A DNA stretch of 64,000 bases. Source: Raja brachyura. Taxonomy: Eukaryota. Position 1 is the stretch's first letter. Every line of letters starts with the position of its first letter. The stretch covers positions 133,362,001-133,426,000 of the forward strand of contig OY740783.1 in NCBI GenBank assembly GCA_963514005.1, read 5' to 3'. Below, in pieces: positions 1 to 64,000 of this stretch. The notes beneath the pieces were generated by a model, which was given only the letters and a program-made list of their open reading frames with translations, was not told the DNA's origin and did no database searches. A program made the position numbers and the translations under genes.

Positions 1-320
1 AATGCTTGCAAACAGTGTCTCTATTGGTTCTAAAATGCTTGCAGAAAGTTTCTATTGGTTCTAAAGTGCTTGCAGAAAGTTTCTATTGATTCTAAAATGC
101 TTGCAGAAAGTTTCTATTGGTTCTAAAATGCTTGAAGAAAGTCTCTATTGGTTCTAAAATGTGCAGAAAGCCTATGTTGGGTCTACAATGGTTGCTGAAA
201 GTGGCTGTTGGGTCTAAAATGGTTGCTGAAAGTGGCTGTTGGGTCTAAAATGGTTGCTGAAAGTGGCTGTTGGGTCTAAAACGGTTGCTGACAGAATGCC
301 TCTGTTGGGTCTAAAATGCT
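1..320. repeat. About 31-bp minisatellite (ctaaaatgcttgcagaaagtttctattggtt and variants) inside the Helitron-like element
   Basis: About 10 visible tandem units. Confidence 0.9.
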
Positions 321-560
321 GCCTGGCCAGAGTGACTGAGCTGCCATCCCAAGAATCCATTTGGCCTACAATGTCCATACTAGCCCTCTGGAAACCAGTC
401 CCTTTGACCCACAACACACATACTAGTGCTCTAGAAAGCCCCCCCCCCCCCCCCACCCCACTGGCCAGCAATATTGGAATTGGTGGAGAGATGGAATATT
501 GCGTTGGGGGAGCAGCCCTCCCGTGTGCAGCTGGGACCCAACGGGTCCCACTTAGTCTAG
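1..560 (+). mobile_element. Non-autonomous Helitron-like element, 3' part, abutting the Tc1 remnant
   Basis: Hairpin GGGACCC-aac-GGGTCCC, then CTAG (557-560) followed by T. Homologous to copies at 7725 and 57078. Confidence 0.7.
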
Positions 561-1627
561 TAATAAAGAAAAATTCCCAAACATCTGTCCAACAGATCAG
601 AAACACTCTTCAGGAGTCGGGTGTGGATTTGTCAATGACCACTGTCCACAGAAGAGAAATACAGAGGCTACAAGATGCAAACCACTGGTTAGCTGCAAAA
701 ATAGGAGAGCCAGGTTACAGTTTGCCAAGAAGTACTTAAACGAGCAACCACAGTTCTGGAAAAAGGTCCTGTGGACAGATGAGATGAAGATTGACTTGTA
801 TCAGAGTGATGACAAGAGCAAAGTATGGAGGAGAGAAGGAACTGCCCAAGATCCAAAGCATACCACCTCATCTGTGCAACACGGTGGTGGGGATGTATTG
901 GCTTGGGCATGTATGGCTGCTGAAGGTACTGGCTCACTTATCTTCATTGATGATACAACTGCTGATGATAGTAGCATAATGAATTCTGAAGTGTATAGAC
1001 ACATCCTATCTGCTCACGTTCAAACAAATGCCTCAAAACTCATTGGCCGGCAGTTCATTCTACAGCAAGACAATGATCCCAAACATACTGCTAAAGCAAC
1101 AACGGAGTTTTTCAAAGCTTAAAAAAAAGCTTAAAAAATGGTCAATTCTTGAGTGGCCAAGTCAATCACCCAATTTGAACCCAACTGAGCATGCCTTTTA
1201 TATGCTGAAGAGAAAACTGAAGGGGACTAGCCCCCAAAACAAGCATACGCTAAAGATGGCTGCAATACAGGCCTGGCAGAGCATCACCAGAGAAGACACC
1301 CAGCAACTGGTGATGTCCATGAATCACAGACTTCAAGCAGTCATTGCATGCAAAGGATATGCAACAAAATACTAAACACGATTACATTCATTTACATGAC
1401 ATTGCTGTGTCCCAAACATTATGGTGCCCTGAAATGGGGGGGACTATGTATGTTTCTGTAATTTCTACATGGTGAAACCAACATGTATAAAAATGGCCTT
1501 TATTAAAATCTGACAATGTGCACTTTAACCACATGTGATGTTTTTCTATTGCAAATCTCAAATTGTGGAGTACAGAGGCGAATAAATAAATGATGGGTCT
1601 TTGTCCCAAACATTATGGAGGGCACTG
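561..1627 (+). mobile_element. Degenerate Tc1-family (IR/DR type) transposon, 3' two-thirds
   Basis: Frameshifted transposase motifs VLWTDEMKI, FILQQDNDPKH, WPSQSPNLNPTE, KGYATKY. Right inverted repeat has two DRs (tgtcccaaacattatgg at 1408 and 1602) and ends CACTG. Confidence 0.9.
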
Positions 1628-3489
1628 TGGCTCTCAATTGCTAACCATTGTAGTGCCCCTCCCATTCCCACGCAGATGTCTCTGTCCTGGACCTCCTCCG
1701 TTGCGGTTCCTGTGCGGTTCCCGGAGGCTTTTGTCCTCTGGCAACCACCTTCAATTGGCATCGCAGGCCACATTTCGTTGTCTCTAATGCATTTCGTTGT
1801 CTCTGTACTGTACACTGACAATGACAATTAAAATTGAATCTGAATCTGAATCTTTGACTAAAAAATTACCGATTTTTAAAATGGAAACCACTTTCGACCA
1901 TTAGGGAGACTGACAAAAACCTCCGGGAACCGTACGGAAACCTTGACGGGGGCATTAGATACTGTTCGCTAATGGGAGGTGATGAGATACATAGTCATTC
2001 AGCCTGGAAACAGGCCCTTTGGCCCGACTCGTCCATGCTGTCCAAGATGCCCCAACAAGCTAGTTGTATGTTCCCACATTTGGCCCTTATCCCATCTAAA
2101 GCTTTCTTATCCATGTGCCTGCGTTTAGTTTGGTTTGGTTAGGTTTAGTTTAGTTTATTGTCACGTGTACCGAGGTCCAGTGAAAAGCTATTTTGTCGCG
2201 TGCTAACCAGTCAGCGGAAATTCATTAATGATTACAATCGAACATTCATGATTACAATGCTATATTTAAGAGGGCGTTAGATGTGGCCCTTGTGGCTAAA
2301 GGGATCAGGGGGTATGGAGAGAAGGCAGGTACAGGATACTGAGTTGGATGATCAGCCATGATCACATTGAATGGCGGTGCAGGCTCGAAGGGCCGAATGG
2401 CCTACTCCTGCACCTATTTTTCTATGTTTCTATGAACCGTCCACAGTGCACAGATACAGGATAAAGGGAATAGTGGAGGTTTAGCAGGTTGGAGCGAGTG
2501 TAATGAATGATTGCAGATCCACTTCCATGAACCGCCCACAGAGTTCTGGCTTGGCCACCATCTTGCTTTTTGTTTAAAAAGTGTATTTTTTCATTTAGAT
2601 GTTAAGTGTCATCCCAACTTGCCCATGCTGATCAACAAGCCCCTTCGTCACTAGTTCCACCTGCCCGTGTTTGGCCCATATCCCTCTAAACCCGTCCTAT
2701 CTATGCACCTGCCCGAATGTCGTTCAAATGTTGTTTCAGTACCTGTCTCAACTACCTCTTCTGGTAGCTTGTTCTATATACCCACCATCCTTTGTGTAAA
2801 AAAGTTGACCCTCAGATTTCTATTAAATCTTTCTCCCCACACTTTAAGCCTATGTCCTCTGTTCTTAGAAACATAGAAAATAGGTGCAGGAGTAGCCTTT
2901 GAGGCAGCACCGCCATTCATTGTGATCATGGCTGATCATCCCCAATCAATAACCCGTGCCTGCCTCCTCCCCATATCCCTTGATTCCACCAGTCCCTAGA
3001 GCTCTATCTAACTCTCTCTTAAATCCATCCAGTGATTTGGCCTCCACTGCCCTCTGTGGCAGGGAATTCCACAAATTCACAAATCTCTGGGTGAAAAAAT
3101 ATTTCTCACCTCAGTCTTAAATGGACTCGCCTTTATTCTAAGACTGTGGCCCCTTCTTGATGCCCCTACCCTGGGTAAAGACTGTGTGTTCACCTTATCT
3201 ATTCCTCTCATGATTTTGTACACCTCGCTAAGATCACGCCTCATCCTTCTGTGTTCCAAGGTGCAAAGCCCTAGCCTGCCCAACCTCTCCCTGAAGCTGG
3301 GGCCCCTTGAATCCTGGCAGCATCATCGTAAATCTTCTCTGCATCCTTCCCTATGTAACCACGTCTTTCCTGCAGCAGGATGACAAAAGCTGAACACAAA
3401 AAACTGACCAGAATACTCCAAACGCAGCCTCAACAATATATTGTATAAGGAGCTGCTGGAGGAGGTTGTCGAGACGGGTATTATCACGA

Positions 3490-4055
3490 CACTTATCAAA
3501 AGGCACAATAGAGGATGTACTTCCTACGGCAGCTGAGGAAGCACAATCTGCCACAGGCAACGATGGTCCAATTTTACACAGCCGTCGTAGAGTCTGTTCT
3601 CACCTTCTCCATCATGGTCTGGTTTGGCTCAGCCACCAAGCACGACACCTGGAGGCTGCAGAGAAGGTTATTAGCTGCAACCTTCCCTCCATTGATGAAC
3701 TGTACACTGCAAGGGCCAGGAAGCGAGCGGGCAAGATCATCTCTGACCCCTCTCACACTGGCCACAAACTCTTTGAATCACTTCCCTCTGGAAGGTGACT
3801 CCGGACTGTCAAAGCTGCCACAGCCAGACATGAAATAACAGCTTTTATCCACGAGTAGTTGCTCTACTCACCAGCCAAAAATCTGTAGCCTCCCTTTGCT
3901 CTGGTATTTTATTTAATTAATACCATGTTTAATCGATAATGTTTTATTATTAATGTTTAATGTTTTGTGTGTAATTCCTAACTGTCACTATGTCATGTTG
4001 TCACTTGCAAATTCCTTGTATGTGAATACTTAGCCAATTAACTTATTCATTAATT
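3490..4055 (+). mobile_element. Rex1/Babar-like non-LTR retrotransposon 3' fragment
   Basis: MYFLRQLRK...ESVLTFSI.VWFG...DPSH.GH.LF..LPSGR C-terminal motifs. Near-identical copy at 18150-18970. Confidence 0.75.
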
Positions 4056-4359
4056 TAGAAACATTTCGACAGGTACATGGATATGACGGGTTCAGAGGGA
4101 TATGGGCCAAACGCATGTAGGAAAGACTATTGTAGATGGGGCAAGTTGGGATGAAGGGCCTGTTTCCACGTTGTATGACTCCATAACACTAAATGATTCG
4201 ATGAAGAGTACAATTGAGAAACATTCTTTAAACAGCTCCCATGCTTCTAACGAAACATGATGAGTTATCATTTCCTCATCCGCGTTTGGTGTATCTTTGA
4301 AGCATTAACCCACAAAAATTGTGGGGGGTTCAGTCAGTCAGATGGAGGAGAGATTTGGA

Positions 4360-4670
4360 CTTTAGAGATCCAGCATGGAAACAGGTACTTCGGCCCAGCG
4401 AGCCCGCGCCGACCAGCGATCACCCTGTACACTAGTTCTGTCCCACGAACACTGGGGACAATTTACAATTTTCTTACTGAAGCCAATTCATCTACAAACC
4501 CGCACGTCTTTGGAGTGTGGGAGGAAACCTGAGCTCCCACAGAAAACCCACGCAGTCACAGGAGGAACGTGGAAATTCCGTACAGACAGCACCCGTAGTC
4601 AGGATCTAACCTGGGTCTCTGGTGCAGTAACGCACCGGCTCTTCCCGCTGTGCCACCGTACTGCCCATTG
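4360..4670 (-). mobile_element. HE1/V-SINE-type tRNA-derived SINE (representative of more than 12 copies, e.g. 6005, 10575, 21220, 22555, 27905, 37385, 42205, 45715, 47225, 47565)
   Basis: tRNA-like head (ggcacggtggcgcagcggtagag...gggttcgatcc), core gctgtctgtacggagtttgtacgttctcccc, CR1-derived tail gggccgaagggcctgtttcc. Confidence 0.8.
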
Positions 4671-4849
4671 TTGGAGATTGTAGGATTAAGGAGGAGGAAA
4701 GTGGCCTATGGTAAAATATCAGCCACACACCCATTGAGTGATAGAACAAGCATGATGGGCAGAATGTCCTCCTCTCGCCTCTGCTACTAATGTTCTATTT
4801 GACTGTGGGAACCGTCACAGGCATCTCCAGACCTCTCTGTATCCCTGTC

Positions 4850-5210
4850 GACAGGCACCAAAAGCTGGAGTAATTCTGCAGGGACAGGCAGCATCTCTGG
4901 AGAAAAGGAATGGGTGATGTTTCGCGTCGAGACCCTTCTTCAGACTGAGAGACAGGGGAAAGGGAAACAAGAGATATAGACGGTGATAGAGACAAATGGA
5001 TCAAATGAATGAAAGATTAAGGAATAGAGCTCACAATTGTCCATTGTTGGCACTGGGGTAGGTGATAATGAGTTAAACAAACTCAACAGGACGACAATGA
5101 AACTAGTACGATGACTAGGGTGCGGGAGGGATGGAGAGGGAGGGGATGCAAGGGTTACTTGAAGTTGGACCAACCAATATTCATACTGCTGGCTTGTAAG
5201 CTTCCCGAGC
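4850..5210 (-). mobile_element. Penelope-like element 3' end
   Basis: Minus strand reads GSLQASSMNIGWSNFK* (PLE C-terminus-like), followed by a terminal repeat containing CTGAAGA-AGGGTCTCGACGC-GAAAC. Confidence 0.65.
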
Positions 5211-6246
5211 CAAATACTCCTGTCGTTCAGTTTAGACAGGCTGAACCTTTTTAAGAATTAAGAATAAGGGGTAGACATTAATTTGGGTCTGAGATGAAAA
5301 GCTTTTTCACCCAGGGGTGAGTTGCATATCTGTGGAATTCTCTGCCACAGAAGGCAGTGGAGGCCAATTCATTGGATGTTTTCAAGAGAGAGTTAGATTT
5401 TGCTCTTAGGGCTAATGGAATCAAGGGATATGGAGAGAAGGCAGGAACGGGGTACTGATTGGGGACGATCAGCAGTGATCGTATTGAATGGCGGTGCTGA
5501 CTCGAAGGGTCGAATGGCCGACTCCTGCACTTATTGTCTACTCCTGCACCTATTGTCTATGTTTCTATGTTTTCCCAGGCTGGGAATGTCTCGCTATCTG
5601 TTTTCATGTTTCTTGTGAGGCCCACCATCTCATTTAATGAATGTTCTAATTGTTAGTCTTGTTGTAATATAGGGTGAATGCCCAGTGTGCAGAATAGTGC
5701 ATTGGAAAACTGGTATTACATTTACAGAGCAATGCACAGTCTTTTACCCAGGATACGGGAATCAAGGACATGGTGCATAGAAAGGAACTGCAGACGTTGG
5801 TTTAAACCGAAGAAAGACACAAAAAGCTGGAGTAACTCAGCGCGGCAGGCAGCATCACTGGAGAGCAGGAATGGGTGACGTTTCTGGTCGAGACCCTTCT
5901 GCAGCCTGGTCCTTGGACATGCAGAGGAGTCAGGAGCTAGTCGGCGCTGATGGTGCTCGGTGAGTGAAGTCCGGAGAAGGAGGTTAGTATGGTGTTAGAT
6001 TTAGGGGGCGGCACGGTGGCGCAACCTTCCTGGTAGAGCAGCTGCCTGGCAGTGCCAGAGACCCGAGTTAAATCCTGATATCGGGCACTGTCTGTCTGTG
6101 TGTGGAGTTTGCACGTTCTCCCCGTGACCCAGTGGGTTCCCACCGGGTGTCCGCCTTTCACCCCCATTCCAAAGACGTGCGGGATTGTGGGTTAATCGGC
6201 CTCTATTAATGGCCCCTTGTAATGTTTTAGTTTAGAAATAGATTTA

Positions 6247-7312
6247 AGGGCCTGTCCCACTTGGACGACCTAGTTTAGAAAACCCTACAAGAGTTGAAAA
6301 AAATGTCAAGGTCGTGTTGACTCGACAAAAAGGCCTCCTACGACTATGTATACGATCTCCTACGACTATGTCTACGACCTTGTCTATGACCTCCTACGAC
6401 TATGTCTACGATCTCCTATGACTATGTCTACGACCTTGTCTATGACCTCCTACGACTATGTCTACGACCTTGTCTATGACCTCCTACGACTATGTCTACG
6501 ATCTCCTATGACTATGTCTACGACCTTGTCTATGACCTCCTACGACTATGTCTACGACCTCCTACGACTATGTCTACGACCTCCTACGACTATGTCTACG
6601 ATCTCCTACGACTATGTCTACAACCTCGTCTATGACCTCCTACGACTATGTCTACGATCTCCTAACTATGTCTACGACCTTGTCTATGACCTCCTACGAC
6701 TCCGTCTACGACCTCCTACGACTATGTCTACGACCTCCTACGACTATGTCTACGACCTCCTACGACTATGTCGACGACCTCCTACGACTATGTCTATGAC
6801 TACGTCTACGACCTCCTATGACTATGTCTACGACCTCGACTACGACCTCCTACGACTATGTCTACGGCGTCCTACGACCCCCCTCGACCTCAGTCTTCCA
6901 CACCTAAGACCAACTACGACTAACTACGAGTGGAAAATGATCACATGATAAAATTATGTCATGTTTGCATTTTCTTTCTCGGGCCAGTTACCGACCTACG
7001 ATTACCTACAACTATCTATGACCTACCTACGACTACCATCACGACCTACTATGACTTACCTACAACCTATCTACGAGTAAAAAGTGTCCATATTTTCCAT
7101 GCCGCCCTTTTTTTAAACTTGTGGACATTTTTTATCAGGCTGGAAAAAACGCCGCGACCTACTTGAGGCCACAAGTACACGGGGACCACTCACGAGCATG
7201 AGGAAGAGTTACGAAGACCTCCTACGAGCTTGTGGCGACCACGCTGCGATTATGAGTCAAGGGCAAACTCGGCAGAGGTCACCAATTAGGTCGTGAAAGT
7301 GGAGCAGGGGCT
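6247..7312. mobile_element. Non-autonomous PIF/Harbinger-like element with an internal (ctacga/ctatgt/cct) satellite
   Basis: TIR AGGGCCTGTCCCACT, 3-bp TTA TSD on both sides, expanded internal repeat 6335-7075. Confidence 0.75.
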
Positions 7313-7724
7313 TTAGTTTTAGGTTAGAGCGTTGAAACGGGCCCTTCGGCCCATGGAGTCCACGCTGACCAACAATCACCTGCTCACACTAATTCCATGT
7401 CGTCCCATTTTCTCATCTACTCCTGACACACTGGGGGCCGTTTACAGTGTGTAGAGAGTCCATGAGAAAGTGAGATGATGTAGAACTGATGCTCGACGTG
7501 GCTTCAGTGGCCTGATTCCATGTTACATCTCCAATCCAAGCTAATCAATAATCTAAACTGATAGCATGGATCAGTACGGACTTTACCTGAGAAAGGTTGG
7601 GCCAGTTCAGTAGTGATACGGTATGCTCTGCGTTGGGTGCGATGGATATGACTGAATGCAACGGCCAAAGGAAGAGGAAACAATAATTTAAATTATCTGA
7701 AAGATTGCAACTAACATATTTTTA

Positions 7725-8225
7725 CTAGACTAAGTGTGTTGGGTCCCAGCTTCACACGGGACGGCTGGTCCCCCAATATTGCTGGCCGGGGGGGGGACTT
7801 TTCTGGAGCGCTAGTATGGGTGTTGTGGGCCGAAGGGACACATAACACCACATAAAGGGCACTCACAGTTCAATAGACACTCAGTGTTGTGTAGATTCCC
7901 AGCTCAGACTGAGAGTCATGGCCTCTCCCTCGCCATCTTGCAGCGACTGAGCCACGTCGTGACTTCCGGGTTGTATAGTCTCTCCCGCACCCCCCTCGGT
8001 GGGGCATGACCTTCATCGCGGTTATTGACAGGAGAAAGAATCTCAAGATTTTTTAAACACTAATAACTCTTTTATTTTTAATCGATGGGAAAAATCCTCG
8101 GTGCCTGATCATCGGAGGAGGACTCTGGGTAAGATGGCCAAAAAAAACACAGCCCTATATAGTCACGTTTTTTCTAAAATCAAACAACAGCGCAAACAGG
8201 AAGTGGTCGAGATGAGACTTTTAAT
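7725..8225 (-). mobile_element. Helitron-like element, internally deleted copy
   Basis: CTAG|T terminus at 7725-7728 and collinear similarity to 57078-57827. Confidence 0.6.
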
Positions 8226-9074
8226 TATTTACTTGTATGTTTCCAGAAACATACAAGTAGACACTTATTGAAGAATCACCCATGCTCTGGGTTGGGTCAG
8301 TGAAGATATGGGCTTATTTGGAACACACTTCGCCACACCTCTATGCATTTTAGTTGTAAAGGTCTTAAACAGACAACCTCAGGCTGAGAAGCACATATAA
8401 CCTTATAGCAAGTCCCCTTTCTTCTTCGAGACACAAGGAACTGCAGATGCTGGATACAAAAAAAGACACAAGGTGCTGGAGTAACTCTGCGGGTCAGGCA
8501 GCATCTCTGGAGAACATGGATATCATCTGATATTTCATGAAGTTTTGAAAGTCTTACGAAGAGTAAAAGGTCTGAATAGAAATAGTTGTCAAAGGTATCG
8601 TTGAGAAAAGGGGAAGTACAATGGGATCTGGGGGTCCTTGTTCATCAGTCAATGGAAGTAAGCATGCAGGTACAGCAGGCAGTGAAGAAAGTGAATGGCA
8701 TGTTGGCCTTCATAACAAGAGGAGTTGAGTATGGGAGCAAAGAGTTCCTTCTGCAGTTGTACAGTGCCCTAGTGAGACCACACATGGAGTATTGTGTGCA
8801 GTTTTGGCGATATGGGGAGAAGGCAGGAACGGGGTACTGATTGTGGATGATCAGCCATATCACATTGAATGGTGGTGCTGGCCCCATATCCCCTGACTCC
8901 GCTATCTTCAGGAGCCCTATCTAGCTCTCTCTTGAAAGTTTCCAGAGAACCGGCCTCCAACGCTCTTTGAGGCAGACAACTCCACAGACTCACAACTCTC
9001 GGCATGAAAACGTGTTTCCACATCCACTCCAGACAATAGAGAATAGGTGCAGGTATAGGCCATTCGGTCCTATA

Positions 9075-9514
9075 ATATAAAATATCATAATATTATTATT
9101 TCGTATAACTTCCCTCTTACATTTTCTGTAAAACTGGAAGGAATGGCAAATAAACAGCCGTGCTGGAGATTTAACCCACAAATACTTGCAGAGGCTAGTT
9201 GTTGTGACTATCTGAAGGTACAGATAAAAACTTTTTTTGAGATAAACGGCACTCCTGGTATTTCTCCATCCTTGCTTTGGGAAACTTATAAAGCCTATCT
9301 TAGAGGCTGCATTATTTCATATCAAGCCTTTCAAAATAAGAAAAATAGGGCAGAACTATTGAAATTAGAAAAAGAAATAAAACAATTAGACTTAGAAAAT
9401 GCGGCTGACCTGTCCATAATAAAACACAATAAGATAGCTGCACTCAAATTCAAGCTAAACCAGATACTTTCGGCAAGAATCAGCAGGGCATTTCAATATA
9501 CTAAACAAAAATAG
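9075..9514 (+). mobile_element. L1 ORF2 internal fragment
   Basis: WRFNPQIL...LLWETYKAYLRGCIIS aligns with the two long L1 copies in the window. Confidence 0.8.
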
Positions 9515-9534
9515 TATATAATCAAAAAAAAATC

Positions 9535-9742
9535 ATTATAGTACAACAGTGCATACATTGTTTATAATACTCTCAACCCCATGCGGTGACCAGCGCCCAC
9601 GGAAGGCCTCCAGAGTCCCCGTGGACACCGTGTGTTCCCTCTCCAGGGTCACACGTGCACGGACGTGGGCCCGAAAGAGGGGCAGGCATCCGACTGTAGC
9701 CTGACCATCGACCGCCCACTGCCTGGACCCGCGAATGGACCC
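9535..9742 (-). mobile_element. Tx1-like LINE 3' fragment
   Basis: CLPLFRAHVRARVTLEREH..STGTLEAFRGRWSP.GV. Second copy at 34191. Confidence 0.65.
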
Positions 9743-10182
9743 TCCATCCCTCTCTCTCCCTCTCCCTCCAGCCTCCTCCATCCCTTTCTCCATCTCTTTC
9801 CCCACTCTTTCTCTCCCCCCCCCTCTCTTTCTCTCTCTCCACCCCCCCCCTCTCTCTCCTCTCTCTCTCTCTCTCTTTTTCTCTTTTTCTCTTTCTCTTG
9901 CTCTCTTCCCCTCCCTTTACACTTCAAAGATTTGTTCTGTATTCATGCCTTCTATAATTCTGTTGTGCTGAAGCAAAGCAAGAATTGCATTGTCCTATCT
10001 GGGACGCATGACAATAAACTCTCTTGAATCTTGAGGTACAGTGTGGAAACAGTCCCTTTGGCAAACCAAGACCACGCCGGCCAGTGACCGGCCCGTGCAC
10101 GTCTCGGTGAAGTTTTGTAACTGTGTTGGCGCCAGAGTGGTGGCGATCTTATGCGCTGCCTCAGTGATGTCTGCTGTATGAT

Positions 10183-10188
10183 TTTATT
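10183..10188 (-). terminator. Probable polyadenylation signal of the receptor gene
   Basis: AATAAA on the minus strand in the unique sequence after the stop codon. Confidence 0.55.
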
Positions 10189-10377
10189 GGGTTGTATGCC
10201 GTTGAATACGGCAGGGATGGTGCCAGTGTCGTTTGCATCCAAACAGAAGGTGTGCAGAAAGCCGTGGGGTATGTCAGTGGCGATGAGGGGCGAGCCACGT
10301 AGTCGCCCTGGACAGGGGTGGGAGCCGGCGCGTGCCACCTCTCACCAGGATCCGTGCCCATCGCCCATCTCCAGCCG

Positions 10378-10412
10378 CTACCGACTCGTCACCACCGCGG
10401 CGTAGATCACCT
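10378..10412 (-). CDS. Exon 8, terminal, ITIM VIYAAV: EVIYAAVVTSR*
   Basis: Acceptor ttcttgtgtttcag, phase 1, canonical V-x-Y-x-x-V, TAG stop, non-repetitive 3' UTR with AATAAA about 190 nt downstream. Confidence 0.82.
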
Positions 10413-10829
10413 CTGAAACACAAGAAGCAAATGTTGGTGTAGGTGGGCGCAGTGGCGTGGGAGTGGGGGAAGGGGCAGACCCTTACCACTCACCCTCAGA
10501 GTGGGAACACACGGCAACAGGGCCAGGACTCGAGGGCCTGAGCTATAGGGAGGGGTTAGGCAGGCTAGGACTCTATTAGTTTAGAGACACAGAGCGGAAA
10601 CAGGCCCTTCGGCCCACCGAGTCCGCACCTACCAGCGAACCCCGCACATTAACACTGTCCTACACACTCTGGGGAAAATGTTACATTTATATCGTCAATT
10701 AACCTACAAACCTGTACGTCTTTGGAGTGTGGGAGGAAACCGAAGATCTCGGAGAAAACACGCAGGTCACGGGGAGAACGTGCAAACTCCGTACAGAGAT
10801 GATAAGGAGACCTGTACCCTCCTATCACT

Positions 10830-11400
10830 TGTATGAACATTGACTTCTCTAATTTCCGATAGTCCTTACTTTCTCCTCCCCTTCTCAGCTCTCCCTCTAG
10901 CCCTCTGGCTCCTCCTCTTCCTTTCTTCTTCCCGCCTTCCCACCCTCACATCAGTCTGAAGAAGGGTTTTGGCCCAAAACGTTGCCTATTTCCTTCGCTC
11001 CATAGAGGCTGCCGCACCCGCTGAGTTTCCCCAGCATTTTTGTCTACCTTCATATCACTTGCCAGGTTTTGTTCCGCCCCATCTCTCTCCCAGCTTTCTC
11101 CCCTCTACTACAATCAGTCTGAAGAAGGGTCACAACTCGAAACGTCACCTATCCATGTTCTCCACAGATGCTGCCTGACCCGCTGAGTTACTCCAGCACT
11201 CTGTGAAACGTCACCTATCCATGTTCCCCACAGATGCTGCCTGACCCGCTGAGTTACTCCAGCACTCTGTGAAACGTCACCTATCCATGTTCTCCACAGA
11301 TGCTGCCTGACCCGCTGAGTTACTCCAGCACTCTGTGAAACGTCACCTATCCATCGTCTCCAGTGGTGCTGTCAGACCCGCTGAGTTACTCCAAAACTTT
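10830..11400 (+). mobile_element. Penelope-like 3' ends plus about 4 tandem 66-bp terminal-repeat units
   Basis: MNIDFSNFR* at about 10833, CTGAAGA cores near 10956 and 11119, 66-bp unit gaaacgtcacctatccatg...cagcactctgt. Inverted array at 17290-17485. Confidence 0.7.
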
Positions 11401-11679
11401 GTGAACGGCCCTTCCATAAGCTAGGTGGCTGTCCGATTCACCTCTACCCCATTGCGGACATTGGACTTTGTCTCTGGAACTGATGTGCTACTATGCTGTG
11501 AACTATACTCTGGACTCTGCATCTTATCACCCTCTCGATTATCAGACTACTGGACTCTACCTATTGTATTTGAGTTTGAACTGATTGTATTAACATGTGG
11601 TATATCTGATCTTTTGGATAGCATGCAACACAAAGTTTTTACTCGGTAGCTCAGGACACATGATAATAATAAACCTAAA

Positions 11680-12183
11680 TGTAAACACTCAGACCCAAAA
11701 CGTCACCCATTCCTTCTCTCCAGAGATGCTGCCAGTCTCGCTGAGTTACTCCTGCATTTTGTGTCCATCTTCAATCGTCTTGACCCCGCTCTGGGAGTAG
11801 GAGTGGGGGCGGATCCGATTCCACACTCCTCCACGTCACTCCATGCACACGTCCCACGTTACCCACGGGCTACCAGATCGCGTAAATGGCGCGTAAATGA
11901 CGGCCATGTGGGACGGGCCCTTTAATGTCAAAATTGTCCCCTAGTGTAGGGTAGTGTTAATGTGCGGGGATCGCTGGTCGGTGCGGGCACGGTGAGCGGA
12001 AGGGCCTGTTTCCACGCTGTATCTCTAAACTCAACTAAAGTAAAGTAGGAACAGAATCATTCTCACCTGAGTTTGCAGCTTCAGGTTTCTGCTCACCTGG
12101 AAGTAAAGGAGAATGTGCCATTAGTCAACCAGTCGAACTGTGAGGGATGTGGGAATTGGTGTTGAGAGGAATAGATCGGGTAG
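11680..12183 (+). repeat. Left copy of a 504-bp direct duplication flanking L1
   Basis: Collinear with 16057-16560, roughly 95% identical by eye. Confidence 0.9.
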
Positions 12184-12194
12184 ACGCACAGTCT

Positions 12195-15100
12195 ACCTAA
12201 TTTTGATAATCCGTTGTTTTTTAAGAAAATATTTAACACTATTCCTATAGTTACACAACATAATTTAATAATCGGGGGTGACTTAAATTGTACTTTGGAT
12301 AACTATTTAGATAGATCATCAACTAAAAGGAAGGCTACATCTAAATCAAGTGAATTCATAAATTTGTTTATTAGTTCAGCTAATGTCAAGGATGTTTGGA
12401 GAAATGATAATCCCACTGGTCGGGAATACTCATTCTATTCTCCGGTATTCGGAACTTATTCTAGGATAGATTATTTTTTAAAAGATTCAAAGCTTATCCC
12501 ATTCACGTATGACTCAAAATATCATAATATTATTATTTCGGATCATGCCCCATTAACATTCAAGATTAATTTAAAGGGTATAACTAATAGATATTCGCAA
12601 TACAGGCTCAATCCTCAAATATTAAGTGATAAGGCTTGTTATGATTATCTGGTTAAACAGATTGAACTATTCTATGAGACTAATGATAAACCTGGAATTT
12701 CTTCGTCTCTTCTATGGGACACATTTAAAGCTTTTATACGTGGTGCTATAATATCTGCGCATGCACACCTTAGTAAGGAAAATCGAAAGATTCAACAGAA
12801 TTTGGAAAATGAAATAAAGCAATTAGACATGGAAAATGCTATATCACCATCTAGGGTGATATATAACAAAATGGCAACATTAAAATATAAGTTAAATGAG
12901 ATACAATCAAAGTATGTTATTAAACTTTTTCAACAGACTAAACAAGTACATTTTGAATTTGGGGATAAACCACATAAACTGCTATCTCGTCAACTTAGAA
13001 AATCAGATGAAGAAAAAATGATATATAAAGTTAGATCTGAACAAGGAGAAATACTAACTTTACCAAAAGATATTAATGATAAATTCCAGCAATACGATCA
13101 AAAACTTTATACATCCAAACTGACGGGTCAATCTGATGGAATGGAAGCATTCCTACATGAATGTCATATTAATGGATTAGATCAGGAAGGAAGAGACTTG
13201 CTAGACGCTGAAATATCAGCAAAAGATATTGAGGAATCAATCAGATCATTGAAAAATGGTAAAGCTGCTGGTCCCGACGGTTTAGGTGTTGAATTTTATA
13301 AGAAGTTTCATGATTTGATTTCCCCACATCTACAAACAATATATAAAGATGCCTATGAGCAAGAACAGCTACCAGAAACCCTAAATGAATCTACAATTAT
13401 ACTCATTCCTAAAGTAGATAAAGATCTGGAAGATCCAGGATCATATAGAGCAATTGCTCTTCTAAATAAGGATCAAAAAATATTAACTAAAATTTTATCT
13501 CAAAGGTTAAGTTTAGTGATCAATAAATTAATACATCATGATCAAACAGGCTTTATCCCTAAACGCTATTCTACTTATAATTTGCGACGTCTATTCAATA
13601 TCATATATTCAAAAATAATTAATAATATTGAATTAGCTGTTATATCCCTGGACGCAGAAAAAGCATTTGACCAGGTTGAATGGCTTTACTTATTTAGGAT
13701 AATGCAGAAATTTCAACTGGGGGAAGGATTCTCTAAATGGGTTAGAATTTTATATTCTGGCCCAACAGCAAGAATCCTAACAAATCAAATGTTATCAGCC
13801 AAATTTAATCTCTCTAGGGGTTGTAGACAAGGATGTCCGTTATCACCTTTATTATTCGCTCTTGCAATAGAATTATTAGCCGAAAGGATTAGATCGGAAC
13901 CAGAAATGTATGGATATAACACCAATACCACAATTAATAAAATATCTTTATACGCAGATGACATCTTAATATATATAACAAAACCAGAGATTAGTATTCC
14001 TAAGTTACTTAATGTTATAACTGAATTTAGTATGTTCTCAGGATATAGAATTAATTGGAATAAAAGTGAAATTATGCCTATAACAGGAATAAAATTGAAT
14101 AAATTACAAAAATTTCCATTCAAAATAGTTAATGACCAAATTAACTATCTTGGAGTTAATGTATCCAAATCTTATAATTCTCTATTTAAATCAAATTTCC
14201 CCCAATTACTAAATAAACTAAAAAATAATATTTTATATTGGAAAACATTACCAATATCAATGATCGGCAGAATAAATGCCATTAAAATGATTTTTTTTTT
14301 AACCACAACTACTATATTTATTTCAAGCTATCCCGCTATATCTTCCTAAAACTTAAAAAAAAATTGATTTCATTGTCAATAGCTTTATTTGGGATTATAA
14401 AAATTACAGATAAGTAAAAGACATTTATGTAAATCTAAGATAAATGGTGGACTAGCACTACCTAATTTTTCATATTATTTCTGGGTGGTTCAGATTAAGA
14501 ATATGAATTTTTGGTTGGTAAACATGGATCAGGACCCAGCTTGGTTAAAAATGGAAAAGGAAGATTGTTTACCCTTTGATATAAGTACAATACTCCTTGC
14601 CCCAAGGGTGGTACAAAAAAAATTATAGGGAAAATCCTATAATTTTAAGAAATATACGTATTTGGAAACAAATAGTTAAGACTTTACATTTAGAAAATAT
14701 GTCGCTTTGCTTACCAATTATGAATAATCCTCTGTTTAAGCCCTCTTTATTGGATGGGGGGTTTAGACATTGGAAAAATTTAGGAATTATAAGGATAGAA
14801 CATCTTTACAGGAATGGGAAATTTCTCTCATTTCAAGAGTTAAAAGATATTTATGGATTGCACTCAAATAACTTACTTAGATATTTACAGATCAAAGATT
14901 ATGTTAAATCGAAAAAAACAAGATTATAGAAATAGAGAACCAGGTTTACTGGATGAAGTGCTTAATAAGCATCCAAACACAGAGAAATTAATAGCATATA
15001 TATATATAACATCCTTTTGGACAGGGAAATACCAACAACAGAATTATTTCGACAAATATGGGAAAATGAAACTGGTTTACCGATATTAAAAGACCTTTGG

Positions 15101-16055
15101 GAAGAACGTTTACAAAGAATACATCGTTGTTCGTTAAATGCCAGACATACTTTGATACAATTCAAAGTATTGCATAGATTACATTATTCAAAAAAGAAAT
15201 TAAATAGAATTTTTCCTAATATATCCCCATTGTGTGATAAATGTCAGCACATAGAAGCTGATTTAACACATAGTTTTGTAACATGCACAAAACATAATAG
15301 TTATTGGACTGAGATTTTTAAAATTATTTCTATAGTTCTTAAGATTATATTAAATCCTGACCCAAAGCTAATAATATTTGGTGTTTTAGATTCAAATCAA
15401 ACATTAACAGTAAATCAAAGACATTTTCTTGATTACTGTTTAATGATTGGAAGAAAAATAATATTAAAATTCTGGAAGGGACCATTATCCCCTACAATCA
15501 AAATGTGGACAGTGGAAATGTAGGAGACATTGCAATTGGAGAGAATTAGGTTTATCCTAATGGATAAACACAAACTTTTTGAACAAATATGGTCTCCATT
15601 CACTGATTATATGAAGGGGTAGCTGGGCTCAGCATTAAAACTCAACAAGTACCCGGTGGTAAGATCAGATGAAAAGGTTTAATCCGAGATTTGTATACTT
15701 GTCTCTATATATATATTATTAGAAATTGTTCCATTCATCGTTAAGATGTATACTTTTTTTTATTTTTAAGTATAATAATTGTTTGTCAGTAATATCGGTT
15801 TTTAATTTTTTTATTTTTTTAATTAATTTTTTTTTTCTTCTCACATATAATCAAAATTATAATCATACTTTTTAAATTAAACATCTATTTTTTCTTTACT
15901 CTTTTTTCTTTTCACTCTTAAAAAAAATTGAGGCTTATATATATTTCTTTGTAATATTCATATAACTTTGGAAATATATAATATGTATATCTGAAAAAAC
16001 TGTTATATTATTTGTAATACGTATGGCCTCTAATAAAAATACATTAAAAAAAAAA
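12195..16055 (+). mobile_element. 5'-truncated L1 LINE (ORF2: partial APE, RT, C-terminal zinc knuckle), 3' UTR and poly(A)
   Basis: 711-aa ORF with SRIDYF, SDHAP, SLDAEKAFD, GCRQGCPLSPLLF, LYADD. Later frameshifts, CDKC..H..C, AATAAA at 16032, A-tail 16046-16055. Confidence 0.95.
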
Positions 16056-16056
16056 T

Positions 16057-16560
16057 TGTAAACACTGAGACCCAAAACGTCACCCATTCCTTCTCTCCAG
16101 AGATGCTGCCGGTCTCGCTGAGTTACTCCTGCATTTTGTGTCGAGCTTCAATCGTCTTGACCCCGCTCTGGGAGTAGGAGTGGGGGTGGATCTGGATACA
16201 CACTCCTCCACGTCAGTCCATGCGCCCGTTCCACGTTACCCACAGGCTACCATATCGCGTAAATGGCGCGCAAATGACGGCCATGTGGGACGGGCCCTTT
16301 AATGTCAAAATTGTCCCCTAGTGTAGGGTAGTGTTAATGTGCTGGGATCGCTGGTCGGTGCGGGCACGGTGAGCGGAAGGGCCTGTTTCCACGCTGTATC
16401 TCTAAACTCAACTAAAGTAAAGTAGGAACAGAATGATTCTCACCTGAGTTTGCAGCTTCAGGTTTCTGCTCACCTGGAAGTAAAGGAGAATGTGCCATTG
16501 GTCAACCAGTTGTACTGTGAGGGATGTGGGTATTGGTGTTGAGAGGAACAGATCGGGTAG
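16057..16560 (+). repeat. Right copy of the 504-bp duplication
   Basis: Starts immediately after the L1 A-tail and continues into a CR1 3' fragment. Confidence 0.9.
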
Positions 16561-16752
16561 TCTCTTGCCCAGAGGTGGTGAATCAAGGACCATAGGACAT
16601 AGGTTGAAGGTGAAGTGAAAAAGATTTAATAGGAATCTGAGGGGTAACTTTTTCACACACAGGGTGGTGGATGTATGGAATGAGCTGCCAGAGGAGGTAG
16701 TTGAGGCTGGGACTATCCCAACATTTAAGAAACATTTAGACAGGTACATGGG

Positions 16753-16978
16753 TGTAGATTAGTGTCACTTATTTCATGAGTCATGCTTCTGTAGTTACGC
16801 CCACTAGCTTTTCAGTTATAACTGCTTGCTGGATTCCTTTAGTGTAAGTTGAACTTGCAAATGTGAAGTCATGCTTGCTATGTAGTTAATAAAGTCTTTG
16901 GATCTTTATCTTGGTGCAAGGCTTCTGTTATTGTCTGGTCATCACTCAACATGGTGCCAGAAGTGGGATTGGAACCCA
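16753..16978 (+). mobile_element. About 200-bp LTR (TG...CA) plus tRNA-Leu primer-binding sequence, no internal region
   Basis: TGTAG...CAACA, AATAAA at 16888, then TGGTGCCAGAAGTGGGATTGGAACCCA (16952-16978). It interrupts a CR1 3' fragment. Confidence 0.7.
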
Positions 16979-17126
16979 TTTTTTAGGACAGGTTTGGAGG
17001 GATATGGACCAAACATGGGCAGGTGGGACTAGTGTAGCTGGAACATGTTGGCCGGTGTGGGTTTAGTTGGGCCAAGCGGTCTGTTTCCACGCTGTATCAC
17101 TCTATGACTGTGAGCAAGGTGTGTAC

Positions 17127-17204
17127 CTTCATCATCTGCCTGCGGCTTCTTCGCTTTTCCACTGTTGATGATAATGCTGGCGTACGTGCAGGATTCAGCC
17201 TGAT
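17127..17204 (-). CDS. Exon 7, cytoplasmic with ITIM-like CTYASI: DQAESCTYASIIINSGKAKKPQADDE
   Basis: Acceptor tgtgctttacag, donor AAG|gtaca, 78 nt, phase 1-1, YxxI motif. Confidence 0.8.
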
Positions 17205-17236
17205 CTGTAAAGCACACGAGAGTTACTCCTTCAAAC

Positions 17237-17272
<36 letters not shown>

Positions 17273-18149
17273 CGCATATACACGAGACAAAGTGCTAGAG
17301 TAACTCAGCAGGTCAGGCAGCATCTGTGGAGAACATGGATAGGTGACGTTTCACAGAGTGCTGGAGTAACTCAGCGGGTCAGGCAGCATCTGTGGAGAAC
17401 ATGGATAGGTGACGTTTCACAGAGTGCTGGAGTAACTCAGCGGGTCAGGCAGCATCTCTGGAGAATGTGGATAGGTGACGTTTCAGCTCTGACCCCAACC
17501 CGAAGCATCTGAAGTAGGCTCCTGAACCACGTGTGTGGTCACAGGGAGAACGGACAAACTCTGTACAGACAGCACCCATAATCAGGATGGAACCCGGGTC
17601 TCTGGCGCTGTGGGGATGCACCTCTACAGCTGCACCACCATGTGCTGCCCCTAAATAGCTTTGATCTCCAGAGAAGCTGCCTGAACCGCTGAGTTACTCC
17701 AGCACTAAGTGTCTCTTTTTTGTTAACCAGCATTTGGGACCCTTCTTGTAAGGAACTGATGCACTACAATGCTGAACTATATTCAATGGTGCTTTTATTA
17801 TTACATGTGTGAAGTGCTAACACGGTGAAATTCTTTCCCCTACATACACTCCGGTAGAGTATTGCCTTGATTAGCAAGTGTACAGAAACAGTCTACTGAC
17901 CCCGCATGCAAGAGGTGCCATGTTTTGGTGCCATTTCCAGAGTCCACGCTCCAGTGCAGATGAGCGGTGCCTGTTCCAGGCGAGTCCCAGGCTGTTGTGG
18001 GCCTCCAGCCGTCTCCTTCCTTGGATGCCCCGTTCATCTCCTCACCCGCCCGCCTTTGTGCCTGCAGCCGACCTCAAGGGCTCTGCACCCTGTATCTTCC
18101 CCTTAGCTCTGCCTATTGCACTTGAGCACTCAACTGATTGTATTTGAGC

Positions 18150-18970
18150 TGAGTGTCACAGCTGGCGTCCTGGTGCCATCGCAACAACCTGGAGCTCAAT
18201 GCTCTTAAGACAATGGAATTGATTGTAGACTTTAGGAGAGCGCCCCCTCCCCTCACCCCGATCACCATCAACAACACCACAGTCACATCTGTGGAGTCTT
18301 TAAGTTCCTGGGAACCATCATCTCCAAGGACCTTAAGTGGGGGGCTACTATCGACTCCACAGTCAAAAAGGCACAACAGAGGATGTACTTCCTACGGCAG
18401 CTGAGGAAGCACAATCTGCCACAGGCAATGATGGTCCAATTCTACACGGCCATCGTAGAGTCTGTTCTCACCTTCTCCATCAAGGTCTGGTTTGGCTCAG
18501 CCACCAAGCACGACACCTGGAGGCTGCAGCGAATCGTCCGATCAGCTGAGAAGGTTATTTGCTGCAACCTTCCCTCCATTGATGAACCGTACACTGCAAG
18601 GGCCAGGAAGCGAGCGGGCAAGATCATCTCTGACCCCTCTCACCCTGGCCACAAACTCTTTGAATCACTTCCCTCTGGAAGGCGACTCCGGACTGTCAAA
18701 GCTGCCACAGCCAGACATGAAATAACAGCTTTTATCCACGAGTAGTTGCTCTACTCAACAGCCAAAAATCTGTAGCCTCCCTTTGATCTGGTATTTTGTT
18801 GGTTCACATGCTTGATCAATGGTGTTTTATCATTGATGTTTTATTATTATTAATGTTTAGTGTTTTCTGAGTCAATCGTAACTGTCACTGTATGTCATGT
18901 TGTTACTTGTGGGCGGAGCACCAAGGCAAATTCCTTGTATGTGAATACTTGGCCAATAAACTTACTTACA
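18150..18970 (+). mobile_element. Rex1/Babar-like LINE 3' fragment
   Basis: WCHRNNLELNALKTMELIVDFR, MYFLRQLRK, LPSGRRLR and a (cttA)n-like tail. Confidence 0.8.
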
Positions 18971-20078
18971 TTCTGGGCAGCACGCAAAGCTAAAGCTTTT
19001 CACCGTACCTCGGTACACATGACAATAATAAACCTGAGCCTGAACCTTCAGTGGGATCCTAACCTGGACTGTTACCCATCCGTGTTCTCCAGGGATGACG
19101 CCTGACCCGCTGAGGGGGGGGGGGGGGGGGGTGCGTGAGGGGCAAGTCAGTCGTTATGTCTATGGTGGAGATTAGTATGTTCTTGATTAGGTTGGTTGGT
19201 AAAATTGTAAATTGTCCCCAGTGTGTAAGATAGTGCTAGCGCACAGGGTGATCGCTGGTCGACGCGAACTCGGTAGGCCAAGGATGGTGTGTGTAGGATG
19301 GTGTTAATCTGTGGGGAGACGTTCTCTGGGTTGCCCGACCAAGCTTGGAACACAAATTAGATCACAGCACTGACCCAAACTCTAACGCTCACCTGCCTCG
19401 CCGCTATTGGACACCACATTATTGTCACGCTCTGTAACACCAATCAGTCTTAGAATGATACAGCGTGGAAACAGGCCCTTCGGCCCAACTTGCCCACACC
19501 AACCAACATGCCCCATCTACACTAGTCCCACCTTTCCTATTCATGTACCTGTCCAAATCTTATTTTAAACATTATGATAGTAGCTACCACCTCTGGCAGC
19601 TCGTTCCACACACCCAGCACCCTCTGTGTATAAAAATTGCCCCTCAGATTCCTATTAAGTCCTTCCCCTCTCACCTTAAACCTATGTCCTCTAGTTCTTG
19701 ATTCCCCAGTTGGGGTAAAAGACTGCATTTACTCTATTCCTCTCATGAGAATCATAATTTCATAAGTGATAGAAGCAGAAATAGGCCATTTGGCCCATCG
19801 AGTCTACTCCACCATTCAATCATGGCTGATCTATCTTTCCCTCTGAACCCCATTCTCCTGCCTTCTCCCCATAACCTTTGACACCTGTACTGTCAAGAGA
19901 CTGTCGATCTCTACCTTAAAAATACCCGATGTCTTGGCCTCCATCACCGTCTGTGGCAATGAGTTCCACATCATAGAATCCTCTCAAGGAATACACCCAT
20001 CAAGTCGGTGCTAGCCCCTCTTCCCATTAAACTTATCCTTGCTCTCAGAGCCTTGAGAATTGACCCCACGACCCAGGT

Positions 20079-20536
20079 TGTTGTGTGAAACCTTGTTTGA
20101 AATGTTTATACTACCGGGGAAAGTGTTGCATTACTTTAGTGAACTGACTTCCTTCCAGAAGCTTCTGTTGAAACATTGTAATGGGGAACTTTGTAATTGG
20201 TTTAGGGAACTGTCAATAACTGTACAATGTAATCAATATTTGTGATTGGTTTGTAGGGGCGCCACAGGGTAAGATGACCTATAAAAGAGTGGACCCCACG
20301 AGGATTGGAGTCGATCTTCTGGAGGGGCACTCTGGACTGCGTAAACCTTTGGAGGTGTCCGCTTGCACGAGGCTGAAGGGCTTAAACGATCAGAGACAAG
20401 GAATGGACCCGCGGTGGTTAGGCATTGTATAGGGAGTTTGCTATTGTTGGAAAGAATAAAGAATAGTGATCCGGCGTTTGACTCAGTGTTTTACTGAACT
20501 AGACTAAAGGGGGTAAGCTTTAGGAGTATAATTACA
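20079..20536 (+). mobile_element. Probable solo LTR
   Basis: TG...CA ends, TATAAAA at about 20280, AATAAA at 20455. No clear TSD. Confidence 0.45.
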
Positions 20537-20830
20537 CACACGCAGAAACCCCAAGCGGTCACGGGGAGAACGTACAAACTCAGTACAGGCGGCATTATAG
20601 CCAGGATCGAACCCGGGTCTCTGGCGCTGTAAGGCAGCGACTCCAATGCTGCACCACTGTGCCGCCCCAGTTATTCCAGCCCTTTGTGTCTTTTATTTTG
20701 CAAACCAGCATCTGCATTTCCTCGTGTGCAGTCCCGTACTGTCTCCACCCTCCATTTGCTACCTGTAGCCCTCCTGTTGGTTTTGGTCTGCTTGCTGCCT
20801 TGGACAGGGTAGAAGATGCTCGCTCAGTAC

Positions 20831-20886
20831 CTGAATCACACTGCAGCTGTGCCCCTCGGCCAGTGTCATCCGGACTCACAGCGCTC
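20831..20886 (-). CDS. Exon 6, cytoplasmic: SAVSPDDTGRGAQLQCDS
   Basis: Acceptor tcctctctctgtag, donor CAG|gtact, 56 nt, phase 2-1. Confidence 0.72.
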
Positions 20887-21548
20887 CTACAGAGAGAGGA
20901 ACCAACGTGAGGAAATTGCATCAAACGCCCAGAAAATCTCATGGCAATCCACAGATCTCGGAGGGTGCTTAGCACAGTGAGTATATTAAATTGTACTTTG
21001 GAGATACAGTGCGGAAACAGGCCCTTCGGCCCACCGAGTCCGTGCTGTACACTAGCACTACCCTACGCAGTAGGGACAGTTTATAATTTTACCAACCAAT
21101 TAACCTACAAACCCGTACACTTGTATGATGTACAATAATGAGAGGCATGGATATGGTAGACAGTCAAAACCTTTTTACCCAGTGTGGAAATGTGCAACGC
21201 TAGACTTTAGACACACAGTCACACAGCGTGGAAACAGGCCCTTCGGCCGAGCGAGTCAACGCCGACCAGCGATCAGCAGTACAAGAGCACTATCCTACGC
21301 ACTCTACTAGGGACAATTTACAATGCAGAGAAGCCTATTATCCTACAAAGCCGTACGTCTTTGGAGTGTGCGAGGAAACCGTAGCACCCGGAGAAAACCC
21401 ACGCGGTCACGAGGAGAACGTACAAACTCCGTACAGACGGCACCCGTAGTCAGGATCGAACCCGGGTCTCTGGCGCTGTGAGGCAGCAGCTCTACCCGCT
21501 GCGCCACCGTGCCACCCCGCTTAGCCTTGGATTCATGTCCCCTATTAC

Positions 21549-21588
21549 CTTTTTGAAAATGTGGCTGACCTCATTATGGATGAAAACA
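21549..21588 (-). CDS. Exon 5, cytoplasmic: VFSSIMRSATFSKR
   Basis: Acceptor tctttattcctgcag, donor AAG|gtaat, 40 nt, phase 1-2. It supplies the phase change needed to reach exon 6. Confidence 0.75.
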
Positions 21589-21699
21589 CTGCAGGAATAA
21601 AGAGATGAGAAAAGATTAAGGTAATGGCTGACATCACCATTGTATAACAAATGTAGAATAATAAAGATTCATCAAAGTTACAGCCCAAAGGCAATCTCC

Positions 21700-22012
21700 A
21701 ACCCCTCACCCACTCCCCCCCCACCCACTGCCCACCCACTGCCCCCCCTCACCCACTGCCCCCCCCTCACCCACTGCCCCCCCTCACCCACCTTAACCAC
21801 TCCCCCCCCTCACCCACTCTTCTCCCCTCACCCACTCCCCACCCACTCTCCCCCCCTCACCCACTCCCCCCCTCACCCACTCTCCCCCCCCTCACCCACT
21901 CTCCCCCCCTCACCCACTCTACCCCCCTCACCCACTCGCCCCCCCTCACCCACTCGCCCCCCCTCACCCACTCTTCCCCCCCCCCCACCCATTCCCCCCC
22001 CCCCCACCCACC
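21700..22012. repeat. C-rich minisatellite (cccccctcacccact)n
   Basis: Visible tandem units between exons 4 and 5. Confidence 0.9.
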
Positions 22013-22305
22013 GGTCCTTGATTATGCCGGTGGTCTTGCCGAGGCAGCGTGAAGTGCGGACGTCCGATTAAAGACAAACGATAGCACATAAGCAAATGCT
22101 GTCTGAAGAAAATGCTGTCTGTCTCGACCCGAAACGTAGATTATCTCCTTCGCTCCTTTGATGCTGCTGCACCCGGTGAGTTTCTCCAGCTTTTTGTGTA
22201 ACCCCCAGCACATAAGCAAAGCTGATCGCTGCATCCCGGTGCAAGGGACAATAATAATCGATAGCAGACAGAGAATTGCAATGGCTTATTTGTAGGTCAA
22301 CTCAC

Positions 22306-22401
22306 CTCCTTTCTTCCAGAGAATAATAATGAGCAGGATGCAGAGCATGAGGAGGGCAATCAGAATGAGCAGGATGTACATTGATGTCCCTGTTGGTGTC
22401 A
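22306..22401 (-). CDS. Exon 4, transmembrane: VTPTGTSMYILLILIALLMLCILLIIILWKKG
   Basis: Acceptor cttttttacag, donor GAG|gtgag, 96 nt, phase 1-1. About 21 uncharged hydrophobic residues followed by KK stop-transfer. Confidence 0.9.
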
Positions 22402-24766
22402 CTGTAAAAAAGAGCAGTGAAGACCAGGAGATCAGTAGGCCCATGTGTTCACACCCGGCCTTAACATATGATCAATGATGATCCATCAAATAACTCGGAT
22501 GTGGGAACGCCATTTCTAACTTGCTTATGAATTAAGGTAAATGATCTAAATTTAGTTTCATTTATTTTAGAGATAGAGCGTGGAAACAGGCCCTTCGGCC
22601 CGCCGGGTCCACATGGACATCATTACCACTGTCCTACACACACATTAGGGACAATGTTTACATTTATACCAAGCCAATTAACCTACAAACCTGTACATCT
22701 TTGCAGTGTGAAAGATCTTGGCGAAAACCCACGCAGGTCACGGTGAGAACGTACAAACTCCGTACAGACAGCACCATACTCGGGATCTACCCCAGATCTC
22801 CGGCACTGTAGAGCAGTAACTCTACCGATGTGCCACCGTGCTGCCCTAAATGACGAGACTGGAGGGTGGCAAATGTTGTGCCTCTATTTAAGAAGGGTGG
22901 CTCGAAAAGTCCGGGAACGACAGGCCGGTGAGTCTAACTATCTGTGGTCAGAAAGTTACGAGACAGTATTCTGAAGGATAAGGTGCACTGTCTGAACAGT
23001 CCTTCCATGAGATAGGGTACTGTCCAAATCACCTCTACACCATGGCGGACATTGGACTAGACTGAATGACCAGAGATGTAAAGGGTCTTGGGAGTGCTGG
23101 TGCAGGTTTCCCAAATCGTTAATCTGCACGTTGAATGGGTGGTATGGAAGGAAAATGCAATGCTACATTTATTTCGAGAGGACTATAATACAAAAACAGG
23201 GATGGAATGCTCTACAAGGCACTGGTCAGAATGCATTTGGAGTATTGTGAGCAATGTTGGGCCCCATATCTGAGGAAGGATGTGCTGGCTCTGGAAAGGG
23301 TCCAGAGGGGGTTTACGAGAATGATCCCAGGAATTATTTATATTTAATGTTTAATGTTCATTGGGTTAACATATGATGAGCGTTAGGACGGCACTGGGCC
23401 TGTACTTGCTGGAGTTGAGGATGGGGGGGGGTACTCACCGAATAGTGAAAGACCTGGATAGAATGGAATGTGGAGATGATGTTTCCACTAGTGGGAGAGT
23501 CTAGGATCAGAGGCCATAGCCCGAGTATAAAATAATGTGCCTTTAGGAAGGAGTAGAGGCGATATTTCGTGAGTCACAGGGTAGTGAATCTGTGGAATTC
23601 ATTGCCACGGACGACCATGGGGGCCAAGTCAATGGATATTTATTAAGGCTGAGATTCAGATTCTTGACTGGCATTGGTATCAGGGGTTATGGGGAGAAGG
23701 CAGGAGAATGGGGTTGAGAGGGAAAGACAGATCAGCCGTGATTGAATATCAGCCGATGATAGGGTGATCATAAAGGCTTTTGGCACATTGGTCTTCATCA
23801 GTCAGAGTATTGAGTATGGAAGTTGGGAGGACATGTTACTGTTGTATAAGACATAGGAGAGGCCACATTTGGAATATTGTGTTCAGTTTTGGTCACCATG
23901 ATACGGGACTGTCTGAACAGTATTGCCTTCCACCACAGTGAAGAATGCTGTGGTGGATGTGCGTTGAATTATGTTGTGTACTATGTCCTTTTTTAATTGT
24001 AACACTGCACGGTAAATCACATTTAACTGCACCTTATGGTGCATGTGACAAATACATTTGAACTTGAACTATGCTGTCAAGCTGGAAAGGTTGCAGAGAT
24101 GATTTGTAAGGGTGTTGCCAAGGATGTGACTTGACATACTGAGCTGTAGGGAGACATGAGCAGGCTAGGACATTATTCCTTGGGGCGCAGGAGGATGAGG
24201 GGTGATCTTATAGAGGTGTATAAAAATAATGAGAGGAATAGATCGGGTAAACATACACAGTCTTTTGTCCAGAGTTGGGGAATCCAAAACCACGTGACAT
24301 AGGTTTAAGGTGAGGTGGGAAAGATTGAATAGGAATCTGAGGGGTGACTTTTTTTACACAAAGATTGGTGGGTGTAAGGAAAGAGCCGCAGGAGGAGGTA
24401 GTTGAGGCAGGGATTCTTGCAACATTTAAGAGGCATTTAGACAGGTTCTTGGGGAGGATAAGTTTAGAAGGATAGGGCCAAATGCGGACAGGTGGGACTC
24501 GTGTTGATGGGGCATGTTGGTCGGCGTGGGCAAGATGGGCAGAAGGGCCTGTGACTCTCTACGACTCTATGAATAACGACTCACTGGTTCGGACTCCATC
24601 AGTCGGTCTGACTCTGGGAGTGACACACACGGCATTGAGCGCAAGGGTCCGGGCACGGGAGAGGAAGCTTCACTGATCGGCACATGTGTGGGGGTGGGGT
24701 GGGGTGGGGTTCAGACAAACTATTGACCTTCGCTCTACACGGCAGAATGTGGCGATGGTTTCTTAC

Positions 24767-25174
24767 CGGGTGTGACCTGGAGCTGGACCTCACGCTGGTA
24801 CTGATGGGTGTACGGGGGGTTTACGCTGCCAGTGAAATCTACGTGGATGTACACTGTCGGTTTGTAGTTTTCCGGTTTGCTGAACTCCACCAGACACAGG
24901 TAGCCGTGACTGTCCTCCATACTCAGCTGGTTTATCCTGGTTGAGGCACTTCCCAGCTCTGGGTCCCCGACCAGCACGAACCGAGTTGCTCCGTTCACCG
25001 CCACCCTGGATCCATTAGCTTTGGGTGTGAACGTGACGATGTGTCGGTAGGGATCCTTCCTCATCCATGTGACCGTGAGGTTGCTGGGGTAATGCTGGGG
25101 TTGTTGATACACACAGGGTAATGTAGCCGAACCTCCCACAGTCCCAGCCACCACTGAGACATTCTCGCCGGGCG
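24767..25174 (-). CDS. Exon 3, second V-set Ig domain (V2) with long F-G loop
   Basis: Acceptor ccttccctcag, donor CCG|gtaaga, 408 nt, phase 1-1. GGSATLPC, VTW, RFVLVGDP..GSASTRINQL..EDSHGYLCLVEF, LQVT are V-set hallmarks. Confidence 0.92.
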
Positions 25175-25633
25175 CTGAGGGAAGGACAGACACCAGAATG
25201 TATCAGTTGAACCTCGCCGACCGCAATCAACAAACTTATCGGGGAAAGAATCGAATCTTAAAAACTGTCCCACAGAACCCAACCAGCCAAACTTGTAGAC
25301 TCAAGGAACTGCAGATGCTGGAATCATGAGCAAAAAAGAAAGTGCTGGAGGGACTCAGCGGGTCAGGCAGCATCTTTTATGCTATTTTATTTTAAAGATA
25401 CAGCGTGGAAGCAGGCCTATCGGCCCTCCGAGTCCGTGCCGACCAGCAATCATCCCACTCAGGAGACCTTTTAAGCCCCTTTAAGCCCCTGTCCCACTGA
25501 GAAGATCTAAACAGCAACCTCTGGAGACCTTGCCCGCCACCCAAGGTTTCCGGGTGCTCCGATCTCCTGCCACACTCCAAACATATGCAGGTTTGTAGGT
25601 TAATTATCCCTAGTGCGTGTAAGGTAGTGTTAA

Positions 25634-26668
25634 GTAGGTATGTTGCAAAACTTACCTTTAGCGGCGCTGCACTTCTGCCGCTCCCCGTGTGCGCGATTTT
25701 GGCGCCTTTCCGAGGGGGGCGGGCTTAAAGTGCCGTTTTTCAACAGGCAGGCCAAATCGATGAATGTCGGGCGATTTGGTTGCGGAAGAAAAATCGCTCC
25801 GACATTTCATCAATGAAGGTATTTTTAAATTACTCTAAGTTATTTATTAACTAGAGTAATTTAAAAAGCACCTTCAAAAGCCGTGAGCACCGACAACTGG
25901 AAGGATTTAGCGTAGGGGAGAAGAAAAGGTAAATAGTTTTTTTTTATATTAAAAGTTGGTTTTTCGGGAGGCTTTAATAATATTTTTATGTTGCGAAATG
26001 GGCTCCCAAAAAATGTATGAACAAACAGTATTTTTCCCCCCGACTTCACCGCTAACCGCAGCGTTCCAATCCACCGCATTCCACTAAAACCCACTCGCTA
26101 GTTGATTTAAATGGCCATTAATTTACAGGAATCAAAAACTAAATTCCTTCCATTTAGCCCAGAAATTCATGAAAATGAGATTTTAAAATTATGTTATATT
26201 GTGGATTATTGTGTGAATGTTATTTGGATACTTAGGCAATTTAAAAAAAGTTTATCTTTTCTTAAGAAATGGATAGATGTTTAGATCTACTCATTGAATT
26301 TTGTAATTAGCTACAATTAGTTAACTAACTAATTATATGCTTTAATTTCAGGTTATCCAAGTAAGATTGTTTCATATTTGTTTCAGAATGCTTCAATCTA
26401 TAATAACTGAAAATTTCATTGAGTTCTCTTAATTAAAGAAAGTTATGGACTTTTAACTTTTCCAGATCACAGCTTTTGAGTTAAGTCAATTGAAAGGCAA
26501 TGGGGAGCAAGATGCTAATTTCCGAGTATGAAAATGGCCATAACTTTCTTAATACTGAAGATATGAAAGTAAATTAGGTGTCAAATTAAACTTCTTTTTA
26601 TGCTTTATCTGATGGGATAAATTGCAGACTTGATTTTTTAAATCTCAAAATTTTGTAACATTGCTATT
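25634..26668. mobile_element. About 1-kb non-autonomous TTAA-flanked DNA element (Kolobok/piggyBac-like target)
   Basis: ttaa|GTAGGTATGTTGCAAAA at left versus TTTTGTAACATTGCTAT-t|ttaa at right (imperfect TIR). No ORF. Confidence 0.5.
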
Positions 26669-26671
26669 TTA

Positions 26672-27903
26672 AGCCCCTGTCCCACTTAGGAAACCTGAAC
26701 GGAAACCTCTGGTGACTTTGCCCGCAACCCAAGGTTTCCATGAGGTTGCCGGAGGTTTTGGTCACTCTCCCTAATGGTCGAAAGTGGTTTCCACTTGGTC
26801 GAGGCTTCATCTAGGTTGCTGCTATTTTTTATCATGTTTAAAACCGACCTCGACTAAAAATAGGTTGCCATTTTAAAAATCAATAATTTTTTAGTCGCAG
26901 GTCTATTCAAAGCCGGTTTTCTTCACAGTCGAGGAAGGTTTTCAACATATGTGTACGAGGTGGTAAGAGGTTGCAGGTCACCTCGACCTTGATTGTTTTT
27001 TGGGTGGCGGGCAAGGTCACCAGAGGTTGCTGTTTAGGTCTTCTAAGTGGGACAGGGGCTTAAAGCCTCTGTCCCACTGAGAAAACCTGAACGGAATGTA
27101 CTGGTGACCTTGCCCGCGACTCAAGGTTTCCATGAGGTCGCTGGAGGTTTTGGTCACTCGCCTGGAAAGTGTCGAGCTGGATCAACCGAAGNNNNNNNNN
27201 NNNNNNNNNNNNNNNNNNNNNNNNNNNNNNNNNNNNNNNNNNNNNNNNNNNNNNNNNNNNNNNNNNNNNNNNNNNNNNNNNNNNNNNNNNNNNNNNNNNN
27301 NNNNNNNNNNNNNNNNNNNNNNNNNNNNNNNNNNNNNNNNNNNNNNNNNNNNNNNNNNNNNNNNNNNNNNNNNNNNNNNNNNNNNNNNNNNNNNNNNNNN
27401 NNNNNNNTAAACGGCTGCCACAGAACACGGTAAGTCATTTAGACAGGGGGCGGGGGGGGGGGGGGGTGAGAAGCATAGAGAAGCAGAGAGAAGGGGAGAG
27501 AGAAGGAGAGAGCAGGGGGAGATAAGGGAGAGAAAACTGGGGAGAAGGGGGGGAGAAGGAGTGGGGACAGTTTTAAGAAGTTTAGCGGGCATTTTACCTA
27601 CAGGTGGGTCTTCTTGAGCCAATCAAAATGGCCGGTCAGCGAAGGAGATGGCCTTCGACTGCCTGTAAGTAAACAGCGAGCCCACTCCACTGGCTTCAAC
27701 CAAACCGCAACCTATTTTTAGTCGAGGCCGGTTTTGATTTTGTTGAAACAATCGAAGCAACCTAGATGAAGCCTTGACCAAGCGGAAACCACTTTTGACC
27801 ATTAGGGAGAGTGACCAAAACCTCCGGCGACCTCATGGAAACATTGTGTCACGGCAAGCTCACCAGAGGTTTCCGTTCAGGTTTCCTAAGTGGGACAGGG
27901 GCT
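26672..27903. mobile_element. Two abutting PIF/Harbinger-like MITEs (26672-27060 and 27064-27903)
   Basis: AGCCCCTGTCCCACT TIRs separated and flanked by TTA/TAA. Confidence 0.75.
27192..27407. other. Assembly gap (intron 2, within a MITE)
   Basis: Run of N. Confidence 1.
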
Positions 27904-29214
27904 TAACACTACCTTACACGCACTAGGGATAATTTACAGAAGCCAATTAACCTGCAAACCTGCACATTTTTGGAGTGTGGCAGGAAATCGGAGCACTCGG
28001 AAAAAACCCACGCGGTCACGGGGAGAACGCACAAAACTCCGTACAGACAGCACTTGTAGTCGGGATCGAAGCCGGGTCTCTGGCGCTGTGAGGCAGCAAC
28101 TCCACTGCTGCGCCACCGTGCCACTCTTCATGGTAGGCTGACTCAGAAGGATTAATGGTGCCATGACCATTTGGATTCAGAACTAATTTACTGATAGAAG
28201 ACAGAGGGTTGTGGTGAAGAGACCCCAGCAATCCGGGGAGGTAAATGAACAGATGACCTTTCACATCGGTTCCTTTCTTCAGTCTGACGGAGTAGAGGGG
28301 AGATTGCTGTAGAGAGAGGTGAGGGGAAGTGGTGGTGCAAGAGCTGGCAAGTGATAGATGGAAGGTAGACACAAAATGCTGGAGTAACTCAGCAGGACAG
28401 GCAGCATCCCTGGAGAAAAGGAATGGGTGATGTTTTGGGTGGAGACCCTTCTTCAGACTTTGGACAAGTGATAGATAGATCCTGGTGAGGAGAGGGATGA
28501 GTGAGGTGGCGGAAGAAGGGTAGACGTAGTGACCAAGGCTGGAGATGGTCAGTGGGGAAGACTAAAGGGTGTAGAGGGTGGAATCTGATAACGAAGGTGG
28601 GGAATGTTATAAAACGTGGAACATCGAGCAGTACAGCACAGGAGGATGCTTCATTCCAAAATGTCTGTGCCGAACATGAAGCCAAATTAAATTCATCTTC
28701 TTTGCTTGCACACAATCCATATCCCTCCATTTCCTGCATATCCATGTGCCTATCTAAAGGCCTCTTAAACACCACTATAGTATCTGCCTCCACCACCACC
28801 CCTGGCAGTGCATTCCAACTTGCCCATGCCAACCAAGATGCCCATCGAGACTAGTCCCACCTGCTTGCGTTTGGCCATTTTAACATTTCCTATCCATGTA
28901 CCTATCCAAATGTCTTGCGATAATACCTGCCTCAGCTACCACCTTTGGCAGCTCATTCTATACACCCAACCCGTTTGTGTACAATAGTTACCCCTCAGGT
29001 ACCTATTAAATCTTTCCCCCCTCACCTACCTTTCTCCTCTCGATTCCCCTACTCTGGCCAGAAGGCTCTGTGCATTTACCCCATCTATTCCCGTCACGAT
29101 CTTATACACCTCTGCAAGGTCACCCCTCATCTTCCTGTGCTCCACAGAATAAAGTCCTAATCTGCCCAACCTTTCCCTATAGCTCAGGTCCTGGCAACAT
29201 CCTCGTAAATCTTG

Positions 29215-32200
29215 GAGATGGGACTCAACTGGCGTTGGGCAGAGCCACAGTGGTGGGTAACTCCATTGTCCGAGGAGCAGACAGGAGATTCTGTGGTGGC
29301 AGATGAGACGTGAGGATGGTCTGTGGCCTCCCTGGTGCCAGGGTTCAGGATGTCACGAGCCAAATTCAGAACATCCTCGAGAGAGAAGGTGAACAGCCGG
29401 CAGTAGTTGTGCACGTAGGCACAAACGTCATCGGGAAGAAGAGGAAGGGGGTTTTCCAACATGACTTCTGAGAGTTAGGATGAAGACTGAAAAGCAGGAC
29501 TTCTAGGGTGATTATCTCTGGATTGCTTCCAGTACCTCGTGCTAGTGAGGACAGGAACAGGGAGATAGGGGATGTGAATGTGTGGCTGAGGGGCTGGTGC
29601 AGGGAGCAAGAATTTAGATGTATAGACCACTGGGATCTCTTCTGGGGTAGGGGTGACCTGTCCAAATAGGACGGGTTACACCTTAACTGGAGGGGGACTG
29701 ACATTCTGGCAGGCAGGTTTGCTAGGGCTACACGTGTGGGTTTAAACTAAATAGTGGGGGGGGGGAAGGGTTGACAAATTGGGAGTATAAAGGTAGAGTT
29801 GAAGGGGAAGGGAAAAATTAAGAAAGATTCTCAAATTATTGGGAAGGAAAGTTCGAGAAGGGATAAAGGAGTAAGGTCAGGGCCAATTGCGAGCGGTGCG
29901 AGAACGGAGGTGTATACTGAGGTCAAAGTGTTGTATATGAATGTGCAAAGTATAAGGAATAAAGTGGACGAGCTTGATGCTCAGTTAGAAATTGGCAAGT
30001 ATGATGTTGCAAGGGTACACCTCCTATCGAAAAGACACAGGTGGGCAGAGAGCATGGGGTAGCCCTGTTGGTGAGGAATGAAATTCAGTCCCTTGCAAGG
30101 GGTGACATTGAAACAGGAGATGTGGAGTCAGTATGGATAGAACTAAGGAATTGTAAGGGTAAAAAGACCCTAATGGGACTTATCTGCAGGCCCCCAAGCT
30201 GTAGCCTGGACATAGGGCACAAGTTGAATCAGGAGTTAAAATTGGCATGTAGCAAAGGTAATGTTGCAGTTGTTATGGGAGATTTCAACACACAGGTAGA
30301 CTGGGAAAATCAGGTTGGTACTGGACCCCAAGAAAGAGACTTTGTAGAGTGCCTTTGTGATGGATTCTTAGAGCAGCTTGTATTGGAGCCTACCAGGGAG
30401 AAGGCAATTCTGGATTTAGTGTTATGTAATGAACCGGATTTGATCAAGGAACTTGAGGTTAATGAGCCATTAGGAGGCAGTGACCATAACATGGTCGGGA
30501 TTAATCTATAATTGGAGAGAGAGAAGGGTAGATAGGAGGTGTCTATGTTGCAGTTGAATAAAGGGGACTACGGGGTCATGGAGGAGGAGCTGGCCAAAGT
30601 TGACTGGAAAGATACACTAGCAGGGATGAACATGGAACAAAAATGGTAGGTATTTCTAGGAATAATACAGAAGGTGCAGGATCAGTTCATTCCTAGGAGG
30701 AAGAAAGATTCACAGAGGAGTAATGTGCAACCGTGGCTGACAAGGGACGTCAGGGACAGTATAAAAATTAAAGAGAAGAAGTACAACATAGCAAAGATGA
30801 GTGGGAAGCAAGAGGATTGGGTAATGTTTAAAGAGCAACAGAAGATAACTGAAAAGGCAATACGGGGAGAAAAGATGAGGTACGAAGGTAAGCTAGCCAA
30901 GAATATAAAGCAGGATAGTAAAAGCTTGTTTAGGTATGTGAAGAGGAAAAAAATTAGTTAAGACCAAAGTTGGACCCTTGAAGTCCGAAAAAGGTGAATT
31001 TATTATGGGGAAAAGGAAATGGGAGATGAGCTGAACAGGTAATTTGGATCTGTCTTCACTAAGGTGGACACAAACAATCTTCCTGGTGTACTAGTGGCCA
31101 GAGGATCTGGGGTGATGGAGGAACTGAAGCAAATCCACTTTAAGCAGGAAATGGTGTTGGGTAGACTGATGGGGCTGAAGGCTGATAAATCCCCAGGGCC
31201 CGATGGTCCATCCCAGGGTACTTAAGAAAGTGGCTTTAGAAATCGTGGATGCATTGGTGATAATTTTCCAATGTTCTATAGACTCAGGATCAGTTCCTGT
31301 GGATTGGAGGGTAGCTAATGTTATCCCACTTTTTAAGAAAGGCCGGAGAGAGAAAACGGGGAATTACAGACCAGTTAGCCTGACATCGGTGGTGGGGAAG
31401 ATGCTGGAGTCAATTATAAAAGATGAAATAGCCGCACATTTGGATAGCAGTAACAGGATCGGTCCGAGTCAGCATGGATTTACGAAGGTGAAATCATGCT
31501 TGACTAATCTACTGGAATTTTTTGAGGACGCAACTACGAAAATGGACAAGGGAGGGCCAGTGGATGTAGTGTACCTGGACTTTCAGAAAGCATTTGATAA
31601 GGTCCCACATAGGAGATTAGTGGGCAAATTTAGGGCACATTGTATTGGGGTAGATTGCTAACACGGATAGAAAATTGGTTGGCAGACAGGAAACAAAGAG
31701 TAGGGATTAACGGGTCCCTTTCAGAATGGCAGGCAGGGACTAATGGGGTACCGCAAGGCTCGGTGCTGGGACCGCAGCTATTTACCATATGCATCAACGA
31801 TTTGGATGAAGGGATTCAAAGTAACATTAGCAAATTTGCAGATGACACAAAGCTGGGTGGCAGTGTGAACTGTGAGGAGGATGCTATGAGAATGCAGGGT
31901 GTCTTGGACAGGTTGGGGGAGTGGGCAGATGCATGGCAGATGACGTATAATGTAGATAAATGTGAGGTTATCCACTTTGGTATAAAATACAGGAAGGCAG
32001 ATTACTATCTAAATGGCGTTAAGTTGGGAAAAGGGGAAGGACAACGGGATCTGAGGGGTTCTTGTTCATCAGTCTATGAAAGTAAGCATGCAGGTACAGC
32101 AGGCAGTGAAAAAAGTGAATGGCATTTTGCTGTCGAGTATAGGAGCAAAGAGGTCCTTCTGCAGTTGTACAGGGCCCTAGTGAGACCACACCTGGAGTAT

Positions 32201-32740
32201 GGTGTGCCGTTTTGGTCCCCTTATTTGAGGAAGGACATTCTTGCTATTGAGGGAGTGTAGCAAAGGTTAATTCCCGGAATGGCGAGACAGTCGTATGCTG
32301 AGAGAACGGAGCGGCTGGGCTTGTATACTCTCGAATTTAGAAGGATGAGAGGGTATCCCATTGAAACATATATGATTATTAGGAGTTTGGACACGCTAGA
32401 GGCAGGAAATATGTTCCCGATGTTGGGGGAGTCCAGAACCAGGGGCCACAGTTTAAGAATAAGGGGTAAGCCATTTAGAATGGAGACGAGGAAACACTTT
32501 TTCTCACAGTGCGTTTTGAGGCTGTGGAATTCTTTGCTTCAGAGGGCAGTGGAGGTCGGTTCTCTGAATACTTTCAAGAGAGAGCTAGATAGGGCTCTTA
32601 AAGATAGCGGAGTCAGGGAATATGGGGAGAAGGCAGGAACGGAGTACTGATTGTGGATGATCAGCCATGATCACATTGAATTGCGGTGCTGGCTCGAAGG
32701 GCTGAATGGTCTACTCCTGCACCTATTGTCTATTGTCAAG
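29215..32740 (+). mobile_element. Near full-length degenerate CR1 LINE (SGNH-esterase ORF1 remnant plus APE-RT ORF2)
   Basis: VVGNSIVRG...VHVGTN esterase blocks, VMGDFN, SDHN, NYRPVSLTS, LDFQKAFDKV, GVPQGSVLGP, KFADD, (ctattgt)n tail. Many stops and frameshifts. Confidence 0.93.
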
Positions 32741-33751
32741 TGGAGCCTTATTAAATGACTTGCTGAAGTCCACAGAGGCAGAGGTTACGGATTTGGCCTC
32801 GTCAACCTTGTTGGGTGCCTCTCCAAAAAACTCAATCAGATTTGTGAGACAATCTCCCACGTACAAAACCATGCTGACTCTCCTTAATCAGTCCCTGTCT
32901 ATCCAAATACATATCTTATACCTCAGAATACTCTCCAGTAACTTGCCTACCAAAGATGTTAAGCTCATTGGATTGTAGTTTGCAGGCTTTTCCTTGCAGC
33001 CCTTTCTAAATTTGGGAAGTCTAACAAGGGCAGGACCTGAAGAGTGAATGGTAGGCCTCTGGGGAGTGTTGTGCAGCAGAGGGATATAGGTTCCTTGAAG
33101 GTCGAGCCGCAGGTAGATAAGGTGGTCAAAAATACTTTAGGCACATTGGCACCTCCTTCTAGCTAACAATGATCTATTTTACATTTTCCTTGAACTTATC
33201 CTCTTTGATGTCTCCTTTTCACACCTTACACTTCATTATCTTTGTGTCTCCTTCTCCCCTGAAGAAATGTCTCGACCCAAAAACATCACCCATTCCTTCT
33301 CTCCAGAGATGCTGCCTGTCGCGCTGAGTTACTCCAGCATTTTATGTCTATCTTCAGTGTAAACCAGCATCTGCAGTTCCTGATGCTGGTTTACACTGAA
33401 GATAGACACAAGATGACTTTGAAGCATGGGTAGGGGAGGGATGGAGAGAGAGGGGATGCGAGGGCTACTTGGTTAGAGTATTCAATCTTCAAGGTACAGA
33501 GGGTGGTGGATGTATAGAGCGAGCTGCCAGAGGAGGTAGTTGAGGCAGGGACTATAACAACATTTAAAATACATTTGGACAGGTACATGGATACAAAAGG
33601 TTTAAAGGGATGTGGGTCAAATAATGGGCAAATCGGTTTAGTGTAGATGGGTCGGCATGGATGAGTTGGGCTGAAGGGCCTGTTTCCCTGCTGTGTAACT
33701 CTATGAATCACTGTACAAGATGCAGCGACAGTCTCTGAACATTGTTCTCAC

Positions 33752-34144
33752 CTTCCACAGTCAGCTGCGTGAGAATCGCAGATTGAAATTTCCCAACAGT
33801 GAGCTCCACGCGGCACCGGTAGTTATCACTGTCCTTCTCTCTCAGTGGCTCCACCATTATCGAGGCATCTCCCTCTGTGAGGTTCCCCATGAATTTGAAC
33901 CGACCTCCTCCGGCATTCTGTGTCACTTCATCACATCGGGAGTGGCCGGGACCGGCATATGTGCAGTTAATCACAAGGCTGGGAAGCTTGGGAGTCTTTG
34001 ATGGCAACTTGTGCCACATCACGGAGCCGGTGACGTTGTCATCAGTGGGTGGGTAGGTGAATGTACACGGCAACACAGCAGGGGCCCCTTCCATGGCAGA
34101 TACCTCAACAGCACTGGACATTGTCCAACCACTTTGTGAAACGT
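33752..34144 (-). CDS. Exon 2, Siglec-15-like V-set Ig domain (V1)
   Basis: Acceptor (ct)n-ccag, donor GAAG|gtgag, 393 nt, phase 1-1. WTMSSAVEVSAMEGAPAVLPCTFTYP...VMW...INC...SRC...GRFKFMGNLTEGDASIMVEPL...DSDNYRCRVEL follows the Siglec-15 V pattern (WSM..EVSA..G..AVLPCTFTHP, extra Cys pair, RF..LGN...D.SL, YFCRVE). Confidence 0.92.
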
Positions 34145-34190
34145 CTGGAGAGAGAGAGAGAGAGAGAGGTGAATAATAGAACAACAGGGG

Positions 34191-34470
34191 TCCAGGCAGC
34201 GGGCGGTCGACGGTCAGGCGAGAGTAGGCTGCCTGCCCCTCTTTTGGGCCTACGTCCGTGCACGTGTGTCCCTGGAGAGGGAACACGCGGTGTCCATGGG
34301 GACGCTGGAGGCCTTCCGTCAACGCTGGTCACCGCGTGGGGTTGAGGCTATTATAAACAATGATTGTACTGTTGTACTACAATGATCTGTTCGTTATAGT
34401 GTGATTTTGATTATGTTTTGATGTGTTGTATTTTATGAATGTGTTGAATAAGGTTTTGAAAAAAAAAAAA
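34191..34470 (+). mobile_element. 5'-truncated Tx1-like LINE with poly(A) and 16-bp TSD
   Basis: aatagaacaacagggg at 34175-34190 and 34471-34486, A-tail before the second copy. Confidence 0.8.
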
Positions 34471-34709
34471 AATAGAACAACAGGGGAAGAAACACAGGTT
34501 CCAGAGCCACACTGCGCTTGGACTGGAGTCACAAGTGGCACCACCAGTTGTCGGTGATACTGATTTACACATCAACGCAGGGGAGTGGGTTACAGCCAGA
34601 AACAAAGTCCCAGAGGAAGGAACTCAGCAGGTCAGGCACCATCTGCGGAGGCAATGAAGAGGAAATATTTTAGGTGGGGGCCCTTCTTCAGACAGATGGC
34701 AGTTGGCCG

Positions 34710-36719
34710 CAAAGATTATACAGGAGCAAGATAGGCCACTCCTCCGGAATCCAATGGACTGGTGTGTAGTACATAACGGAACGTCACGGCCGCCATTTTG
34801 GCGGTATGCCTCCCGCTGTGTAATCCGCTCCAAAGCTGCAGAGCAGTTGCAAGTGAGATGCCCGTAAACAGGAATGTTTCATTGACTTTTGAATAAAAGA
34901 TATTTTGATGTGGACTTTTATTGCATGCGTTTGTCTATGGCAGGCAATGTAAATTGCCGTTGGGTTAGTGTCAAACATTTACTGATTCATATACGTTTAC
35001 ATGTAAAATAGTAGCTTCAAAGATCCTTCGATCCGCTCCATCATCCTTGGTGTAATCAGTGTTGTAGGGAACAGTGTTTGATATAGCGCATCTATCACCT
35101 CACATATTTTAGTTAATTTAATTGTAATGTTTTCCCCCTGTTCCCCCATCTCCCTCCCATCTTTCGTCCCCAGCCCCCACCTTTGCATGGTTTCCCTTGC
35201 ATTGCATTGTACAGCTTCCCTTGTATTGCTTTAACACACACTGTGCACAAAATTACAGGCACACACAAACACACATTCATGTAAATATATGGTGGGACAG
35301 ATAGAAGAGCTTATTAAAATCTTCTTACAAAGACCATTATGTAATTTCTTTCTATCCTCTTTTGGATGTAAGGCATAGCAGGGCTGCCAACTCTCACACA
35401 GAGGGAAGGGAGGGAGAGAGGGAAGGGAGGGGGATCAAGAGGGGAGAGAGAGAGAGAGAGAGATCGAGAGGGGAGAGAGAGATCGAGATAAGCGAGAGAT
35501 CGAGAGAAGAGGGGGGATCGAGAGAAGAGAGAAAGATCGAGAGAAGAGAGGGGAGAGAGAGATCGATAGAAGAGAGGGGAGAGAGATTGAGAGGGGATAG
35601 AGAGTGATCGAGAGGTGAGAGATAGAGAAGAGAGGGAGATCGAGAGAGATCGAGAGGGGATAGAGAGCGATCGAGTGGGGAGATATAGAGAAGAGAGGGG
35701 ATAGAGAGGGATCGAGAGGTAAGTAAAGATATATTACAAATAAATTTAATAACTTTCTAATGCATCTTGCTCCTCTATAATCATTGCTTGCAACTGCTCT
35801 GTCGGTTTGGAGCGGGTTACACAGCGGGAGATTGAGAGACAAATATTATAGAGGAGCCTAGTTTCCCAATGATGTAGACGCCATAGTTGACGCCATCTCT
35901 GGTCCGCTAAAATGGCGTCGACAATCACACATGTGATACTACGCTTTTTCCACTGAGTGGCGCATCTTGCTCCTCTATAATCTTTGCTGCAGAAGCCGCT
36001 GCAGTGGGCGGCGTCCACTAAAGTGCAAGGGGAACAACAAGGGTGATTGGAAGATCAGGAATTTATCCTTAGCAAATGAGAGGGCCGTTCAGTAGTCTGA
36101 TAATGGCGGGGAAGAAGCTGTTCCTGAGTCTGTGCTTTCAAGGGCCGGGACCCTTCTTCACTTGCCAGGTTTTGTCCTGCCCCCACTTCACTCTATCAAC
36201 TTTCTCCTCCACCTCCGGCCAACCAAAGATTATAGAGCAGCAAGATGCGCCACTCATTGGAAAAGGCGTAGTATCACATGTGTGATTGTCATTACAAAAC
36301 ATTACAATTAAATTAACTAAAATATGTGAGGTGATAGATGCGCTATATCAAACACTGTTTCCTACAACACTGATTACACCAAGGATGATGGAGCGGATCG
36401 AAGGATCTTTGGAGCTACTATTTTACATGTAAACGTATATGAATCAGTAAATATTTGACACTAACCCAACGGCAATTTACATAGCCTGCCATAGACAAAC
36501 GCATGCAATAAAAGTCCACATCAAAATATCATTTATTCAAAAGTCAATGAAACATTCCTGTTTACAGGCATCTCACTTGCAACTGCTCTGCAGCTTTGGA
36601 GCGGATTACACAGCGGGAGGATACCTCCAAAAATGGCGGCCGTGACGTTCTGTTACGTACTACACACCAGTCCATTGGATTTCGGAGGAGTGGCCTATCT
36701 TGCTCATCTATAATCTTTG
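34710..36719. mobile_element. Two oppositely oriented copies of an unclassified TIR element (34710-35986, 36224-36719) with CAAAGATTATA termini; (GA)n-rich tract 35400-35720 inside the first
   Basis: 34710-35129 is the near-perfect reverse complement of 36295-36719. Each copy has about 30-bp TIRs. Confidence 0.75.
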
Positions 36720-38268
36720 CTCTGCAGTCCGTCCGTCTTTTTTTTATTTTTGTCCCGTTGAATGTATAGTTGGTTGTGGTTTTTATATTGTTTTGAGCTG
36801 TGTATATGTGGGGGGAGGAGTGGGGGAAACACGTGGAAAGCTGTGGTGGCGCGCCGCTGCGACCCGACTTCGGAGCTTCGTAGGCTCCGGCCTCAGGAAC
36901 ATCGGGAGCTCGCGTGTCCCTAGTGGGAGACCGCTTTTCGAATCTCCTGCAACGGCAACTTCTGCGGGGTTGAAAATGACCCGGAGACGGGCCCTACGTT
37001 GCCCGCCAGGAGCTTTAACATCGGGACAGGATGGAGAGCAGGGGAGAGACAAGACTTTGCCTTCCATCACAGTGAGGAGGAGATTCACTGTGATGGATGT
37101 CTGTGTGAATTTAGTTGGTTGTGTGTCTTGTGAAATTGTTTCTTCTTCTTGTATGGCTGCAGAAACCAAATTTCATTTGAACCTCATTTCAAATGAGGTT
37201 CAAATGACAATAAACAACTTGAGGTTCAAATGACAATAAACAATTGTATAATTGTATAAAATTGTATGTATAAGTTACCCCAGCACTTTGTGTCTATGCC
37301 CAAAGTCACGTCTGGTTTAATACCTTGCACAACCTTGGAAATGATGTTGAACCAAATTGGTGATTCAGACTGTGAATAGCTGGGTCTCACAGCTCCAGAG
37401 ACCCTGGTACAGAGTTTTTACTTTCTCCCTGTGACTGTGTGGGTTTTCTCCGGGTGCTCCGGTTTCTTCCCACACATCCAAAGATGTTTGGCAGGTTAAT
37501 TGGCTTCGGTAAAATTGAAACTTGTCGTTGGTGTGTAGGATAGAACTAGTGTGGGGGGTGATCGCAGGTCGGCGCGGACTCGGTGGGCCAAAGGGACTAT
37601 TTCCATACTGTATGTTTGAAGTCTAAATATGGTCCTGGCATCCTGTTTGGCACAGATATTGTGGGGTGAAGGGCCATGTTTGTGCTGTACTGTTCTACCA
37701 GATATGTTCCAAGACCGTGGCAACTGGTCTAGAGTGTTGCGAGGTTTACAGAATGGCTTGGGTTGGGTTCAAAAGTGCCTTCTAGAATGGTGACGGGGGC
37801 AGGGCAGCTGTAATACCAGTGGTTCTCGATTTCTGAGTATTTCTTTTCCACATTGCTTCCTCCTCTCTAGCCATCTTACATGAGTCAGCACCACTCTTTA
37901 ATGTGAGAAACAGTCTGGAGAAGGGTTACGAGCTGAAAAAACGTCACCTCTTCATGTTCACCAGAGATTCTGCGTGACTCACTGAGTTACTCCAGCACTC
38001 TGTGTCAATTGTTGATCCAATTGCTTATTGTATTCAGTATCCCCAGCCCTTCAGCCCAACTTGTGCTTGCCAGTCAAGAACTCTACCTGAGCTTTTAGTT
38101 TAATTTATTGTCACGTGTACTGATGTATAGTGAAAATCGTTTTTGTTGCATGCTATCCAGTCAGCAGATGGACTGTACGTGATTACAATCGAGCCGTCCA
38201 CAGTGTACAGATAAAGTATAAAGGAAATAACATTTAGTGCAAGATAAGTCAGCAAAATCAGATTAAAT

Positions 38269-38586
38269 AGGGCCTGTCCCACTGTACGATGTAATTCAAG
38301 AGTTCTCCCGAGTTTCCCCTGATTCGAACTCGGAGAATTACGGTAATAAGCGCTCGTAGGTACTCAGGGCTCTCGTGGACATCTTTCAACATGTTGAAAA
38401 ATCTTCACGAGTCTTCCCGAGCTTAATGCGTTTCCCGAGTACCTTCCGTTAGTGTTACGAGCCGCTAAGAAGCGTCCACGAGCTCCGACGTACCCGTTAC
38501 GTTCATTTTACGTAGTTACCACGAGTTTGAATTTTTTTTAAACTCGGGAAAGCTCTTAGATTACCTCGTACAGTGGGACAGCCCCT
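38269..38586. mobile_element. PIF/Harbinger-like MITE
   Basis: AGGGCCTGTCCCACTGTACGA ... TCGTACAGTGGGACAGCCCCT, followed by TAA. Confidence 0.75.
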
Positions 38587-38875
38587 TAAAGATAGTCTAA
38601 GGATCTCCAGTGAGGTAGATGGGAGGTCAGGGCCGCTCTATAGTTGGTGAGAGGACAGTTCAGTTGCCTGATGTCCCATCGCTAACCCATTTACCTGCCT
38701 CTGGCCCATATCTCCCCCCCCCCCCCAAAACCTTTCCTATCCGTGCCCCCTGTCTGAGTGTCCTTTACCTGGTGTAATTGTAATCTTGCTGGTCAGTGAC
38801 CACAGGGAACGTGGTGGAGTACACACCACAGTATGTATCAGGAACTTTGTTCCCAGCTGTTAATATCACCCATAA

Positions 38876-39189
38876 AGCCCTGTCCCATGGTACGAGCTCT
38901 CCCGAGTTAAAAAAACCCAAGCTCGTGGTAAGCATGGAGAATCAACGTGGCGGGTACGTCGGAGCTCGGGGACGTCTCTTAGCGGCTCGTAGCGCTAACG
39001 GCAGGTACTCGGGAAGACTCGCTAACGGCAGGTAAGCACGGGAAGACCCGTGAATATTTTTCAACATGATGACAAATGTCCACGAGAGCCCCGAGTACCG
39101 ACGAGTGGCCATTACCGTAAATCTCCGAGTTCGAATCAGGGCAAACTCGGGAGAGATCTTGGAATGAACTCGTACCGTGGGACAGGGCT
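38876..39189. mobile_element. PIF/Harbinger-like MITE
   Basis: AGCCCTGTCCCATGGTACGAG ... CTCGTACCGTGGGACAGGGCT. Confidence 0.72.
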
Positions 39190-39199
39190 ATTAATCTGT

Positions 39200-39930
39200 C
39201 CTGGTTCAAACACATCAACAATATGGCTAAGAAGCCACACCAATGCCTCTACTTCCTAAGGAGACTAAGGTAATTCAGTGTGTCTCCAGTACCTCTTAGA
39301 AACATCGACAGATACACCGTAGTGAGCACACTGTCGGGTTGCATCACAGCCTGGGTTGGGAACAGGAGGATCGCAAGAAATCGCACAGAGTTGTGGATGT
39401 AGCCCAGTCCATCACACAGACCACACTCCCCACCATTGTAGATGTAGCCCAGTCCATCACACAGACCACACTCCCCACCATCGACTCCATCCACACTTCA
39501 CGCTGCCTCGGGAAAGCAGCCAACATGATCAAAGACTTGTCCCTATCCCACCCCGGTCATTCCTTCTTCTCCCCGCCCCCGTCCGGCAGAAAGTACAGAA
39601 GCTTGAAAGCGCGCACCACCAGACTCAGGAACAGCTTCTTCCCCTCTGTTATCAGGCTTCTGAACGGTCCTTCCATAAGCTGGGGTGCTGTCCGATTCAC
39701 CTCTACCCCATTGCGGACATTGGACTTTGTCTGTGGAACTGATGCGCTACAATGCTGAGAACTATATTCTGCACTCTGTATCTTCCCCTTTGCTCTACCT
39801 ATTGGACTGGAGTTTGACTTGGTTGTATTTATGTGTGGAATTATCTGAACTGTTTGGATAGCGTGCAAAGCAAAGTTTGTCGCTGTACCCCAGTACACGT
39901 GACAATAGTAAACTTAAACCTAAACATAAG
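39200..39930 (+). mobile_element. Rex1/Babar-like 3' fragment with its common 3' UTR repeat
   Basis: HPGHSFFSP.PSGRKYRSLKARTTRLRNSFFP motif and an internal 42-bp duplication. Confidence 0.7.
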
Positions 39931-40936
39931 GAACTCTCATATGCTAAGGATGTTTTTCCCAAACTTCTAATCTACCTCAGTGCAACTTAGCTTTTGAGAA
40001 ATGGAGTCGGACAGCAGGGAAACTGGCCCTTCGGCCCAAATTGTCCATGTCAACCAGGTGCCATTCTGAGTTGGCCCATTTGCCCCAGTTCCCTCTAAAC
40101 CTTTCCTATCTGGGTGTAGGAGTCAGCACTAACAAAGTCATTGATGTAACTGAGAACGTGTTGTGGAGTGCTACTGGAGAAGGTTTGGAGCAGGGAGAGT
40201 TTCACAGAGCCATTGTAAAGGCAGAATGAGCTAAGGCTCACACCAGTGCCCATGGTTACACCTTTGATTTGTAGAAAGTGAGAGGAGTCGCTAGAGAAGT
40301 TGTTGGGCTGAGAACAAGTTCTGCTGGGGGGATAAGAGTGCTGGCTGATGGAGAGAGGGGAGCCGGTTGGATCTCTGTTTCAGAAGAAGTTTTAAGACCT
40401 TCCTGACGGCTGATGGAGGTTTTGGTTTGGTAAACAGGCCCCGCAGCCCACGCCGACCAGCGATCAGCTGTTCACACTAATTCTACGTAATCCAACTAGA
40501 CAAATAACCTATAAACCTGCATGTTTTGGAGGTGGGAACCCACAGGGAGAACGTACAAACACCGTTCACGGACAGCATCCAAATTCAAGATGGAACCCGT
40601 GTCACTGGTGCTGTGAGGCAGCGGCTCAACCTCTGCACCAGTGTGCCACCGTACATTCCTGGTGAACATGAGGCGGTGGGAGAATTTGACAATGTCAAAA
40701 TGGTGGAAGGCATGTGAAGTGTCCTGCATCTAGTTGGTATCGATCTGTTGGTATTGCTACTGATCTCTCCAGGTCCCTGAACACTGATGCAATCATAAAG
40801 AAAGCACATCAGCGCCTCTACTTCCTGAGAAGATTACGGAGAGTCGGTATGCCAAGGAGGAAACACTCGAACATCTACAGGTGCACAGTAGAGAGCATGC
40901 TGACCGGTTGCATCGTGGCTTCGTTCGGCAACTTGA

Positions 40937-41235
40937 AGCCCCTGTCCCACTTTCCCGAGTTACTAACAAATTCTCCCGAGTTTTACTCTTGATTCGAACT
41001 CGGAGAATGTACGAAGGAGTCCGTAGATATTTTGTAGCAGCTCGTAATGCCAGCCCTAGGTACCCGGGGCATCAGATAAATCGGGACTTTTTTCAGCATG
41101 TTGAAAAATGTCCACAAGTAAAAACAAAAGAGACCCGAGTACCTACGGCTGGCTATTACCGTAATTCTCCGAGTTTGAATCAAGGGGAAAACTTGGGAGA
41201 ATTTGTGAGTAACTCGGGAAAGTGGGACAGGCCCT
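40937..41235. mobile_element. PIF/Harbinger-like MITE inserted in a Rex1-like fragment (40750-41690)
   Basis: Long TIRs with a 3-bp TGA duplication. Removing it rejoins the host sequence ggcaacttgagcatccagg. Confidence 0.8.
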
Positions 41236-43776
41236 TGAGCATCCAGGAGTGGAAAAGACTGCAGGAAGTTGTAACCACTGCCCAGTCCATCATCGGCACT
41301 GACCTCCCTTCCATCGAAGGGATCTATCCCAGTCGCTGCCTTAAAAAGGTTGGCAGCATCATCAAGGACCCACACCATCCTGGCCACACACTCATCTCTC
41401 CACAGCCATCAGGTAGAAGATACAGGAGCCTGAAGACTGCAACATCCAGGTTCAGGAACAGCTGCTCCCCCACAGCCATCAGACTATTAAACACAACTTC
41501 AAACAAACTCTGAACTATAACAGCCTATTGCACTTTATCTGTTTATTTGTGTGTGTACATATATATTCCATGGTATATGGACACACTGATCTGATCTGTA
41601 TTTATGCCTACAATATTCTGTTGTGCTGCAGCAATGCAAGAATGCCATTGTCCTATCTGGGACACATGACAATAAACTCACTTGACTGGACTTGTATTGA
41701 GTACAGAAGTTGGGACTCGCAACACGTTGGTGAGGCCACATTTGGAGTATTGTGTTCAATTATGGTCTGCCTGATACTGGAAGGATGTCTTCAGCTGGAA
41801 AGAGTGCAGGGAAGATTTACAAGGATGATGTCACGACTTGAGAGCCTGAGGTGTAGAGAAAGGTCGGGCAGGCTAGGACTCTACTCCTTGGAGCACAGGA
41901 GGCTGAGGGGCGATGTTGTAGTGGTGTAAAAAACTATGAGGGGGATATATAGGGAGGATGCACAGTCTTTCACCCAGAGGGGAATCAAGAACCAGAGAGA
42001 GGACATAAGTTTAAGATGAGGGGGGAATGATTTAATAGGAGCCTGAGGACAATGTTTTTACAAAGGGTGCTGGGTGTATGGAACGAGCTGCAAGAGGAAG
42101 TAGTTGAGGCAGGTACTATAACAATATTTAAAAGACATTTAGACAGGTTAATGGATAGGAAATGATTAGAGGGATATGGGCAAAACTAAGACAGGTGCGA
42201 CTATTGTAGTTTAGTTCTAGTTTAGAGATACAGCACGGAAACAGGCCCTTCGGCCCACCGAGTACGCACCGACCAGCGATCCCCGCACATTAACACTACC
42301 CTACACACACTAGGGACAATTTACACATACACCAAGCCAATGAACCTACTTACCTGCACGTCTTTGGAGTGTGGGAGGAAACCGAAGATCTCGGAGAAAA
42401 CCCACGGGGTCACGGGGAGAACGTACAAACTCCGTAAAGACAGCAACCGTAGTCGGGATCGAACCCCGGTCTCTGGCTCTGTGAGGCAGCAACTCTACCG
42501 CTGCGCCACCGTGGTGCACAAGATGGGGCATGTTGGCTGGCGTGGGCAAGTTAGGCCAAAGGGCCTTTTTTTCCGTGCTGTATGAATCTAAATGCACTGA
42601 AGTTGGAGATCACATTGAATGGCGGGACTGACAAAATGGCCTCATTTGGCTTTAATTTCTAAGATCCTTGCACAATAACATGGAGAGATTATCAAGCAGG
42701 GGGCAACGTTATGAATGCAATCATTTGAGTCAGTACAGAGAAGAATTTGAAGTATTATCGGACTTTGGTTCAGCCACATTTAGAGTGCTGCGTACAGGTT
42801 TTGTTGCCCCATTATAGGAAGGATATGAAGGTTAAGCAGTGCAGAAGTTTGCCAGAATGATGCATGGGCGAGCGGTAATTAGCTACAGGGAGAGGTTGGA
42901 CAGACCTGGAGTGTTCTCTCTGGAGCATCAGAGGTTGACGGAGACCTGAAAGTATATAAAATTATGAGAGGCATAGCTGGGACAGAATTTTGTTTTCCCC
43001 CAAATGTGGAAATATCTAAGGCAGAGAGGGAGAGGATGTTGGCTTGACTTGACACCGTCACTGAGATCTCTATTTCCTTCCTGTCCTTCAGCTTGTTACT
43101 GTTTGTGATCTGTCCCACCACAGTGGAATCATCTGCAAACTTGTAGATGAAGTTCGGGCATAGTTTAGCTGCACAGTCCCAAGTCTACAGGGAGGCTAGT
43201 AGCGAGGGCATAGCTTAAAGGAGATGTGCAGGGACAGTTTTATTGCCCAGAGGGCGGTGGGTGCCCGGAACGCACTGCCAGGGGGTGGTTGGTGGAAGCA
43301 TATACGATAGTGCCATTTACAACTTGTAAGTTGTAAACGTCACTTTTAGCAGAATAATGAATTCTGGTTTTTTTTCAAGAATAAACAATCAGAAAAGCCA
43401 CAATAGCATAACCACAATGATTAGACTCAAAACTTTCAGGACATGGGTTTAAAAGGTAGCCTGATGATTCATGTAGTTCTTGTGAAATGCAATCTTGCGT
43501 AATGGCATCATAGCAGATTTAGAATTATTATCTCTAGGGAACGGAGTCGGATACACAGGAAATCGTAGAGTGGGAGACAGTCGAGTGTTTTGGGTATCGA
43601 CTCCACAGCCCTGTTTACAAGGTTTTTAGATAGGCCCATGGATATGGAGGGTTATATGTGGAGACACTAACCCTCTGGGTTAGTTTGATTCAGCATCTTG
43701 TTCGGCACAGACACCGTGTCCCGATGGGCCTGTTCCCCTCAGCATGAAGCAAGGTGCTCTGCGTTTACGAGAATGA

Positions 43777-44008
43777 AGGGCCTGTCCCACTTTCACGACC
43801 TAATTCACGGCCTCTGCCGAGTTTGCCCTTGACTCATACTCGCAGCATGGTCGTCACGAGTGCGTAGTAGGTAACCTGTAGCAGGTCGTAATGCTAGTCG
43901 TAGGTACTCGTGGCATCAAGTAGGTTGAGGCGTTTTTTCTAGCATGATGAAAAATGTCCACGAGTAAAAAAAGGTCGTGAATTCGGTCGAGAAAGTGGGA
44001 CAGGCCCT
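43777..44008. mobile_element. PIF/Harbinger-like MITE
   Basis: AGGGCCTGTCCCACTTTC TIRs at both ends. Confidence 0.78.
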
Positions 44009-47000
44009 TTAATTTCAGTGTCAGAGACACTGACGGCATGGGATCACTTTACTAAAACATTTTTGGACCGAATAGTTGTGATTTATTCCTTCGTGGTCAT
44101 TTCAGCTTGAATATTCTGTGGATGTTCTATACAGCTGTGCATTCAACACTATAATCCCAACCTCGTTCATCACAAAACTCCAGGATCTGGGAATCAGCTC
44201 CATCCTCGGCCACTGGATTCTGGGCTTTCTGACCCACACAGCACAGTCAGTGAGGAGAGGTAACAAAACTCCTCTACGATGATCCTCAATGCCAGTGTCC
44301 TGTAAGGATGCATGCTCATAAGTTCATAAGTTATAGGAGGAGAATTGGGCCATTCGGCACATCGAAGGGCCGAATGGCCTACTCCTGCACCTATTGTCTA
44401 TTGTGTCTACTCCACCATTCAACCATGGCTGATCTATCCTTCCCTCTCAACCCCATCCTCTTGCCCTCTCCCCGTAACCCTTGACACCCTTACCAATAAA
44501 GTTTCTGTCAATCTCCACCTTAAAGATGTTCAAGAAGGAACTGCAGATGTTGGAAAATCGAAGGTAGACAAAAATGCTGGCAGCATCTATGGAACAAAGG
44601 AAATAGGCAACGTTTCAGGCCGAAGAAGGATTCAGTCTGAAGAAGGGTTTCAGCCCGAAACGTTGCCTAATTCCTTCGCTCCATAGATGCTGTCGCATTT
44701 TTGTCTACCTCCGCCGTAAAGATACTCATTGGCGACCACCACAGCCCTCTGTGGCAATGAACTCCGCAGATTCACTACCCTCTGGCTAGAGAAAATTCCT
44801 CCTTATCTCTGTTTCAGAGGTACGACCTTTTTTTTATGATGCTGCGTCCTCTGGTTCTAGACTCTCCCACTAGTGGAAACATCGTCTCCACACCCACTCT
44901 ATCCAGGCCATTCTATGGAATGCCCCGAGATTTTTTAGACAGAGTAGGGGAATTAAAAATCAGAGGACACAGTTTTAAGTGAGGAGAACCAGATGGGCAT
45001 TTTTTTTGTAAAAGAGTGGTGGGTATGTGGAACGAGCTGCTGGAGGAGGTAGTTGAGGCAGGTATTATCACAACGTTTAAAGAAACATTTGGACAAGTAC
45101 CTGGATCGGAAAGATTTAGAGGGATATGGGCCAAACGCGGGCGGATGGGACTAGTGCAGATGGGGCACGGTGCGCGGCATTGGCAGGTCGGGCTGAAGGG
45201 CCTGTTTCCTCTCTCTATACCTAAGGATAGCACACAAACATAGGTTTTCACTGAATCTAGGTACACGAGGCAATCAAATAGCAGAAGCAAAGTTAAGGTG
45301 GACTCAACGTCACATTTACGAAGGAGTTGCCTACGTATTTGCAAAAGAAGAATGAGCAGGATTCCTCTTCGTGCGTTTGAGGCAGTAGAGGTTATGTAAC
45401 GGCCTCCAGGCGCTGTCGCCACTTCAATGTGCTGTTGTCGAGGGCCGTGATGTCTAACCCTCCACCGGGGGGGCTGAGGTGGAGACCTCACCAGCAGAAT
45501 TGAGCGGGAGGCTGACGTGGCTGGATTGCTTTTGCAGCGAGCCAGTACGATCACAATGGGAGGAATGGCCTCTTTCCATGCTGTAATCAATCTGTGATGC
45601 TGTACAGAAACTTTGTTGTTCAGTACCTTTCAACTGATGCCCTGAGACAGCGTTTATAGCAAAGCACCAGGAAGAAGGGTCCCGACCCGGATCGTTCCCT
45701 GCCCATGTTCTTCAGGGATGGCACAGTGAACTGATGGTAGAGTTGCTGCCTCACAGCAGCAGAGACCCGGGTTTGATCCTGACTGTGGGTGCTAACTATA
45801 CAGAGTTTGCACGTTCTCCCTGTGATCGCCTGGGTTTTCTCCGGTTTCCACCCACGTGCAGGTGTGTAGGTTAATTGGCCTGTGTAAATTGTCCCTAGTG
45901 TGTAGGACAGGACTAGTGTGAATGGGTGATTGATGGTCAGGGCAGGGCTTGGTGGGCCAGAAGACCTGATACCATGCTGTATCTCTACACCAAACGGAAC
46001 TAAGATGCGGCCTGATCCACTGAGTTACTCCAGCACTTTGTGTCCATTTTGGTAAACCAGTAACTGCAGGTCCTTGCGTCTAATGTTTAGATTTCCCAAC
46101 GTAGTCATCTTGCTCAGGCCCACAATATCTGTGCTGAACATGATGCCATCCTCTCCCGAAAGCTCAGCCCCTCGAGTCCTGGCAACATCCTGGTAAATCT
46201 TCACTGCTCCCTTTCCAGCTTGGCAACATCTTTCAAATAACATGGTGACAAAACCTGAACACAACACTCTAAATGTGGCCTCACCAACGTCTTGTGCAAC
46301 TGTCACATGATCTCCCACCTTCTACACTCAATACTCAGACTGATGAAGGCCAATGTGCCAAAGAGCCTCTTTGACCAAACTATCTACTTTATATATCACT
46401 TTCAAGGAACTATGTACCTGCATTCCTGGATCCCTCTACTCCACCACATTCCCCAGAGATCTACCCATCACTGTGTAGGTCCTGCCTTTGTCAGTTCTCC
46501 CAAAATGCAACACCTCACATTTCTCCGCATTAAATTCCGTCAACTATTCCTCAGCCCACCCGCCCAACCGATGAAGATCCTGCTGCAATTTCTGACAACC
46601 ATCTTCACAATCCACAATACCACCAATGTTGTGTCATCTATAAACTTGCTAATCGTGCCTTGTACGCTCTCATCCAATATAGACAATAGGTGCAGGTGTA
46701 GGCCATTCGGCCCTTCGAGCCAGAACCGCCATTCAAAGTGATCATGGCTGATCATCCCCAATCAATCCAAATCATTGATATCGATAACAAACAACATTCA
46801 GCTACCTTCCCTATGATCCCATGCGATCTAGCCCTTCCAGAGCAGCCTATTGCTCTGGACTTATTGCACAGGGTTTATTCTTGTGACGTGTACCGAGGTA
46901 CAGTACAAAGTTTTGTTTTGCACGCTATCCAATGGGATCAGATAATACCACACATAAATACAATTAAGGCAAACTCCAGTACAATAGGTAGAGCAAAGGG

Positions 47001-47936
47001 GAAGATACAGAGTGCAGAATATAGTTCTCAGCATTGTAGCACATCAGTTCCAGAGACAAAGTCCAATGTCCGCAATGGGGTAGAGGTGAATCGGACAGTA
47101 CCCTAGCTTATGGAAGGACCATTCAGAAGCCTGATAACAGAGGGGAAGAAGCTGTTCCTGAGTCTGGTGGTGCGCGCTTTCAAGCTTCTGTACCTTCTGC
47201 CGGACGGGAGCGGTTTCAGAGGAGTTTAGTTTAGAGAAACAGGATGTAAACAGGCCATTCGGCCAGCCAAGTGATCACCCATAGACTCTTCTATCCTGCA
47301 CACAAGGGACAAGTTACAGAAGCCAATTAACGTACAAAACCCACGCATCATTGGAGTGTGGGAAGAGACCGGAGCGCCCAGAGGAAGTACGTTGTGGTCA
47401 AGGGGAGAACGTGCAAACTCCGTACCGGCAGCACCCAAGCTCAGGATCAAACCCGGGTCTCTGGCGCTGTAAGGCAGCAACTCTATCATGCCCTAAAGTT
47501 ATTGCAGGAATTACTAACCACAGAGCTACACAACGTTGTTGATGTACTGAGTGAGAGCCTGCTTTAATTTTAGAGATCCAACATGGATACAGGCCCTTCA
47601 GCCCACTAAGTCCATGCTAACCATCGACCAACCGTTCACACTGGTTCAACATTATTCCGCTTTCTCAACCAGTCCCTACAAACCAGGGACAAAATACAGG
47701 GCTAATTAACCCACAAACACACACGTCTTAGGGATGCAGGAGGAAACCGGAGCACCCGGAGAAAACCCAAGCTGTAGCAGGGAAAAGCGCGCATACTTCA
47801 CGCAGAGAGCAACCGAGGTCAGGATTTAACCAGGGTCTGTGAGGCAGTGGCTCTACCCGCTGCACCACCGTGCCACCCTGTTCCTGAGTCCGGTGGCGAC
47901 AACAAGGAGAGAATCAGGTCAAGAGAAAACACTCAC

Positions 47937-47997
47937 TGCAACCGTGGACTGAGACGGAGAGCAGGACGGTGCAGAGACAAATTCGGAGAGAGCACAT
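47937..47997 (-). CDS. Exon 1, signal peptide MCSLRICLCTVLLSVSVHGC
   Basis: ATG in gcgATGT context, hydrophobic core, V-H-G cleavage-type motif, strong donor GCA|gtgagt, phase 1 matching the V1 exon. Confidence 0.8.
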
Positions 47998-48240
47998 CGC
48001 CAACACTTCAGTGTGGTGTCCACCGCACCCACTGCTGTGAGCTCCTTGTCGCTGAAATACAGAAGTCGCTCAAAGTGTTTCTTCATTTCCCTTTAAGCTC
48101 TCAGAAACTAGTTGAGGATTGCAGGAAGTCATTTCGTAGTGGGCTGAGAGAGTCTTTGTATTGTAACCGTGGGAGCCAAATTCAGGGTGCTTATTGAAAA
48201 GGCAAAATGTATATTATATGGCACTGCAATGGGGTTAAAT
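47998..48240 (-). promoter_or_regulatory. Putative 5' UTR/proximal promoter
   Basis: Non-repeat island directly upstream of the ATG. It carries RUNX-like TGTGGT (48012-48017), ETS/IRF-like GGAAATGAAG (minus, 48081-48090) and ETS CAGGAAGT (48122-48129). Confidence 0.4.
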
Positions 48241-49168
48241 AAAGAGTCAAAGGCTCATGCAGCATAGGTAGGTGAGACCGGCACAACTGCAACGTTTAAT
48301 AAGCATTTGGGCAGGTACTTGGATGGGGAAGGTTTAGAGGGATATGGGCCAAATGCAGGCAGGTGGGACTAGTGTAGATGGGAATGTTGGTCAGCATGGG
48401 AAAATTGGGCCGAAGGGCCTGATTCCACACTCTATGATTCTAGTCCCACCTGGCCCTTATCCCGCTAAACATTTCTCATCCATGTAGCAGTCCATGCCTT
48501 TTAGAGTCGTTAGCATACCCGCCTGAACTTCCTTCTCTTGCAGCTCATTCCAACTGTGTGAAAAAGTTGCTCCTGTCGGGGTTCCGATTAAATCTTTCCT
48601 CTCTCAACTTTAATTCTTGATCCTCCTATTCTGGGTAAAAGACTCTGTGCATTCACCCCATCTATTCCCCTCGTCGTAAAATACTCCTCTATAAGATCAC
48701 CTCGCAGGCTCCTGCACTCCAAAGTTTAAAGCCCTAGCCTGCCCAACCCCTCCTTTTAGCTCAGACCCTCGAGTCCCGGCAACATCCTTGTAAATCGTCT
48801 CTGCACTCTTTCTAGCTGAACTACATTGTTCCTGCAGCAGGGTGACCAAAACTGAACACAATACTCCAAATGCAGCCTCACCAACTTCTTACACCAGGCA
48901 GTGAAGAAAGCGAATGGCATGTTGGCCTTTATGACAAGAGGAATCGAATATAGGTGCAAAGAGGTCCTTCTGCAGTTGTACAGGGCCCTAGTGAGACCAC
49001 ACCCGCAGTATTGTGTGCAGTTTTGGTCCCCTAATTTGAGGAAGGACATCCTTGCTATTGAGGGAATGTAGCGTAGGTTTACAAGGTTAATTCCCGGGAT
49101 GGCGGGACTGTCATATGCTGAGAGAATGGAGCAGCTGGGCTTGTACACTCTGGCGTTTAGAAAGATGA

Positions 49169-52100
49169 GAGGGAACTTCCGGTGGCGCAATGGAGGGCTA
49201 GGGAGCAACGCCAGCCAGCTCCTTCAGAAAACGCTGACAAAAAGCTGTGGAGGCACTGGACTTTGCCCAGAAGTCTAAGGATCGAGAGGAAGATTGAATA
49301 TCATCTTTAAAATCGAACAACATCAATGAATAAACTGACTTTGCAGGATTGGATGGAACTAAGGACTTGTCTAAGGAAGCTGGAGAAAGATGCGGATTGG
49401 AAACTCCCATGGATACTAATAACTAGAATAACAGCACTACTAATACAAATAACTAATAAATACTAAAACAATAGCATTACTAATTAGAGTTAATAATTAT
49501 CATCAATGACTAATATTTAATCATAACTGAATTATTTAGAATCAGATAAATATTAATTATAATTGCGCTGAATATAATGTTTGATTTCACTTGTCCTCCT
49601 TGGAACCTTTTGTTTTTATTTTCCTCCCTTTTCCTTTTTTTTTAAATTATATTTTTTAATATGTTTTAAATATATGTATCCTCACATTCCTGATTAATGG
49701 AATCCGAATATTTCAGAATTTAATATCCCCAGTAAGATACTGTTATGGAATAATAATTTTAAGAAACCATGGAGCTGGTTAAGTTTGTAACATCAACTAC
49801 TGAAGTCAGTAGATGGTTAGCCATGTTAGTATGGCTAACACTAACTACACTAATATTAGATGTAGTTTTATCCTTCTTTGTGCACATCACTAACTTCTTA
49901 ATCTATCCCTTTTTTTCTTATACTATAATGTATCATTATTATTTTAAGTTTGAATTGAGTTATAAATTAGATCAAAGGAGATATATACGTGGGAGACATC
50001 CAAGGGTCTTGAAATTCGTCTATTCGGAGTTCGGGTGTAAGGTCGGGCCTGCCGAACTCAACCATTTGCTCTATTATAGACCTCCCTAAACAAAAGATGC
50101 AAGACTTAAAAACGAATACGGGGAATGAAGGAATAACGTTTTGTAGTTGGAACGTTAAAGGCATTAATGAACCAGTTAAGAGAGGTAAAGTATTAGCACA
50201 TTTAAAAGCACTTAAAGTAGATGTAATTGTTATCCAAGAAACACACTTAAAAAAAGATGCAGAGCATAGATTGAAAGCTAAATGGATAGATAAAGCATAT
50301 CATTTTTTTCTTACACATAAATCTAGAGGTGTAGCAATATTATTTCGTAAAGGCACTTTATTTAAACACACATCAACTATAACTGACAGTGACGGTAGAT
50401 ATATTATTGTAATAGGACAATTAAATACACAAAAATTATTTTTGTTAATGTTTACGGACCAAACTTTGACAGCCCATTGTTCTTTAAGAAAATATTTAAT
50501 ACCAGCACAACACAACCTAATAATTGGAGGAGGTTTAAATTGTACCCTAGATTCTTATTTAGACAGATCATCAAGACAACGGAAAATCAAATCGCATTCC
50601 AGTGACTTATTAAATGCATACATAGATACTAGTAATTTAAAGACGTTTGGAGAATAGAAAACCCAACTGGACGAGAATACTCATTTTATTCACCTGTACA
50701 TTAAACGTATTCAAGAATAGATTATTTTTTGGTAGACTCTAAACTTATCTCACTCACTTACAATTCAAAATACCATAATATTACAATCTCAGATCATGCA
50801 CCTTTAACATTTATGATCAAAATAAATGGTAAAATGTAAAAACAGAGACAGTGAAGACTTAACCCACGAATTTTAAAGGACAAAGTAACTCAGGAATACA
50901 TTACAGAACAGATTAAGATTTTCTTTGAAATAAATGATAAGGCAGAAATATCTTCTTACCTATTATGGGAAACTTTTAAAGCATATACCCGTGGAATTAT
51001 GATTTCCTCTCAAGCATTTTATAATAAAGAGAATCGGAGGGAACAAAAGGCATTGGAAAAGGAGATTAAACAATTAGACACAAAGAACGCTGCTAATCCA
51101 ACCATGATAAAACATAATAAAATCACTGCATTGAAATATAAATTAAATAAAATATATTCAGTCCAAGTTGTAAAACTCTATCAATATACTAAACAATTAC
51201 AATTTGAATTCGGAGATAAACCCCAAAAATTATTGGCTCGTCAATTCCGGAATTGGAGGTAGAAAAAATAATCCATAGGATTAAATCATATAATGGCGAA
51301 CCACTAGTACAACCTAAAGATATTAATGAGAGATTTTTGCAATATTATAAAAACATATTCAGTCAAAATGACAGAAAACTGGATAGGAATAGAAGCATTT
51401 AAAAAAAAATCTAATCTAAAAGAGTTGGATTTAGAAAATAGAGAATCACTAAACGCTGAAATAACAGCAAAATAAATCGAAGAATCCATCAGATCATTAA
51501 ACAATGGTAAAACTCCGGGGCCAGATGGTATTGGTTCGGAATTTTATAAAACATTCTATGATCTGATTGTACCATGTTTAAAGACACTTTATGAAGACAT
51601 TTATACCCAACAGAAATTACCAGAAACTTTAAATGAATCTATTATAACACTTATACCTAAAATAGACAAGGATCTGGATGATCCAGGATCATATAGAGCT
51701 ATAGCTCTTTTAAATACTGATCATAAAATATTAACCAAAATACTAGTACAAAGACTAAGCACAGTGATCAATAAATTAATTCACCCGGATCAAACAGGAT
51801 TTATACCAAAACGATACTCCTCATATAACTTGAGACGATTATTCAATATTATATATTCGAAAAGCGGTATTAATAAAGACCTAGTAAGCATTTCATTAGA
51901 TGCGGAGAAGGCCTTTGACAAAGGTGGAATGGTCTTATCTGTTTTCGGTCATGGAAACTTTTAAGTTGGGAGAGAAGTTTATAACATGGGTAAAATTATT
52001 ATATGCGAATCCAACAGCTAGAATACTAACAAATCAAATGTTATCAACTAAATTTGATTTATTCCGAGGCTGTAGACAAGGTTGTCCCTTATCCCCACTA

Positions 52101-54160
52101 TTGTTTGCACTCGCAATTGAACCATTAGCTCAAAGCGTGAGATTACATCCTGAAATATATAGGTATGAAACCAGAGAAACTGAAAATAAAATCTCCTTGT
52201 ATGAAGATGATGTATTACTTTATATTACAAAACCGGAAATTAGTATTTCAAATTTATTAAATTTAATAACTGAATTTGGCTCGTTCTCAGGATATAGCAT
52301 TAATTGGAATAAAAGTGAACTTATGTCAATAATGGTAAATAACTTACATATATTACAACAATTTCCTTTTAAGATAGCAAACGAAAAAATCAAATATCTT
52401 GGAATTTATGTAACGAACACTATATGATTCTTTATTTAAATCTAATTTCCCACCCTTACTGAATAAATTACATAAGAATATCTTATATTGGAAAACATTA
52501 CCTATTTCAATGCTAGGTAGAATTAATGCAATAAAAATGATTTTTCTTCCGCAATTACTATATCTTTTCCAATTGATTCCGATATACCTTCCTAAAATTT
52601 TTTTTAAGAAGGTTGACTCCATAGTCACCAACTTTATCTGGGATTATAAGAGCTATAGAATAAATAAAAAGCATTTATGTAAATCAAAAATAAATGGAGG
52701 TCTAGCACTGCCAAATTTTATGTTTTATTACTGGGCAGTTAATATTAAAAATATGAATTTGTGGCTGGAAGAATCAGATAAACAACCCAATTGGTTAAAA
52801 ATGGAAAAAGAAGATTGTTCACCTTTTGAAATTAGCTCGATTTTATTTGCCAATACTAAACTAGGTAAGAAAACCTATAGAGAAAACCCTATAATAGAAA
52901 GTGGGATACGTATCTGGAAACAACTAAAGAAAACCTTATAATTGGAATGTATACCACTAGCTCTCCCCATTGTAAACAATGTTACATTTAAACCCTCAAT
53001 GATGGACAAAGGTTTTTTACAATGGAAAAACTATGGAATTAATAAGATGGGCGATCTCTACAGGGAAAGCGCCTTTCTTTCATTTCAAGAATTACAACAA
53101 ATTTATGGATTACATTCAAAAGATTACTTTAGATATTTACAAATTAGAGACTATGTAAAATCAAACACACAGGAATTTAGAAATAGAAAGACAGAAATTT
53201 TAGATGAATGTCTAAATAAACACCCGAACACAGAAAGATTGATATCATATATTTATAACATTTTATTGGAAAACGACGTACCAATGACAGAAAGATATAG
53301 GCAATCATGGGAAAACGAATTAGGTCAAATAATCAGACCAGAAGTATGGGATGAAAGTTTACACCACTGTTCGTTAAATGCTAGACACTCTTTGATACAA
53401 TTTAAAGTATTACATGAATTGCATTATTCAAAGTCCAAATTATATAGAATGTTTTCAAATGTATCTGCCATATGCGATAAATGTCAGCACTTAGAAGCTA
53501 ATTTAACGCACTCATTCACAAACTGTATAAAAATTACTAACTTTTGGACAGAAATTTTTAAGATAATTTCGAATGTTGTTAATACGAATTTGGTTCCTGA
53601 CTCTAAATTAATAATATTTGGAATAATAGAAACAGATCAATTAATAACAACGAATCAAATAATTTTTATCGATTACAGTTTAATAATTGGGAAAAAATTA
53701 ATATTGAAATTTTGGAAAGGTCCTGCATCCCCCACAACAATCAAGATGTGGATTACAGGAATGTGGAGACACTTCACCTGGAAAGATTAAGATTTGTCCT
53801 ACTGGGCAAGTTGGATCAATTCAGAGGGATATGGTCTCCATTTATTGAATATTTAAAGGGTCAAAATGGTTCGGTGCGAGAACCTGACTGAAGCCTGAAT
53901 GAAGGAATAGATGAAGAATCACATTTAATAATCCATGGATATATCTCCAATGATGTATAACCTGCTTAATACTTCATTCATCTTTTTGATTTTCTATTTT
54001 TACTTTATTTTTCTCTATTATTTCCTACCTGTTTTAAAAATAAAAACATGCATATAAGTACAAACAAGAAATAATTGTTAATATTAATAATATTAAGAAT
54101 GTATGCGACATGTATATTCTTCCTTTAATATATATTTCTAATAAAAATATTTAACAAAAA
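49169..54160 (+). mobile_element. Degenerate L1 with 5' end, largely deleted ORF1 and full-length broken ORF2
   Basis: 5' ggaacttccggtggcgc, SWNVKGIN...IQETH endonuclease start at 50097, RT motifs GCRQGCPLSPLLF and LYEDD, CDKC..H..C, AATAAA and A-rich end. Confidence 0.92.
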
Positions 54161-54680
54161 TTAGTAATCCATCAAACCATCCTTAACCAGTGAATTTAAA
54201 AGTCATTTAAAAGTGAATTTAAACAGACTGGCCATCGGTAGGGGACACAGATGCAGACGGTTCCGGTCAGTGTAGGTTCTGGCAAGTTGGGGTGCGAGCG
54301 GCGTATGGTCCCTGCGGTCCGTCTGGGCTGCGACACGTTCCCACTAGCCAGACCGGCGTCTGCCACCGCACCGGAGATCATACTGTGCTCCCAGTCGTCC
54401 CCACGGACGGTCTCTGCTCGGCCTGGGACACGCTGCCGAGGCTGACAGCTCCGGTTGTTTGGTGAGTTTCAACCGGATAATGCCCACTGCGTTATACGAC
54501 GACGATCCTTGCAGTGAACAGCGGGAACGTGGATCCCATGAAATGGCGGTGAAACAGGCCCATCGGCCGAACTTGCTAACACTGACCAACATGCCGGGAT
54601 GATCCCGCCATAAACCGCCAACGGAACCTGTACTCGTGCAGTGGGGGGGGGGGGGGGGGGGGGCAATCATCAGGTTTGCG

Positions 54681-55126
54681 NNNNNNNNNNNNNNNNNNNN
54701 NNNNNNNNNNNNNNNNNNNNNNNNNNNNNNNNNNNNNNNNNNNNNNNNNNNNNNNNNNNNNNNNNNNNNNNNNNNNNNNNNNNNNNNNNNNNNNNNNNNN
54801 NNNNNNNNNNNNNNNNNNNNNNNNNNNNNNNNNNNNNNNNNNNNNNNNNNNNNNNNNNNNNNNNNNNNNNNNNNNNNNNNNNNNNNNNNNNNNNNNNNNN
54901 NNNNNNNNNNNNNNNNNNNNNNNNNNNNNNNNNNNNNNNNNNNNNNNNNNNNNNNNNNNNNNNNNNNNNNNNNNNNNNNNNNNNNNNNNNNNNNNNNNNN
55001 NNNNNNNNNNNNNNNNNNNNNNNNNNNNNNNNNNNNNNNNNNNNNNNNNNNNNNNNNNNNNNNNNNNNNNNNNNNNNNNNNNNNNNNNNNNNNNNNNNNN
55101 NNNNNNNNNNNNNNNNNNNNNNNNNN
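54681..55126. other. Assembly gap
   Basis: Run of N. Confidence 1.
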
Positions 55127-55469
55127 GGGCGGTATTGGTCTGGAGGTTGCTTTGCACAGTCGGATGTGGGGTGGCACCAACTTGTCTGGTTCTCCCCACC
55201 CTCATTTGTGCCCGACCGCACTGGAGCCCCTACCCTCCCCGTTGCGGTTACCTCCCCTCAACTATCATTTGCCCACTGACGCCCACCCTCTCTCGGTCCA
55301 CATCTTCCGCCCCGTCCCGTCAACTTTACACCCCCGCTCTCCCCTCAAGCCCCACGCTCCCCACCACCCATTACCCTCTGACCCCAATCAGTGCTTTCTG
55401 ACCCCGCAATGTCCAAGTGTAGCCGCTCCCCCCAATTTAAAGGGTTAGCCTGAATAACCTCTCACTACC

Positions 55470-55612
55470 CCCTGACCCTCAGTATCCCTTGATCCTCAGT
55501 GCCCCCTGACCCTCAGTGCCGCCTGACCCTTTGTGCCTCCTGATCCTCTTTGCCCCCTGACCCTCAGTACCGCCTGACCCTCAGTGCCCCCAATCCTCAG
55601 TGCCCCCTGACC
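55470..55612. repeat. 17-bp minisatellite (ctgaccctcagtgcccc)
   Basis: About 8 tandem units. Confidence 0.85.
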
Positions 55613-55717
55613 TTGCTGTGATTGTACTGGTGCTCTCATTCCTCGATGGGCCGCCCGTCAACAGGATGAGGCCGGACTGTGGCCGGTGGAAGCGCTGCTG
55701 GAGGCTGACGGAGGTGG

Positions 55718-55748
<31 letters not shown>

Positions 55749-56329
55749 GTTTCCCATTAGGGTCGTGACCTCCCCGGCCCGCTGCTCGATAGACACGTCC
55801 TGCAAACACACAACGCTACGTCTCGTTACCGACGAATCTTCACATCACCCAGGCGCGGGGTCGGGAGGGGGAGAGCGGGCAGTCGGGCGGGGGGGGGGGG
55901 GGGGGCCGTGGAGGAGAGAGAAGAAGGTGGGGACAGCGGAGGGAAGGAAGGTGGGGAGTGTGGGGAGGAGGAGGGGTTGGGTGAGGAGCGAGGGAGAAGG
56001 AGAAAGGAGGGAGGAGGCGGGATGCGGGAGGTAGGGGAAGGGAAGAAGGGGAGAGACTGAGGTGGGAGGTAGGGGAAGAAGAAAGGGTGGAATGAAGGAG
56101 GGATGGTTGAAGGAGGTGAGGTGGAGAGACTGGAACGTAGGAGGGGGTGTTGTGGAAAGGAGGAGCGTAGATGGAAAGTGATAGTTGGAGGAAGAGGGCA
56201 TTCGGATGGAAGATGTGACCCGCCGGCAAACCGTGACGCCCATGAAGTGGCGCCGAGAACGAGGGGCCCGTGTGGAGCGTCCGGAGCTGTCAGTTGCGGC
56301 GCTCCGCCGGACCGGACCGGACCGGCCCA

Positions 56330-56610
56330 CACTGATCGACGGTACGTTGTCTGAGCCCCAACTGATCATCGGGATGCGGTTAAATCCTGCACTGACGGTC
56401 TGGACGGGGCCAACTCCCACACTGATGATCGGGACGGGGTCAATTCATACACTGATCATCGGGACGGGGTCAACTCTTACACTGACCGTCGGGATGGGGC
56501 CAACTCTTACACTGACCGTCGGGATGGGGCCAACTCCTACACTGTCCATCAAGACCGGGCCAACTTCTACACTGACCATCGGGATGGTGGCTGAGCCCCG
56601 ACTGACCGAC
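56330..56610. repeat. 30-bp minisatellite (actgatcatcgggacggggtcaactcttac)
   Basis: About 9 diverged tandem units in register. Confidence 0.85.
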
Positions 56611-57077
56611 CGTACCGTGCATCGATCGCAACAAGACCGGCCGCACGCCGCGCCGGATGAACCGAGGGGCCCAACCCTTCCAACATCCTGCTGTCGCCTA
56701 GACCCCACTCACCTTACCCCTTGCCCCCGCTTCCTCCCAACTCTCGACCGATCCCATGCGCTCCATCTGCTCTTCACACACACTCAGATATGCAGCCAAT
56801 GTCATCAATGATATTTCCTACCCAGGACATTGCCTTTTGTCCCCGCTCACTTCGGGGAGAAGGTACAGAAGCTTGTACGCGCTCACAACCATACTCGGGA
56901 ACAGCTTCTTCCCCTCTGAACGGCCCTTCCACTAGCTCGGGTACTGTCCCATTCACCTCTACCCCTTTGCAGACATTGGACTTGTCTCTGGAACGGGTGC
57001 GCTACAATGCTGAAAACTATAATCTGCACTCTTTGCTCTGGACATTGCACTTCCAATTGACTTGAATATATGTAGTG

Positions 57078-57827
57078 CTAGACTAAGTGGGACCCGTTGG
57101 GTCCCAGCATCACACGGAGGGCTGGTCCCCCAACACAATATTCCACCTCTCCACCCGTTCCAATATTGGTGGCTAGTGGGGGGGGGGGGGGGGGGGCTTT
57201 CTGGAGCGCTAGTATGGGTGTTGTGGGCTGAATGGACTGGTTTCCAGAGGGCTAGTATGGACATTGTGTGCCGAATGTATTCTTGGGCTGGCTGCTCAGT
57301 GACTCAAGCCTGTTGTACTGGCAGTTCACTCACTCACGGCTGGTGGGCCGGCAGTTCACTTACGGCTATTCCTTGAAATTCCATGTCAAGCAGGGTGCAA
57401 GGCCACCAAATTCAAGTGCAGTTTCTAACCATTTCAAGCAGGGTGCAAGGACACCAAATTCAAGTGCAGTTTCATACAATTTCAAGCAGGGTGCAAGGCC
57501 ACTAAAGACAGTCGTGACCTCTCCGTCCTCCATCTTGCAGAGACTGAGCCACGCCTACACATCTGAGTTTTATGGTGGCTCCCCCTCCCACCACAAGGGG
57601 CGTGGCCTTCATGGCGTGATTGGCAGGAGAGAGAACCTTAACATTTTAAAAAACACTAATAACTCTTTTATTTTTCATCGATGAGAAAAATCCACGGCAG
57701 CTGATGAGCGGTGGGGGACTCGAAGTAAGATGGCCAAAAATCACGGCTGTACATGGTAGCGTTTTTTTTTAAATCAATATAAAACGCAAAGTGGAAGTGG
57801 GCAATATTAGACGTTTTATTATATAGA
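57078..57827 (-). mobile_element. Apparently complete non-autonomous Helitron-like element (about 750 bp)
   Basis: Minus strand begins TCTATATAATAAAA and ends with the GGGACCC/GGGTCCC hairpin plus CTAG. Internal repeat of about 48 bp in about 2.5 copies. Confidence 0.72.
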
Positions 57828-57831
57828 AGTC

Positions 57832-58070
57832 AAGGCAACTTTAATTAGGCAAGGCAACTTTAATTAGCCAAGGCAACTCTAATTAGGCAAGGGAACTTAA
57901 TTGGGCAAGGCAACTCTAATTAGGCAAGGGAACTTTAATTGGGCAAGGCAACTTTAATTAGGCAAGGCGACTTTAATTAGGTAAGGCGACTTTAATTAGG
58001 TAAGGCGACTTTAATTAGGTAAGGCGACATTAATTTGCCAAGGCAACTACAATTAGGCAAAGCAATTTAG
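57832..58070. repeat. 19-bp minisatellite (aaggcaactttaattaggc)
   Basis: About 12 tandem units. Confidence 0.9.
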
Positions 58071-58289
58071 TTAGAAACATAGACATAGAAACATAGAAAA
58101 TAGGTGCAGGAGGAGGCCATTCGGCCCTTCGAGCCAGCACCGCCATTCATTGTGATCATGGCTGATCGTCCCCTATCAAAAACCCGTGCCTGCCTTCTCC
58201 CCATATCCCTTGACTCCGAGAGCTCTACCTAACTCTCTCTTAAATCCACCCAGTTACTTGGCCTCCACTGCCCTCCACTGCCCTCCACA

Positions 58290-61200
58290 ACCATATAACC
58301 ATATAACAATTACAGCACGGATACAGGCCCTCTCGGCCCTTCCAGTCCGTGCCGACCATTTATTTCCCCCTAGTCCCATCTACCTGCACACAGGCCATAC
58401 CCCTCTATTCCCCTCCCGTCCATATACCCATCCACTTTACTTTTAAATCTTAAAATCAATCTGCCTCCACCACTTCTGCTGGAAGCTCATTCCACACAGC
58501 CACCACTCTCTGAGTAAAGACGTTCCGCCTCATGTTACCCCTAAACTTCTGTCCCTTAATTTTCATATCATGCCCTCTTGTTTGAATCTTCCCTACCCTC
58601 AGTGGGAAAAGCTTATCCACGTCAACTCTGTCTATCCCTTTCATCATTTTAAAGACCTCAATCAAGTCCCCCCTTAACCTTCTGCGCTCCAAAGAATAAA
58701 GACCTAACTTGTTCAACCTTTCTCTGTAACTTAGTTGCTGGAACACAGGCAACATTCTAGTAAATCTCCTCTGTACTCTCTCTATTTTGTTGACATCCTT
58801 CCTATAATTAGGGTGACCAAAATTGTACACCATACTCCAGAATTGGTCTTACCAATGCCTTGTACAATTTTAACATTACTTCCCTACTCCTATATTCAAT
58901 GCTCTGATTTATAAAGGCCAGCACACCAAAAGCTTTCTTTACATGCGATTCCACCTTCAGGGAACTATGCACAGTTATTCCTAGATCCCTCTGTTCCGTA
59001 ATTCCTCAATTCCCTACCATTTACCATGTACGTCCTGTTCTGATTTGTCCTGCCAAGATGTAGGACTTCACACTTATCAGCATTAAACTCCATCTGCCAT
59101 CTTTCAGCCCGCTTTTCCAAATGGCCCAAATCTCTCTGTAGACTTTGAAAACCTACTTCATTATATACTTCTGCGTGGCCCCTTGGGCAAGAGTGACCAT
59201 AATATGGTTGAGTTCTTCATTAGGATGGAGAGTGACAAAATTAAGTCAGAAACAAGGGTTCTGAACTTGAACAAAGGTAACTTTGAAGGTATGAGATGTG
59301 AATTGGCCAAGATAGACTGGCAGGTGATTCTTAAAGGGTTGACAGTGGATGTGCAATGGAAGGTATTTAAAGGCTGCATGGATGAAGTACAAAAGTTGTT
59401 CATACCACTTTGGCAAAAGAATAAATCGGGGAAGGTGGTGCATCCATGGATAACCAGGGAAATCAGGGATAGTATAAAAACAAAAGATGAGGCATACAAA
59501 TTTGCCAGAAAAAGCAGCCTACCGGAGGACTGGGAGAAATTCAGAATCCAGCAGAGGAGGACAAAGGGCTTAATTAGGAAAGGGAAAATAGATTATGAAA
59601 GGAAACTGGCAGGGAACATAAAAACTGACTGCAAAAGTTTTTATAGATATGTAAAGAGAAAGAGACTAGTTAAAACAAATGTTGGTCCCTTGCAGTCAGA
59701 AACAGGTGAATTGATCATGGGGAACAAGGACATGGCAGACCAATTGAATAACTACTTTGGTTCTGTCTTCACTAAGGAAGACATAAATAATCTGCCGGAA
59801 ATAGCAGTGGAACGGGGGTCAAATAAGATGGAGGAACTGAGTGAAATCCAGGTTAGCCGGGAGGTGGTGTTGGGTAAATTGAACGGATTGAAGGCCGATA
59901 AATCCCCAGGGCCAGATAGTCTGCATCCCAGAGTACTCAAGGAGGTAGCCACAGAAATAGTGAATGCATTAGTGATAATTTTTCAAAATTCCTTAGATTC
60001 TGGAGTAGTTCCTGAGGATTGGAGGGTAGCTAATGTAACCCCACTTTTTAAAAAAGGAGGGAGAGAGAAAGCGGGGAATTACAGACCAGTTAGTCTAACA
60101 TCGGTAGTGGGGAAACTGCTAGAGTCAGTTATTAAAGATGGGATAGCAGCGCATTTGGAAAGTGGTGAAATCATTGGACAAAGTCAGCATGGATTTACGA
60201 AAGGTAAATCATGTCTGACAAATCTGATAGAATTTTTCGAGGATGTAACTAGTAGAGTGGATAAGGGAGAACCAGTGGATGTGTTATATCTAGACTTTCA
60301 GAAGGCTTTCGACAAGGTCCCGCATAAGAGATTAGCATACAAACTTAAAGCACACGGTATTGGGGGTTCAGTATTGATGTGGATAGAGAACTGGCTAGCA
60401 GACAGGAGGCAAAGGGTAGGAGTAAACGGGTCCTTTTCAGAAAGGCAGGCAGTGACTAGTGGGGTGCCGCAAGGCTCAGTGCTGGGACCCCAGCTATTTA
60501 CAATATATATTAATGATTTGGACGAGGGAATTCGATGCAACATCTCCAAATTTGCAGATGATACCAAGCTGGGGGGTATAGTTAGGTGTGAGGAGGATGC
60601 TTGGAGGCTGCAGGGTGATTTGGATAGGCTGAGTGAATGGGCAGATGCATGGCAGATGCAGTACAATGTGGATAAATGTGAGGTTATCCACTTTGGTGGC
60701 AAAAACATGAGGGTAGACTATTATCTGAATGGTGGCAGATTAGGTAAGGGGGAGATGCAACGAGACCTGGGTGTCATGGTACACCAATCATTGAAAGTAG
60801 GCATGCAGGTGCAGCAGGCAGTGAAGAAAGCAAATGGTATGTTAGCATTCATAGCGAAAGGATTTGAGTATAGGAGCAGGGAGGTTCTACTGCAGTTGTA
60901 CAGGGTTTTGGTGAGGCCACACCTGGAGTACTGCGTACAGTTTTGGTCTCCAAATCTGAGGAAAGACATCCTTGCCATAGAGGGGGTACAGAGAAGATTC
61001 ACCAGACTGATTCCTGGGATGTCAGGACTTTCATATGAGGAAAGATTGGATAGACTCGGTTTGTACTCGATGGAATTTAGAAGATTGAGGGGGGATCTTA
61101 TAGAAACCTACAAAATTCTTAAGGGGTTGGACAAGCTAGATGCTGGAAGATTGTTCCCGATGTTGGGGGAGTCCAGAACAAGGGGTCACAGTCTAAGGAT

Positions 61201-63650
61201 AAGGGGGAATTCCTTTAGGACCGAAATGAGGAAAACATTCTTTACACAGAGAGTGGTGAGTCTCTGGAATTCTCTGCCACAGAAGGTAGTTGAGGCCAGT
61301 TCATTGGCTATATTTAAGAGGGCGTTAGATGTGGCACTTGTGGCTAAAGGGATCAGGGGGTATGGAGAGAAGGCAGGTACGGGATACTGAGTTGGATGAT
61401 CAGCCATGATCACATTGAATGGCGGTGCAGGCTCGAAGGGCCGAATGGCCTACTCCTGCACCTATTTTCTATGTTTCTATGTTTCTATTATCCACAACAA
61501 CACCTATCTTAACATCATCTGCATACTTAGTTATCCATTTTTCCACCCCATCATCCAGATCATTGATGTACATGACAAACAGCAGTGGACCCAACACAGA
61601 TCCCTGAGGCACCCCACTGGTCACCGGCTTCCAACCTGATAAACAGCCATCCACCATTACTCTCTGACATCTCCCATTCAGCCACTGTTGGATCCACCTT
61701 GCTACTCCGCCGTTAACACCCAAAGATTGAACCTTCTTAACCAACCTTCCATGCGGAACCTTGTCAAGGGCCTTACTGAAATTCATATAGACAACATCCA
61801 CTGCTTTACCCTCATCAATTTTCTTAGTAACCTCTTCAAAAAATTCAAGGTTTGTCAAACATGACCTTTCAGGCACAAATCCATGTTGACTGTTCCTGAT
61901 CAGACCCTGTTTATCCAGATGCTTATATATATTATCTCTTAGTATCCTTTCCATTAATTTGCCCACCACTGACGTCGAACTAACAGGTCTATAATTGCTA
62001 GGTTTATTCTTTAAACCCTTTTTAAACAATGGAACAACATGCCCAGTACGCCAATCCTCCGGCACTATTCCCGTTTCTAATGACATTTGAAATACTTCTG
62101 TCATAGCCCCTGCTATTTCTATACTAACTTCCCTCAATGTCCTAGGGAATATCCTGTCAGGAGCTGGAGACTTATCCACTTTTATATTTTTCAAAAGTGT
62201 CACTACTTCCTCCTCTTTGAATCTCATAGTTTCCATAGCTACTCTACTTTTTTCCCTTACCTCACAGAGTTCAATATCCTTCTCCTTGGTGAATACGGAA
62301 GAAAATAAATTGTTCAATGTCTCCCCCATCTCTTTTGGCTCTGCAGATATCTGTCCATTCTGGCTCTCTAATGGTCCAATTTTATCCCTCGTTATCCTTT
62401 TGCTATTAATATAGCTGTAGAAACCCTTTGGATTTACTTTCACCTTTCTTGCCAAAGCAACCTCATATCTTCTTTTGGCCTTGCTAATTTCTTTCTTAAT
62501 ATTCTTTTTACATTCTTTATACTCCTCTGGCACCTCATTTACCCCATGCTTCCTAAAATAATTGTAGATATCTCTCTTTTTTCGAACCAAGTGTCCAATT
62601 TCCCTTGAAAACCATGGCTCTTTCCAATTTTTACTATTTCCTTTCAACCGAACAGGGACATCAAGATTCTGTACTCTTACAATTTCCCCTTTAAATGTCC
62701 TCCATTTCTCTTCTACACCCTTCCCATAAAACAAAATGTCCCAATTCACTCTTTTTAAATCCTTACGCATTCCCTCAAAGTTAGCCTTTAGCCAATCAAA
62801 AATATCAACCCTAGGTCTAGTTCTGACTCTCCATAATTATATTAAAACTAATGGTATTGTGATCACTGGTTCCGAAGTGCTCACCAACGCATACCTCCGT
62901 CACCTGACCTGCCTCATTTCCTAACAGCAGGTCCAGCACTGCCCCTTCTCTGGTCAATAACTCTATGTATTGCTGCAAAAAACTATCCTGCACACATTTT
63001 ACAAACCCCAAACCATGCAGCCCATTTACAGAATGTGTTTTCCAGTCTATTTTTCGAAAATTGAAATCTCCCACAATCACTACCTTGTGCTTACTACTAA
63101 TATCTGCTATCTCCTTACATATTAGCTCTTCCAATTCTTGCCCCACATTTGGCGCTCTATAATACACCCCTAAAAGTGTTGCTACACCGTTGCCAATTCT
63201 CAGTTCCACCCAAATAGCCTCCCTAGACGAACCCTCTAATCTATCCTGCCAAAGCACTGCTGAAATATCTTCGCTGACAAGCAATGCAACACCTTCACCT
63301 CTGGTCCCTCCAATTCTATCACACCTGAAGCAACGAAATCCTGGAATATTTAGTTTCCAATTACAGCCCTCCTGCAACCATGTTTCACTGATTGGCAGAA
63401 CATCATATTTCCAGGTGTCAATCCAGGCTCTAAGTTCATCCACCTTTCTTACAATGCTCCTCGCATTAAAATATACACATTTTAGAAACCCACCATCCCT
63501 TATTCTCTGTTTATTATCGTTCTCCTCTTTCTCGCCTACATTTTGGGTCCGAGTGCTTCCCTTCTCTGCCTCTTGGCCCACACCCTGTCCCCTACCCCCC
63601 TCTACCCGAGTCCCTCCCCCTAGCCATTCTAGTTTAAAGTCTCCCCAGTA
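58290..63650 (-). mobile_element. CR1 LINE (APE plus RT) split by a younger CR1; parts 61486-63650 and 58290-59165
   Basis: YFNARSI, SETW, VGDFN, SDHN, GVPQGSVLGP, KYADD. The host sequence rejoins across the insert (cttca-ttat-ccac), with a (gttatatg)n tail at 58291. Confidence 0.9.
59167..61485 (+). mobile_element. Young 5'-truncated CR1 with an uninterrupted 735-aa RT ORF (59183-61390)
   Basis: All RT motifs intact, 3' UTR and (tatgtttc)n tail. Near-identical 3' end at about 2257-2434. Confidence 0.95.
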
Positions 63651-63654
63651 GCGT

Positions 63655-64000
63655 TTGCAAATCTCCCTGCCAGGAGATTTGCAAAGGCTCTGTGGCAGGG
63701 AATTCCATAAGTTCCCAACTCTCTGGGTGAAAATTGTTTTTTCTCACCTCAGTCTTAAACGACCTCCCCTTTATTCTAAGACTGTGGCCCCTGGTTATGG
63801 ACTCGCCCAACATTGGGAACATTTTTCCTGCATCTAGCTTGTCCAGTCCTTTTATAATTTTATATGGTTCTATGAGATTCCCCATTATCCATCTAAACTC
63901 CAGTGAATACAAGCCGAGTATTTTCAATGTTTTCTCACATGACAGTCCCGCCATCCCAGGGATCAATCTCGTGAACCTACGTTGCACTGCCTCAATCACA
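63655..64000 (-). mobile_element. CR1 ORF2 C-terminal fragment
   Basis: [15 protein letters not shown]...LGLYSLEFR...TRGHSLRI. Confidence 0.85.

What the first reader, a model, noticed from the sequence alone, without database searches (positions are those of the whole stretch)
10378..47997. Siglec-15-related receptor with inverted signalling logic: tandem V-V ectodomain, neutral TM, two inhibitory-type motifs
Seen in sequence: an intact 8-exon, 388-aa model hidden among repeats (leader and TM exons are absent from the ORF track). Established: Siglec-15 is V plus C2 with a TM lysine coupling to DAP12, and Siglecs generally have one V-set followed by C2-set domains. This gene has a Siglec-15-type V1 but a second V-set, no C2 domain, no charged TM residue, and CTYASI plus VIYAAV. 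Inference: an elasmobranch inhibitory sialic-acid receptor, possibly one arm of a paired activating/inhibitory family built on the Siglec-15 domain. It could overlap with the skate MDIR modular receptors, which I cannot exclude.
Basis: partly seen in the sequence, partly recalled or inferred. Interest (0 to 1): 0.85.

Follow-up and report, generated by a model that had tools for sequence, protein, structure and literature searches.

The report
Inhibitory Siglec-15-like V-V receptor gene
This is an intact skate-type gene for a two-V-domain membrane receptor with an inhibitory-type tail, one member of a large, so far undescribed family of paired activating and inhibitory receptors in sharks and rays that is related to the sialic-acid receptor Siglec-15.

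Summary
The gene is real. It lies on the minus strand from 47997 to 10378. Every exon has canonical splice sites, every exon is phase 1-1, and the order matches RefSeq models of little skate (LOC129695285) and thorny skate (LOC116971354).

Homology favours a 408-aa product. The N gap (27192-27407) lies in the intron between the two V exons and does not affect the reading frame.

- **Ectodomain:** both V exons match human Siglec-15 V best, by sequence and by predicted fold. V1 keeps the four-Cys pattern and the essential Arg. V2 has Leu there and a long, disordered F-G loop.
- **Membrane and tail:** the TM segment has no charged residue. VIYAAV is a canonical ITIM. CTYASI is only ITIM-like.
- **Family:** it is large. 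Of 93 elasmobranch representatives, 37 are inhibitory-type and 29 carry a TM Lys. The two types are mixed on the V1 tree. V2 is shared with chondrichthyan V-V-C2 "Siglec-15" proteins, so the derived step is loss of the C2 domain.
- **Not shown:** no transcript, sialic-acid binding or SHP recruitment.

I found no paper on this family. The scan's first-stage notes flag relatives elsewhere in this genome.

The parts
47937..47997 (-). Exon 1: start codon and signal peptide (MCSLRICLCTVLLSVSVHGC plus 1 nt), donor CA|GTGAGT
   Evidence: Sequence. 84-89% identical to the leaders of skate homologues. This donor gives SVHGCNVS, which aligns with SVHGYNIS in P0003.
33752..34144 (-). Exon 2: V1, a Siglec-15-type V-set domain with four Cys and the Arg in YRCRVE
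   Evidence: Pfam V-set 1.6e-9. Best PDB hit Siglec-15 7zoz at 1.2e-7, with the Cys and Arg aligned. AF2 pLDDT 87.7. Foldseek top hit 7zoz_A. Starred elasmobranch D1 clade.
27192..27407 (.). Assembly gap inside intron 2, between V1 and V2; not filled
   Evidence: Homologues join V1 directly to V2. There is no family exon or credible TM exon between 25175 and 33751.
24767..25174 (-). Exon 3: V2, a V-set domain with Leu in place of the Arg (YLCLVEF) and a long F-G loop
   Evidence: Pfam V-set 1.6e-11. Best PDB hit Siglec-15 V at 2.2e-10. In the AF2 model the G strand is residues 122-134 and residues 103-119 have pLDDT below 50. Foldseek top hit 7zoz_A. Starred D2 clade.
22306..22401 (-). Exon 4: short stalk plus an uncharged transmembrane segment MYILLILIALLMLCILLIIILW, then KKG
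   Evidence: Hydrophobicity scan, sequence, 73-77% identical to the skate homologues.
20831..20956 (-). Exon 5 (cyt1): DLWIAMRFSGR...SPDDTGRGAQLQCDS. The acceptor CCGAG|AT is the only phase-1 AG in the open frame.
Evidence: Sequence and frame check. The C-terminal 18 aa are 89-94% identical to skate homologues.
17127..17204 (-). Exon 6: DQAESCTYASIIINSGKAKKPQADDE, carrying the ITIM-like CTYASI
   Evidence: 86-89% identical to the skate homologues.
16444..16473 (-). Exon 7: 30-nt mini exon GEQKPEAANS
   Evidence: Splice and motif scan, sequence. Matches GGQKPEA[EA]NS in P0003 and P0197.
12067..12096 (-). Duplicate mini exon with identical coding letters. It lies in a 508-bp duplication (11677-12183 = 16053-16560, 95% identical) that flanks a LINE. 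It could be an alternative or additional exon.
10378..10412 (-). Last exon: EVIYAAVVTSR plus TAG. VIYAAV is a canonical ITIM.
   Evidence: 92% identical to the skate homologues. AATAAA/ATTAAA signal at about 10188.

Best explanation
This is an intact gene for a type I membrane receptor of about 408 aa. It belongs to an elasmobranch-wide multigene family of paired receptors derived from the Siglec-15 lineage.

Shown:
- The ectodomain is V1 followed by V2. V1 is a Siglec-15-type V-set with the same four Cys and the essential F-strand Arg. V2 is an older second V-set domain shared with chondrichthyan V-V-C2 Siglec-15 homologues. V2 has no Arg and carries a long flexible F-G loop.
- There is no C2 domain.
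- The TM segment is uncharged.
- The tail, about 90 aa, carries CTYASI (ITIM-like) and a C-terminal canonical ITIM, VIYAAV.
- Sibling genes in other elasmobranchs put nearly the same ectodomain on a TM segment with Lys (IPLGLK) and a very short tail.

Inferred:
- V1 binds a sialylated ligand through the Arg.
- Src-family kinases phosphorylate the tail tyrosines, and SHP-1/2 dock on them.
- The receptor thereby damps ITAM signals, including those of the TM-Lys siblings, which would pair with a DAP12-type adaptor.
For: - **Gene model:** canonical, phase-compatible exons collinear with RefSeq proteins of two skates.
- **Siglec-15 relation:** the best PDB sequence hit for both V exons is Siglec-15, and so is the best fold hit. 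The Arg and the four Cys align. PMC7226832 describes R143 and these Cys as conserved Siglec-15 features.
- **Domain tree:** V1 and V2 each sit in a strongly supported elasmobranch clade. The V2 clade is sister to the second domain of Mobula, Callorhinchus and Heptranchias V-V-C2 proteins.
- **Paired family:** 37 inhibitory-type and 29 TM-Lys forms among 93 representatives. Signalling type needs 9 switches on the V1 tree. Horn-shark activating and inhibitory V1 domains are nearly identical. Within little skate, the inhibitory and activating proteins are 77% identical, against 74% for the cross-species orthologue.
- **Tail:** the motifs are conserved across sharks and rays, and CTYADI and VTYAVV are seen in salamander relatives.
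Against: - No transcript evidence. No RNA run held the exons, and the runs that were laid covered only repeats.
- The window's own protein is not among the database hits.
- The cyt1 acceptor is modest, and two donors are possible.
- CTYASI is not a canonical ITIM.
- The Arg is necessary but not sufficient for binding. PMC7226832 reports that cloned zebrafish Siglec-15 bound the tested glycans poorly.
- The V1 clade is not resolved from lamprey 'Siglec-12' and sawfish PILR-like domains in the tree.
- In such fast-evolving clusters, individual copies are often silent.
Confidence: 0.7

Rival explanations
1. The receptor is real and inhibitory, but its ligand is not sialic acid. In this reading the family is a pathogen-driven paired-receptor system that recognises proteins or other glycans, and the retained Arg is structural or inherited.
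For: Several family members replace the Arg with S, G, H, Q, K or Y, mostly activating forms: 14 of 21 scored activating forms keep it, against 28 of 30 inhibitory forms. The V domains evolve fast, at 65-72% identity between skates while the tail is 85-94%. V2 has a long variable F-G loop at the CDR3 position. PMC7226832 reports weak glycan binding for zebrafish Siglec-15.
Against: The Arg is retained in nearly all inhibitory forms. That fits an inhibitory arm that sees a conserved self ligand. The closest solved folds after Siglec-15 are sialoadhesin and Siglec-7 lectin domains.
Confidence: 0.3
2. This particular copy is a silent or decaying member of the cluster: open frame, but not expressed or not correctly spliced.
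For: No RNA support was obtainable. The second CTYASI exon found in the little-skate and thorny-skate proteins is missing here, and a LINE sits between the two mini-exon copies. The cyt1 acceptor is weak and sits in a region with an apparent 13-aa insertion relative to the little-skate protein. An upstream out-of-frame ATG lies 89 nt before the start codon.
Against: No stop or frameshift in any of the coding exons. All splice sites are canonical. All invariant and near-invariant family residues are present in V1 and V2. Little-skate isoform X3 also has a single CTYASI exon.
Confidence: 0.15
3. It is a member of the skate MDIR (modular domain immune-type receptor) family described in 2006.
For: MDIRs are a skate multigene family described as activating/inhibitory receptors (PMC3031540). 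From my memory of the 2006 abstract, not checked here, their Ig-domain number varies. Some members of the present family are auto-named 'polymeric immunoglobulin receptor-like'. V2 hits pIgR domain 4 at about 2e-6.
Against: PMC3031540 places MDIR domains with CD300/TREM/pIgR. The CD300 V type has a YWCR motif in strand C and a second disulfide there. The window has VMWHKL in V1 and VTWMRK in V2, and V1's extra Cys pair aligns with Siglec-15's. No CD300, TREM or pIgR chain is among the 60 best PDB hits of V1. None of the 89 relatives of the little-skate protein carries an MDIR name.
Confidence: 0.05
4. The model is a chimera: V1 and V2 belong to two neighbouring genes, or the scaffold is mis-joined at the N gap.
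For: An assembly gap lies between the two V exons, and 8.6 kb separates them. All exons are phase 1-1, so any join stays in frame.
Against: Dozens of RefSeq proteins from many species have V1 joined directly to V2. There is no leader, TM or tail exon of the family between the V exons, and no second gene of the family in the window. Exon order and strand are consistent on both sides of the gap.
Confidence: 0.03

Closest known systems
Little skate LOC129695285 (XP_055488062/63/65) and thorny skate LOC116971354: RefSeq 'uncharacterized protein'
   Same: Same exon order and architecture: leader, V1, V2, neutral TM (YILPILILLLMLCILLIIILW), cyt1 with SPDDTGRGAQLQxDS, CTYASI exon, GxQKPEAxNS mini exon, EVIY[AS]AVVTSR end. 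Identity is 65-72% in the V domains and 85-94% in the tail.
   Different: Most skate isoforms carry two CTYASI-plus-mini units (X3 has one). The window has one CTYASI exon and two mini exons around a LINE. The window's cyt1 is about 10 aa longer. The V domains are too diverged to call strict orthology.
Human and other bony-vertebrate Siglec-15
   Same: V1 shares the four-Cys pattern, the xCRVEx Arg, and motifs such as AVLPCTFT(H/Y)P and GRF(R/K). It is the best sequence and fold match for both V exons.
   Different: Siglec-15 is V plus C2, with a TM Lys for DAP12 and no ITIM (PMC7226832). This gene is V plus V, without C2, with a neutral TM and an ITIM tail. It is a relative, not the orthologue.
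Chondrichthyan V-V-C2 'Siglec-15' homologues (Mobula XP_062903801, Callorhinchus LOC103174418, Heptranchias XP_067838218)
   Same: The same two kinds of V domain in the same order. Their second domain groups (92/70) with the window's V2 clade. The Heptranchias form has a neutral TM and ends in AAIYAAV.
   Different: They keep a membrane-proximal C2 domain, and their V1 forms a separate clade. They are the better candidates for true Siglec-15 orthologues.
CD33-related inhibitory Siglecs
   Same: They work alike in outline: an Arg-bearing V-set lectin domain on a neutral TM with two tail tyrosine motifs. From my memory, not tested here, the CD33 ITIM reads LHYASL, which resembles CTYAS(I/L).
   Different: They have C2 domains and a different disulfide pattern, and the canonical ITIM is membrane-proximal. 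Their PDB similarity to V1 is much weaker (about 1e-3). PMC7226832 reports that teleost genomes lack them.
Skate MDIRs (Cannon et al. 2006)
   Same: A skate multigene IgSF family with activating and inhibitory members.
   Different: PMC3031540 describes MDIR domains as CD300/TREM/pIgR-like. The window's domains lack the YWCR hallmark and match Siglec-15 instead. I could not compare the sequences directly.

Membership tests
Siglec family | N-terminal V-set Ig domain carrying the essential F-strand Arg | tested here: met
   Pfam V-set. The Arg of YRCRVE aligns with the Arg of YFCRVE in human Siglec-15. The AF2 model places it in the F strand, residues 106-114.
Siglec family | One or more C2-set domains after the V-set domain | tested here: not met
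   The second domain is V-set. tblastn with C2-bearing relatives finds no C2 exon or relic in the window.
Siglec family | Demonstrated sialic-acid binding | not testable with these tools
   Needs recombinant protein, sialidase treatment and an Arg mutant.
Siglec-15 (orthologue) | Transmembrane Lys that couples to DAP12/DAP10, with a short tail lacking an ITIM | tested here: not met
   The TM segment MYILLILIALLMLCILLIIILW has no charged residue, and the tail is about 90 aa with VIYAAV.
Siglec-15 (orthologue) | Siglec-15-type four-Cys pattern in the V domain | tested here: met
   LPC, INC, SRC and YRC align with LPC, FRC, ELC and YFC of 7zoz_A.
Siglec-15 (orthologue) | V domain groups with Siglec-15 V domains in a tree | tested here: inconclusive
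   V1 lies on the same side of a 92/84 branch as the bony-vertebrate Siglec-15 V domains. The branching among these, the lamprey 'Siglec-12' and sawfish PILR-like domains, and one turtle protein is unresolved. No CD22, MAG or CD33 sequences were available by reference.
Elasmobranch V-V paired receptor family (LOC129695285 type) | Collinear leader, V1, V2, TM and tail exons, with both V domains inside the family clades | tested here: met
   for collinearity. V1 clade 100/99, V2 clade 100/100.
Paired activating/inhibitory receptors | Closely related ectodomains on opposite signalling modules within a species | tested here: met
   37 inhibitory-type and 29 TM-Lys forms. 9 switches on the V1 tree, and horn-shark forms of both types are nearly identical in V1. 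This was shown in other species. For this genome there are only unverified scan notes.
ITIM-bearing inhibitory receptors | (I/V/L/S)-x-Y-x-x-(L/V/I) in the cytoplasmic tail | tested here: met
   VIYAAV fits. CTYASI has Cys at -2 and does not fit the consensus quoted in PMC7226832.
ITIM-bearing inhibitory receptors | Tyrosine phosphorylation and SHP-1/SHP-2 recruitment | not testable with these tools
   Needs pervanadate treatment and co-precipitation.
MDIR | CD300/pIgR/TREM-type Ig domain (YWCR in strand C, second disulfide there) | tested here: not met
   Strand C reads VMWHKL in V1 and VTWMRK in V2. The hallmark is taken from PMC3031540. The PDB ranking favours Siglec-15.
MDIR | Sequence identity to MDIR1-5 of Raja eglanteria | not testable with these tools
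No MDIR-named protein is among the 89 relatives.

The most novel reading that the evidence does not exclude
The Siglec-15 lineage was, in the gnathostome ancestor, a paired inhibitory/activating family with a V-V-C2 ectodomain. Mammalian Siglec-15 is the lone surviving activating arm. Cartilaginous fishes, and partly salamanders, lungfish and coelacanth, kept and expanded both arms. The inhibitory arm, with CTYAx(I/L) repeats and a terminal VxYAAV, would then be the ancient fish counterpart of the CD33-related inhibitory Siglecs that fishes are said to lack, and possibly related to them.
Probability: 0.25. Interest if true: 0.75.

Novelty: new variant of a known kind. Interest (0 to 1): 0.55.

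Why it matters
The literature treats Siglec-15 as a single, conserved, purely activating Siglec, and fishes as lacking inhibitory CD33-type Siglecs (PMC7226832). This gene and its relatives suggest otherwise. In sharks and rays the Siglec-15-type lectin domain sits on dozens of genes, about half with ITIM tails and half with a DAP12-type Lys. The ectodomain is V-V, which no described Siglec has.

If binding and signalling are confirmed, three things follow:
- cartilaginous fish would have a sialic-acid self-recognition checkpoint system built independently of the CD33 family;
- the age of inhibitory Siglec signalling could be tested directly;
- the inconsistent automatic names now in RefSeq (Siglec-15, -12, -10, CD33-like, sialoadhesin-like, pIgR-like, JAML-like, HAVCR1-like, A33-like) could be replaced by one family name.

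Tried and rejected
- **Transcript evidence:** The look-up of sequencing runs with the V2 exon found no run on record as RNA that holds it. Laying four runs on 19600-25400 showed the three possible RNA runs covering only repeats, with zero depth over the V2 and TM exons. The fourth run (X3) is DNA of a related species and crosses the V2 acceptor into the intron. No junction could be tested.
- **Closed or missing sources:** The MDIR paper and a related review are not held.
- **Literature:** searches for Siglec-15 or Siglec with shark, cartilaginous fish or elasmobranch, for paired receptors, and for MDIR found nothing on this family.
- **Splice choices rejected:** the acceptor TGTAG|G at 20886 for cyt1 is phase 2 and runs into a stop after the phase-1 TM exon. 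The leader donor CACG|GTTGCA loses the HGC-N alignment to homologues.
- **Second gene or C2 relic in the window:** none found.
- I sent the joined spliced product to no search or folding tool. Exons were searched one by one by reference. The only joined computation was a frame, stop and length check in a script.

Full report
**Observation**

The minus strand between 47997 and 10378 holds a spliced receptor gene. Two long open frames carry V-type Ig exons, at 34322-33708 and 25193-24735. The motifs CTYASI and VIYAAV lie at 17173-17190 and 10393-10410. A hydrophobicity scan finds one transmembrane exon, at 22393-22334.

Reading the nucleotides gives these exons:
- leader 47997-47937 (donor CA|GTGAGT)
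- V1 34144-33752
- V2 25174-24767
- TM 22401-22306
- cyt1 20956-20831
- CTYASI exon 17204-17127
- a 30-nt mini exon at 16473-16444
- last exon 10412-10378, ending in TAG

Every boundary is AG/GT and every exon is phase 1-1. That symmetry means an open frame alone proves little. The weight rests on homology.

**Homology to annotated genes**

An exhaustive search with V1 found 181 relatives, 9 of them below 1e-30. The best are RefSeq proteins of skates, rays and sharks. tblastn of little-skate LOC129695285 isoforms against the window finds the exons in the same order:

| Exon | Identity | E-value |
|---|---|---|
| leader | 84% | 3e-4 |
| V1 | 67% | 1e-49 |
| V2 | 72% | 3e-55 |
| TM | 73% | 7e-8 |
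| cyt1 | 94% | 1e-5 |
| CTYASI exon | 89% | 5e-10 |
| last exon | 92% | 0.4 (12 aa) |

The 30-nt mini exon was not among these hits. I placed it by a splice-site and motif scan, and it matches GGQKPEAENS of the skate protein. Thorny-skate LOC116971354 gives the same exon order as the little-skate protein.

The homology-supported product is 408 aa, or 418 aa if the duplicate mini exon at 12096-12067 is also used. That choice removes the conserved SPDDTGRGAQLQCDS block.

The obvious acceptor TGTAG|G at 20886 is out of phase. The acceptor at 20956 matches the family's exon start just before a conserved Trp.

**The gap**

The gap at 27192-27407 lies in the V1/V2 intron. Homologues join V1 directly to V2: the window reads TVE-A-PGENVSVV and thorny skate reads TVE-A-PGGNVSVV. 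No family exon or credible TM exon lies between the V exons. Exon order and strand agree on both sides.

**The domains**

Both exons are V-set by Pfam. For both, the best solved-structure match by sequence is human Siglec-15: V1 at 1.2e-7 and V2 at 2.2e-10.

- **V1 alignment.** V1's four Cys and the Arg of YRCRVE align with those of Siglec-15. PMC7226832 describes these Cys and this Arg as conserved Siglec-15 features, and the Arg (R143) as essential for sialic-acid binding.
- **V1 model.** AlphaFold2 models V1 with confidence (pLDDT 87.7). Its best fold match is Siglec-15, followed by the sialoadhesin and Siglec-7 lectin domains.
- **V2.** It has Leu at the Arg position. Its model has nine strands, with the G strand at residues 122-134 and a low-confidence F-G loop at 103-119. 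Siglec-15 V is again the best fold match.
- **C2.** No C2 exon or relic exists in the window.

**The family**

Searching with the little-skate protein returns 89 proteins below 1e-10 from more than 20 elasmobranch species. All carry only automatic names: uncharacterized, Siglec-15, -12, -10, CD33-like, sialoadhesin-like, pIgR-like, JAML-like, HAVCR1-like and A33-like.

A census of 93 representatives gives:
- 37 with a neutral TM and tails carrying CTYAx(I/L) and/or a terminal V(I/T)YAxV
- 29 with a TM Lys in an IPLGLK-like context and tails of 6-49 aa
- 19 with no TM detected
- 8 unclassified

On a tree of V1 domains, signalling type needs 9 switches. Horn-shark activating and inhibitory forms have nearly identical V1 domains. 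Within little skate, the inhibitory and activating proteins are 77% identical, against 74% for the thorny-skate orthologue. This is the signature of paired receptors. The Arg is kept in 28 of 30 scored inhibitory forms but only 14 of 21 activating forms.

**Deeper relations**

In a tree of 61 domains:
- The window's V1 sits in a 100/99 elasmobranch clade and V2 in a 100/100 clade.
- The V2 clade groups (92/70) with the second domain of V-V-C2 proteins of Mobula and Callorhinchus (both with a TM Lys; the Mobula one and an older Callorhinchus record are named Siglec-15) and of Heptranchias (neutral TM, tail ending AAIYAAV).
- So the V-V tandem is old in cartilaginous fishes. This subfamily lost the C2 domain.
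- The V1 clade lies with the bony-vertebrate Siglec-15 V domains, but it is not resolved from lamprey 'Siglec-12' and sawfish PILR-like domains.

Salamander proteins have tandem Siglec-15-type V domains with CTYADI and VTYAVV tails. A coelacanth V-C2 protein has CTHADI. The inhibitory tail may therefore be ancient rather than an inversion of Siglec-15 signalling.

**Mechanism**

Shown: the architecture, the retained Arg, the neutral TM, one canonical ITIM (VIYAAV) and one ITIM-like motif (CTYASI, with Cys at -2).

Inferred:
- V1 binds a sialoglycan.
- The tail tyrosines are phosphorylated and recruit SHP-1/2.
- The receptor opposes its TM-Lys siblings, which would signal through a DAP12-type adaptor.

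None of this could be tested here.

**MDIR**

PMC3031540 places MDIRs with CD300/TREM/pIgR, and the CD300 V type carries YWCR in strand C with a second disulfide. The window's strand C reads VMWHKL in V1 and VTWMRK in V2. V1's extra Cys pair is the Siglec-15 one. No relative carries an MDIR name.

**What failed**

- No RNA run holds the exons.

**Scan context and verdict**

The scan's first-stage notes (unverified) describe related tandem-V activating and inhibitory genes elsewhere in this genome. One is a TM-Lys cluster about 12 kb beyond the window's end.

Verdict: a real, probably functional inhibitory member of an undescribed but already annotated Siglec-15-related paired receptor family.

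Noticed in passing
window 48012-48086 (-): An upstream ATG opens MKKHFERLLYFSDKEL..., 52% identical to the N-terminal extension of the horn-shark 'Siglec-15' model (MKKHFDQLLYFGVKRH...). Here it lies 89 nt before the leader ATG, so it is out of frame. If transcribed, it would be an overlapping upstream ORF.
   Followed up: partly
window 11677-12183 and 16053-16560: A 508-bp duplication (95% identical) carries the 30-nt mini exon in both copies and flanks a LINE (RT ORF 12214-14349). The little-skate and thorny-skate proteins have two CTYASI-plus-mini units. Here the second CTYASI exon is missing.
   Followed up: partly
window 24767-24870 (V2 F-G loop): The long F-G loop of V2 (about 23 residues, low pLDDT) is present in skates and rays but short in sharks (for example Mustelus and Heterodontus proteins). 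It is variable in sequence and sits at the CDR3 position.
   Followed up: partly
window 12214-15523, 29799-32650, 50097-53790, 59183-63581: LINE-type elements with reverse-transcriptase and endonuclease ORFs fill the introns and flanks. No other host gene was found in the window.
   Followed up: yes
window 54681-55126: A second assembly gap (446 N) lies outside the gene.
   Followed up: no
window 22294-22586 and 24929-25370: A 2024 DNA run of a related species (X3) holds the V2 exon and its upstream intron at about 93-94% identity. It also holds a TM-exon contig at about 91% identity, with most of the differences listed lying inside the TM exon.
   Followed up: no
proteins P0031, P0037, P0139, P0026, P0002 (not in the window): Salamander 'Siglec-12' models are tandem Siglec-15-type V domains with CTYADI and VTYAVV tails. 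Coelacanth 'Siglec-15' has a neutral TM and CTHADI. Lungfish has a V-V-C2 form with a TM Lys and a protein with seven matched V-domain stretches. On the tree, the lungfish and salamander tandems look like lineage-specific V1 duplications.
   Followed up: partly
family census: Activating (TM-Lys) members lose the V1 Arg more often than inhibitory members (7 of 21 against 2 of 30). This pattern is expected if the activating arm drifts away from the self ligand.
   Followed up: partly
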